DNA of 63,415 nucleotides, filler included, from Octopus bimaculoides (GCF_001194135.2; 6 parts of 6 records of this genome joined end to end with filler, not necessarily neighbours in it), one strand, 5' to 3'. Positions 1 through 63,415 are shown, counted from the first letter of the whole stretch. Notes: generated by a model from the letters alone, not told the origin. Program-made: numbers and translations.

Positions 1-33
<33 letters not shown>

Positions 34-598
34 AGTTTTATCTAGAATTACCCTAACACATTGTTTTTTTTAAAGACAATAGACCAGAAAGTTTGCTTTG
101 TGTATGTTATCCTCCTTCAAATCCACCCATTTCATGGTTTTCTTTTCCCTAGTGGAAGAAAGTGTAGAAAGAAATAGAGGAAGGTGAAACATCTTTTCTT
201 TCTAAATGATATTTCTCTAATCAAAGTTCTTATTGCTTTCCAAGAATATTTATTTCTCTTTAATTTCCATTTCAATAATTTCCTCACATTCATTCACTGT
301 CATTCTCTCAACAATTTTTGTTGCCATTCATTTGATCTCTCACAACTTACTGTCCAACTGTTTCTCTGTGTATTTCTCTCTCTTTCTCTCTCTCTCAACC
401 ATCCATCCATTTAGCCATTTGTTTATCCATTTATTTCTCCCCCCCCTCTCTCTGCTGTCTATATCTGTCTCTCTCCATCCATCCATTCGTCTGTCTATCT
501 ATCTAGCTACACATCTGTCTATCTATCTACCTATCTGTCATTCAGTTATTCATTTAATCACAGATTATATTGATCTTTCACACCTTATTTTTCAACTG

Positions 599-647
<49 letters not shown>

Positions 648-1036
648 GACACACACACACACACACACACTTCTAACCATCTATCCATCCATTGAACCTT
701 CCACCCATTTATTTATCTAATCAGAGATTAAATCCCTCCCCTTCCTCCTTCTCCTCCTCCTCCTCCTAATGGTGCTGGTTATGGAAACAGTGGCAGCTTA
801 ACACAGTCGGTAGCACATCAAGAGAAATACTTTGCAGTGTCCCTTCCAGCCTTTTGCATTCTAAGTTCAAGTCATACTGGAATCAATAAGATAAAATAGC
901 AGTCAAATTCTAGGGCCAATTTAATTAATCAACTTCTTGCCCTGCCAAACCTTACTTGTATTTATGTTAGAAATTATAATTATTTTCCTTCTTATTAATT
1001 AATGGAAGCAAGGTGGCTCATCAGCATCATCATTAA

Positions 1037-1160
1037 GGCAGTGGCACAGTCATTAGCATACCGGACTAAATGCTTAGTGGCATTTTGTCCGTCTTTATGT
1101 TCTGAGTTCAAATTCCACCAAGGTCAACTTTGCCTTTCATCCTTCCAGGTGTCGATAAAA
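1037..1160 (+). mobile_element. tRNA-derived SINE family A (CTTTCATCC-core type), 3'-truncated, CpG-decayed
   Basis: Shares TTCTGAGTTCAAATTCC..AGGTCAACTTTGCCTTTCATCCTT..GTCGATAAA with about a dozen copies in the window, e.g. 58049-58260. Confidence 0.85.
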
Positions 1161-1413
1161 TATATCATATTTGGTTTTTCAGAATATCCATGAGAATGTT
1201 GGTAGGAGGGAGAGAATGGTTATGAAGTGGATGAGTTGAGAGTGGTGGGAGGAAGAGATAGAGATTCACAGTAATATAAGGGAGAAATTGGTGTGGTAGA
1301 TATTGTATTGCAAATGGTCAACAAATAACCAATGCAAAGTTTACAGAAGGGACCCAGACATGGCACTGCCTGATTATAGGGCTCCCTTTCCAATCATAAC
1401 AATATTGTATATA

Positions 1414-1505
<92 letters not shown>

Positions 1506-1509
1506 CAAA

Positions 1510-1543
<34 letters not shown>

Positions 1544-2589
1544 GCATATGTGTGCATTGCATATAATAAGTCTTCATTCTTCTGTCTCATTGATTCGTAC
1601 ATGATATTGTGTTTGCCATGAAATGGCCTGGCAGATATTAACTAAATTCTCTGTAGAAAATATGGTTGTTATTATAGCCCTCAACTTCATGATCACAAAT
1701 GAAATAAATTATTACTATTAATATTATTGTTATTATTATTATCATTATTATTTGTATTTGCCTTAATCTATTATTCTGCCGCAACAATAGCTTGATGTAT
1801 ATAACAAATCTTTAATGATTTGCTCTTCAATGGTTTCAAATTATGATTTGCCAGTTAACAATAGAATGGTAAAATAAATATTGCTGAGGCAATAAGCAAG
1901 TCTTAGTCTTGAATCTCACTCACATAATTGTATTAAAAGGGAATTTTAAACTCAAGAGATGCTCTTCCAGTTAGAAGACATTTACTGTATTATTATTGTT
2001 GTTGTTGCTTTTTGTTCATCATTTTTTCAACAGTTCTGTGATTTTCTATGAAACAGTCAGCTAAGGTGTGTACAACATTCTCTTTTGGGAATCTGGAATA
2101 ACACTTATTTGCCACATCGAGTTTTACATTGTTCTGAGATTTTGTTTTGTGATTTCTGGTGTGGTTTTAGTGTTTTATCTCTTTGCTGTATAAAGTATCT
2201 GCAATGTGAGCATTGTTGTTTCTTTGGGTGGTATTCATATACAAGTGTCAATTGATGATTGTGTAAAATATGGACGGTGTGGCCTGTGTTAGATTAATGG
2301 GTGGCAATAGAGTAAAATATGAGTTATGCAAGCCCTCAGTGTTACAATGTTGGGTATTGATTTGTAGGAGAATGTGCTGTTATTTCATTGCATGGTGATT
2401 TTGTACATTATGTGTTATGCTACATTGTTTGATGGTTATTCTATGCTATATATGTTGCATAAGGGCTATTTTATTAGGTGGTCATTATAAAAGTAAAACG
2501 TATGAGTTGCATGTTCAAAGTATATTGTGTATATTCTTGTGTAAGGGTTATTTTATTAGGTGATCATTATGAAAAATAAATGGTATGAA

Positions 2590-2870
2590 TTATATGCCCA
2601 AAATATACTGTTTGAGTGCTGTTATTGAAATGAAACTGGATACGGGCTGTGCTTAACATGCTTTGGAGTTGTAAGCTCCTGATATGGTTTTAATATTTTG
2701 TTCATATTGTTTTATTTTTATATCCAGAGCTCCAATTATTATAGATGATATTTATTTTCATATTCCAGGTGTTCTTCATTTCAATATCAAGATCGTTCAT
2801 CTTGGACAGCTTCACCACTTGCTTCCATTTAATTTTTTAATCAGAATGGATCAAGGGCTTTACTAGAGAA
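2590..2870 (-). pseudogene. Old R4/Dong-like LINE C-terminal fragment
   Basis: Minus translation KLSKMNDLDIEMKNTWNMKINII then IIGAL after a frameshift; resembles KYKDLEIEITRMRNLKTETIPIIVGALG at 34866. Confidence 0.5.
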
Positions 2871-2906
2871 CAGATATATTTTTGTTCCTGTCCTTTCGAG
2901 CAAGAT

Positions 2907-3195
2907 TATTGCCAGTGCCCCTGGAGTGACTCTTGTGCAGGTGGCACATAAAATACACCATTTTGAGCGTGGCCGTTGCCAGTACCGCCTGAATGGCCTT
3001 TGTGCTGGTGGCACGTAAAAGTACCCACTACACTCTCGGAGTGGTTGGTGTTAGGAAGGGCATCCAGCTGTAGAAACTCTGCCAAATCAGATTGGAGCCT
3101 GGTGAAGCCATCTGGTTTCACCAGTTCTCAGTCAAATCGTCCAACCCATGCTAGCATGGAAAGCGGACGTTAAACGATGATGATGATGATGATGA
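2907..3195 (+). mobile_element. SINE family C (GGAAGGGCATCCAGCTGT core, (GAT)n tail)
   Basis: Near-identical to 9271-9498; ends CCAACCCATGCTAGCATGGAAAGCGGACGTTAAACGATGATGAT. Confidence 0.85.
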
Positions 3196-3422
3196 GATGA
3201 AATGCCACTAAGCATTTTTCCTGGCATGTTAATAATTCTGCCTTATTGCCACCTTTGGAAGTAAACAGTGAGAACTAGTGAAATCAGATCTGGAAATGGT
3301 TAGTACCACAGATGAGCTGATTCTAGAACCAGGTGAATAGAAGTTTGCCAATTTACCTAACTGTCAATATATAGACAGACAAGAAAATAATCAAGATAAA
3401 TATTAAATAAAGCATCAGCCTG

Positions 3423-3453
<31 letters not shown>

Positions 3454-3707
3454 NNNNNNNNNNNNNNNNNNNNNNNNNNNNNNNNNNNNNNNNNNNNNNN
3501 NNNNNNNNNNNNNNNNNNNNNNNNNNNNNNNNNNNNNNNNNNNNNNNNNNNNNNNNNNNNNNNNNNNNNNNNNNNNNNNNNNNNNNNNNNNNNNNNNNNN
3601 NNNNNNNNNNNNNNNNNNNNNNNNNNNNNNNNNNNNNNNNNNNNNNNNNNNNNNNNNNNNNNNNNNNNNNNNNNNNNNNNNNNNNNNNNNNNNNNNNNNN
3701 NNNNNNN

Positions 3708-3758
<51 letters not shown>

Positions 3759-3842
3759 CATACTCATACACTTATTTTATGTGTGTGTGTATGTATATGT
3801 ATGTATATACATATTATGTATGTGTGTATACATATGTGTATG

Positions 3843-3885
<43 letters not shown>

Positions 3886-4568
3886 ACAAACACACACACG
3901 CGTGTTTAATGTGTATACATGAGTGCATCTGTGTATGTATGAAGTAAATAACTATAATGATAATAATAAACAACAATATATTATACACTATCTGCTTAAA
4001 ACCATTCTGCTTTCTTTGTCGTTGACAGGATTTTTCAATGAGGAAAATTTATCACGTTCTTGTCAAAATCTGTCTTCTTAGAAAGCATTTATGTATTTAT
4101 GTAATCTTTATCTTGTCAAACATTATTTTCTAAGGTTAAAGTTCAACACATATATTAAATGTTCTTAGATGTGTTTGTGACATGGTAGGGGAAGGGACAT
4201 TTTTTTTTTTTTTTTTTTTTACTTAATATTTGTTCAACAGTTCTTCTTCTTCATGAATTGTCTTGTAGTTTACTTTCTTCAATGTTGTATTATATTTATA
4301 TGAGTGTATGTCTGTATCAGCAATGTTTCGTGCATGAATACAATGATTTTCTAAGCTACATAGAAATGAATGCAAACAATAAATCAGAGTTTAATGTAAA
4401 TCTTTTGTAGGTATATGAGACAGGTGGAAATAGGATTTACATAAATGGTGTATATATGCAGTATATACCCTCCTCCAACTGTATGGCTTTGATTTGATGA
4501 TGTGTGGGTGGATAGACAGATGGATGGAATGAGAGACAGAAATCACAAAGGAAATGAAGGATAATAAA

Positions 4569-4617
<49 letters not shown>

Positions 4618-4826
4618 GTATATAAAATAGCCAGTCGCTCATAAATCTAAAATAAAAGCACACTAAACATTCTTTTTTGAGTAATAACGTTTTATGTAGT
4701 CATTGGTTATGTGCAGTTAGGAAATTTGGTTTCATGTATATTAATTCTCTTAGCAATATAGGCAACTCATTAGACCTACTGGCTGGAGGTGCATAACCTC
4801 TTTACTAATAGTGATAAAAATACACA

Positions 4827-4864
<38 letters not shown>

Positions 4865-4985
4865 AGTAAAAAGAAGATACTAACAGAATCATAATCATGG
4901 TAATGCAAATAGTTATAAGTAAATAGTTATAAGTAAATTCTGGCCAAATATTTCTGTTGAAAGTAATAATTATAATAATAATAAT

Positions 4986-5367
4986 AACAAGACCACTCAG
5001 AGAGCACAAACCTCTGCCAAAGCAACACTAACGTCCTCTCAGTAGCTGGAGATGATTTTTCTTAAAAATGAGAATGACTAAGTTAAACTCGGCTGCTCTC
5101 ACAAACGAGAATACTAAAAATGAACACGACCACTCTCAAAAATTAAGCAAATAAAAAAAAACAGGAAAAATAATCTAGAATCCTTGTCCAGGATTGGATC
5201 GATCCCAAAATCTAATCAATTTGTGCCAGTCACGAGGCCAAACATCCCTGGAAGTTTCATCCGAATCCCTCCAGCGGTTCTTGAGATATTTTGTCCATGG
5301 ATAAACAAACATACAAATAAACATGACCACAAACAATACCTCTGCCTTCGCTAAGGTCAAGGAAATA
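4986..5367. mobile_element. Helentron-type non-autonomous element (HINE/DINE-like)
   Basis: Starts AACAAGA..ACCTCTGCCAAAGC; ends ACCTCTGCCTTCGCTAAGGTCAAGG (repeated subterminal motif plus degenerate terminal hairpin); lies between A-rich/TAA flanks. Confidence 0.5.
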
Positions 5368-5384
5368 ATTATAATGATGATGAT

Positions 5385-5745
5385 CCTTTCTACTAAAGGC
5401 ACAAGGCCTGAAATTTTGGGGGAGGGGATAAGTCGATTACATCAACCCCAGCACTCAACTGGTACTTATTACATTGACCCTGAAAGTATGGAAGGTACAG
5501 TTGAACTTGGCATAATAATAATAATCCTTTCTGCTGTAGGCCCAAGGCCTGCATTTTGTGGGGAGGGGTACAATCGATCACATCGATCCTAGTATTCCAC
5601 TGGTACTTTTTTCATTGACCCTGAAAGGATAAAAGAAAAAATTGACTTCAGCAGAATTTGAACTCGGAACATAGCAACGGTCAAAATACTGCTAAGCATT
5701 TCATCCAGCATGGTAACAATTCTGCCAGCTAGCTTCCTTGATAAT
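5385..5745 (-). mobile_element. Two SINE family A copies (one partial) separated by (TAA)n
   Basis: Reverse-complement matches to the family A 3' end (AGGCCTGAAATTTTGGGG, CAACTGGTACTT) and head. Confidence 0.8.
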
Positions 5746-5763
5746 AATAATAATGATAATAAT

Positions 5764-6196
5764 AATAGTAAAGTTTATACGCTTACAGAATGTGGCAATC
5801 CTATAAAGGACGATGTTACTGTTGTTTTAGCCCAGGAAAACATCTTTTCCAGCTAGCTATCGATTCGCGGTTTGTGTCCATATAGCATTTGCAAGTGAAG
5901 TCATCACTCCTATCTCTAGCCTTACATGATACTCACAGACCTAGGTTTCTGGGTGGTTACCCATCTTCAGTGTGACACAACCACAAGCTAGTGACGAAAG
6001 CTTTCTCCACTTGCAAATACTATATATTCTTTAAGTGACACACAGTTATTGATCTCATACAGAGAAAAACAATTTGTTTTAAATCTCTGAGTGAGGGATA
6101 TACAGGAACAGTACCGAATAGTAAAGTTTATCTGCCAATAGAATGTGGCAGTCCTATAAAGGATGATTACACTGTTGTTTTAGCACCTGGAAAACA
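5764..6196 (-). mobile_element. Retrozyme-like ~353-bp unit with terminal direct repeat and hammerhead
   Basis: Direct repeat 5764-5842 / 6117-6196; internal hammerhead 5933-5975; inverted stems 5881-5897/6008-6024; homologue at 56928-57208. Confidence 0.7.
5933..5975 (-). ncRNA. Minimal type-I hammerhead ribozyme
   Basis: Minus strand: UCACA-CUGAAGA-UGGGU(AACC)ACCCA-GAA-ACCUAGGU-C-UGUGA. All core nucleotides present; 5-bp stems I and II; palindromic stem III; GUC triplet. Confidence 0.85.
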
Positions 6197-7193
6197 CCAT
6201 CATCATCATCATAATAATAATAGTAGCAGTAGTAGTACACAAGACCAGAAATTTTCGTGGATGGAACAATCAATCTCAATACTTATCGGGCCCTGTGTTT
6301 TATTTATGTGAGAAAAATGAAAGGCAAAATCGACATCGACATTGTGTTTTAATTTTGGTACAATTAGACTAATTTGTAGAAGAGACTACTCAATTTAATC
6401 AACCTAATTAGTCAGCTGGTATTTAGTTGATCAATGCTCTCCAGAGAAGTGAAATACAAGTTAGAACTCTGGTGGGGATTGCTAGTCGGAACACAGAAAT
6501 ATATGTATTTCTAAATAGTGTTAGGTAGTCAGTTAGTTAGCCTGATGTTGAATTATTCTGCTGCAGTAGTGATGTGTGACGAGGAAAAGGAGGAAGCAGA
6601 GGGTGGTGTGGGTGATGGAGAGGGAGGAGGATTGATAAGAGGCGTCTTAGTACAAAACAGTGTCACACCACTGCAATATTATTTTTAACCTTGCAAATAT
6701 ATATTCTAATATCACTCCCACCCACCATAAATATCATTTATACCATTAATATCATCACCTTTATCCCCATCACACCATAATCACACCTTCATTCTCATCG
6801 TCATCAGCATCATCATCACCATCATCATCGTTATAATCTTTACCATACTGTCATAGCACTATCCCCAACATCATACCTTCTACATCATTTTCGTTGTTAT
6901 CATTTACACAGTCAACATTTTGATGACTATCATAATCAACATCATCATCGTCATCATCATCATCAGTGTCATCTTCATTATCTTTGTTATCTTGTACTGT
7001 AAAATGAATGCTGAAAGTTGAGTAGAGGGTGAAAAACAAAAAAAGTTAATTAAAGGCAATATAGGTACCAGAACAAATGCATTGACAATTTAAAAAGAAA
7101 ATTTGGAAAATAAAAAAACATCAAGCTAAAATGTCAAAACAACTCTCCTAAACAAAGAGATGATAGATGGCTGGCTGACTGGCTGGCTGGCTG

Positions 7194-7247
<54 letters not shown>

Positions 7248-8007
7248 GAGGTGGGGAAATAAATTTAGAGTTTATTCTGCTGCAATTTTTACTGGTCTTA
7301 GATTCGATATTGATAAAATTTTCTTTGATTTTCAGACATAACTTGATCATCCTTGATAAAGTTTTAACTTTCTTCTGTTCTCCAAGCTGAAATGTATAAT
7401 TAATACCGGCAAGAACAAATTAGAGTGGAACCCCTCTCATTTCCTTCCATTCCTCAACTCTCTCTCTCTCTCCCCTTCACTCTCTCTCTCTGCACTCTCT
7501 CTTTTTCACTATATATATGTATATATATATATACATACACACACACACATAGATATACTCACACATACATATATATATTCATATATATACATATATATAT
7601 ATATATATACATATATGTTTGTATGTGTGTTTATACATGCATATATGACTCTTCACTTTACCACCACACACATATATGCATACATGTCTTTTATAATAGG
7701 GTGCTATTAGCAGCTAGTGTTTCAATTTTAGAATTATTTTCAAAGTTACTTGTTAAAATAAGTAGACCAATCTAATGCAAGCATTAATTATTGGTAAAAT
7801 GTGACAAAAATGGCAAAATAGCAGTCAAAATAGTAAAGCATCAGTCACAAAAATCTTGTGTATATAATTAGTCATTTATGTTGTGAGTTCATATCTTTTC
7901 GCAATCAACTTTAACTCTTTTATTCTTGTCAGATGTAGGCCAATGCTTTAGGTATCGGGGTTGATATGATTGGTCCTTTCTCTCTTTAGAAATTTGTGAC
8001 ATTCGCC

Positions 8008-8651
8008 TTAAAATCTGTGGCACTCAAACTGGTCATATCCAGTCAAAATATTCTACCTGTTTTATGTTCAATCTAACTAGATCAGGCTTCTCACACCTAC
8101 CCTACAGTGTCATTCTAAAAATAAGCGATCACATCATTGAAGTCTCAAAGCTCCAAGATAATTCTCTCTATTTTCTCTTTTACTTGTTTTAGTCATTTGA
8201 CTGCGGTCATGCTGGAGTACCACCTTTAGTTGAGCAAATCGACCTCAGGACTTATTCTTTGGAAGCCTAGTACTTATTCTATCGGTCTCTTTTGCCAAAC
8301 CACTAAGTTACAGGGATGTAAACACACAACCATCGGTTGTCAAGCGATGTTGGGGGGACAAACACAGCCACGCAAACATATACACACACATACACATATA
8401 TATACATATATACGACGGGCTTCTTTCAGTTTCCGCCTACCAAATCCACTCACAAGTCTTTGGTTGGCCCGAGGCTATAGTAGAAGACACTTGCCCAAGG
8501 TGCCATGCAGTGGGAATGAACCCTGAACCATCTGGTTGGTAAGCAAGCTACTTAGCCACTACATAGCCACTCCTGTGCCTTGATTAATTCAGAGTAATGT
8601 GCATAAATAAGCTTTACATTTGGCAGAGTAATCTGAATGCTAAAGAGTTAA
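8008..8651. mobile_element. piggyBac-like MITE (degenerate) interrupted by a SINE
   Basis: Right end GAATGCTAAAGAG-TTAA; left end degenerate after TTAA at 8008; body split by SINE 8170-8580. Confidence 0.45.
8170..8580 (-). mobile_element. SINE family B (tRNA head, CCTTGGGCAAGTGTCTT CORE-like box, internal AC/AT microsatellite), full length
   Basis: Matches copies at 16455-16790, 16825-16990, 24058-24270, 61003-61342. Confidence 0.9.
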
Positions 8652-9237
8652 GTTAGAAATCTTCATTATCATGGCTGTATGGTCAAGAAGTTGGCATCAA
8701 AACCTAAAAGTTACCATGATGGATTCCACTGTTATCTCAGCCTGAAAAATACCTGGGTGGAGTTTCGGTGATGGAAGCTGTGCAGAAGTTCATTGTATAC
8801 ATATATGCTTGTTTACATACATACATACATACATACATATTGGAGAAACAGGATACATAACACCCTATCTGGAGCAATGTATGCCTGAACTTGGGATCAT
8901 GGGATCTTGAGATCTTGAGAAAATGCAAATCCTTCATGCATATGCTACAAATGATCACGATATCTGTGACTATAGAAATCTGTTTCTATGAGGTATACCT
9001 AAATATGGAGAGACTCTTTCGTTGGTTCATATATACTATGTGTGACATAATGTTTCCTGTTATGAGAGCTAGTAAATGTGATAGAAATTTTAAATTGTCG
9101 GCATCAATATTAGTGAGGGAACTTCTGTATTATTGATACAGAATTAGTGAACTAAGGCACACCGGTATGTCATGATATGTAACTCTATGTGGTGTAAAAA
9201 TAATTTAATTATACTTCAGATTTATTAAAAAATATGC

Positions 9238-9270
<33 letters not shown>

Positions 9271-9498
9271 CATAAAAGACACCATTTCGAGCATGGTCGT
9301 TTTCGTGCAGGTGACACGTAAAAGCACCCACTACACTCTCTGAGTGGTTGGCGTTAGGAAGGGCATCCAGCTGTAGAAACTCTGGCAAATTAGATTGGAG
9401 CCTGGTGTTGCCATCCGGTTTCACCAGTCCTCAGTCAAATCGTCCAACCCATGCTAGCATGGAAAGCGGACGTTAAACGATGATGATGATGATGATGA
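9271..9498 (+). mobile_element. SINE family C, 5'-truncated
   Basis: Near-identical to 2945-3195 including the (GAT)n tail. Confidence 0.85.
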
Positions 9499-9628
9499 TA
9501 TATATATATATATATATGTATGTATATAGATTTAGATTTAGATTCAAAATTGAATATGGTACTTATTCTTAGGCCCCAGAATATAGTATGGTATTATCTG
9601 AAAACCATTCTAAAAGCAAGGTGATCAA

Positions 9629-9965
9629 AAAATCAAAATAAGCAACACGGATTTTAAAGATGACTGCAGTACGCACGCTTCATGCTACTCCATTTATTTA
9701 AGTAATGCGAGCATTACATTAAATGCAATATGTAGAGCAATCTTCAGCTGCACAAAAATGTAGAAAATTACAGTAGAATTGGATTTTAAATGATGCCACA
9801 ATTATAATATGTCTATTTTACTGTAATTTTCTACATTTTTGTGCAGCTGAAGATTGCTCTACATATTGCATTTAATGTAATGCTCGCATAACTTAAATAA
9901 ATGGAGTAGCATGAAACGTGCGTACTGCAGTCATCTTTAAAATCCGTGTTGCTTATTTTGATTTT
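9629..9965. repeat. Foldback inverted repeat, 147-bp arms
   Basis: 9629-9775 is the reverse complement of 9819-9965 with 2 mismatches seen by eye; ~43-bp spacer. Confidence 0.95.
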
Positions 9966-9968
9966 ATG

Positions 9969-10005
<37 letters not shown>

Positions 10006-10114
10006 CAAAGGTAGAACAGAAAGAACACAAGCAGAAACCAACAAAACAAAACGTTTGGAAAAGTAGGACAAACAGGACAAAAACAAAATACACAGATCAT
10101 TCACAGCCAATAGC

Positions 10115-10171
10115 TCATCAGGTGGAGTCCAGAATATCCTTGTAGTTTCATACCTTTATCTCCAATATTAC
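10115..10171 (-). ncRNA. Non-circularly permuted hammerhead-like motif (slightly decayed)
   Basis: Minus: GUAAU-A-UUGGAG-10nt-GAA-ACUAC-..-CUCCAC-CUGAUGA; stem I 5/6 paired, stem III 4/5 paired; lies in a PLE-terminal-repeat-like segment ~9990-10330. Confidence 0.55.
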
Positions 10172-13084
10172 TTGAATCCAGCAGATGCCAGGGACTTAAG
10201 CTAAAAGCATTAAGCCTCTGGGAAAGGCAAATGAATGTATACAAGAATGAAAACAGGAATAGGAACAAAAACGAGAAAGCTGGAATTATACAAGTATGAC
10301 AGAATGCCTTTTGGCTATACAACAGAAGGAAACACTATTTTTTGTACACATATGAATACAAATAAGTAAACAACAGAAAGGGTATTTCGACTACCGAACA
10401 AATGTAACGTTATGAAATAGCAATGTAAGTGCAACAGATAAAGAATTATATATATATAGTAATAATAATAATTTGAAAGTCCTTTGTTCATTTATAAAAT
10501 GAAGATAGAAATTCATATTTATAGATTAAAATATAGGGATAATCTTTTAATACATTTTTTTTTTTTCTGCTTTATGCATGAAGTGTGCCTTATGGCACAT
10601 TTAGAATTATAAGATATTGCCTTATTGTTTTCAAAGATTATTGTTGTTGTTGCTGTGTTGATGCATGGGTATTATGCAAGGTACTACAATCATGGCCATC
10701 TCCATATATTCTCTCTACGGCATTGCATGTCTTTGGTTATACAATCCAATGTGCTCTTTGCTTCTCAAAATTGTTGGGCATATTTTAAGTGAGATTTGCA
10801 TGCAATTTCTGAAGGGCAAGTAACTATTTAGAGAGGAACCTTTGTTTTGCATTTCCCAAGTTGGTAATATGCAACTGAAAACATGAAATATCAACAAGAA
10901 GGTTTCAAGGGTACCAACCACCAAAGCCTTTTGGTTAATTCTGAAACATTTTAAGAAAACCAAATTTGTCACAGAAATGGAGAAAAAGTCAAAGAACGAA
11001 TGTTGTAACTGGGGAAGAGAGAAAATAGAGAGGATTCTATGAAGAGAATAAGGTATATTTAATGATTGGTTAATGAATCTCCTACAAACATGGTTTAGAA
11101 TGCATCAGAAGTTAAATGTCTCATTTGATGAATCATAAAGCTTCTCAATAAAAAAATTCATTGACAAGAGATATATTTTATGTGAGAAGGGCAAGTTTTT
11201 TTCTTGTTTTATGTAAGAGATGTGTGATATGTGATATTCATAAATTGTCCATTCAGACATGAAACTAGATGGTATCATATATACCTAAAACAATTTTATG
11301 TTGTTAACACGTTAATATCACATCAAGTGCATTTAGTGAAAGTGCTAATAGCATCGAATACATAGCATTTGTCATGATCAAAACCTATAGTTGATAACAT
11401 TATTATGGTCTCTTTGGACATCAAATAAAACTGTCACTATAATGTATTAATCTTTTAGTGAAGTCATTTTTCCCAGATATGCGCTGATAAAAATTGACTT
11501 GAAAACTGCAAAGACTGCACATGCATTTTAGAACTATCGACACTTTTTAGTATATAAATGCATATTTACACACATATATATACATATATAGGGTTAGCTA
11601 TATATCACTGTGTTCCTTCCAGTCAGGCACCTTTTTCTAATGAAAGAGCTCACTAGGTTATAGCAGTGATCATTCTGCAGTAAAAAAATTTCAAGACTAC
11701 TAAATGTGGCACCTTACTTATCCTTGATTCAGGATACCAATAACTAAAATCATTCTAGCAACAGATATCCATTCTTTTTCTATACTCCTTAAAATGCCAA
11801 ATGTTTAAGGTAGATCTATATTATCTAATATCTCCTCTCTGTGGAGAAATTAGCTATAAGCTATATTTCTAGCACTTTGAATGACCATGGCATGTAGAAG
11901 ATCTTTTACTGGCTCAGATATTATTAAACATACAAAGTTAATTTGAAAAAGCTGATTCAGAAATTGAACCAGGCTCTATGTCTTGGTTAACTAGGAGTGC
12001 ATACTATCATACTATCACATCATAAAATAGATCAGTCACACACATGTATGTATATATTTATGTGTATACATGTATGNNNNNNNNNNNNNNNNNNNNNNNN
12101 NNNNNNNNNNNNNNNNNNNNNNNNNNNNNNNNNNNNNNNNNNNNNNNNNNNNNNNNNNNNNNNNNNNNNNNNNNNNNNNNNNNNNNNNNNNNNNNNNNNN
12201 NNNNNNNNNNNNNNNNNNTATATATATATATATATATATTCTTTTAATTTTCTACTGGCTTCATGCCTTAGATTGCAGCTATATTGAAGGATTACATTCA
12301 ATGATTTTAGCCAACTATATCAATGTATGTAAGGCCATTGCCTGGAGCTTATTTTATCAAATAGGGTAAACAAACATAGTTCACCTGTATGTAAGGAGAC
12401 ATAACTTCCCACAAGAAAATAACAGGTGATATTTATCTTTGCCCCACTGATTTCTCTGAATGACAGATTTCTACAATAGTTTCTGTCCACTAAATTTCAC
12501 TTAGAACAATTTGATCAACTTGAGTTTATGATTGAAGATACTTGCCTAAGATACTGCACAGTTAAACTGATCACAGGATCAGGGAGCTACCAAATAAACT
12601 ACTTCGGCACATAACGACATCCATATCAATGTATCAGTGTGGGTGAGGGACAAGGGTGGGGGAAGATTTTTGTGGTCAAAATATCAGTTATTTTGACTGT
12701 ATGACCAATAGTTCAGAATGTTGACTTGAACTGAAAACACATGTTCAAGAAAGTTCTAGAAGGATGATATCATTTCCATTACAATGATGTTTCTTTCATT
12801 ATTGAACTAAAAGATAAAAATGTTTAATTAGGATGCTGTGTAAAAGTATTGATTTCGTTCCTTTATAAATAGTCACCTATAGTTAGTTATAATGCTAGAG
12901 AAAATGTTACAAGTCTACAATGATTTTTTATTTGATTGCTGTTCTTTTACTTTGTCTTCTAATTTCTAATTAATTATAGAGTGCCAAAAGTAGTTCTCAG
13001 CTGTATATGTGGGGGTTGGATATTCCTACTACATTAACTTTCTAGCTACAGTTTTCGAACGTTAATATTTCTGTTGCATGATAA

Positions 13085-13297
13085 GGTAGTGTGTTAGCAG
13101 GATCATTAGCATACCAGGCAAAATACTTAGTGGCATTTCATCCATTTTTATGTTCTGAGTTCAAATTCTGCCAGGGTTGATTTTTGCTTTTCTTGCTATC
13201 GAGGTCAATAAAGTAAGCACCAATTGAATATTGGGGCCAGTGTAATCAATTTACCCACTTCCCTTAAATTGCTGGCCTTGTGCCAAAATTTGAAACC
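13085..13297 (+). mobile_element. SINE family A, full length, CpG-decayed
   Basis: Head TTAGCAGGATCATTAGCA, core CTGAGTTCAAATTC, tail GCCAAAATTTGAAACC. Confidence 0.85.
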
Positions 13298-13720
13298 AAC
13301 TTTTCTGTTACATGAGATAACGAATTCTGAAACAAAACCAGGTGTGTTATTAAATTCCCTATTTCTTTTATTTCTTTACTTTTTTTTATTGAAATCATTG
13401 CCTTTTAACTACTTTATAATATCAATGATGCTGTAGAATGATTGAAGATCTGGAGTTACCTGAATGACTGATATTCTCACTGCTCTTGGATACACTACAG
13501 TGACTCTTTTAGGTGTCTACTTTTAGGTATCATTTCAGAACAGCAAAATGATAAAACCTGTGTTACTTATTTCCATTCCTTGCTTCTTTTAGTGGAAGCC
13601 TGTTATAATTTACTAATGGTAGATTGTGGAATTGTAGCCGTTGCTGTTTCATCTTAGGTCGACCCATATTAGCAGGCATATGGACATTAACGTTCCATGA
13701 CCATCTTGTCTTCATATATT

Positions 13721-13905
13721 GATTTCAAATTTTGGCACATGACCAGCAATTTCATTGAACCCAGTGTTGAACTGGTATTCATTTCATCGACCCAGAAAGG
13801 ATAAAAGGTAAAGTCAATCTCAGCAGAATTTGAACTCAGAGCATAAAGACAGATGAAATGCTGTAAGCAGTTTGTCTGGCATACTAACAGTTCTGCCAGT
13901 ATGCC
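13721..13905 (-). mobile_element. SINE family A
   Basis: Reverse-complement match to family A. Confidence 0.8.
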
Positions 13906-14033
13906 ACACACATCCTACAGTATGCCATACACAATACAGTGAAAATAAGAGCACCACAACAAACCACAGCACATAACCAATGCGCACAGAGCTGTGCTTG
14001 GTAGTGAAAGCATATGATAAGAATAAGACTACC

Positions 14034-14076
<43 letters not shown>
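13906..14076 (+). mobile_element. R4/Dong 3' end with (AAT)n tail
   Basis: AAGAGCACCACAACAAACCACAGCAC..GCGCACAGAGCTGTGCT matches the 3'UTR at 35080-35176. Confidence 0.75.
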
Positions 14077-14077
<1 letters not shown>

Positions 14078-14363
14078 GTTTCAAAGTTTGACACAAGACC
14101 AGCAATTTCAGTGCAGGCATAAAGTAAGCACCAATTGAATATTGGGGCCAGTGAAATCAATTTACCCCCGTCCCTTAAATTGCTGACCTCATCCCTTAAA
14201 TTACATCGATCCACCTAGTGTTCAACTGGTATTTATTTTATCAACCATGAAAGGATGAAAAGCAAAGACAGCCTCAGTGGAATTTGAACTCAGGACATAA
14301 AGACAGACGAAATACTGCTAAGCATTTTGCTTGGCCTGTCAACGATTCAGCCAGCTTACTACC
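14077..14363 (-). mobile_element. SINE family A with a 71-bp opposite-strand insert
   Basis: Minus-strand SINE interrupted at 14119-14189 by a plus-strand piece matching 13208-13278. Confidence 0.8.
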
Positions 14364-14892
14364 TGCCTGTCTTCGTATATTAGGGACCGCATAGTGCCAT
14401 GTAGTTGGCATCATTTGAATCAGATTCAGCTTTGGTTATTATCTGTTGTATATGGGGAGATCACATAAAGGTTTCTTCGTTGATTTTGCAATCTTTTATC
14501 CATGCATTTGTCTCCCATGCTTTTCTTCGTCGGAATTAATAATTTAGATATTACTTTTGTTCTTCATTAATTTCGCAGCTTTACTTAATGAAAATCACTT
14601 GGCTCACTGCATTAAGTACATTAATAAAATAACCACTTCACTATTAGCTTATTTATGCTGAAGGTGTCCCTTGGGCAATTTTCTGCACTTATACATTTTA
14701 GTTAATCACACCACTAAAGATTCAGTCACAAAAAATAAATATATATAAATCAATGAACACATATATATATACACACATGCATATATATCTATACATATGC
14801 ACGTATAGATACACACACACATATATACATATATATATATATATATATGATATATATATATATATGATATATATATGTATATATTATATATG

Positions 14893-14926
<34 letters not shown>

Positions 14927-15635
14927 TGCACACATATATAAATATATATATATATACACACATACATATTTATGTACACACACACACACACATGTATATG
15001 TATGTATATATATACACATGCACACACACATATATCCAGTCATTCGAAATGCTGCAGTAATGGTTGTTAGGGCAGCAAGTAGTAAATACAAAACACAGTT
15101 GCTAATTAGAATAAATTAGTTTGAAGAGATGTCTACTGATTTGAACAGGGTGTATTTGTTCAATAATTGTCGAATTTCTTTTTGTTTTGTCTTTTTCTAT
15201 CACAGTAGTTTCATATTTAGAAAATTTCATGCTTAGCTACATGCTTTGCATGTAGCTACACATCATTATTCATTATCATTATCATCACCAATCTCATCAA
15301 CAACATCATCTTGCAATATTAAAATGATGAAGTTCACTATTCAGTGAACCAACATTTGATCACTTCCTCATTGATATTATTGACATGAGGAAAGGGTAAA
15401 ACGCAAGTATCAATGAATTGAGGAACACACGGTATTGTATATATGTTTATCTATCTATCTATCTATCTATATACATATATATATATTTCATCATCATCAT
15501 CAGTCCACCCTCCATGCTAGCATGACCATGTTTGTGATGTATGTATATATGTATACATAGATTTCTAAAGGTATAAAACATATACACACACAGACATATA
15601 CATGCATGTACATAGATATGTTTATATATAGACTT

Positions 15636-15673
<38 letters not shown>

Positions 15674-15779
15674 TATATNNNNNNNNNNNNNNNNNNNNNN
15701 NNNNNNNNNNNNNNNNNNNNNNTTAATTAATTAANNNNNNNNNNNNNNNNNNNNNNNNNNNNNNNNNNNNNNNNNNNNA

Positions 15780-16000
15780 ACAACAGACGAGGACAGGTGA
15801 TGTAAACAACAAAAGGATGTATTAGTTTAACGCTTGCGAATAGAGAAAGTCTTTAACGTCTCGAGCTACGCTCTTCAATAGAAAGAATAAGGAGAAAAAC
15901 AAGGAGAAAATCATGGAGAAAAAAATTTGAATGTTGTGGTCAGCGATCTATCATGGCGACTGCCGGACAGAAAGTTCACACAAGAGAGCTAGGAAAACGG
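15780..16000 (-). mobile_element. PLE terminal-repeat-like segment with decayed type-I hammerhead (15850-15886)
   Basis: Minus: UCUUU-CUAUUGA-A-GAGC(GUA)GCUC-GAGAC-GU-U-AAAGA; stems intact, core mutated; a short homologue of this family lies at ~60840-60870. Confidence 0.55.
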
Positions 16001-16242
16001 GGAAATTGTTGCTTTTTCAGAAGACGAAAAAATAGTTATACTGTTCCATTACTTTTTACATTAACAACAGTTGCAGCTTAACAATAATACTTTGCATAAA
16101 ATCGTAACTCCATGCATGTATGATATTTTCAGTCAGAAATATTTTCGCAAAACTGTCGTATGTTGGACTTACTAGACTTTCGAAAAATGCCAAACCGGAG
16201 TGCTAAGGTTTCTACTAGTTCGCCGCCTTTAAAATAGTCCTG

Positions 16243-16402
16243 TCTACTCTAGGCACATAGCCCGAAATTCTCGGAGAGGGGCCCAGTCGAGTAGATCAAG
16301 GCAAAGTCGACCTCGGCGGAATTTGAACTCAGAACGTAAAGACAGACGAAATACCGCTAAGCATTTCGCCCGGCGTGCTAACGTTTCTGCCAGTTCACCG
16401 CC
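16243..16402 (-). mobile_element. SINE family A, CpG-rich, internally deleted
   Basis: GCAAAGTCGACCTCGGCGGAATTTGAACTCAGAACGTAAAG..GCCCGGCGTGCTAACG. Confidence 0.9.
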
Positions 16403-16454
16403 TTTAAAAGATAAGATTATATATGAGTGTATCTGTGATGACTTAAGTTACATC

Positions 16455-16990
16455 TCTTATTTTTTATCTATTTCAGCCATTGGACTGTGGTCATGCTGGA
16501 GCACCACCTGGAATGGTTTACTCGAACAAATCAACTCCAGTACATGTCTTTTTAAAGCCTGATACTTATGCTATTTCATTTGCCGAACTAATAATTCGCG
16601 TGGACATAAACAAACCGATACTTGTCGTCAAGCGAATGTGGTGGACAAACACAAACCGAAACAGGAACTCATATACATATATGGTTGCCCTGAGTCTAGA
16701 GCTGAAGACACTTACTCAAGGTGCCGCGTAGTGGGAACTGAACACGGAGTCACAAGGTTGGGAAGCAAGCTTTTTAACCACACAGCTACGCTTGCAATTT
16801 ACACCATTTTTCTTATATTTTAATTTTATCATACTTGTTTTTTTTTTAAAGCCCAGTACTTATTCTACCGGTCTCTTTTGCCGAAGTTACGGGGACGTAA
16901 ACACCAACTCCGGTTGTCAAGTGGTGGTGGCGGGGCAGAAACAAACACAAAGACACACACACATAGATATATGAATGCATATACATATAA
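16455..16990 (-). mobile_element. SINE family B, one full and one partial copy
   Basis: Matches 8170-8580. Confidence 0.8.
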
Positions 16991-16994
16991 GTAT

Positions 16995-17745
16995 ACAGAT
17001 TCGTTGTGTGTTGCGTTCCATTACTTGGTAAATGAAAAATGTATAAACAAACGACGTAGCGTATACTGAATGTAAAAAAGAAACGGGAGACATACAGAAA
17101 GTCCATAATTCTTCATCAGTTATCGACCAATGGTACTTTTCAGTTTCGCACCTTTAACGATAAGACTAAGTGCTTCCCAATTGGCGGTGCCCGCAAGAAA
17201 AAAACTGCTTTCTTGCGTAGAAGTAGGGACAAGTGTATGCAAAACGAAACAAGGTATGCAAAATGACACAGAGTGTGATTTAGGATGGTGGACGGGGACG
17301 AACAGTCGAACAAAATAGGACCTTGGGGCCAGGGAGACGAGAATAGTGGGTAACGCTTTGAAAAGGATGGAGAACGGAGAGACAGAATTTTTGATTGGTC
17401 AAATTTTTGATTGGACCAATCTAAGAAAGAAAGAAAAGACGAATTCGCCGCTGGTCATATGACAACAGCAGACACAGGAGAAATACAGCAGGGGGGGGGA
17501 GACAGCAGAAAGGGAGTAAGCAGAAAGGTTAGAATAGAAAAGTGAGAGAAATAAAAGGAGAAAAAATGAAGGCAAGAGAGTAAGAGAGACAGAGATAGAG
17601 AGAGAGAGAGAGAGAGAGTCACACGGGTATATAAAAAAACTTACTTGTTAATACAAATTCGGTGTGTGTTGCGTTCCATTACTTGATACATGAAAAAATG
17701 TATAAACAAATGACGTAACGGACACTGAATGTGAAAACAAACCAG
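16995..17745 (-). mobile_element. PLE-like non-coding unit bounded by a ~95-bp direct repeat
   Basis: ATACAGATTCGTTGTGTGTTGCGTTCCATTACTTG.. (~16995-17090) repeated at ~17650-17745; contains the motif at 17113-17185. Confidence 0.6.
17113..17185 (-). ncRNA. Non-circularly permuted hammerhead-like motif, core intact
   Basis: Minus: GCCAAU..UUAGU-C-UUAUCG-UUAAAGGUGC-GAA-ACUGA-..AUUGGU-CGAUAA-CUGAUGA-AG. Confidence 0.75.
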
Positions 17746-17759
17746 ATCATTTTTTTTCT

Positions 17760-18010
17760 TTGTCTCACCCTGTCACTTCTATTCTAGCCTTTCTACTTAC
17801 TCCCTTTCACTCTCTCTCTCTTGTATTCCTAGCCCTTCTCTTTCCCTTTCACCCACTTTCCTTTTTTTTTCTCTGTCACTCTCTCTTCCTGCTGTCTTTC
17901 ACCTGTGCCCACTAGTGTCACATGACCAGCAGCGAGTTCCCCTTTTTTCTTCCTTTCTTAAACTGGTCCCTTAGCTGACTAGTCGCACATTCTGTCTCTT
18001 CGTTCTTCAA
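17760..18010 (-). repeat. Diverged inverted copy of ~17340-17560
   Basis: Shared motifs GAGACAGAAT, GCTGGTCATNTGACA, GAAAGGGAGTAAGNAGAAAGGNTAGAATAGAA in opposite orientation. Confidence 0.65.
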
Positions 18011-18058
18011 AATAATTTCGAAGCGTTCCCCACAATTCTCGTCTCTTTGTGCTTAAGA

Positions 18059-18268
18059 GGGGAACTTTCTAAGTGCAATCTCATAGTCAGTCGTGACCGA
18101 AAGGAGTCTTTACTCTTTACTCTATGTACATATAATGGCGTGGAGAGGGGTGGCTGGTATGCATGGGCTGCTGGTCTTCCATAAACAACCTTGCTCGGAC
18201 ATGTTTTGGAGTGGAACTTTCTAACTGCAATCCCATAGTCATTCATGATCGAAGGGGGTCTTTACTCA
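18059..18268 (+). repeat. Two ~55-bp direct repeats (probable retroelement 3' ends)
   Basis: GGAACTTTCTAAGTGCAATCTCATAGTCA..GTCTTTACTC at ~18060 and GGAACTTTCTAACTGCAATCCCATAGTCA..GTCTTTACTC at ~18212. Confidence 0.7.
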
Positions 18269-18340
18269 TTTTTATGTTTCTCATAGGATATAGAAATAAA
18301 GGAATTAGAAAATATTTGGCCTTATTGTTGCTGAAGTTAA

Positions 18341-18535
18341 GGCGGTGGTCAGCGCGTCGGACAAAATGCCTTACAGCATTTCGTCCGTCTTTACGTTCTG
18401 AGTTAACATTCCACCGAGGCCGACTTTGCTTTTCATCCTTACAGGGGGCGTCAATAATATAAGCACCAGTTGGACACTGGGATCGATGTAATCAACTTAG
18501 CCCCCTCCCTGACGCAAGTGGCCTTGTTATGGTGA
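18341..18535 (+). mobile_element. SINE family A
   Basis: GCATTTCGTCCGTCTTTACGTTCTGAG..GACTTTGCTTTTCATCCTT. Confidence 0.85.
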
Positions 18536-19661
18536 TGCAATAAGTAGGTTATGAAGTAAATGTTTTCCTGTACATGACGGAAACACACTGCAATGGTAAC
18601 AGTGTAGAACGGACGTTTGTGGTGGAATATAGCAGCGGGTGGGTGACATTCTCGATTCATCCAATTAGAACGAAAGCAAGAACCCGGTTCTATGTCAGAG
18701 TTAATGTCGAGAAGAGAGTAGCTCTAATCAGAATCACCAAACATTTTAAACGATACGCCACAACAAAAAATGGCAGATGAACACCCTAGTAAATTCTGAT
18801 TGATACGACGCCTTACTCGGCAACGCGCTGATTCAACGGCTGAATATTTCATGATGGTTATTTACTTTGTCAAACCCAAATATGTATCAGCTTCTCGTTT
18901 TATCCGTTAGTTACTCTGACATTAATTTAGCTGTGAGCACTTGTTGAACCACTTAAAGGTACAATTCAAATCCGTACATCGGCTCAAATATCTAAGACGA
19001 CACACTCTTACGCGTAAACTCATCTGTATACATTCACACATCCAAATACGCACAGCCGGACACAAGCACGCGTGCACACACATACTCTCACACACACACA
19101 CACAAACATATACACACAGACACGGACACAAGCTGGCACAAACACATGTACACACACACAAACATATACACACAGACACGGACACAAGCTGGCACAAACA
19201 CATGCACACACACACACACACACACACACACGCATGCACGCACCCACACACGCACTTAGGCACGCGCACACACACATGCACATACTACACACGCGCATGC
19301 ACACACAGGCAAGCGCACATCACAAACAGACTTATACTGCAACTGAATGAATGACGATCTTTCTAAGCCGTTGCAACAACTAGAACACCAATTTAATGCA
19401 TACTTCCCTCTCCATATATTCTGCAACGGTTCCTGTTGCTCTAAGCTAGCGTTTATTTTTTATTCTTAGAAAATTATAACGAATAAATAATCTTTTATAT
19501 GTAGTAATTGACGATGAAAAGAAGACACAATCACGCTAACAAGCGTTGAGCGTGACGTTTTTATTCCGGCAATAAACATTAGGATGTGATTATTGAGTTG
19601 GAAAATAGTGTGAAAATGCCCCCAAAAGATAAGTAAATACTGTACATTCGAAAATGACAAA

Positions 19662-19703
<42 letters not shown>

Positions 19704-20399
19704 TGAATACAATCAAGTATTATTTTTACTTCAAATTACTTTATATAAGAAACGAATTCAACACCTGAAGAACTAACTAGTTGCTTCTGTTGAAAAAAAA
19801 TAGGAATAAAACATTGAATAATATATACTATGTCTGAGGCGATTCACGTTTTATAACATACGACATACGTGTATTTTACACATTTCAAATTAATTGCTGC
19901 AATATATATATTGTTCAATGATTTCTACAAACACACGTGCATAAAACTTACGTATGCGCACGCGCACTCTAACAAATCACACCTTAGTAAACACATACAA
20001 CACGTATTCAGGCACAGAACTTAATGTACAAATCAATGAGAGAGAAGACCTAGTTGTAGTAATCTTTCCACTTCCTAGAAATAGCAACCTAGTCACCCTC
20101 AGAACCCTCCCCATCATTGTCGAATATAAGAACATACTGGATAAGGCAGTTCAAGATAATTTAGATGTGATAACAGTCTTCTGAATAATTTCAGAGTCTC
20201 CAAAACTGGTAGGGAGAAAAAGTATTGGCAAACCAAATACCTTGCTCCGAATGCTTACATGAGTGCCGCTTAGAGCCACGCAGGAAGTAGATTTCAGCAG
20301 AGTGAGGGATTTAATCTGTTACCCATATTTTGGTTCACCATTCACATAAAATTTACCATTTCCATATATGACCTTTTATTTCTGGCTAGAATTAAGTCG

Positions 20400-20720
20400 G
20401 CGTGTTGGCAGAATCATTATCACGCCGAGAAAGATGTTTCGCATCATTTTCTTTGGCTTTGTGTCTCCTGAATTCAAATCTCGCTGTTGCAAGTCCATAA
20501 CCGTTACTGATATTCAGGTGACAGAAGTGAGTTACAGTAAGTCTGAAATATCTGTTACTTTTCAGAATCGATAAAATAAAGTAACAGTTAAAAGCTGGGG
20601 GTCGATGTAACCGACTGACCCCCACCCCAATTTCTGGTGCCTATAGTAGAAAGGATTAATTGCTTGAACTATTCTACCAAGGTCGACTTTGCCTTTCATC
20701 ATTTCAGGCCTTGTGCTTTA
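20400..20720 (+). mobile_element. Rearranged SINE family A copy with local insertion/duplication
   Basis: Head and tail recognisable; 20484-20544 copied from 20803-20863. Confidence 0.6.
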
Positions 20721-21265
20721 TAGTAGAAAGAACTATTTGCTAGAGCTGGATGAAGTTGCAGTACCCATGATATTCACTGATGTCGTTCATGTCCCGTTTA
20801 AACTGTTGTAAGTCCATAACCGTTGCTGATATTCAGGTGAGAGAAATGAACTATAGAAAGTCTACAGAAGTTTGAGCATAGAATGTAGGTTGCTTTGCGA
20901 AGTTGCGAAGGGGTGTGAATTTCATTTCGCGCACGGCGGAGGCCGGTTCCTTTTCACTGGACATGGGGGTTTCTTTCCTAAGTTAATATATTTAATTTTT
21001 CTCAAAACAAAGTGCTTCTTTCTCACAAGAGATTTAATCCTCGTGGTGCGTGTTTTTACTGCTTTAACAGTTTTTTTAAATGTCTTTTCTTCTCACATTT
21101 TCTTTTCGAGGAAGTCTGCTTATTCCTGTCGAATTCTGTATTGAATGGGACTGTTACGAGAAGGTGAATTCAGGATACTTATTCCTTCCTGTTATTATTA
21201 TTGATGTAGTTGACCCTCCTTGTTTCACCGGCTATGAGAGAGAGAGAGTGAGAGAGGGAGAGAGA

Positions 21266-21330
<65 letters not shown>

Positions 21331-23868
21331 GAGGGGGAATATCTCTGGTGTCATGGTTCGCTGCTCTTAATGAGGACCGAGCAATTTTATTCACCTACTC
21401 ACGACATGTGTCCGGCGTTACCTTAGGATCGACAACGTCTATGATTATTCGTATTGCTTTTGTTATTTCAGGTTTTTCTGTACATCTAGCTTACAGATGG
21501 ATTTTGATTTTGAAAGTGTAGCAGTAGGGGCATCTAAGTCAGACGCTGAATTTTAAGGTCTTCCACTCAGCACCTTCTCCAGTTCTGTTATTGTTTTATG
21601 ACCTTGCTGTGCTTCTAAGGATTTGAAAATCCAGTGTCACCGGGCTACATTTCAAATGTTTGCCCAAATTGCAGTTATTATATATATATAATTTTATATC
21701 ACTAGCCATCAACCAGGTGCCTTCCCTGAGTCCAGGGTTTGGCTTGCCAAGACTCTCTTGTTCTGTATAGGTTGTGTTGTATGTGTATAATCCGTCAGGC
21801 ACTTAATTACTGTCCAACCTTTCATAACCTCTGCCTCAAGCATCATTGACAGCGCCTTGCGATTTTTCACACCGTCTTCAGCAGCAATTCGTATCCATAA
21901 TATGATAGCTTACTGAACATGATTCCCGAAAATAATTATCCTTAGACTTTCAAAATTTTTTGCGCTGCAGCAGTTATTACACTGTCTTTTCAGCATATCC
22001 TGCCCGAACAGTAAAAGATCCAGATCTCAAAAAAAATTCTACCTCCTGCCCAATAGTTGTGTACACTGTCAAAGTTATTATCCCGTAAACCAGAATTGGC
22101 ATAATATAACTGTTTAATAGCATCAATTTTAGAGACCGTATTATGGCTTTTGACATGAGAAACTTTTTCATTGTTATAGATGTTCTTATATGTTCTTTGA
22201 GTAATTTCTTCTTCACAGCGATGTTCCCGATTTATCATAGTCTAAAATACTTGAAGTTGTTTACTTGCACAAGCTTCTGTCTATCTATTTACATATTAGC
22301 AATTTTTTTTTTGTCTAACGAATAAACAATTGTTTTCATCATCTTTACCTTCATATTTAGACCTTTCTTGTCACTTTGCTATTTTGCAACATAGATTTTG
22401 TACTTTTTCCAAAGACACGGTTTATTTGATTTACATTTATTTGTTTTAAAAGTGTGTTGAATATCCTAACACACTCAGAAGAGAAAGTTTATAAATATCT
22501 GAATTATAAGAGACAAGTTGAATAATTGAATTCACTAATGATGATTTATCTATCTTGACAAAAGGAACAGCAATGTTTGTATTGACATTAAAGAATCCCG
22601 TCAGTCTCTTTAATGGGATTGAATTGGGCAAAGTTCTAAATGTTAATCCACTACAAATGCCTCGTTGCTGTTACGCTAATTCAAAAGTGACGCACTGCAA
22701 ACAGAAACATCAGAGCAAATGATTATGCATCTTTTCAGAAAATCGAATCGATGATCAAAGCGGTTAGTTCGCTCGTAATTAGCAGGCTAGGATAGAGCTA
22801 AGAGCTTAAATATTCGCTCGGAAGGACGAGCTTAAGATTCCAATGTATTTCTAGACAAAAGATGAAATCTGTTAGCAACATGTAATACTTTCAGCAAGAA
22901 TCCGTCACCAAACTTGAAATATACATTCCGTTACTTTTAGTCAGATTTACCTATTTAAGTTGGCTCTCCGCTTCAGCTAAGTCGACTTCATATGTCATCA
23001 CATGAAAGATTCTGAAACCTACAGAAAGATTTCGGTACTTAATCCTGAGAAGAGAATAAGAGTAAACACCATAAATGGATCCTAATGATTTCGATATGTT
23101 AACTACTTTTAACTATCGGAATATCGCAGAAAAATATTTTGAATATAATGTGAAATTTAGAACAGTCGGCTAATTCTAGTCTATTGTCGTCCATGAGACT
23201 TACAAATGTCAAGAAAGATTTAAGATAACAGGAATTTCTTGTGACAGAATTATTGAGGTGAATATTGATTTGGATTTAGGCAGCGAAGTATATTTGCATG
23301 GATTATATTAAACATTTAAATGCGGTAATATTCAAGTGAAGATGGTAACATTAGCATGACCCTGTTATATTGAATAATGACACTGAATAGTTAAACGTAC
23401 TCACTCGTATATATGCATCAATGCATACATTCATGTATACATATATGCACATATATATATATATCTATATGGATACGTACCTACAAACATACATAAAGAT
23501 ATACACACATGCATACCTACATACATGCATGTATATATGTATGCATATAAATATATATATATATGTATACACACACACACACACACACACAAACACACAC
23601 ACGGACACACACACATATATATACACACACAAACTTACATATGCAAAGAGAGAAAGAGACAGTGAGAGAGAGAGAGAGAGAGGGAGAAAAAGAGGAAGAG
23701 AAATAGATAGAAAGATTGCAGCTGAGCTAACGAGGTGGCAGGAAGGGTAGATAAATAGAGAGATAGATAGACAATTGGATTGATGGAGGTACACTTGGAC
23801 ATTGTTACCTACAAATATGTTTACATATATATATCCAGATCCATAGCTCTACATAGAGAGAAGACAAA

Positions 23869-23908
<40 letters not shown>

Positions 23909-23987
23909 CATACATTTTTATATGTAAATATATACATATATATATTCGCACACACATATTATATATATGTGTGTGTATGTATGCATA

Positions 23988-24025
<38 letters not shown>

Positions 24026-24057
24026 ACACATATATATATATATATATTATATATTCC

Positions 24058-24270
24058 TTTTTTTCTTTACATGTTTTCAGTCTGCGGTCATGCTGCAGCA
24101 CCACCTCGAAAGGTTTTAGTCGAATAAATCAATCCCAGGACTTATATATTTAAGCCTAGTACTTACTGTATCTGTCACTTTTACGGAAACGTTTAGTTAC
24201 CCGGACGTAAGCATACCATCATTGGTTGTCACGTGGTGGTGGAACACAAACATGGGCAGACAGACACACA
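24058..24270 (-). mobile_element. SINE family B 3' half
   Basis: Matches 8170-8380. Confidence 0.8.
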
Positions 24271-24351
24271 CCCACCCACATGTATATAGTGTACTGTTCC
24301 GTGATGGTAAGATTACATACATATATTTGTGTGCATATATGTATGTATGTT

Positions 24352-24984
24352 GGCCTGCCGTGTTTCCAAAGTATGTACCGAGAGTGATAAAAAGCAAACA
24401 TTCAGTCAACATAATGGTGTTTGGACTGATTACTAGTGATGGTGACTTTATGCCTCCATTCATCTTCCTACGCGGCCTCAAACTCAACACGGAAGCCTAC
24501 ATCAAGTGCCTGGGGGAGGTAGTGCTTCCCTGACTCAGAAGATGGCTGGTGGAAGACTCTATGTTTGGCAACAGGACTCTGTACCATACCACACAAGCAG
24601 GAGAATCCAGTCATGGCTGTCAGACCATTTCTGCCACCATATCACCCCTAACATCTGACCTCTTAGCTCCCCAGACTGCAACCTCCATAATTATTATGTG
24701 TGGGGCGCAGGTGAGCGAGAGACCTAAAAGCTCCTTGTAACACCAAAGATAAACTGAATACAAGGATTGTGGCACGTTGACTAATTTAAGCAAAGAGACC
24801 GTCCAGAAGAGTTGCAAGAGATTCCATAGTTGACTGGAGGCCGTGATTGAAGCCAATGGCGATTGTATTGAATAAATTTACTCAAGGTATCTTTATGTAA
24901 TTTTGGTAAATATATCTGTTAAAATAAGATGTCTGTGTTATTTTTATTTTTGCGTAATTGATGCAATATATTCACCGCACTCTG
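24352..24984 (+). mobile_element. Decayed Tc1/mariner (maT/DD37D-like) transposon 3' half
   Basis: Translation KHSVNIMVFGLITSDGDFMPPFIF..CLGEVVLP, then frameshifted WQQD, SPDCN and LEAVIEANGD-like motifs; ends CACCGCACTCTG-TA. Confidence 0.8.
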
Positions 24985-25154
24985 TACCCCCCCCCACACA
25001 CACGCAGGGATACATATTTCCATACACACATATATATGAATATATTTATTGATACACACACATACACACACGCACATATAGACAAAAGCGCACGCACATA
25101 TACTCACACATTACACACAGATATGACGATATGTGGGTGCGGTTGTCAATGTGT

Positions 25155-25241
<87 letters not shown>

Positions 25242-28219
25242 CATATACATATATATATATGTGATAATATATATATATGTGATAAAATGTAACAGCAAAA
25301 GAATAAGACTTCGATATTAGAGAAAGAGAGGATTATTTATATATGTGCATGTATGCACCACATGCAAATGCACGTTGATAGTCACAAAGTATGCTTACAC
25401 CCGCATGCGTGCGCGCACGCACATACTCACACACACTCACGCGCACGCACACACACAGTCGCAATGCAAAGACCAAGAGAAAAGCACAATTGAGACCGAA
25501 AGCCAATCGTAAGCCTTGATACAATCAAGATGCCATTGAGACAGTGTGTCCCGATAGTTTGTGTGTGGTCTTCATTTTCGAATATGGATATCTACGTATT
25601 CCCTTGCGTAAAGTACATTAGAAACAATGTAGATATAACTGTACCGTTATTTCACAAAATTGAGTGAGTGTCATGAATTTTCGGTAACATAGTTTATGTT
25701 GTGCTGGAACGTTTCAGAACACCTTCACCTTGATCTAACGTTGCATCTCACTGTTTTCTCGCTGTTTGAGAACTGTACACTGAGCCTAATCTTTACTCAA
25801 AATGATGATCCGTATGCTTAGCTATTCTACAAACAGTTGTGAGAGACTCTGTGTAGGTACATTCTCCATCTAAATTAAATGTCTTTTTCATGTGATGTCA
25901 AACGGTTTGCTTTTTTATTTTTACTTTAATCTAGATCTGACAACATGTAGTTTAAAATATACAATGGATAAATAAAGCGAAGAAACTGTAATGTAGGAGA
26001 CAAACAGATATTAACTACTACTTCTTGCTAAGCCTCGTGACCAAAACGAAGGTAGTTTTGCAGAAATTGTTTGAAAGTCGGATGAATAGTCGATGCCACA
26101 GAGANNNNNNNNNNNNNNNNNNNNNNNNNNNNNNNNNNNNNNNNNNNNNNNNNNNNNNNNNNNNNNNNNNNNNNNNNNNNNNNNNNNNNNNNNNNNNNNN
26201 NNNNNNNNNNNNNNNNNNNNNNNNNNNNNNNNNNNNNNNNNNNNNNNNNNNNNNNNNNNNNNNNNNNNNNNNNNNNNNNNNNNNNNNNNNNNNNNNNNNN
26301 NNNNNNNNNNNNNNNNNNNNNNNNNNNNNNNNNNNNNNNNNNNNNNNNNNNNNNNNNNNNNNNNNNNNNNNNNNNNNNNNNNNNNNNNNNNNNNNNNNNN
26401 NNNNNNNNNNNNNNNNNNNNNNNNNNNNNNNNNNNNNNNNNNNNNNNNNNNNNNNNNNNNNNNNNNNNNNNNNNNNNNNNNNNNNNNNNNNNNNNNNNNN
26501 NNNNNNNNNNNNNNNNNNNNNNNNNNNNNNNNNNNNNNNNNNNNNNNNNNNNNNNNNNNNNNNNNNNNNNNNNNNNNNNNNNNNNNNNNNNNNNNNNNNN
26601 NNNNNNNNNNNNNNNNNNNNNNNNNNNNNNNNNNNNNNNNNNNNNNNNNNNNNNNNNNNNNNNNNNNNNNNNNNNNNNNNNNNNNNNNNNNNNNNNNNNN
26701 NNNNNNNNNNNNNNNNNNNNNNNNNNNNNNNNNNNNNNNNNNNNNNNNNNNNNNNNNNNNNNNNNNNNNNNNNNNNNNNNNNNNNNNNNNNNNNNNNNNN
26801 NNNNNNNNNNNNNNNNNNNNNNNNNNNNNNNNNNNNNNNNNNNNNNNNNNNNNNNNNNNNNNNNNNNNNNNNNNNNNNNNNNNNNNNNNNNNNNNNNNNN
26901 NNNNNNNNNNNNNNNNNNNNNNNNNNNNNNNNNNNNNNNNNNNNNATATATATATATATATATATACACATACACACACACATCGTATATTCAGCTAGTA
27001 AGATAGAAGGATGCGCATATTCAAACGCTTGTGCCAAGCGCTGCTGCTTTCCACTCTAATCATATATTTATATATCATATTGCTCCAATTTCAGTTTCAG
27101 AATTAAGTATTTGCATCACTGTGTGAATGCAGCCGCATGAAAATGTTTCTCTGTTTTTTTTTTTTTTTTGTACACGTCCTAACGAATTCTAATATATCAG
27201 ATAATATCTAATTACACGTAAGCTTCCCGAATGAAGATGTAGAGAATGTCCACCAAATAATAAGTATTATACAATAAAACGAGAAGGACCAGACGAAGAA
27301 CGCAGAATAAAATATTCTATTAAGGTAAAAATCTAAATTAAAGCTAATATATAGTTTAATTCTTTTTTTTTTTTTTTTTCAAAATACAAATAGATAGCGG
27401 CCATAATTTTCAATTTATACTTTCTCGGAAACTTGGCAACAGTCACTTATTCATTAACGAATATAGTTCTTGACAAACCATTTTAGTTCTCATGAGTTTT
27501 AACGGCACGCACGATACACAATATATTCGTATGGTATTGTCGTGTTTCCGAAGTGCAAGATAAAAGAAGGAACAAGTAAATAAACATTTGTATTAAAAAA
27601 AAAAAAAANNNNNNNNNNNNNNNNNNNNNNNNNNNNNNNNNNNNNNNNNNNNNNNNNNNNNNNNNNNNNNNNNNNNNNNNNNNNNNNNNNNNNNNNNNNN
27701 NNNNNNNNNNNNNNNNNNNNNNNNNNNNNNNNNNNNNNNNNNNNNNNNNNNNNNNNNNNNNNNNNNNNNNNNNNNNNNNNNNNNNNNNNNNNNNNNNNNN
27801 NNNNNNNNNNNNNNNNNNNNNNNNNNNNNNNNNNNNNNNNNNNNNNNNNNNNNNNNNNNNNNNNNNNNNNNNNNNNNNNNNNNNNNNNNNNNNNNNNNNN
27901 NNNNNNNNNNNNNNNNNNNNNNNNNNNNNNNNNNNNNNNNNNNNNNNNNNNNNNNNNNNNNNNNNNNNNNNNNNNNNNNNNNNNNNNNNNNNNNNNNNNN
28001 NNNNNNNNNNNNNNNNNNNNNNNNNNNNNNNNNNNNNNNNNNNNNNNNNNNNNNNNNNNNNNNNNNNNNNNNNNNNNNNNNNNNNNNNNNNNNNNNNNNN
28101 NNNNNNNNNNNNNNNNNNNNNNNNNNNNNNNNNNNNNNNNNNNNNNNNNNNNNNNNNNNNNNNNNNNNNNNNNNNNNNNNNNNNNNNNNNNNNNNNNNNN
28201 NNNNNNNNNNNNNNNNNNN

Positions 28220-28262
<43 letters not shown>

Positions 28263-28823
28263 TTGTGTATACACACACATATCTATATTATGTTGTGTAT
28301 GGGAAATAATATACAAATACGTATATATTACATACACATGTGTATCTCCATAATGGAAAAGCTTTTGGGCGAAAGTTGAATATAGAAGGTAGAGTTGTGT
28401 TTATGATTCTGTGTGTCTATGTATCTGTATGTATATGTTCGAGTGTGTACGTGAGAAGGAGACAGTGTGTGTGTGTGTGTGTGTGTGCGTGTGTGAGTGA
28501 GTGTATGTGTGATGGTAGTTAACAATGGAGGGTCGTTGCAATGATCCGTAATTGTTGCTTGTAACAAAAAAAAAAAAAAAATCCCAATTTTTGTATTCGT
28601 TGATCACGGAAGACTCAGGGGAATTACATTATGGCCGCTATTACAAAGATTTTTCTTTTTCTTCTTGTTCCTGAAAAAAACAAATAGATAACAAAGAAAA
28701 TTGAAATAAAAAAATGAGAAAAATAAAGGCTATCACCCACGAACTATACGATCTTGTTCAAACTAAACAGCATCGAAAACATTGAATTTCGGGCTTGTAA
28801 TTCTCTGCTCCCTTTTACTGACA

Positions 28824-28882
<59 letters not shown>

Positions 28883-29140
28883 CAGGATAATGACGACAAC
28901 GACGAGAAGATGGAGGAAGCACGGCCAGAAGACTATGCGTAGGAAGATGTTATGTTTCTCTCTTTCAATGCATTTGTTGTCGTACATATTCACAACAAAA
29001 CATACAAATATCGCCGCCAACAACCTCTACAATCACGTATACAACGACGATCATGACCACCACCACCACAATACTGATCACCTCCACGACCATGACGAGA
29101 TGGTGGTAGTAGCAATGATGATGATGATGATGATGATGTT
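28824..29140. repeat. (GAT)n / (CAC/GAC)n low-complexity tract
   Basis: Direct reading. Confidence 0.9.
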
Positions 29141-29696
29141 TGCTGTTGTTATTGCCAGTGCGTTGAGTTGTTGTTTAAACCTAGTTCATCCTAAATTAAT
29201 CATAGTATAATCAAAGACATTCCAACAATAACCAAAACATTTTTTATTCATGTAATGTGTATCCAGGACTGCATTGTCCAATGTATGTTTTCTTTTTTCT
29301 TTAAGATAAAACCTACCTCTTCAGCGGCCTCTTCAATAATCTGAATCATGTACTGAGATGACTTCTTATTGGAAAGACAACAGTAATCCCTAAAAAGAAA
29401 CTGACATATGACTATTAGTTATCTTCTGATAATCTATAAACTGATTCCAAAAGTTTAATCCAGCAATTTGACTGAACGGGGCAGCACTCATTCAGTTTTC
29501 ACGTAGTTTTACTCTCAACAGTTTTTAGAGACTTTATATGTAGCAGGCCTGTTTTGTCTAGCTGCTGTTTAATCTCTCCATGGCCTAATGTGTCGTACTT
29601 CTTATGTGCAAGCTTGCTTCGTATTATAAAATTTTATTCTTTATTCTCCTGTGAAGTGTATTTCAATTTATCTGGTAAATTCCATGAGAATATTGA

Positions 29697-29910
29697 TTTC
29701 AAATCTTTGGCACAAGTCCAGCAAGTTCGGGCAAGCGGTTAAGACGATTAAACCAACGCCAGTGGTCGATTAGTACTTATTTTATCGACCCTGAGAGGAC
29801 GAAAACTGCAGTAGACCTCGGTGTAATTTGAACTCGGGAAGTAAAAGCACAAAATTCCAATAAATATTTTACCCGATGGGGGTAACTAACGATTCTGCCA
29901 GCTCGACGCC
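29697..29910 (-). mobile_element. SINE family A
   Basis: Reverse-complement match to family A. Confidence 0.8.
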
Positions 29911-30578
29911 TATTCCTCGATAATATTGACGAGACTTTAACAATTGTTTGCTAAGGCAGAGTATAATTTTTGTTCATCTGTGGGGAGTGGGGTGATTATA
30001 ATGATAGTTCCTCTCCCTATGTTGCACGCTACTTTGTTTTGCTTTTAATTAGTTCTCAAAGGATAACAAACATGATATGAATTAAATACTAACTTGTTTT
30101 ACTATAGGAATATTCTTCTAATTATTCTGGCAAGCCTGTTCCGTAAGAAACATTTGCAATCATTTGAATGTTCTAAATGTCATCAAAGTTTAAATTTCCA
30201 GTACTTTTATGAGCTAGTCATGAAAGACAGAACCACAGGTTTATCTCAGTCAAAACTGATATACTAAACCAATATCTGCGCATCATCATCTCACTAAAAT
30301 GAGAATGAGCAGACAAAGTACACAAAATAAAGTATTCTTTTGAGGTAATACTTCTTAAAGATTTTCTTAAAGATCGTATAGCTAATTACCGTTCTACTGT
30401 AATTAAATGCTTCTTTTTCTGAATGACGCCTCATTTCCTTGAGTAATTCTTCAAAGAGCAATGTGTCAATTGTTGGAATATAAATGATAAAGAGTTGTAA
30501 ACTAAAGTAAAGACCAAAGGTCAACTTGGTCTTTCCTTGGCAGTAATTGTTGTCCTGTCCACATGAAATCCTCTAGAT

Positions 30579-31347
30579 CAGGGTTTCTCAGCCAATTTCT
30601 ATCTACAGACCCTTTCATTACTATTTTATTCTGGTGGGCCCCCATAGTCATTTGTTGCTTAAAAACTAGTTTTATAGAAACTCCTTTCAAAATTCCTATT
30701 TTGTTTTTCACACATAAACTTGTGTAGGTTGAACAATGTAAAATGTCAGAGAAAGAAACCTAGCTGTTTCTTACAATACATACCAATACATAAATCTAAA
30801 GCAGTAGTTCTCAACCATTTTTTTTTATCAATGTACCCCTTTGATTACCATTTTATTCTGGTGGACCCCCATAGCCATTTGATGTTTAAAAACTAGTTTT
30901 ATAGCAACTTCTTTCACAATTCCTATTTTGTTTTTCACACATTAACTTGTTTAGGTTGAACCATGGAAAATGTTAGAGAAAGAAACCCAGCTGTTTCTTG
31001 CAATATATACATCGAAAGTAGGGGTTCTCAACCATTTTTTATCTATGGACCCCTTCGATTACTATTTTATACTGGTGGACCTCCATAGTCATTCGATGTT
31101 TAAAAACTAGTTTTATAGAAACTTCTTTCAAAATCTCTATTTTGTTTTTCACACATTAACTTTTGTAGGTTGAAATATGTAAAATGTTAGAGAAAAAAAC
31201 CCAGCTGTTTCTTGCAATAAACACCAATACAAACATCTAAAGCAATTTTTTCAGGGGCCCTAAAATGCTATTGTGGATCTCCAATTTACTATTTTGTTAC
31301 CCAGACACCCCAAAAAATATTATATGGACCCTGGTTGAGATCCACGG
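30579..31347. mobile_element. hAT-Charlie-type MITE with triplicated 5' unit
   Basis: TIRs CAGGGTTTCTCAGCC / GGTTGAGATCCACGG; flanks CTCTAGAT / ATCTAGAA (NTCTAGAN target type); three ~220-bp units start at 30579, 30802, 31019. Confidence 0.8.
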
Positions 31348-32128
31348 ATCTAGAATATTCGCTTCTGATTATTCGAGAAGTTACTGATAGTTGGCAATAT
31401 CCAGTTGTGCAATGAGTCAATTGATAATCATCAATGATTTTGGATATTTTCCACAGCTACTAACACTCGACAAAGCTCAAGTGAGGTAAGCAATTCAATA
31501 CTGATTCCAATTGAATACTAATACATAGCTCGACATTGTAGACGGCATCTGGAGAAGTGGCATTCGATTGCCAGGCACTGAATCGCTGCTATAACTCTCT
31601 TTTCTTTGAAACTGACTGATTTTGTACCATAAACATTCAGGTACTCCCGATTTGCACGTTTCTCAGCTTCTCGTCGTCTTAGTTGTGTCCAGCCCCTGCT
31701 ATGTGCTAACTACTACGCCAGTCCTATTTTTTTCCCTAGAAAATTGTGCTTCCGGAATTTCAGTTACACCTTGAAGGGTTTGAAATTGTCATAGGTGTTA
31801 GGAACTTTCCCCAGACTCAGAAAGCGTAAAATTCAAAAACAAAAAAGAAAAAAAAACAGAATCGTGCGAAGCTACTAGAAGCAACTCTTAAATCATATAC
31901 TGTAACTTTTGAAGAGGTCACTTTCCAATATCTATTGTTGCCATTTAGTTCTGTTGCTAGTCACCAGTTTTTATAGTCAAATTGTTTTATTTTTTGTTTT
32001 CAACAGTTAGTTCAAAATTAGTTCAAAAATTTTATGTAAAATAGGAAAGTCTCTATTTCTCTCGTTACTGCACATTATTGCATAAAGGTTTTGGAAGATG
32101 TCTTCATAAACATATTTTCGAATGAAAG

Positions 32129-32150
32129 ATTATTATTATTATTATTATTA

Positions 32151-32224
<74 letters not shown>
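32129..32224. repeat. (TTA)n microsatellite at the Dong 3' end
   Basis: Direct reading. Confidence 0.95.
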
Positions 32225-32952
32225 GAATGAGAGAGCAGTGCATGCTATCAAAGTGACACTGGGGTAAAATATACAAAGTCCAATATACCCATCATAACTA
32301 CGCGTCTGGTTAGGGTACATGCATCACAACCATATGTGCGCGACAATACCTGCTGTCATACCTATGACAACAGGTATTGTTTTAGTCTTGAGGTTCCACA
32401 TTCTTCCAATTGCTATTTTAAGATCTTTATACTTGCTTAGTTGTTGGTAGGTTTTGACAGATACATTTATGTCGATTGGAACAGTCATATCAATGAGAAG
32501 GAATGATTTTTGTCTGAAGACTTTCAGTATGATGTCTGGCCTATTCGCATCTCTCTTTCTGTCAGTTTGAATGGTGAAGTTCCAGAGGAGTGAAATATGA
32601 TAATTTTCAAGCACTGGAGATGGTTTGTGTTCCGACCAGTTTTTATCATGGGGCAGGTTCATGTTTTTGAAAATTACCCAGTGAATATATTGTGCTGCTC
32701 TATTATGCTTGTTGAGATACTCTGTAAGCGCAAGAAGACTGCACATGGAGACAACATGATCGATGGTCTCATTTTGTTTTTGACATACACGACATGTTGG
32801 GCTACTGACGTTCTTTAATATGTTGGCCTGGTAGTTCCTTGTATGTAGGTTTTGATCTTGGTCTGTTATGATAAACCCTTCTGTTTCTGATTCTAAACCA
32901 GAAGACACTAACTCTTGATGGGTAAGGGCTTTGTCAACATCGGCACTACTAG

Positions 32953-32996
<44 letters not shown>

Positions 32997-34398
32997 GGAT
33001 ATTTACCATTGAGAGGTTTTTCTTGCTATTTATCAGTAAGAATATCTGAGGCAGCAGTTTTAGCACGGGTTTTCATACGCTTAGCTTTTTCTCTGCTTGT
33101 TTTCAACACTTCTAATTCTAGGATTTGTTGTATTTGGAATTCACTTATACATTCCTTTGCCTGTTTTGTTACTGAGTATGAATGCTTTCCTGTTTTCATG
33201 GTTTGAAACAAGTTTTAACATCCAGTCATCAGTTTTTCAGGTAGGTGTTTAGGCCAATCGTAGCAATCTTCGTTGTTAATTCTCGGCAGATAAAGTCGTT
33301 CTGTATCTGCCTTAGGATGGTGCAATCTATGCCTTGTCAACAATTTTCGTATTTGTCTGTTAATTGACCAGTTAATAATATTGAAACTGTAAGTCACGTC
33401 TAAAGTATTGATTGCTTCGATCCTGTTTCTTGCATTCTGCTCTGTCCTGGGTATTACCCTTACCCTGATCCTTTCTCTCATCACTGAATGTTTAATTCCG
33501 TCCCCTTCTAATACCCCTAAGTATTTGTAGCTCTCTGCTTATTCTAATTCCTTTATGACATTCTGCTGGTGAAGATTAACATTGGATGTTTCTGTAATTC
33601 TTCTTTTGATAAAGGTAGCTTTTGCACATTTATCGAGGCCAAATTGCATCCTGATGTCATCAATGAATTGTTTAACAATCGCTAGTAAGCCCTATAGTTG
33701 TTAGTAATTTTTTTCAAAGAGCTTTAAATCATCCATGTAAATGAGATGGTTTATATTTTTATCAAACATATTATAACCGTATTCTACATCATCGAGCAAT
33801 TCTGAGAGAGGCATTAAGGTTAGACAAAAGAGGAGTGGTGATAAAGAGTCACCCTGGAAAATGCCTCATAAAATTCTTACATCTCCAGCATTTAGAGATT
33901 CATTGTCATTGTTCAACGTCAGTGTGGTTCTCCGTGATCTCATACTTACAGACAAGAAGCTTCGCAGAGTAGGTGTTATCTTATACCTTTCCAAATATTT
34001 CTTAATCCAGCTATGTGGTAGACTATCAAAATCATTTTTATAGTCTATCCAGGCCATTGACAAGTTTCTGTGTCGTTTATGATAATTTTCCAAGATCATC
34101 TTATTGATGAGTAGCTGATCTTTACAACAATAAGACATACATTTACATCCGTTTTGCGCATTAGCAAATATGCCACTTTCTATTAAAAGACTATAGGTAC
34201 ATGCAGACAAGACACATGCTAGTATTGTGTACATTGTTGTTAAGCAGGTCATGGTTCTATAATCTTTTGGTTCATTTGTTTCTTCATTTATTGGAAGTAG
34301 GAATGTTACACCATTAACTAGCCAAGAGGGAATCATACTAGGTTGTTGCAAATCATTGTTGTAAATTTTGTTAGCAATTCATGGCTCTCTGGGAAGGC
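32225..34398 (-). mobile_element. 5'-truncated R4/Dong-clade non-LTR retrotransposon (RT, CCHC knuckle, restriction-like endonuclease), disrupted
   Basis: AWIDYKNDFDSLPHSW, GIFQGDSLSPLLF, HLIYMDDLKL, CRVCQKQNETIDHVVSMC, RPDIIL..LLIDMTVP; frameshifts; (TAA)n on both sides. Confidence 0.92.
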
Positions 34399-34423
34399 AT
34401 TATTATTATTATCATTATTATTA

Positions 34424-34765
34424 GAATCAATTAGGTTTAGTAAGGCTCTAGCTGTAGAACGTAAGAAAACAGAGCGGGATTTAGTTAACAAACTAGACGA
34501 GGCTCTTAGGACAGGCATCGCAACTGACGTGTTAGCAGCGAAGTTGGCCTTCGACCAACACTTTGATGCCAAGCATGAAGGCTGCGTTGTCAGACCTAAG
34601 GCACTTTCGGTAAGCGGGGAGCGGACTAAGGCCGCTCGATGGGCCCGCGTGGTTGAGGCGAAGCGTGGCAACAGAGCGACCATTCGGTCTTTGGTGGACC
34701 AGAACGACTGCGAGATTTCGGAACCGAAGCAGGTGTGTGCGGCCTTTCAGCAGCACTTTGCTCAC
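34424..34765 (+). pseudogene. Tx1/L1-like ORF2 fragment (endonuclease-RT linker)
   Basis: Open frame ..GCVVRPKALSVSGE..IRSLVDQNDCEISEPKQVCAAFQQHF, typical of the L1/Tx1 linker pattern; cut by a gap. Confidence 0.65.
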
Positions 34766-34865
34766 NNNNNNNNNNNNNNNNNNNNNNNNNNNNNNNNNNN
34801 NNNNNNNNNTTAATTAATTAANNNNNNNNNNNNNNNNNNNNNNNNNNNNNNNNNNNNNNNNNNNN

Positions 34866-35176
34866 AAAATACAAAGACCTGGAAATAGAGATAACTCGAA
34901 TGCGGAATCTAAAAACAGAAACAATTCCTATTATAGTAGGTGCCTTAGGTATAATAAAAAAATATTCAGACAAATACATAACAAAAACACCAGGACTTAC
35001 AAATATATATAACATACAGAAGATTGCACTACTGGGTACTGCACACATTCTACGCAAAACACTTTCAATACAGTAAACATAAGAGCACCACAGCAAACCA
35101 CAGCACATACCCAAGGCGCACAGAGCTGTGCTCGGTAGTGAAGTGAAAGCACGTTATAAAAATAAAACTACTGAAC

Positions 35177-35236
<60 letters not shown>
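34866..35236 (+). mobile_element. R4/Dong 3' end (second subfamily) with (AAT)n tail
   Basis: KYKDLEIEITRMRNLKTETIPIIVGALG..LGTAHILRKTLSIQ*, 3'UTR, (AAT)n. Confidence 0.88.
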
Positions 35237-35237
<1 letters not shown>

Positions 35238-35331
35238 GAATGATTTAATATACTTATTTCGATACAAGGCTTCATTCTTTTTGTAAGTATCTGTATAAGT
35301 AGAGAAATATATCGCATGCGTGTGCGTACAC

Positions 35332-35332
<1 letters not shown>

Positions 35333-35386
<54 letters not shown>

Positions 35387-35404
35387 ATCTATCTATATAT
35401 ATAT

Positions 35405-35436
<32 letters not shown>

Positions 35437-35444
35437 ATATATAT

Positions 35445-35508
<64 letters not shown>

Positions 35509-35877
35509 CTATCTATCTGTCTGTCTGTATGTATGTATGTATGTATGTATGTATGTACGTATGTATGTATGTATGTATGTATGTATGTATGTGTATGTAA
35601 ATGTATATTTATATAGACGTCACTAAATGACAAAGGGCACTAATGAGCACCAATATTGCTAGAAATAAGAGTCAAAGCAACTCAATAATCACGAAGAGAC
35701 GTATCTCAGTGACGAACAAAGGAGGGATGCTCCCTACAGCAGCCGACATAGCCAGATTATCGATTCGCATTTTAATGGTTCCGCGCTTTAATTCTCATCG
35801 GTGGTATATTTTATATAATATTTATATAATATTTTATATACGTCTGTATATTTGAGCAAGCATGTATGTGTATGCAC

Positions 35878-35945
<68 letters not shown>
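35333..35945. repeat. (TATC)n, (TATG)n and (TG)n microsatellite cluster
   Basis: Direct reading. Confidence 0.9.
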
Positions 35946-35952
<7 letters not shown>

Positions 35953-36558
35953 AGTGTGTGTGTGTGTGTATGTGTGCGTATTGGAACTGGTGCAATTTTA
36001 GCATTTACAAATATTCAAATCCGCGTATAGTTCGCTATTGCATAATTCCGAAATTTCCAGGTTCTAATTCAGGAATCAAAACAACGTATCACGCAGCCTG
36101 GGCTTGAAATGAACACAACTCTTTAATGTTCTCCTAAAGGGATAAATGACGTGTCAGCTCCATTTAAAAGTAAGTCATCCTACAGAGCATAATCTCCTGC
36201 CGACCTAAAGGACAACAGGTGATACAAATAAGACGGCAGTGTCGAGCCCCCTTATTTATCAAATACTAAGCACTAGGCGACGAAAGATATCATAGGCTTG
36301 TCTGAGCATGGGTATAGCTATCTCAATAAAATCAGTAAACTGGTATATATACTTACACGTACATGTGCACACACTCACACACACACACATATACATACAT
36401 ACATACCGCATACACTAACACCAAATACTGCACACACACACATATGCACAAATACCTAGATGATGTTGATAAAAGTTCCAATGAAGGAGCCTTGAATCTA
36501 TGTTAGAGTCCGGTTCTTTCTCTATTGACAAGAAATACAGAAATGAAACTGATTGATA

Positions 36559-36600
<42 letters not shown>

Positions 36601-36649
36601 GAATAATAAAAATAAATGGAGCAAAACGCATATAAATAAAAGTTCCTTT

Positions 36650-36740
36650 AATTCCTACATATGTTTCAAAATATATGTGTACACTACTCCAAAGAAATAA
36701 GAGCTGCTGGAATTCCACATATATTCATCGTCAGGGAACC
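36650..36740 (-). ncRNA. Type-I hammerhead ribozyme with long stem II
   Basis: Minus: GGUUCC-CUGACGA-UGAAUAUAUGUG(36 nt)CACAUAUAUUUU-GAA-ACAUAUGU-A-GGAAUU; palindromic stem III; GUA triplet. Confidence 0.75.
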
Positions 36741-37178
36741 GACATATGGAAACAAGACAAATACGAAATAATGAGGTAACTTACGAGTTATAATATTACA
36801 TGGCCAAGTAAGTGACCGTTAGAAGTAAGAACGCTTGTTTACATAGAGTTATAACGGGAGCGGGGCTGTAAACGCTATACTAAAGGTTTAAATTAAATGA
36901 TTAAAATGGGGGGCGGGCAAAATGGATCACAGTAAAGTAAGCTGAAGTCGTAAGCTAAATGCTGATTCAAAAGTGGAGGAAGGGAGAGAATCAAGATTGT
37001 TCATCAAATATAAAAAAAACTTTCTCCTTAAGGAAAAAACTAATAACATACTAATATAAAGTGAAGAAAGTAAATATAAAAAATAAATAAAGCATCATAG
37101 CCTAGTAATACATTATATTATTATACGGATATTAACGCAAGTGAATGGTAAAACAAGGTACAGGATATTTAGTTGAGA

Positions 37179-37179
<1 letters not shown>

Positions 37180-37273
<94 letters not shown>
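37180..37273. repeat. (AAT)n microsatellite
   Basis: Direct reading. Confidence 0.95.
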
Positions 37274-37275
<2 letters not shown>

Positions 37276-39081
37276 TATACAGAAATCGTACAAATCCGAC
37301 ATCTGAGATTTCACATCATATTACAAACACAAAATGTATTCTAGTGCTGACTATAGAACCTCAATGTGGTCGCTCCAAATACTAAACCTGATAAAGAAAA
37401 GAATATTCTTTTTTTTTTTTTTTTGGCCTCAATTTGACCATGGTAGAACAGACAATATGTTGTTGTTTGGTCCAAATTTATCCAAATTAAACAAACAAAA
37501 TTGATCAAAGGCGTTCCAACCATAACTATCCGATCTTTTCTTTCAGATATAGAGTATCTAGGACTTCGTTATCTAATATATCATTTCTTCCTTTTAGAAT
37601 GAATTTCTGGTTTTATAGAAAATGTACTCTTGAAAACTGAAAATAGACAGAAGAAAATGGTGAAAACGTTTGCGTATGACTGTTTTTACTACATTTGAGA
37701 TACCATAGATTCAAAGAGATACTTGCGGGTTTCCTTTCTTATGACTCATTCCACACATTGAGATAGATCGCTCTCTATCACTCTCTAAAAAGATAGGGAA
37801 TGTGAGAGGAGTATTAGGTGTTCATTCTTTGAAAAGCCCCAAATTTCTTCCAAGCAAGTAGACATAAGCTCAAAAAAATGCATTCTAGTTGTGACCTTCC
37901 AATTTGTTTTAAGAAAGTAAGGCATGATTTGAGAGAGGTTTGGCTGCTGTTACTAACAATCAAATAGAAACAAATAAGCTTTCTCGTTGGCTTGTAATCC
38001 AATATTTTTTCACATTTAGCCACTGCGTTTGTGACTGTGAGTGAAATGAATTGGGAATAGAGACTTTGAGAAATACTCTTNNNNNNNNNNNNNNNNNNNN
38101 NNNNNNNNNNNNNNNNNNNNNNNNNNNNNNNNNNNNNNNNNNNNNNNNNNNNNNNNNNNNNNNNNNNNNNNNNNNNNNNNNNNNNNNNNNNNNNNNNNNN
38201 NNNNNNNNNNNNNNNNNNNNNNNNNNNNNNNNNNNNNNNNNNNNNNNNNNNNNNNNNNNNNNNNNNNNNNNNNNNNNNNNNNNNNNNNNNNNNNNNNNNN
38301 NNNNNNNNNNNNNNNNNNNNNNNNNNNNNNNNNNNNNNNNNNNNNNNNNNNNNNNNNNNNNNNNNNNNNNNNNNNNNNNNNNNNNNNNNNNNNNNNNNNN
38401 NNNNNNNNNNNNNNNNNNNNNNNNNNNNNNNNNNNNNNNNNNNNNNNNNNNNNNNNNNNNNNNNNNNNNNNNNNNNNNNNNNNNNNNNNNNNNNNNNNNN
38501 NNNNNNNNNNNNNNNNNNNNNNNNNNNNNNNNNNNNNNNNNNNNNNNNNNNNNNNNNNNNNNNNNNNNNNNNNNNNNNNNNNNNNNNNNNNNNNNNNNNN
38601 NNNNNNNNNNNNNNNNNNNNNNNNNNNNNNNNNNNNNNNNNNNNNNNNNNNNNNNNNNNNNNNNNNNNNNNNNNNNNNNNNNNNNNNNNNNNNNNNNNNN
38701 NNNNNNNNNNNNNNNNNNNNNNNNNNNNNNNNNNNNNNNNNNNNNNNNNNNNNNNNNNNNNNNNNNNNNNNNNNNNNNNNNNNNNNNNNNNNNNNNNNNN
38801 NNNNNNNNNNNNNNNNNNNNNNNNNNNNNNNNNNNNNNNNNNNNNNNNNNNNNNNNNNNNNNNNNNNNNNNNNNNNNNNNNNNNNNNNNNNNNNNNNNNN
38901 NNNNNNNNNNNNNNNNNNNNNNNNNNNNNNNNNNNNNNNNNNNNNNNNNNNNNNNNNNNNNNNNNNNNNNNNNNNNNNNNNNNNNNNNNNNNNNNNNNNN
39001 NNNNNNNGTCCGCCACTACATTCCTCCATGGCTAGATTTAATTTGCGTATACAAATTTAATCTGCGGTCCATGGGATGAGC

Positions 39082-39148
39082 CGTTTTAACGATGCGTCCT
39101 ACCCGAAGCTCGTCGAAACGCCGGTGTTAAAACGTGGGTAGCTGATGA
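39082..39148 (+). ncRNA. Non-circularly permuted hammerhead-like motif, core intact
   Basis: CGUUUUAAC-GAU-GCGU-C-CUACCC-10nt-GAA-ACGC-CGGU-GUUAAAACG-U-GGGUAG-CUGAUGA-AG. Confidence 0.72.
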
Positions 39149-39293
39149 AGTAGAATGTTCTCTATGTGGCTCGTGTGTTTTCTCGTCTACCTTTGTTTGC
39201 AATGTCCTGTACCCAGATATGCACCTATACATACAGGTGGATGTCGGTATGCACATACCTGTACGTATATATGCATATACTCATTTACTATTT

Positions 39294-39333
<40 letters not shown>

Positions 39334-40013
39334 TTATGTTGTTTTTTATTTTTTTAATAAGCACAGTGTATTTAAGTATCACATTATCGACTACGTCCTT
39401 TTTTCCAATACGGTTGAATGTCATTTAAAGGAAACTAGATTACTATTTCTACCAGGCCAAACGACGATGTAGAATCTTCCTCGTTGGCTTACACGAGCGT
39501 TACAGTGAAAGCTCTCTCCTTCACTTGTACCCGTGTTTAAGTGGTAACAAGATACCTCTCATTATTTGATGTCACCCGTTACATGCACTACTATTCCGCC
39601 AGGTGTTGCATGCAGCATTTTCCACGTGAATATTTGCGCAGTTGTGAGAGCGAACCACTTTTCGTGTCTATGTTGTCAATATGTCTCTGTATAGCAATAA
39701 AAACATTTAATAATCTCTCTCTTTCCCTTGTCCCACACCTTTCTCTCTCTCTCCCTCTCTCGCTATCTGTCTGTCTGTCTCTCTCCGTCTCTCTCTCTCT
39801 CTTTTTCTTTCTCTCTCCTTTTCTCGCTATTTCTCTCTATTTCTTTCTCATTTACTTGTCCCCGCTATCTTTATTTATTTTTTTTTTACTGTATTCTACT
39901 TTTTGCCTTTTATCTTTCTTTTCTTATACTTTCTCTGATTATTTTTCTTTCATTCTACGGATGGCTTCCTTCCTCAATTTCCTTCTCTTTCTTTGCTCAG
40001 TATACACACTCAC

Positions 40014-40069
<56 letters not shown>

Positions 40070-40654
40070 TCATACACGCGATATACAAACAAACACGTTA
40101 TTCACAAACATACACTGTGCCCATAGACGCTATACATACATGCACACAAGTCATATGCAAACATACATACCTGCACAGATACATACATGCATACATTCAC
40201 ACACACACGTATGTACGTTCGTACATTTATTTCTCTGTGAGTTATGATTAAACAGTATGAATACATGCTTAATCGGCACGTCACTATAACGCTTCTGGTA
40301 ATGACTTTTTGATATCTGAGAGCTAAATATTATTTGCTCTGCAAAGAGCAATTACACCGACGTATCATCTATCTAAAAACACTTTCCAAAGGAATAAAAC
40401 TATTCAATATAATAAAAACTACTGTAAGCGACGAAGAGAAATTCTATTATACAGTCTTTACTGAAAAACCTGCGTATGAATGAAAAATCCAGATTTTTAC
40501 ATCAGTAGAAATAGAAGTGAAGAATGTTATTCAATCATGTCATATTTTCAGATAATTGACATATTTTGCTGATTCTTTTATATTTCTTTAGTAAATAACG
40601 TTTTATTTCGGAAGATTTTCCTAGATAATTTTTGTGCATATCAGTGGGGGTGGG

Positions 40655-40713
40655 GTGCGCATTGATGCCGTCGAGAGGTAGGCCCCGAAACGGCGCGCAT
40701 TCTCTCCTGATGA
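40655..40713 (+). ncRNA. Non-circularly permuted hammerhead-like motif, core intact
   Basis: GUGCGC-AUUGAU-GCCGU-C-GAGAG-9nt-GAA-ACGGC-GCGCAU-U-CUCUC-CUGAUGA. Confidence 0.72.
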
Positions 40714-41077
40714 TCCCATACACTTGCTGGCTTCCGGTATGCGGAGTTCTCGACTGCTAGCACTTGCATGTGCAAGTTGTTTGCAAGATAGCAGCCATAA
40801 TAAATGAGATTTTTTTACAGTCATATAATCCTATAATCACAATATTTTATTTTGATATATAATATTTTTAATGTTTGGGGGAAAAGTCGTGAAATATTCC
40901 GAAAGTGTTCATTAAACAAATAACCAACAGGTAAAACACTATTTAAAATGAGTAAAACATTATGTATGTGTGTATTTATGTATGTATGTATGCATGTGTG
41001 TATTTATGTATGTATGTATGTATGTATGTATGTATGCATGCATGTATGTATGCATGCATGTATGTATGTGTGTATGA

Positions 41078-41120
<43 letters not shown>

Positions 41121-41439
41121 TATTTTATATATATATACTTTATTACAAAGCAGCAAAAATATCACAAAATCTGTTACTCAGANNNNNNNNNNNNNNNNNN
41201 NNNNNNNNNNNNNNNNNNNNNNNNNNNNNNNNNNNNNNNNNNNNNNNNNNNNNNNNNNNNNNNNNNNNNNNNNNNNNNNNNNNNNNNNNNNNNNNNNNNN
41301 NNNNNNNNNNNNNNNNNNNNNNNNNNNNNNNNNNNNNNNNNNNNNNNNNNNNNNNNNNNNNNNNNNNNNNNNNNNNNNNNNNNNNNNNNNNNNNNNNNNN
41401 NNNNNNNNNNNNNNNNNNTTTATATTGAGCATAGAGATA

Positions 41440-42070
41440 CCTCTAAAAGGGAGAATTATTATCGTTTATACCGCTTAAGTTTTGTTCACTAATTCCAGCT
41501 TATAATATTTCATTGTTATTTAGTGTATATTTATTAAAACCATAATACCTATTTTTCTTAGAGTACTTAGGGTTTTGGTCACCTACAAATTTATCCAAGT
41601 TATTCTTATTACAGTAGTTATTGTTCGGTCCGTAATATCTTAACTTTTGTTTATAACCGAGTTTCATAAGTTATAATAATCAAAAATTTCCTCATTGTTA
41701 TATCAAAGCTATCGTTAGTATCCTTTCTAATCCAATATTGGTTGTCAAATTTAATAATTGTTTTTCTGGCACCTAAGATAATGCTAATTTCATTCATATT
41801 TAGGTTAGAATTCTTTCTAGCGAACAAAAGGGCTTTGTTTAGTAATATAGGGTTAACTGAAGAATAATAATTATCTTATATCAATTTGTAAAATCATGTT
41901 TCTGTTTTTGCTTTCAATTATATTAAACCAGTGTATTACTTCGTGTGTTCGACGAAAGCTACAACTTTATTGTTTTCCTAACAATCGGTATGTATTTATC
42001 AACCATAGCCTCGCTTCCTTGACCTAGGTCCGACTTATCTTGGCAAATTAATCTTATTTTTTCATTGAAT
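41440..42070 (-). pseudogene. Penelope-like RT fragment (inverted relative to its endonuclease)
   Basis: KIRLICQDKSDLG, EVIHWFN, YSSVNPILLNKALLFA, DSFDITM, then thumb-like LMKLGYKQKLRY and an Asn-rich stretch. Confidence 0.85.
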
Positions 42071-42099
42071 AGCAAAAAATTGAACAGTTTCTATAAGGA

Positions 42100-42720
42100 T
42101 AAAAATAAATGCAACAATGATGAATCACATAACAACCTAAATTTTCCAAATTCCAATGAGCGTCAAATTAGATCTCATAGTGAGGAAAGGGAAGTAACCC
42201 ACGTAACATGTTTTTTTTAAATATAGAATTATTAATGAAAAAATGACGCTAAAGATAAGACTAGTATTAACCACAAATTTATTGAGAAAGATAAAAATAC
42301 TCGTTGTGATTGTAAATTTAAAGATGACTGTAAGCTTAATTTTTGTTGGTAGAAAAATGTTGTATACAGATGCAAGGTAGAAGCGGATGGACTAAATTAC
42401 TATTACATTGGATCCACGGCAAATTTTATTAAACGTTGAAACGCCAACCAGAAAACATATTTAGAAACAAAAATAAATCAAATTCCACCAGTTTTAGTAA
42501 ATTCATTTGGGTATTAAATGGTTAAAATAAGGATTTTAACCTCAAGTAGGAAACTATCAGCCATGTTAGATCCTATAAAGTGAATGACACCCGTTGTGAT
42601 CTTTGTATTGAAGTGATCTTCCAAATTTTAAAATCTAAACGCAAAGTTCTTAACTGTAAACGTGAATCTAGTTTAGCATGTACGCACTCATATAAATTTG
42701 TATTTAAAAACTACAAATAA
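42100..42720 (+). pseudogene. Penelope-like linker and GIY-YIG endonuclease, decayed
   Basis: CDCKFKDDC, NVVYRCKV, YYIGSTANFIKR, STSFSKFIW, CDLC, LNCKRE, CTHSYKF*. Confidence 0.85.
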
Positions 42721-43342
42721 ATAAGAATAAAATAAAGCATTAACTTGGGTAAAATATAAATTGGATATTTTCATAAACATAAATATGTTTTATAAAGTAC
42801 GATTATAATAAAATTGTATGAGGTTATGTGGAATAAAATAACAATAATTAATTATTAGCTATTACTTCGTATGTTATAATCGTATAGAAATATTTGTTAT
42901 AGTAATAGTAATAAAGTTCCCGAATATGGGCTTCCATAATTTTGTCTAATGATAGAAATGTATGCAATGCATATTCTGATGACGTAGAATACGAATAGCT
43001 TAACTACAAACTTACTACAGTAAGTTTGTAGTTTTCAATTGTATCACGTGCTCAAACATATTAACGCACATACGCATATATGAAATATAAATGAAAGATG
43101 TAAATTATCAACCCGCACACGCGTAAATAATTTTAACGCACACGTGCACACAAATAAATAGAAACAAAAGCATAATTGCTATTTAAAGATGCAAGTTTTT
43201 AATTTGAATTTATTAGTTTGTAATTGATCGAGTCAACTATGGAACCAAATGTAAGTTACAGAGAATTTTGACAAAATGTAAATGAATTGAATTTTATTAG
43301 TTAAAACTCCATTTTCTCCTTATAATATTATATATACATATA

Positions 43343-43374
<32 letters not shown>

Positions 43375-43677
43375 NNNNNNNNNNNNNNNNNNNNNNNNNN
43401 NNNNNNNNNNNNNNNNNNNNNNNNNNNNNNNNNNNNNNNNNNNNNNNNNNNNNNNNNNNNNNNNNNNNNNNNNNNNNNNNNNNNNNNNNNNNNNNNNNNN
43501 NNNNNNNNNNNNNNNNNNNNNNNNNNNNNNNNNNNNNNNNNNNNNNNNNNNNNNNNNNNNNNNNNNNNNNNNNNNNNNNNNNNNNNNNNNNNNNNNNNNN
43601 NNNNNNNNNNNNNNNNNNNNNNNGAGGTGCATACATACATACATACATACATACATACCTGCATACATAAATGGTGA

Positions 43678-44027
43678 GTACTCTGTCGTTTACAACAGCG
43701 AGTCTACTAGTTAATCCAATCAGGGGAACAACCTGCCTGTGAAATTAATGTGAAAGTGGTTCAGCAATCCACAAACATGCGTACCCTTAACGTAGTTCTC
43801 AAGGATATTCAGCGTGACACAGAATGTGACAAGGCAGGCTCTTTGAGATGCAAGTATCATCTGTATTTAGTACATTTATTTCAAAGGACCAACTTTGTGC
43901 AACTAATTTTTGGTAGCTGAGTGAAATGAAGTGTCTCAATCAAGGACACAAGGTGCCACCGGGAATCAAACTCACGACCATACGATCGGAAACCGAATAC
44001 CCTATCCACTAAAACACACGCCTTCAA
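43678..44027 (-). mobile_element. SINE family D (CORE-like GTGTCCTTGA box), full length
   Basis: tRNA-like head GTGAGTTTGATTCCCGG; partial copy at ~53625-53722. Confidence 0.8.
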
Positions 44028-44157
44028 CATACGTACATACATACATATATACATACATATATGTGTATATACATATATGTGTATGTATCTTTCTCTCTCT
44101 CACTCTCTCTCCATCTCTATATACATATATATGTGTGTGTATGTGTGTGTGCTTGTT

Positions 44158-44220
<63 letters not shown>

Positions 44221-44883
44221 NNNNNNNNNNNNNNNNNNNNNNNNNNNNNNNNNNNNNNNNNNNNNNNNNNNNNNNNNNNNNNNNNNNNNNNNNNNNNNNN
44301 NNNNNNNNNNNNNNNNNNNNNNNNNNNNNNNNNNNNNNNNNNNNNNNNNNNNNNNNNNNNNNNNNNNNNNNNNNNNNNNNNNNNNNNNNNNNNNNNNNNN
44401 NNNNNNNNNNNNNNNNNNNNNNNNNNNNNNNNNNNNNNNNNNNNNNNNNNNNNNNNNNNNNNNNNNNNNNNNNNNNNNNNNNNNNNNNNNNNNNNNNNNN
44501 NNNNNNNNNNNNNNNNNNNNNNNNNNNNNNNNNNNNNNNNNNNNNNNNNNNNNNNNNNNNNNNNNNNNNNNNNNNNNNNNNNNNNNNNNNNNNNNNNNNN
44601 NNNNNNNNNNNNNNNNNNNNNNNNNNNNNNNNNNNNNNNNNNNNNNNNNNNNNNNNNNNNNNNNNNNNNNNNNNNNNNNNNNNNNNNNNNNNNNNNNNNN
44701 NNNNNNNNNNNNNNNNNNNNNNNNNNNNNNNNNNNNNNNNNNNNNNNNNNNNNNNNNNNNNNNNNNNNNNNNNNNNNNNNNNNNNNNNNNNNNNNNNNNN
44801 NNNNNNNNNNNNNNNNNNNNNNNNNNNNNNNNNNNNNNNNNNNNNNNNNNNNNNNNNNNNNNNNNNNNNNNNNNNNNNNNNTT

Positions 44884-44914
<31 letters not shown>

Positions 44915-45399
44915 GATAATCTTTATATCCAACTTAACATGGATGCTTTGTTAGAACATAGAATACTGCGTTATTAACATTGAGGGATGCTCTCATATAG
45001 GCGCTTGCTGCATAAAATCACATACATAGATCGTACTTGACGAAATTTGTCATGGCCGCTCGGATTCAAATCTCGCTGCTACGATATATGGAAGTTCAGC
45101 ATCTTTTCAGAAGCTGACGTTGCAAATAGCCAACAGGCTTATTAAAAATTAATTATTAGCATCAGAGGCAGAGTTAATTTTTAGTAAGCCTGCAGGCTTT
45201 GCGCGTGTGAGCGTGTGTGTGTGTGTTTGTGTGTGCGTATGTGTGTGTGTGTGTGTTCAGCTTTTACTTAGATGATGGCTGGATAAGTTCATATAATATG
45301 AATAGTCAGACCATAGATTTAGCACGGATTTAATATGAATATATTCAAGCAGTTCCGATTCAGCATTATTTACTTCAGCTACATCCAACAATTTTGACA

Positions 45400-46190
45400 C
45401 AACAATAGGCTTTAATAAAAGCAAACATTAGCCTCCCAAAGTGCAAATTAGGACACTGCTTGACCTACCTATTACCAGAATACAATCAGAAAGAGGAAAG
45501 TCACCTTTAGATATCACTACAAATGTACTCGTGATTTTTATAGTTTGAATAAGGCCTCATTTCTCACCGTCGCTCAAATACCAAAAGCTCTTTAATATAT
45601 ATATAATGCTGAGTACAGTTATTCTTGTTTTAGCAACATAGTTTCTTAGATCAAATGCTCCGAACATAAACACACTATCATAAAAGACAGCAACTCATCA
45701 ACAAACTTGTTGCAATTAAGATCCAACCAGCTGACCGCTCAAGGGCCTCTAATTCACCACAGAAGTATAGACAGAACAAATATAACACTATTACACACCA
45801 TTAAAAATATAATAACATGGGTCTAACTGCAAACACTTTTAAGAGCCGTTTCATTTAACATATATGATGTTCAGATCATCAGATCAATGAATAAGGAAAT
45901 TTCACATCTCAAGCAATTTGTCTGGAAACTCAATACCAAGAACTAACACAACCCCCAGTATTATGAAGCATCTTATATAGAAATGCTTTGTAATTTAACA
46001 GGTCATGAAACTGTAGATTTTGTTCTATTGATCATATTTTAATGGATTTCGGAACGGTAGGCTATACCTACCTGAATGGTAAAAGTAATAATGAGACAAT
46101 CTGTAACATACTTAACAAGAATTTAGGAGAATTATCAAATTGCTGCCACAAGCCACAACAATTCAGCTTCAGCCAGCTCCATGGCGTAAT
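45400..46190 (+). pseudogene. Penelope-like thumb/linker/GIY-YIG fragment, heavily decayed
   Basis: RKRKV, YSYSCFSNI, MGLTANTFKSRF, FVWKL, LNKNLGELSNCCH across frameshifts. Confidence 0.7.
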
Positions 46191-46454
46191 TATCTTTACA
46201 AAGATAGATTTGCACAGAATTGTCACCTTCGGCAATAAAATAACACCAGAGCAGAAAGTTTAAGTATCTATAATTCTGTATCAAATCTGTTTGTGTGAGC
46301 AAAACAATTAAAACCAACATTACAAATTGCCTAGAGAAATATAATATTCCACTAATGTGTGTGTAGCTGTGTATATATATATATATATCTCACATAAGTA
46401 TGTGCACTCCTAAAATCTTTCAATAAAATTGCCATTACTCTGATATCGAAGGAA

Positions 46455-46566
46455 ATCAAACGAGATTTATACTGAGTAAAATATTTACATTTTTTACATT
46501 TGACGGATATTTGCCCTCATCTTGTTTGTTGTTAACACAACGTTTTGGCTGATATACCCTCCAGCC
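46455..46566 (-). mobile_element. PLE terminal-repeat-like piece with 3' half of a type-I hammerhead, truncated by the adjacent element
   Basis: Minus: GGCUG(GAGGGUAUAU)CAGCC-AAAAC-GU-U-GUGUU; the CUGANGA half is missing at the junction. Confidence 0.5.
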
Positions 46567-48575
46567 ATAAAGGCAGTACATAGACTAGCTGCGGTCCGGA
46601 CTACACATTAATGAATGAAAATGAAATGACATAAAATGAATAAATGAGAGACGAAACCCAACGCCCGCCGATTGGGTTTTTCTCGAAAACATATTTTCTT
46701 TTTTTTAAAAATCAATGAGTTTTCAAACCTCTTACAAAAAGGAGGCACTAAAACCTCTTACTTAACATTTTTTAAAAACACAATTAAGGTTTTAAACCAC
46801 TGCAAATAATGCAATAAGATGCGGTTTCAAGCCCTTTTAACGAGGCTTTTTCACCTCCTATTCATTGATATATCTATCAATTTATCTATCATTATCTTCA
46901 GTGCCGCTTGAGTTCCCGTACCCCGCCATTTCCCATGCCTCATTCATGTACGAAGTATATGCCATGTTAGGGCCAACTGGCCATATGCGACAATCCTCTT
47001 TAAGTATGCTAAGCTTTTCCCACACGGAAATCCTTATGACCTCCACAGCTATCTGTGGAGGCCACTCCCGATCCGTGTCCAGGCCATATCTACTGTCTCT
47101 TTATGTTCTACTATTTTTTGCACCTCCCCGCCCTTGTAGAAAAAGATAAGTAATTCTTCATCTTTAGGGGTGGGAGCTATTTCGTCCACCGTAGGTGGCA
47201 CAACTTCGGGACATGCAGACGGCACATCGTCGTCCACCTGCAATGACCCGTTCTTCTTTCTCTTTTTTTCCTTTTCTTTCTGACTTCGGAAAAGTGGAGC
47301 TCTTCCGCTTTGTCCAGAGTCTCTCCCCCACCTCCCGAAGCCTTAGGGTCCTTCGGTGGGAAACCATTGTCCTGGTCCTGGGATCAGTTCTTTTTAATAT
47401 GGCCTGTCTCCAGGCACGAGTGACACTTGGGGGCGTCCCTCAAATATCACCGGATACCTGCAGCCAGCCATTTTAAAAAAGTCTGGAAAGACTATTTCGG
47501 CCGCGGCCGATGGTCTCCACAGGGTCAAAATCGCTTTTGATCCCTTCCAATCGGTCGCCACCGTCACTTTTACATTTATGAGCCTGGGTCCGCTATCCCC
47601 CACGCCCTACCGGATGGTATCTCCAACCCACCCCGCTTCGGTGCCCGGGAGTAGACCACATACTCAGGCTCTTATCACCTTCCTCCCACAGTATGTGGGA
47701 AGGAACAATATTAATTCCCCTTCTAGGGGCTGGCTTGCAGCAATGCAAGCTTCCTCAGAGGTGTCAAAAAGCAACCACACCGTTGCATATTTGACACACC
47801 CTGGACACAAAAAAATTTTGCCAGCTCTTTATCAATAATATCTCTATTGAAGTGGGTGATGGCGTCACGCGACCTAGAATAGGTCCGTAATACCACCGTC
47901 CTCTTCTGAAGGCCTTCAAGCCACTGCTTGGGTGCGACAATCTCCCACTCCAAAGCAGTAGTCTTCTCTTTTAACTTTTTTCCTGCGATTACTAAATATT
48001 CAAATAGGAAATAATTGTTCATAAAAAAAAGTCTCAAAATGATGACAGTTCAGAAAAAGCGAGATAGTTCAGTAAACGAAACAGAAACAAAAAAAAAAGC
48101 GAAGAAGAGAAAAACAAGAAAAACAATTCAAGGAAAAAGTAAAGAAAGAGAATTTTTTTAAAGGAAAAACACAGAATCCTCGGCAGGAACAAAATGGGCT
48201 ACACCGTACTCCAGCCCTGACTTGAACTGGTACTTCGTTGCAGTCAAATAAACAAACAATAGTCCTGGTCCGTAATCCAGCGACCGAAGTGAAAAAAATC
48301 TTTAAATGGTTTTTGCTTGTTGAACTTGGTTATTTCATAGAAACGCCCACCAGCAGCCAGCTACACACATTATGCCTGGAACAGGCAACAATTCAATCGA
48401 ATTTTTGACACCGCCAAGCACAAGCAAAATGCCCCAGATCTGGGCAGAATATACTGTAAAAATAAAAGCAGAATACTACGCAGCTCACGAAAAGGTAAAT
48501 TCGCTTACCCTGACAGTGTCCTCTGTTCTTTCGACGGAGCTCTGAGCTACACATCTATCTTCAATGGTAACCGGA
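46567..48575 (-). mobile_element. ~2-kb ORF1-only Tx1/L1-like element (HAL1-like architecture)
   Basis: 5'UTR ~500 bp, decayed ORF 48022-46882, ~300-bp 3'UTR with 8-bp stem-loop 46654-46679 and CATT-rich tail; no ORF2 seen. Confidence 0.55.
46882..48022 (-). pseudogene. LINE ORF1-like protein (RRM-like regions, degenerate knuckle), ~380 codons with frameshifts/stops
   Basis: WEIVAPKQWLEGLQKRTVVLRTYSR, KYATVWLLFDTSEEA, FLPTYCGRKVIR, AGCRYPVIFEGRPQV, C-terminus ..MAGYGNSSGTEDNDR*. Confidence 0.6.
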
Positions 48576-49639
48576 AGTAGACTGCCAACACAAACTTGGT
48601 AAGCAAGCTACTTACAACAGCCACTCCTGCGCCTAGAGAATATCTGAATTTAGTAAAATATCTGAATTTAGTAAAAAAAATAGTGGATAAAGTACTGAAT
48701 ATAGCAAATTTCCTTTAGGGTGTACATATTTTGTAATGTTTGAAAATTAATATTTCTTTCATATCTTTGAANNNNNNNNNNATATATATATAATATTATG
48801 ATACTTATGTATGTATATTGTGTGTGCGCGTCTGTATGACTGCGTATTAATGATAGTAGAATAGGAGGTTGGTGAGAAATTAGAAGCTGTAATTCATAAA
48901 ACTGAACAATGGGAACGATTGGGAGCTAAATTGGGAGAGAGAAATATAGTGAAAGAGATGGGGGAGGTAGTGAAAGAGTCATCTAGACATAGACAGAAAA
49001 ACCACAAGAGAAAAAAAGGAAGAGTTTGAACATATATAATAATGAATGGAAAGGTTATACATGCAAGCAGATACATACAGGAACACGCATATGTACACAC
49101 ACAGACACACTCACACACAAACACACACACATACACACAATCAAGCGAATGCACATACATGCAAAATTATTGGCAGATATATACATGATTGCTAAAAAGT
49201 TATCATACTTAGAAATGTGTTGGCTTCCACTATATATGTATGCATGTATGTATGTCATTATTTAGTTTTATTTCAAGATTTCATACCAATAAAGAGCCGG
49301 TTTCTAACTTAGATCCAAGGCTCCTTTATTGGAATATCAACAGCCTCAACAGGATATTTTTCAGGTAGGTGTGAAGTAATTGGAGTCAGTGCATGTGCAG
49401 ATTTGTATGTTTTGTTTTATGTATGTATTCTTATGCATATAGTTGCATGTTTAGGCATGCACACATATATACTTAAATGAAAAACTTTTAGAAAGTTTTA
49501 TAGATTTTAACAGTTTCAGTGATGGCTTGGATCTGTAGTCTTCGAACTATCTTTCTCCTTTCTGGTTTTGAGAAAACTAATTTTTCAATATTGGTACTTA
49601 GGTAGTGTGTTACATATCTCAGTACCCCAATAATTACAG

Positions 49640-49682
49640 GTTACTCTACCCAGACCTGAACTTGCAATCTGGGTAGAGTAAC
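49640..49682. repeat. Perfect 15-bp inverted repeat, 13-nt loop
   Basis: GTTACTCTACCCAGA / TCTGGGTAGAGTAAC. Confidence 0.9.
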
Positions 49683-49858
49683 TACATTTCTTCATAGCTC
49701 AGCGTAGGTATATATGGGGTTCCTGTGTATGTGGGTAGGACTTCAAATTGCATTCGTTAATGGTGCCCTAGTTTTGGAGTTTGGGAGTGCCAAGGCTTGT
49801 GGAATGTGAAACCGCCTTTTTTCCACTATTACTCCCAGATATACTCTAATCTGAAGTA

Positions 49859-50816
49859 CACTGCGTCCCACATTACTAGGCAAATCAACCGTCTCTTAAT
49901 AAATAAATGTCCAGTTCTTTTCCCACTGACTGTTGGCACCACCTATCTGTGCACGTCTTGTTAAAATAAATCGGATCTGTGGAGACGAAAACAAACGGCA
50001 GCCATTATCGTGTAGCAGCAACATTTCTGCTGTCTCAAATTATGCCCGATTTAAGTGTCATTATGGTCAGAAACGTGAAGTCTACCATAGTGCCAGAACT
50101 TGAAAAGGAAAAGTAACCATAGAAATATCAAAAATACTGGGAGATCGCCGAACTTTGAAGATATTTTGTACATTCTCCTATTTCTGACCGGCCGAGGGTA
50201 GCTAAGAATAAGACGAGGGTTGTTTCGACTAGTACTTTGTTACGTGTGAAAAAGGAAGTTGGGCGGAACCTATGTCCTGGAGTGTCCTGAAGAGGTGCGT
50301 TTACCAAGATGGATGGCAGTTTTCAAGTAAAGTTGCCCTCTGGGATGCTATTGCAGATGCTGCTCAAAGCATGATACAAGAGGATATCATCGCCTTAACA
50401 GATTCAATGGATCAGCGCATGAGGAAGTTTATTGCATATGGAGGATCATACATCAAACATTAGGAGCTGTAAGACATCATAATCCCATGATTATTTTCAT
50501 ACGAACTTATTATGTTTACCATTAAGTCCTTTATTAATAATTTTTTGTTAATCCTTTACTATTGAATTAAATAAACGTTTGTTCTGACACAATTATCATT
50601 TTTATTGTACTTGCGTAGTAAATTGTGACGGTGAAAATGTTGCCCAATCACAAAAATGGTCACCATTTATTGGTGTCTGCACGGATCCGGTTTATTTTAA
50701 CAGAATGTGCGCAGATAGGCGTTGCTAACAGTCAGTGGGAAAACAACTGGTTTTTAACGAATATACATTTATTTATTGAGAGAAGGTTGATTTACCTAAT
50801 AATGTGGGACGCAGTG
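49859..50816 (+). mobile_element. Internally deleted Tc1-like transposon with ~180-bp TIRs and TA TSD
   Basis: TA-CACTGCGTCCCACATTA.. / ..TAATGTGGGACGCAGTG-TA; inverted similarity continues ~180 bp; transposase C-terminus retained. Confidence 0.88.
50272..50463 (+). pseudogene. Tc1 transposase C-terminus
   Basis: WSVLKRCVYQDGWQFSSKVALWDAI..LTDSMDQRMRKFIAYGGSYIKH*. Confidence 0.85.
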
Positions 50817-52530
50817 TATTAACACTTACCAGGATTTCAGCTGGGGGTTAATTTTGACGTAAAATCCATCGAGAGTAAAGGGCTTCTAACTGTTGCTACT
50901 GCGTTTGTTCTTGATTGCTGGTTATCTCGTTTCGGCTTGTCAAAATGTACTCAGAGAGTGATATTCGTGTTGTACAAGCGTTTATCACTATTATCCAAAA
51001 CTGTAGAAATTTCTCTTTATAGGGTCCTCAGTTGACATTCCAAGCAGTGAAAGCCCTATGATGAAAGACTAGTGATATGTGCAGATCTAACCAACAGGAA
51101 ACGCACATTTACAAATTCGCAGATTGGGAGCAGGAGCTTATTCTAACACCATTCCCATGTCTTCCCGTGACAGGGACCAACTCTGTGGGGAAAGGGAAGA
51201 TTCTTGTGACTGAGCAGCCCTTTTTTAGGGAGAGCACTGCTCATCCATTTTATTGGCAACAAGAAAATACAAAGTGATAACAATAATCTATGAATTGTAA
51301 AAGTTTATTTTTGCGAGTGTCAAAAACTTAACGAACTATATCGGGGAAATTTAAACATTCAAATAGTAAATTTTAAAATACATACAATTAAATATATATA
51401 ATAAAAATTCAGAAAATGAGTGTATACGAACATTTAAATATAAATGTACACAGCAATATATTTACAAATATAAACAAATGCTTGTGGTGGCGACGGTGAC
51501 CGAAAAATATATAAAAGAACATAGAAAGAAGAGAAAAACGAATTAGAAAAGGTGAAATAGCATAGAACATCCAAATAAACCGAAGTCTAACCTCGATAAA
51601 AGAAGAGAGATAATTAGAATATTTTTCTCCGTAAGGAAGATAAACAAAATAATTGAAATAATAAAAATTTTGAAAATAGAGCCACATTCAAAGTTGACAT
51701 ATATTTTGCTCAAGTAAGTAGGGGAAACAACATGAGAATTAGCACATTTTGTTTGATGACACATGCCCAAGTTTACCATTTTTTTCCAAGTTTCCTAGCA
51801 ACGAATAAGTTGTAATTACAGAAGAACATTTCTATTTTAACAATCAAAACAAGATTGAGAAATACTAATGAGTGTTATAAATATATACAACAATACTTAA
51901 ACAAATTGCGAATAGAAATAATTAATGAAAGAAATTTAGTCTACTGATCCATTAATGTGAAGTCATTTAATTCGGTCGTTTACAAAACGTTTTCAAACTC
52001 AAGGCAAATTACACCTACATTTTAATCAAATGAATATGTATAAACCCGATACCTCTATTTTTAGATACACAATGTAATTAATAAGAATTTTTTAAAATAC
52101 GAAAATTTTTCATGAGTAAATTTTAATCTCCATTCGGAGTACAAAATTATACGCTTGGAATTGTTCGCAACGCTATGAAATTTGATAAAGATCTTGAATT
52201 TTATTGGTACATGTGCCTGGAAGTAACGTGTAGTTACAGACAATGCTTTAATTTTATTCCTTTTGTGTTTTCAGCAAGTGGATCGTTCTTACTAACCTAA
52301 GTACATATTTGAACCCGATTCTTATTTTGCTTTAAAACCTATAAATTGATTTGTTAAGTTATGAACTAGAAAAGGGCACAACATGACTTCTCGTTTAAAG
52401 GGAGGTAATAATAAAGAAAAAGTGTCATGCATATATACGTACATATATGTATATATAATTACGCACGTGCACACTTACATATAAGAAGTATATATGAATA
52501 TATATATGTGTGTGTGTGTATGTGTGTGTG

Positions 52531-52567
<37 letters not shown>

Positions 52568-52782
52568 NNNNNNNNNNNNNNNNNNNNNNNNNNNNNNNNN
52601 NNNNNNNNNNNTTAATTAATTAANNNNNNNNNNNNNNNNNNNNNNNNNNNNNNNNNNNNNNNNNNNNATATATATATATATATATAACATAAACATACAC
52701 ACACATATTTATGCGTGTGTGTGTATGTGTAGGTGGGTATGCCTGTGTGCAGAAATATATACGCTTTGTATGTGTCCGAAAA

Positions 52783-52959
52783 TGGCCCAAAATTTTTGGG
52801 GAGGGGACCAGTTGATTATATCGACGCAGTCCGCAACTGGTACTTAATTTATGAACGGCAAAGTTGACCTCGGTGGAATTTGAACTCAGAACGTAAAAAC
52901 AGACGGAATATCGCTAAGCATTTCGCCCGGGGTGCTAGCATATCTGCTACCTCGCCGCC
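52783..52959 (-). mobile_element. SINE family A
   Basis: Reverse-complement match to family A. Confidence 0.85.
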
Positions 52960-53377
52960 TCACCCTTTTATATATATTGAATATATATTCATCTTATATT
53001 GGATAAGTATTAAATATAATACGAAACTTATTAAAACTTCTTAGATATTGGCCTGTGGCTATATTTGGGATCCTCCTTCAACACTATATGGCGTTCAAAG
53101 TGACCCTGGTTACATAGAGTAGCCAGACTGGCATTTTATTGTTCTTAAATTTATAGAATGTCTACTTTGCAATTTCGTCTGGTTAGCAGTATTCTTATGT
53201 CAAACATATTAATATATGCATGTGCACATATTAAACATGCACACACACTCTTGCACACATATTATAATATAAATTAAAATGAATAATGAAATGAAAACAT
53301 TTGGCATCACCCATATATTTGTGCGTGTGCGTGTGCGCGTGCGTGTTTATACATATGTATATATATATGTGTGTATA

Positions 53378-53452
<75 letters not shown>

Positions 53453-53463
53453 ATATATACATG

Positions 53464-53505
<42 letters not shown>

Positions 53506-54028
53506 ATGGAGTCCCACATCGTTAGACGACGTATGGGGTTTCGACAATTTCTTACCGAACAACCACACAAATGATTTGTTTATAATGTACAGGTGCAACA
53601 TGTCAGACGTTGAAATTATCGCAGAGAAACGTGAAATGAAGTGTTTTGCTCAAGATGACAACGCACGAACCCACGAACACACAATCGTTAGTGCAACACC
53701 CTAACCACTAAGCTAAGCGCCTATATATTATATATACTCCTGTATGAAGTGCTAATTTATAGTATATTTCATACCAAGGACTACACTGGCAACAATTGAC
53801 CGTAGGTAACGGACCTTGGGGTCGCGTGAATGTGATTATGTTTATGTGCGTATGTATATACATAAAAATAATAAATATGTTGGGATTCATTCATTCGATT
53901 AAAATATTTTCAAGACTGCGATCCAGCATGGCCGCACTTTAATGACTAAAACAAGTAAAAGATAAAAATACATACATTCATGCTCACACACATATGTATA
54001 TGTACACACATACACACACATGTATGTA

Positions 54029-54062
<34 letters not shown>

Positions 54063-54907
54063 NNNNNNNNNNNNNNNNNNNNNNNNNNNNNNNNNNNNNN
54101 NNNNNNNNNNNNNNNNNNNNNNNNNNNNNNNNNNNNNNNNNNNNNNNNNNNNNNNNNNNNNNNNNNNNNNNNNNNNNNNNNNNNNNNNNNNNNNNNNNNN
54201 NNNNNNNNNNNNNNNNNNNNNNNNNNNNNNNNNNNNNNNNNNNNNNNNNNNNNNNNNNNNNNNNNNNNNNNNNNNNNNNNNNNNNNNNNNNNNNNNNNNN
54301 NNNNNNNNNNNNNNNNNNNNNNNNNNNNNNNNNNNNNNNNNNNNNNNNNNNNNNNNNNNNNNNNNNNNNNNNNNNNNNNNNNNNNNNNNNNNNNNNNNNN
54401 NNNNNNNNNNNNNNNNNNNNNNNNNNNNNNNNNNNNNNNNNNNNNNNNNNNNNNNNNNNNNNNNNNNNNNNNNNNNNNNNNNNNNNNNNNNNNNNNNNNN
54501 NNNNNNNNNNNNNNNNNNNNNNNNNNNNNNNNNNNNNNNNNNNNNNNNNNNNNNNNNNNNNNNNNNNNNNNNNNNNNNNNNNNNNNNNNNNNNNNNNNNN
54601 NNNNNNNNNNNNNNNNNNNNNNNNNNNNNNNNNNNNNNNNNNNNNNNNNNNNNNNNNNNNNNNNNNNNNNNNNNNNNNNNNNNNNNNNNNNNNNNNNNNN
54701 NNNNNNNNNNNNNNNNNNNNNNNNNNNNNNNNNNNNNNNNNNNNNNNNNNNNNNNNNNNNNNNNNNNNNNNNNNNNNNNNNNNNNNNNNNNNNNNNNNNN
54801 NNNNNNNNNNNNNNNNNNNNNNNNNNNNNNNNNNNNNNNNNNNNNNNNNNNNNNNNNNNNNNNNNNNNNNNNNNNNNNNNNNNNNNNNNNNNNNNNNNNN
54901 NNNNNNN

Positions 54908-54956
<49 letters not shown>

Positions 54957-55050
54957 GTGTGTATGTGTGTGCGTGTGTGTGTGTGTATGAGTGAGTGTGA
55001 GTCAAGTGCGCGTCAAGTGTAATTGCGATTATCTGTGCTACGACGTCCAC

Positions 55051-55092
<42 letters not shown>

Positions 55093-55099
55093 ATACGTC

Positions 55100-55169
<70 letters not shown>

Positions 55170-55620
55170 TGTACATGTATATGCATACATACTACATAAA
55201 CACATACATTCATATATTCACAATTCGTTATACAATCTAATTAAAAATGCAGGGCGTCGACAATTCTGCTATCTGTTGCTTTTCCATTTTTCCACCAGGT
55301 TGAGAAATCGGCACTGTGAGAAAGGAAAGGTTTAAACAGATGATAATTTAAACATGTAAACTGTCGGAGGCAGGAAAAAAATGCAAACGCAAATTTGACG
55401 GCTGTAGGGTATAGATGTTTAGACTGAAGTCGTATACTGCGACATTGTATACATACTATACACTCTACGAACAAAGTTAGGATATACGAATGTGTGTACA
55501 TGTGCGTGTGTGTAGTGTGTTTGCGTGTGTGTGTGTTTTGTATGTGTATGTACACACGCTACACACAAATATACATACATATACATATATATATATACAT
55601 ATACGTACAAACATATCTAT

Positions 55621-55652
<32 letters not shown>

Positions 55653-55921
55653 NNNNNNNNNNNNNNNNNNNNNNNNNNNNNNNNNNNNNNNNNNNNNNNN
55701 NNNNNNNNNNNNNNNNNNNNNNNNNNNNNNNNNNNNNNNNNNNNNNNNNNNNNNNNNNNNNNNNNNNNNNNNNNNNNNNNNNNNNNNNNNNNNNNNNNNN
55801 NNNNNNNNNNNNNNNNNNNNNNNNNNNNNNNNNNNNNNNNNNNNNNNNNNNNNNNNNNNNNNNNNNNNNNNNNNNNNNNNNNNNNNNNNNNNNNNNNNNN
55901 NNNNNNNNNNNNNNNNNNNNN

Positions 55922-55985
<64 letters not shown>

Positions 55986-56534
55986 TAGGAATGTATAAAG
56001 TCATAAGTGTATAGACAAATATAAAATACATACATACATACATATACATATATATATATATAAATGTGAGTTTGTGTACGTGCGTGTGTGTATGTGATTA
56101 TGTGTGTGCGCGCGAGCGTGTGTGTGCGTGTGTGTCTACATAAAAAAGAAATCAAAATATTTAAGTAAATTAATATGTAGAAAACATGCAGACCTGCTGT
56201 GAAGTTGACAGTTGAGAGCTATTATTAGAAGGATTGACATAAGTATGTATTTGTATGTACTGTATATATGATGTATGTATATAATTATACATCGGTATAT
56301 ATACACATGTCAGAGATGTGAAATGTATATACAGGCGCAGGCGTAAATGTGGGCAAGGAAGGTTGCTCCCCAACCAAATGGCTGTGGGTTCATTCTTACT
56401 GCATAGCGTTTTGGGTAAGCGTTTTCTTCTTCAGCACAGATCGACCAAAGGTTTATTTATAAGTGGATTTGAAAAAAGCCTGTTGTGTGTGTATGTATGT
56501 ATATATATATATATACATATAACTATATATATTC

Positions 56535-56738
56535 TTTTCTAATCTAGGCACAAGGCTCGACATTTTGGAGGAAGTGACCAGTCGATTAGATCGACTCCAG
56601 TATGCAACTGGTAGTTAATTTATCGAACCCAAAAGTATGAATGGTAAAGATAACCTCGGCAAAATTTGAACTCAGAACGTAAACACAGGCGAAATACCGC
56701 TAAGCCCGGCGTGCTAACGCTTCTGCTACCTCGCCGCC
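56535..56738 (-). mobile_element. SINE family A
   Basis: Reverse-complement match to family A. Confidence 0.85.
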
Positions 56739-56771
56739 TTTATATTTACATACATACACATATACATATGT

Positions 56772-56826
<55 letters not shown>

Positions 56827-56927
56827 NNNNNNNNNNNNNNNNNNNNNNNNNNNNNNNNNNNNNNNNNNNNTTAATTAATTAANNNNNNNNNNNNNNNNNN
56901 NNNNNNNNNNNNNNNNNNNNNNNNNNC

Positions 56928-57208
56928 AATATCAGTGAAGAATTTCACTGGAAAAGAAGATATAAGGTTTGCCAGGTTTTTGTCTCTCTCACCAAGGTCA
57001 TCAGCTGTCGAACGCCGACGAAGGGAAATAACCCTGAAATCCGGATACGTTCGTGCTGCTGGTCGAGGTGAGAGGGATAACTCCCTTGGCAAACAGGACA
57101 CAGTCGTGTGTCGATAAGCCAGCTGGAGGAGATGTCCTCCTGGGGCTAAAAGCAACAGTAACATCCACCCCTAGGGGTCAGCCACACTTAAGTGGCAATA
57201 TACTACAC
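56928..57208 (+). mobile_element. Second member of the retrozyme-like family (left end lost in gap)
   Basis: Reverse complement shares GATGTTACTGTTG.TTTTAGCCC.AGGA..ACATC...TCCAGCT with 5811-5860; same nested stems. Confidence 0.72.
57009..57052 (+). ncRNA. Minimal type-I hammerhead with a U4->C substitution
   Basis: CGAACG-CCGACGA-AGGG(AAAUA)CCCU-GAA-AUCCGGAU-A-CGUUCG. Confidence 0.78.
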
Positions 57209-57210
57209 TT

Positions 57211-57242
<32 letters not shown>

Positions 57243-57357
57243 TGGGTAGAACGTCACCAACAGTAAACAACATGAGATACGAAAACAAATGAGTTGAATA
57301 CGCAAACAAGGAAAGAAACAAATGGAAAACAGGACAAGTAACATAATAAATGACCCT

Positions 57358-57428
57358 TCCTCAGTTGTCGGCTGTCCATCTATTCCTCATTTCGAGCATT
57401 GAACGACAATATGAGTCTTCGTAGGCAG
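57358..57428 (-). ncRNA. Non-circularly permuted hammerhead-like motif, core intact
   Basis: Minus: CUCAU-A-UUGUCG-UUCAAUGCUC-GAA-AUGAG-15nt-CGACAA-CUGAGGA-AG; lies in a PLE-terminal-repeat-like segment ~57240-57480. Confidence 0.7.
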
Positions 57429-58048
57429 TTGCACCCACAAATACCAAAATAAAATTTGGGATTTATGGAGGGTCAAATGTGTGGGGCTGTATACATGTGT
57501 GTATATGCATAAGGTTTGCAAGTCTAACGGAGACCTCAAAATACAATTTAAGATCCACAGAGATCAGAACTTATCTACAGCTCATGGTGGTCCAAATCAG
57601 ATATGCTACCTATGTGGGTGTCTTTTCAATACATTGATTTAAAAGCCACATCAGACGCCATGATGGATCTAAGGTGTAAGTACAAGAGGTGGTTAAACTC
57701 TTTTTTTGTGTGTGTGTATATAAAGTGTATATATATATGATAGGAAAAGGCCAGCATTTCCCGTGATCGGAATGTCAGCCGTCTACAGCTGAGTTGAATG
57801 GAGCAACCTGACCCCTAATCCACTTGAACGCACGCCTTCACATATACATACTGTACATTTACACCGTATATATATTAGTTACTATTTAGCAGCAGTGTTT
57901 ATTCCAGATAACAATGGTTTTTGCATTCGTTATTATATAACTGCACTGTTTATACCAGATAAGAACGACTATTTGTATTAGTTACTATATAGCTAAGGTG
58001 TTTACGTAACATAGCCATTGGCTTTTAGTATTACTATAGTTGCAGTAA

Positions 58049-58260
58049 GGCAGTGAGCTGGCAGAATCGTTAGCACGCTGAGCGAAATGCTTAGCGGTAT
58101 TTCGTCTGTCTTTACGTTCTGAGTTCAAATTCCGCCGAGATCGACTTTGTCTTTCATCCTTTCGGGGGCGATAAATTAAGTGCCAGTTCCGTACTGGGAA
58201 CGATCTAATCGACTGGCTCCCTCCGCCAAAATTTCGGGCCCTGTGCCCAGAGTACAAAAG
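58049..58260 (+). mobile_element. SINE family A, full length, CpG-rich
   Basis: Best-preserved copy: A-box-like GGCAGAATCGTTAG, B-box-like GAGTTCAAATTCC. Confidence 0.9.
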
Positions 58261-58433
58261 AAATATCGATAGTGTTTGTTTATACCACACAAAATGATTC
58301 TCCTTGTATCCGTCCCTACGATTCCGTTATTCAAACTACAAATCAATTGTTGTTTGTATAAGTTACAATATATTTTGCATTACTGTATCAGTAACAAAAT
58401 ATCTCTCGGTATCTTTCACTAAATTTCCTTCTA

Positions 58434-58590
58434 TCAGGTCATCCCATAAGTTCTGTCCGAATTTTGAATAAAGAAAACAAGTGATCAAATGTTATATTTA
58501 ATTGAAATTTAATCATCAGTGTACTTTCCCTGATTATCTATGACTTCCTTAAAAAAGGTAAAATCGGACAGAACTTATGGGATGACCTGA
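58434..58590. mobile_element. 157-bp Tc1/mariner MITE
   Basis: Perfect 27-bp TIR TCAGGTCATCCCATAAGTTCTGTCCGA; TA on both sides. Confidence 0.92.
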
Positions 58591-59199
58591 TATTTTTCAC
58601 CATAACAATTACCTTAGGAAACTGTTACAGTAAACCATACTTTACTCGAATCCTTGCTTCCAGGTCAGGTCAGGAATGTTCTGCTACAGGTATCATATCA
58701 TTTGATACTTCCTGTTTCATCGTTAAATGACCAGCAATGACACCAGTTCCTCCACCTCGCTCGCCAAGTAAGAAGGGTGCTGTGGACATTCTGCAGGACT
58801 AAAGACAAGACCTGTCATAGGACGGATGAGCTCATTTTAAGCTTACGGTCATCCAAACGATTGGTGTCTCGTAGAAACACCATGCCTGGGAGTTGGTGAA
58901 CCGTGCAGTTGGTTCAACATTGACGCCATGAAAGCTCCAATGAAAGACGTACTGTGCTCTCGAGTTGGAATCGACGTCCGCGAGTGAAGGAGAACGAGAA
59001 GAGAAACCTTGCTTTGTTCCCTTAAGCCCTGAGCGCCTTGGCGGAGTCATCTGCGGGAGTATTGTGGCATACGGCGTGCCTTGACTAATTTTAGACCTGG
59101 TTGAATTTTTTTCCAGAAAGAGAGGCAGAACGATAGAAAGGCAGCGACAAAGGCAGCGAGAAATAGAGAAAAGTCAAGCTTAGCAGAGGACTGATACTT

Positions 59200-59320
59200 T
59201 ATTTATCGACCCCGAAAGAATGACAAGCAAAATTAACCACGGTAGAATTTGAAGTCAGATTATACGGAGTCGAAACGATCACCGTAAAATAATCTGACTC
59301 TCTAACTACTCTGCTATTGG
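59200..59320 (-). mobile_element. SINE family A, degenerate
   Basis: TTTATTTATCGACCCCGAAAGAATGA..AGAATTTGAAGTCAG. Confidence 0.65.
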
Positions 59321-59356
59321 CTGTCTGCCTCTATATATCTGTCTGTGTGTCTCTCT

Positions 59357-59397
<41 letters not shown>

Positions 59398-59407
59398 NNN
59401 NNNNNNN

Positions 59408-59451
<44 letters not shown>

Positions 59452-60570
59452 GTACTATGTCCCCCTCTGGCTATACTGGTTACTATATCTCTAGTGCTTT
59501 TACCACGCAACAAAGTCTCTCCGTATCATTTAACACAGGTCCAAGTTTTATTCTACACATTTTTTTTTAATATTTATTTAATGAAATCTAAATTACTTGT
59601 CTGTTCCTCTCATATAACCTATCATAAAACTATTTAATTCACCTAAATAACCCACTTAGTTGACAATATTTGGTAGAGGGAAATTTTCTATTCCACTGCC
59701 ACTCCATATAAAATCAACGGCTGAAACTGATTGTTCTGAAATTAAACGCCGATTTCCTTAACAAAATCTCAGCAGCCATCTTTGCAGAAAGAAATGCTGA
59801 ACGTTGAGAGTACTGTACGAGGTCAATATAGCAAGAACGAAAGTGGTTTGAGAATCTTTTTACGTTAGATGGAATTAAGAAATAAAAGACGCCCATCTGC
59901 CGGTAATTGTTCATTATTTACAGCCGGTGAACAGTCTTAGAAGAGTTTAAACTTTAATCTATCAGAGACGGCTGCAGTTGCCATTGCAGTGTTTATTTAC
60001 CGAATACATACAATAGGATCGATATTCGGCTATGATTAAAATGGCCAGTAACAATATCAGGCAACATTATAGTATTGAATTCGAAGAAACTTGAGCATTA
60101 ATGATATTAGCAATAATTCGCTTAGACTTAGCAATTAAGAAGATTTACAAGAATTTCTTTATTAATCTTGATTCTAGTCGGAATAATATTTTGAAAAGCA
60201 TTCATTACAATATTGTTCAGAGACTATTCAACAAGAGGAATATAATCCGTATGTAGAAATTTATTCAATAATTCTATATAAATCTTACGCCGTTTTTGTT
60301 TTAATGACAACAGAGGAATGGGCTTCTGTGAGACATCGATATTATATATAATTTATTCTACCTCAATCCACTTTGAATATTGTAGATGGTTTTACCATAG
60401 CCATGGGTTCGATATATACATATACATATACGTACATACGTATAAATTTATATATAAATAATACAAAATGGGACAAGAACACAAAACATCCAGGTCATAC
60501 AAGGAAAGGACAAAAAACATCCAGATAGACGATACAAAGAAAACAAGGACAGGTCATTCAGAGTTTTCTT

Positions 60571-60637
60571 TCCTCGGTCGAGTTCCAGATTATCCTTGCA
60601 ATTTCGGCTGGTTATACTCGTGATTGCTCCAATCTGG
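60571..60637 (-). ncRNA. Non-circularly permuted hammerhead-like motif (U4->C, one stem I mismatch)
   Basis: Minus: CCAGAUU-GGA-GCAAU-C-ACGAG-11nt-GAA-AUUGC-6nt-AAUCUGG-AA-CUCGA-CCGAGGA; lies in a PLE-terminal-repeat-like segment ~60455-60780. Confidence 0.6.
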
Positions 60638-61002
60638 CCAGCCCAAAGGAAAAACTAAGCTACGAGCATTAGATTCCTTGCAAGAAAGCAGCGAATGTAT
60701 ACGAAAACAAAGACGGGAAAAAACGAACAATGTTACACAAATACAATAAAAATTAAAATAATAACAGGACATAACAACAGATATGTATGTATGTATGTAT
60801 TATGTATGTATGTATGTATGTATGTGAGTGACCCCACTGTCTGGCATTCGCCATGATAGATCGCTAGCCACTAAATCATTAAATACTTACTGCGGAGAGA
60901 CTTTGAATACCCTGTATAACTAGATCTACGTAGTGGAAGCACAAACTGGATTATTGAGAGAATTATTGAGAGAATTATTGACAGCTTTAATCTATCAATA
61001 CA

Positions 61003-61342
61003 TGGTGTGGCTGAATTGTAAGGATTTTGCTTTCTAACTAAGTGGTTCCGGGTTCAGTCCCTCTGCGTGGCAACATTGCTCCAGTTGACGAAACGCTCGT
61101 GAATGGATTTGGTAGAGGAAACTGAAAGAATCCTAAAGTACATATATGTGTATGTGTGTATGTGTGTATGAGTGTGTGATTGGTGTCTGTGTCTTTGCGT
61201 TCGTGTTTGTCTCCACAAACGTTTGATAACTGGTGTTCGCTTATTTACGTCACCGTAACTTAGTGGTCAATTCAATCTATTAAAGCCCTTCATGGTGGTG
61301 CCCCAGCATGGCCGCAGTTTAATGACTGAAAGAAAAGGAAAA
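61003..61342 (+). mobile_element. SINE family B, diverged full length
   Basis: GGTTCCGGGTTCAGTCCC head; CAGCATGGCCGCAGT tail. Confidence 0.8.
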
Positions 61343-61384
61343 TGCAAAACTTTAAAGATAGATGTTAAAAATATTGGAACTGTG

Positions 61385-61558
61385 CACGCACGCTCACACA
61401 CGCACAGACATACACACACATACACACACATGCACACACACAAACACACACACACAAACGCACACACATATTCACGCACACATACACACACGCACACACA
61501 CATACACACACATGCACACACACAAACACACACAGACAAACGCACACACATATTCACG

Positions 61559-61594
<36 letters not shown>

Positions 61595-61850
61595 TGCATA
61601 CACACGCACATACACACGCACATACATACGCACATGCACACACACACAAACACGCAAACACACACAGACACACACAAACACACATGCACACGCACATACA
61701 CACGTACATACATAGGCATATGCACACACAAACAAACACACACACATACACGCAAATACACACACACACACATTCCATCGATCCATCGAAACATACAAAC
61801 ATACATACATGCATGCATGCATATGTGAGTGTATGTAGATAGATAGATAA

Positions 61851-61881
<31 letters not shown>

Positions 61882-61960
61882 GATACATACATACATACAT
61901 ACATACATACGTACGTACGTAGGTAGGCAGGCAGGCAGGCAGGCAGACAGGCAGGCAGGC
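61385..61960. repeat. Compound (CA)n/(TAGA)n/(CATA)n/(GGCA)n microsatellite
   Basis: Direct reading. Confidence 0.9.
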
Positions 61961-62186
61961 AGTATCATAATGATGTTCTTTCTTGGTGCGATTACCTCTC
62001 CCAGCTGCCATTGAACTCCTTCGCCATCTCACCCAATCACACAACTGCACCTGACGAACTTCCTGTGGTGTAGCTAATACAGCCANNNNNNNNNNNNNNN
62101 NNNNNNNNNNNNNNNNNNNNNNNNNNNNNTTAATTAATTAANNNNNNNNNNNNNNNNNNNNNNNNNNNNNNNNNNNNNNNNNNNNC

Positions 62187-62285
62187 TACTATAATGTGGC
62201 TTTGTCTAAAGCTGGATATGACCAGAAAATTTCTTACCTTAGTCCTGGTAGGACATCTCTTCTTGATGCAGATAATAATAATAAC

Positions 62286-62379
<94 letters not shown>

Positions 62380-63415
62380 GATGTTATAACAAGCCTAATA
62401 ACTTAAGTAGTAATAATAATGGACCAAATAAAAAGCAACCCTATATGCCTAAAAATTTAACTAATAAGAAAAGTAATAAAGTACATTTTAGTAGTAGACT
62501 ACATGCTAACACTAGTAATAAACCAGTGTTAGTATATAGTAATGGCGTAACTAATGATATAAATAAAAAGTGCCCCACAACAAAAAGAACTACCAATCAT
62601 AATAATAATATCATTCTGGGAAGTAATAGTAATCAAAGTATACCCCATACTCATCCACACAATAAATTTAAGAGAAAAAATAAAAACTCTATCTGGTTAA
62701 ATATCCCTTTCAACTGTGCAATATCCACAAATATTTACAAAAAAATTATGAATATTTTACAAAAAAATTTCCCTTCTTCCCACAAATATAGTAGAATTTT
62801 TTCTTGTCATACAGTCCGAATTTCTTACTCTATCCTTCCTAATGTAAGTACAATCATAGCTAGGTTAAACAAAAAGAACATTAGGTCAGCTAGAATAAAT
62901 GAAGTTAAGAATAGTGGATATGGTTATATGAATATAAATAATAATCTAACAAATACCAATAATAATATTGCTAATAATTATATAAATACAAGTGAAAATA
63001 ACAGTGACAATGGAAATTATGGGGATAATAATAATATGCTTAGTCCTGCCAACCATAATTTTAACCAACAAATAAAATGCAGCAGTATTGATGTTGAGAG
63101 TTTAACTGAAGTTGATGATAGGCTCAACTCTAATGAAAATAAAAGGAATCAGGGACCTAGTTCATATATTATCAATATGCCAAATGTTGGAGGAATAATT
63201 CTAACTGATAGCACATCAGGAAACGAGTTAAATAATGATGAAAATGATCAAAATATACCTAATAGTAGAATTGAGGAATTGATAAATAATATTAGTGTAA
63301 ATAATTGTAATAATAATAATAGAGATATTAGAAATAATATAGGTGGGGTTGATAGCACCACAAGTTGCAACTGCAGAAATAAGTCCCATTGTCCGTTATT
63401 AGGAAATTGTTGCAC
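62187..63415 (+). CDS. Penelope-like polyprotein, open 409-codon segment (RT thumb, Asn-rich inserts, linker, start of CNCR..CPL knuckle); open at both ends
   Basis: YYNVALSKAGYDQKISY..SIWLNIPFN..QKNFPSSHKYSRIFSCHTVRISYSILPNV..SCNCRNKSHCPLLGNC; no stop found in my manual translation. Confidence 0.85.

Follow-up and report, generated by a model that had tools for sequence, protein, structure and literature searches.

Candidate hammerhead ribozymes in non-circular order at six repeat ends of Octopus bimaculoides, and their probable link to Naiad-type Penelope-like elements

Hammerhead ribozymes of types I, II and III require their three conserved blocks in the circular order C-G-S, in which S comprises the stem III 5' strand, U, H and a stem I strand; G the linker, GAAA and the stem III partner; and C the stem I partner and CUGANGA. 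The window analyzed here, 63,415 nt of Octopus bimaculoides (GCF_001194135.2) in six parts joined with filler, contains six motifs, at 10115, 17113, 39082, 40655, 57358 and 60571, in which the order is S-G-C. This raises the question of whether motifs arranged in this way could be working ribozymes, and to which kind of element they belong. An initial annotation had described them as hammerhead-like motifs in sequence-dissimilar terminal repeats of Penelope-like elements (PLEs). All six are present where it placed them, their core parts stand in the non-circular order, and the stems that it quoted occur as written. The core (C3-U4-G5-A6-N7-G8-A9, G12-A13-A14, A15.1-U16.1 and H17) is exact in five of the six, the exception being U4C at 60571. 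Stems I, II and III abut the core at all six sites with an R10.1-Y11.1 pair, which is G-C in five motifs and G-U at 10115, G10.1 being supplied from the 5' end.

A chance resemblance in AT-rich repeat tails is one rival explanation. A permissive descriptor, with wide gaps and a single mismatch allowed in each stem, added ten false matches to the six in the window and was dropped, and strict settings let through 2 of 120 prokaryote pattern matches. Nevertheless, when the annotation's claim was turned into a descriptor (exact core, perfect stem I of at least 5 bp, stem III of at least 4 bp), it found four motifs (17113, 39082, 40655 and 57358) among 31 exact CUGANGA cores, and two matches in total in 500 block-wise dinucleotide shuffles. 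A fixed-geometry descriptor, which allows mismatches and requires the 5' stem II strand, returned just the six window motifs and no others; 170 of 200 shuffles gave no match, 28 gave one and 2 gave two, a result that is partly circular because this descriptor was tuned on the same six motifs. At a tighter setting none of the 18 viral and none of the 120 prokaryote matches passed, and 13 of 117 metagenome matches did, all from one family. Given the shuffles and the covariation across families, the probability of chance is negligible, and a chance origin of the motifs is excluded.

The annotation had granted stem II at most a single pair and considered that P0, by abutting stem I, strained a monomer fold. 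The first point is wrong. A strand that begins with G, at the motif's 5' end, pairs with the linker preceding GAAA to give a stem II of 5-7 bp: with this strand, 5/5 pairs form in four of the window motifs and 4/5 in the other two, and the bases directly after A9 make only 0-3/5 pairs with the linker. When partners were permuted among motifs, only 3 of the 720 arrangements, the true one included, did as well as the own-partner duplexes for stem II, and only 6 of 720 on the same count for a closing helix, P6. P0 (4-10 bp) joins the strand after the 5' strand of stem II to the strand before the stem I partner, and corresponds to the known stem I/II interaction helix. P6 and, in five of the six, a hairpin, P5, are two further predicted helices at the A9/G10.1 step; the tail after CUGANGA is predicted to form P6 with the upstream flank instead of stem II. 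Because the 5' stem II strand, P5 and P6 had been missed and P0 is an interaction helix, the idea of a strained monomer, perhaps acting in trans or as a dimer, loses its basis. The full order of elements is thus P6a - P5 hairpin - II5' - P0a - III5' - U-H - I - II3' - GAAA - III3' - P0b - I' - CUGANGA - P6b, with complementary stems of differing sequence in each family. Their positions are as follows, helices beyond the core being predicted.

39018..39158, + strand: 39082 motif, the best preserved, a member of a high-copy family
39018-39025 and 39149-39158, + strand: its P6a and P6b, with the P5 hairpin at 39026-39074
39075-39081 and 39108-39114, + strand: its stem II 5' and 3' strands, G10.1 being 39075
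39082-39091 and 39125-39134, + strand: its P0a and P0b
39094-39097, + strand: its stem III, with GAAA at 39115-39118 and core CUGAUGA at 39142-39148
39099-39104 and 39136-39141, + strand: its stem I and partner
39098, + strand: its H17, with the predicted cut 3' of it
17090..17240, - strand: 17113 motif, intact; core 17119-17113, H17 at 17164, G12 at 17147
17240-17219 with 17112-17090, - strand: its P6 (interrupted), with P5 at 17217-17192
17190, - strand: its G10.1, from which stem II runs for 5 bp; P0 is 17185-17180 with 17131-17126
40644..40719, + strand: 40655 motif, compact, without P5; core 40707-40713, H17 at 40672, G12 at 40687
40644-40649 with 40714-40719, + strand: its P6; its P0 is short
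40652, + strand: its G10.1, from which stem II runs for 5 bp; a G run permits a second register from 40647
57351..57475, - strand: 57358 motif; core CUGAGGA 57364-57358, H17 at 57410, G12 at 57393
57434, - strand: start of its weakened stem II (4/5 pairs); its P0 is also weakened
57475-57469 with 57357-57351, - strand: its P6 (7 bp), with P5 at 57468-57435
60555..60697, - strand: 60571 motif; U4C core CCGAGGA 60577-60571, H17 at 60622
60643, - strand: start of its 6-bp stem II; P0 has 8 bp, and an A-A mismatch lies at the base of stem I
60679-60646, - strand: its P5, with P6 at 60687-60682 and 60570-60565
10088..10242, - strand: 10115 motif, decayed, related to 60571; core 10121-10115, H17 at 10166, G12 at 10149
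10220-10189, - strand: its P5, with P6 at 10242-10227 and 10104-10088
17651..17737, - strand: direct repeat, lying upstream, of the tail 16993-17078, with 88.5% identity across 87 nt
17747..18045, + strand: inverted copies of two parts of the element body, 17334-17492 and 17508-17569, immediately preceding the copy of the tail

The six copies are in different states. The 10115 motif has an A-C mismatch in stem III and mismatches in stem II, and shares with 60571 a stem I mismatch adjoining the cleavage site; to judge from these sequences, both copies are probably dead or slow. The description of the families as sequence-dissimilar holds for 40655, which is unrelated to the rest, but 10115 and 60571 align (z 8.3) from the upstream flank through to a TA run, and 17113 and 57358 also align (z 6.6). 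Under the sole constraint that core nucleotides and the strands of stems I and II remain unpaired, folding formed P5, P6, P0 and stem III in 17113, 57358 and 60571, and largely in 10115. P6 of 40655 was absent from the constrained fold. In 39082, P6 was read by eye as 2+6 bp around a 2-nt bulge; the constrained fold picked a different register and a two-strand fold retained 6 bp of the one read by eye.

Following established hammerhead structure, P6, P5, P0 and stem III would be nested and stems I and II would be pseudoknots, with P0 as the helix that docks stems I and II. G10.1 would come from the 5' end, unjoined to A9, and P6 (the tail paired back to the flank) and P5 would hold the two side by side. 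One-nucleotide insertions are tolerated at the A9/G10.1 step of hammerheads; in the wiring proposed here, one or two whole helices would hang there. We consider that the intact motifs are probably single-molecule hammerheads that cut 3' of H17, and that they probably lie in the pseudo-LTR that terminates a Penelope-like retrotransposon of Naiad type on its 3' side. If they act as hammerheads do in other PLEs, cleavage would serve to process element transcripts that are tandem or read through.

The annotation had attributed reports of rearranged hammerheads near PLEs to the Weinberg laboratory. That laboratory did describe rearranged hammerheads, but not near PLEs: the permuted forms in the portions available of Eckert et al. 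(2023; PMC10085705) come from metatranscriptomes, soil metagenomes and one bacterium, with none in the genomes of known organisms except one doubtful bacterial case, and type SGC is given there as found only in metatranscriptomes, not in animal genomes. The block order of the octopus motifs is that of type SGC (HRIMA-1 and variants). The two share the S-G-C order, a short linker between stems I and II, the same core, a helix that connects stems I and II at their distal ends, and two pseudoknots. They differ in that the SGC stem II strand lies directly 3' of CUGANGA, in an uninterrupted block C, whereas the window motifs have this strand 5'-terminal and the predicted P6 and P5 separating A9 from G10.1. 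The six-helix form thus splits a block that Eckert et al. took as indivisible, and their pattern cannot match the window motifs because it demands G and stem II right after CUGAUGA(U). A true SGC reading, with stem II formed by the tail, was considered for 57358, 10115 and 17113, where the tail also makes 4/5 pairs with the linker at a +1 shift; it was rejected as a model for all motifs, since it does not work for 40655, for 60571 or for a coral-type metagenome family, in which the tail pairs upstream.

Type CSG shares the ring of blocks and the II5' - one base - P0a junction, but the ring is opened between stem III and P0b, block C is whole, and P5 and P6 are absent (Eckert et al., 2023). Its examples CSG-1 and CSG-2 come from soil metagenome DNA and have cleavage rates of 0.004 and 0.026 per min. 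The six-helix form and types SGC and CSG would represent a single ring opened at three different points. Ribozymes of types SGC and CSG, which have four of these helices, cleaved in vitro at the predicted site, and the stem I/II interaction helix was required for cleavage in the SGC ribozymes tested (Eckert et al., 2023). Minimal or dimeric type I PLE hammerheads (Cervera and de la Pena, 2014, PMC4209133; Frangione et al., 2024, PMC11167929) share the site in PLE terminal repeats and often have an unpaired base where stem II begins on its 5' side; their order is C-G-S and their stem III is weak, requiring a dimer or a protein, in contrast to the non-circular order and full stems of the window motifs.

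Comparison with Rfam, over the window and two related loci, gave no family at the gathering score; around 39082 no hammerhead appeared at E up to 10, and the 150 of 217 window matches that were listed were only microsatellite-driven miRNA, all below threshold. The six-helix form is not described in the available text of PMC10162972, PMC7936874, PMC3088659, PMC6765202, PMC13725137 and PMC13159263, nor in that of a 2026 retrozyme preprint. PMC13725137 cites Weinberg et al. (2015; PMC4509812) among hammerheads "with additional helices or alternative permutations", and that work may bear on P5 and P6. The S-G-C order and the hammerhead core are known; a hammerhead with a split CUGANGA block in an animal genome is likely to be new.

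Variation within families bears on the fold and on its function. Fourteen metagenome copies of the coral-type family, which by eye resembles Acropora Naiad ends, retain all six helices. Across 11 copies and six helices, 92.4% of 502 cells were paired, against 27-48% in slid controls. Six pairs were altered on both sides (three in P6, two in P0, one in stem I), and counts of pairs with change were not above shuffles (81/500 reached the same); stem II had no two-sided change, and the search pattern had in addition constrained it. The 39082 family is a large one, with 5664 matching contigs and many reads at least 95% alike. Among the variants listed for it, N7 (39146) is the sole core position to vary at 5% or more. 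In its stem II, the variants A at 39077 and U at 39112 have similar frequencies, 24-33% across three RNA runs when each position is counted separately. In Naiads ranging from ctenophores to octopus (Craig et al., 2021; PMC8557442, in the sequences available), catalytic positions are kept and N7 and H17 vary. This is the pattern expected under selection on catalysis, and it makes very unlikely the view that the fold is a non-cleaving protein-binding or reverse-transcription signal at the element end, its core disabled by the helices at A9/G10.1. That view can draw on our literature search, which found no natural hammerhead with helices at this step, and on the insertion in vitro of an Anolis element with no need of cleavage (PMC11167929, as far as its text was available).

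RNA ends were sought in three unstranded RNA runs (2214, 1795 and 1424 reads of the 39082 family), and neither a pile-up of ends nor a step in depth was seen at 39098. Reads of both strands occurred in equal numbers, and the search has low power because both strands and decayed copies mix; the Anolis PLE hammerhead, which has been tested, gave the same blank (PMC11167929, from the portion available). The absence of RNA ends at H17 would suit a motif that misfolds alone and needs a partner for the cut, either an element protein as chaperone or a second copy (a dimer, or strand exchange in tandem). Unconstrained folds compete with the model, adopting other shapes with a stability not above shuffles (z -1.4 to +0.4), and other PLE hammerheads act as dimers or need protein (PMC4209133, PMC11167929). 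We regard such dependence as improbable, since one copy can form all helices, a palindromic short stem of the dimer type is absent, and monomeric SGC and CSG ribozymes cleave during transcription (Eckert et al., 2023).

The assignment to PLEs stood in part: layout and Naiad-end architecture agree with it, but no PLE protein was found beside the motifs tested. The marks of a Naiad protein are N-terminal GIY-YIG, CxC and DKA motifs and a reverse transcriptase with an insertion in the fingers. Pfam searches of nine frames upstream of 10115, 17113 and 57358 detected neither a PLE reverse transcriptase nor a GIY-YIG ORF, no ORF was found by eye upstream of 40655 and 60571, and 39082 adjoins an assembly gap. 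The 14 coral-type copies are likewise short ends with no ORF of the family. The window copies would be short, 5'-truncated ends, so a missing upstream ORF is expected. A reverse transcriptase-like reading of 10600-11700 (- strand), seen by eye, was discarded after Pfam gave one sub-threshold, unrelated match and phmmer two spurious repetitive proteins.

PLE membership is partly supported, by sequence features other than a PLE protein: the layout at 17113, TA-run ends, a high-copy family and an architecture shared with Naiad consensi. The tail 16993-17078 follows the 17113 motif and forms with its copy at 17651..17737 a partial tandem of pseudo-LTR type; the copy at 17747..18045 fits the inverted 5'-truncated copy described for PLE insertions (PMC8557442, in the portion available). 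This layout is seen at 17113 only, one of the six motifs. A TA run begins 112-148 nt after A9 in four of six motifs, compared with 10.8% of background positions for an interval chosen post hoc, and loose read ends of the 39082 family near 39285-39289 include TA runs. Naiads target (TA)n (Craig et al., 2021), and the ends of these four motifs agree with that bias.

Craig et al. (2021) described Naiads as lacking a canonical hammerhead, with 10 "core" and 8 "half-core" flags, in the parts of the paper available. Read by eye, at least 10 of the 54 published Naiad consensi end in the six-helix form, and a further 8, from nematodes, end in the type CSG form, whereas the non-Naiad PLE motifs in the available supplement are canonical type I. 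Like Naiad motifs, the window copies would sit at the 3' terminus of the element; (TA)n ends are shared by four of them, and a partial tandem with an inverted copy by 17113. The tie is one of architecture, not of sequence match to a named Naiad or an adjacent Naiad protein. With fold and cleavage unchanged, the carriers of the six families might instead come from a different PLE clade, or be non-autonomous elements resembling retrozymes and mobilized in trans by a PLE: no ORF was found beside any motif tested, and cephalopod Naiads were called old remnants (Craig et al., 2021, available text), yet the 39082 family is abundant with many near-identical reads. This is unlikely in view of the TA-run ends, which suit Naiads, and of the architecture found at Naiad 3' ends across phyla.

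On a broader reading, which we favor only slightly, animal Naiads carry non-circular hammerheads: a seventh wiring, with split CUGANGA, in ctenophore, cnidarian, arthropod and cephalopod, and CSG in nematodes. Both forms would be openings of one ring, as copying of tandem pseudo-LTRs could yield. Four helices (II, III, P0 and P6) would span the cleavage site, so that in an RNA of unit length the two termini could come together again as a complete ribozyme and be ligated, giving a circle. If this is true, it would answer a point left open by Craig et al. (2021; PMC8557442, as available), a very successful Naiad clade without hammerheads, and would count against their suggestion that hammerheads are no more than parasites of PLEs. 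Ribozymes with non-circular permutations would also then be established as high-copy residents of animal genomes. The assumption behind the count of six possible permutations would be broken, so current search patterns and Rfam models would miss the class. The catalytic core would tolerate helices between A9 and G10.1, a structural claim useful for ribozyme design.

As a minor observation, too thin to be used here, 2 of 7 distinct DNA joints leave the 39082 element exactly at H17 (39098), each in a single contig; template switching onto a cleaved end could produce such joints.

All six hammerhead-like motifs of the initial annotation, named here by their start coordinates (10115(-), 17113(-), 39082(+), 40655(+), 57358(-) and 60571(-)), were found as described by inspection of the window, which is AT-rich and abundant in microsatellites and gaps. 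The comparison with Rfam that it had called for, run on the window, returned no model that fits them. A descriptor built for its claim found four motifs with an exact core and perfect stems, versus 2 matches in total in 500 shuffled windows. The other two, 10115 and 60571, are decayed and mutually related.

The motif order corresponds to what Eckert et al. (2023) named type SGC. The accessible part of that paper (PMC10085705) splits the hammerhead into blocks assumed to be uninterruptible, S (stem III 5' strand-U-H-stem I strand), G (linker-GAAA-stem III partner) and C (stem I partner-CUGANGA). It reports cleavage for SGC, CSG and GCS examples, a required fourth helix between the distal ends of stems I and II, two CSG ribozymes from soil DNA, and no SGC example in the genome of any known organism; the search patterns required stem II immediately after CUGAUGA or CUGAUGAU. 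Non-circular hammerheads and hammerheads in Penelope-like elements (PLEs) are already known. In the literature searched, mostly papers free of subscription, we found no permutation of this kind either in PLEs or in the genomes of animals, and no split block C.

Stem II had been described as at most a single G-C pair. In the six motifs, the linker that precedes GAAA pairs with the bases following CUGANGA at 0-3 of 5 positions. The description is corrected by a G-starting strand directly before P0, 35-43 bases upstream of G12: it pairs with the linker at all 5 positions in four motifs and at 4 of them in the remaining two. When stem II partners were permuted, 3 of 720 assignments, the true one counted, matched the true stability. 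With stem II so placed, P0 joins the strand after the stem II 5' strand to the strand before the stem I partner and so corresponds to the interaction helix that Eckert et al. described (see the CSG alignment in the accessible part of PMC10085705). When the 5' stem II strand was required, a strict descriptor found 3 window motifs versus none in 60 shuffles, and a tolerant version, adjusted to the six motifs themselves, found exactly these six, with at most 2 matches in any of 200 shuffles.

The tail immediately after A9 pairs with an upstream segment (helix P6), and a hairpin (P5) is located between this segment and G10.1. When flank and tail were folded as two strands, P5 formed in five of the six motifs and flank-tail pairing in all of them. 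This pairing begins at the first base past A9 in 17113, 40655, 57358 and 60571; in 39082 and 10115 its start lies a few bases farther from A9 (P6 partner permutation, 6/720). Folding under the sole condition that the core and the two pseudoknot stems be kept open recovered P5, P6, P0 and stem III in 17113, 57358 and 60571, and mostly also in 10115; P6 took a different register in 39082 and was absent in 40655. Unconstrained folds adopted other shapes with stability no better than shuffles, as expected because such folds exclude pseudoknots. The modeling shows that competing folds exist for the motifs.

Strand order and complementarity are demonstrated at the level of sequence, and established hammerhead structure supplies the core and the cleavage site 3' of H17. 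One inserted base is tolerated between A9 and G10.1 (U insertions are tabulated in the accessible parts of PMC10085705 and PMC8557442; see also a passage in PMC4209133). We propose that P6 and P5 would replace the covalent A9-G10.1 link and that the monomer would cleave, which is likely for intact copies. The predicted cut would process tandem or read-through transcripts. Speculatively, four helices would bridge it, so that unit-length ends might re-form the ribozyme and circularize.

Copies of the 39082 family are numerous (5664 DNA contigs; for RNA, 1424-2214 reads from each run, of which about 6% was read). Among the variants listed, N7 was the only core position. At position 39077 about two thirds of reads have C and 24-33% have A; at the partner position, 39112, 27-31% have U. 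These rates, counted per position rather than as linked pairs on single reads, fit a single stem II pair that is C-G in some copies and A-U in others. RNA reads showed neither an end pile-up nor a depth step at H17, in libraries where both strands are equally represented and decayed copies are mixed in. According to the accessible part of Frangione et al. (PMC11167929), such a signal was likewise missing for a PLE hammerhead that, given protein, cleaves in vitro. Two of seven distinct DNA joints, one contig each, leave the element at the predicted cleavage site, 39098, and rejoin at 39154 and 39200.

For Naiads, a PLE clade, the accessible part of Craig et al. (2021; PMC8557442) reports no canonical hammerhead; in some, a core or half of one is present, the other half lying 35-50 bases off on either side, and Naiads prefer (TA)n. 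Non-Naiad PLE motifs in its supplement table are canonical type I. We searched the accessible consensus file (54 Naiads) for core words and judged matches by eye; words broken across line ends are missed, so that motif counts are lower bounds. The window-type form occurs in at least 10 of the 54 consensi: one ctenophore entry (stem I only 2-3 bp), one from Clytia, three from Acropora, two in file part 12, one arthropod entry in part 19 and two from Octopus (weak P6). Type CSG with P0 was read at the 3' ends of at least 8, namely three named Nippostrongylus families and five other nematode entries by file position, and nematode Naiad ends are a possible origin of the CSG ribozymes that Eckert et al. 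obtained from soil DNA. No motif was readable by eye in the remaining 36. Two entries (supplement parts 25-26, places 34 and 36) share another conserved 3' motif lacking CUGANGA, possibly another structured RNA or ribozyme. Several arthropod entries (parts 16-19) surround CUGANGA with a P0-like helix, with blocks S and G not placeable by eye, and are possibly further wirings.

No PLE protein was detected upstream of the three motifs searched (10115, 17113 and 57358), and Naiad membership of the six families is therefore drawn from architecture; their carriers are probably Naiads. A TA run follows after 112-148 bases in four of six motifs (among background positions, 10.8% are followed by such a run at 60-200). 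In the 17113 copy the tail is repeated upstream (88.5%, 87 nt), with inverted body copies adjoining the repeat.

In three collections we looked for a pattern with nothing but the core and stem II fixed, and then required stems I, III and P0 of the matches. Among the matches listed, a tolerant setting passed 13 of 117 metagenome loci and none of the 18 viral or 120 prokaryote loci; a strict one passed 7, 0 and 2, respectively. Together with a diverged copy (L106), the 13 metagenome loci make up a single family, present in two assemblies and resembling by eye the Acropora Naiad consensi; these 14 copies are short element ends in which no ORF was found. In the 11 copies with enough flank, near relatives in two subfamilies with stem II pre-fixed by the search pattern, the six-helix model paired 92.4% of 502 cells (slid controls, 27-48%) and six pairs were altered on both sides; the changed-pair count did not exceed shuffles (81 of 500 reached it). 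A four-helix version was computed on all 14. In one locus, L069, the element end recurs about 700 bases downstream: the second copy (1015-1100, plus strand) is truncated at its 5' side and begins within the motif, away from the cleavage site.

Other features of the window are as follows.

5933-5975, minus strand: minimal hammerhead of canonical type I, as is usual in PLEs (stem I of 5 bp, CUGAAGA, stem II of 4-5 bp, stem III of 2 bp with palindromic loop)
9626-9779 and 9815-9968: inverted repeat, 154 bases, 97%, just beyond the TA run ending the 10115 element
30580-31244: tandem repeat, period about 227 bases
32324-34378, minus strand: broken non-LTR retrotransposon ORF (Pfam RVT_1, E 4.5e-19; weak zf-RVT match)
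5384-5743, 13062-13299, 56519-56744, 58025-58273 and others: SINE-like repeats

Both wirings, canonical type I and the motif form, are present as predicted hammerheads in the Octopus bimaculoides genome. The retrotransposon ORF has no relation to the motifs, and its C-terminal motifs presumably resemble those of a restriction-like endonuclease clade. The SINE-like repeats form a dispersed family of many copies, about 150-230 bases long and 70-90% alike.
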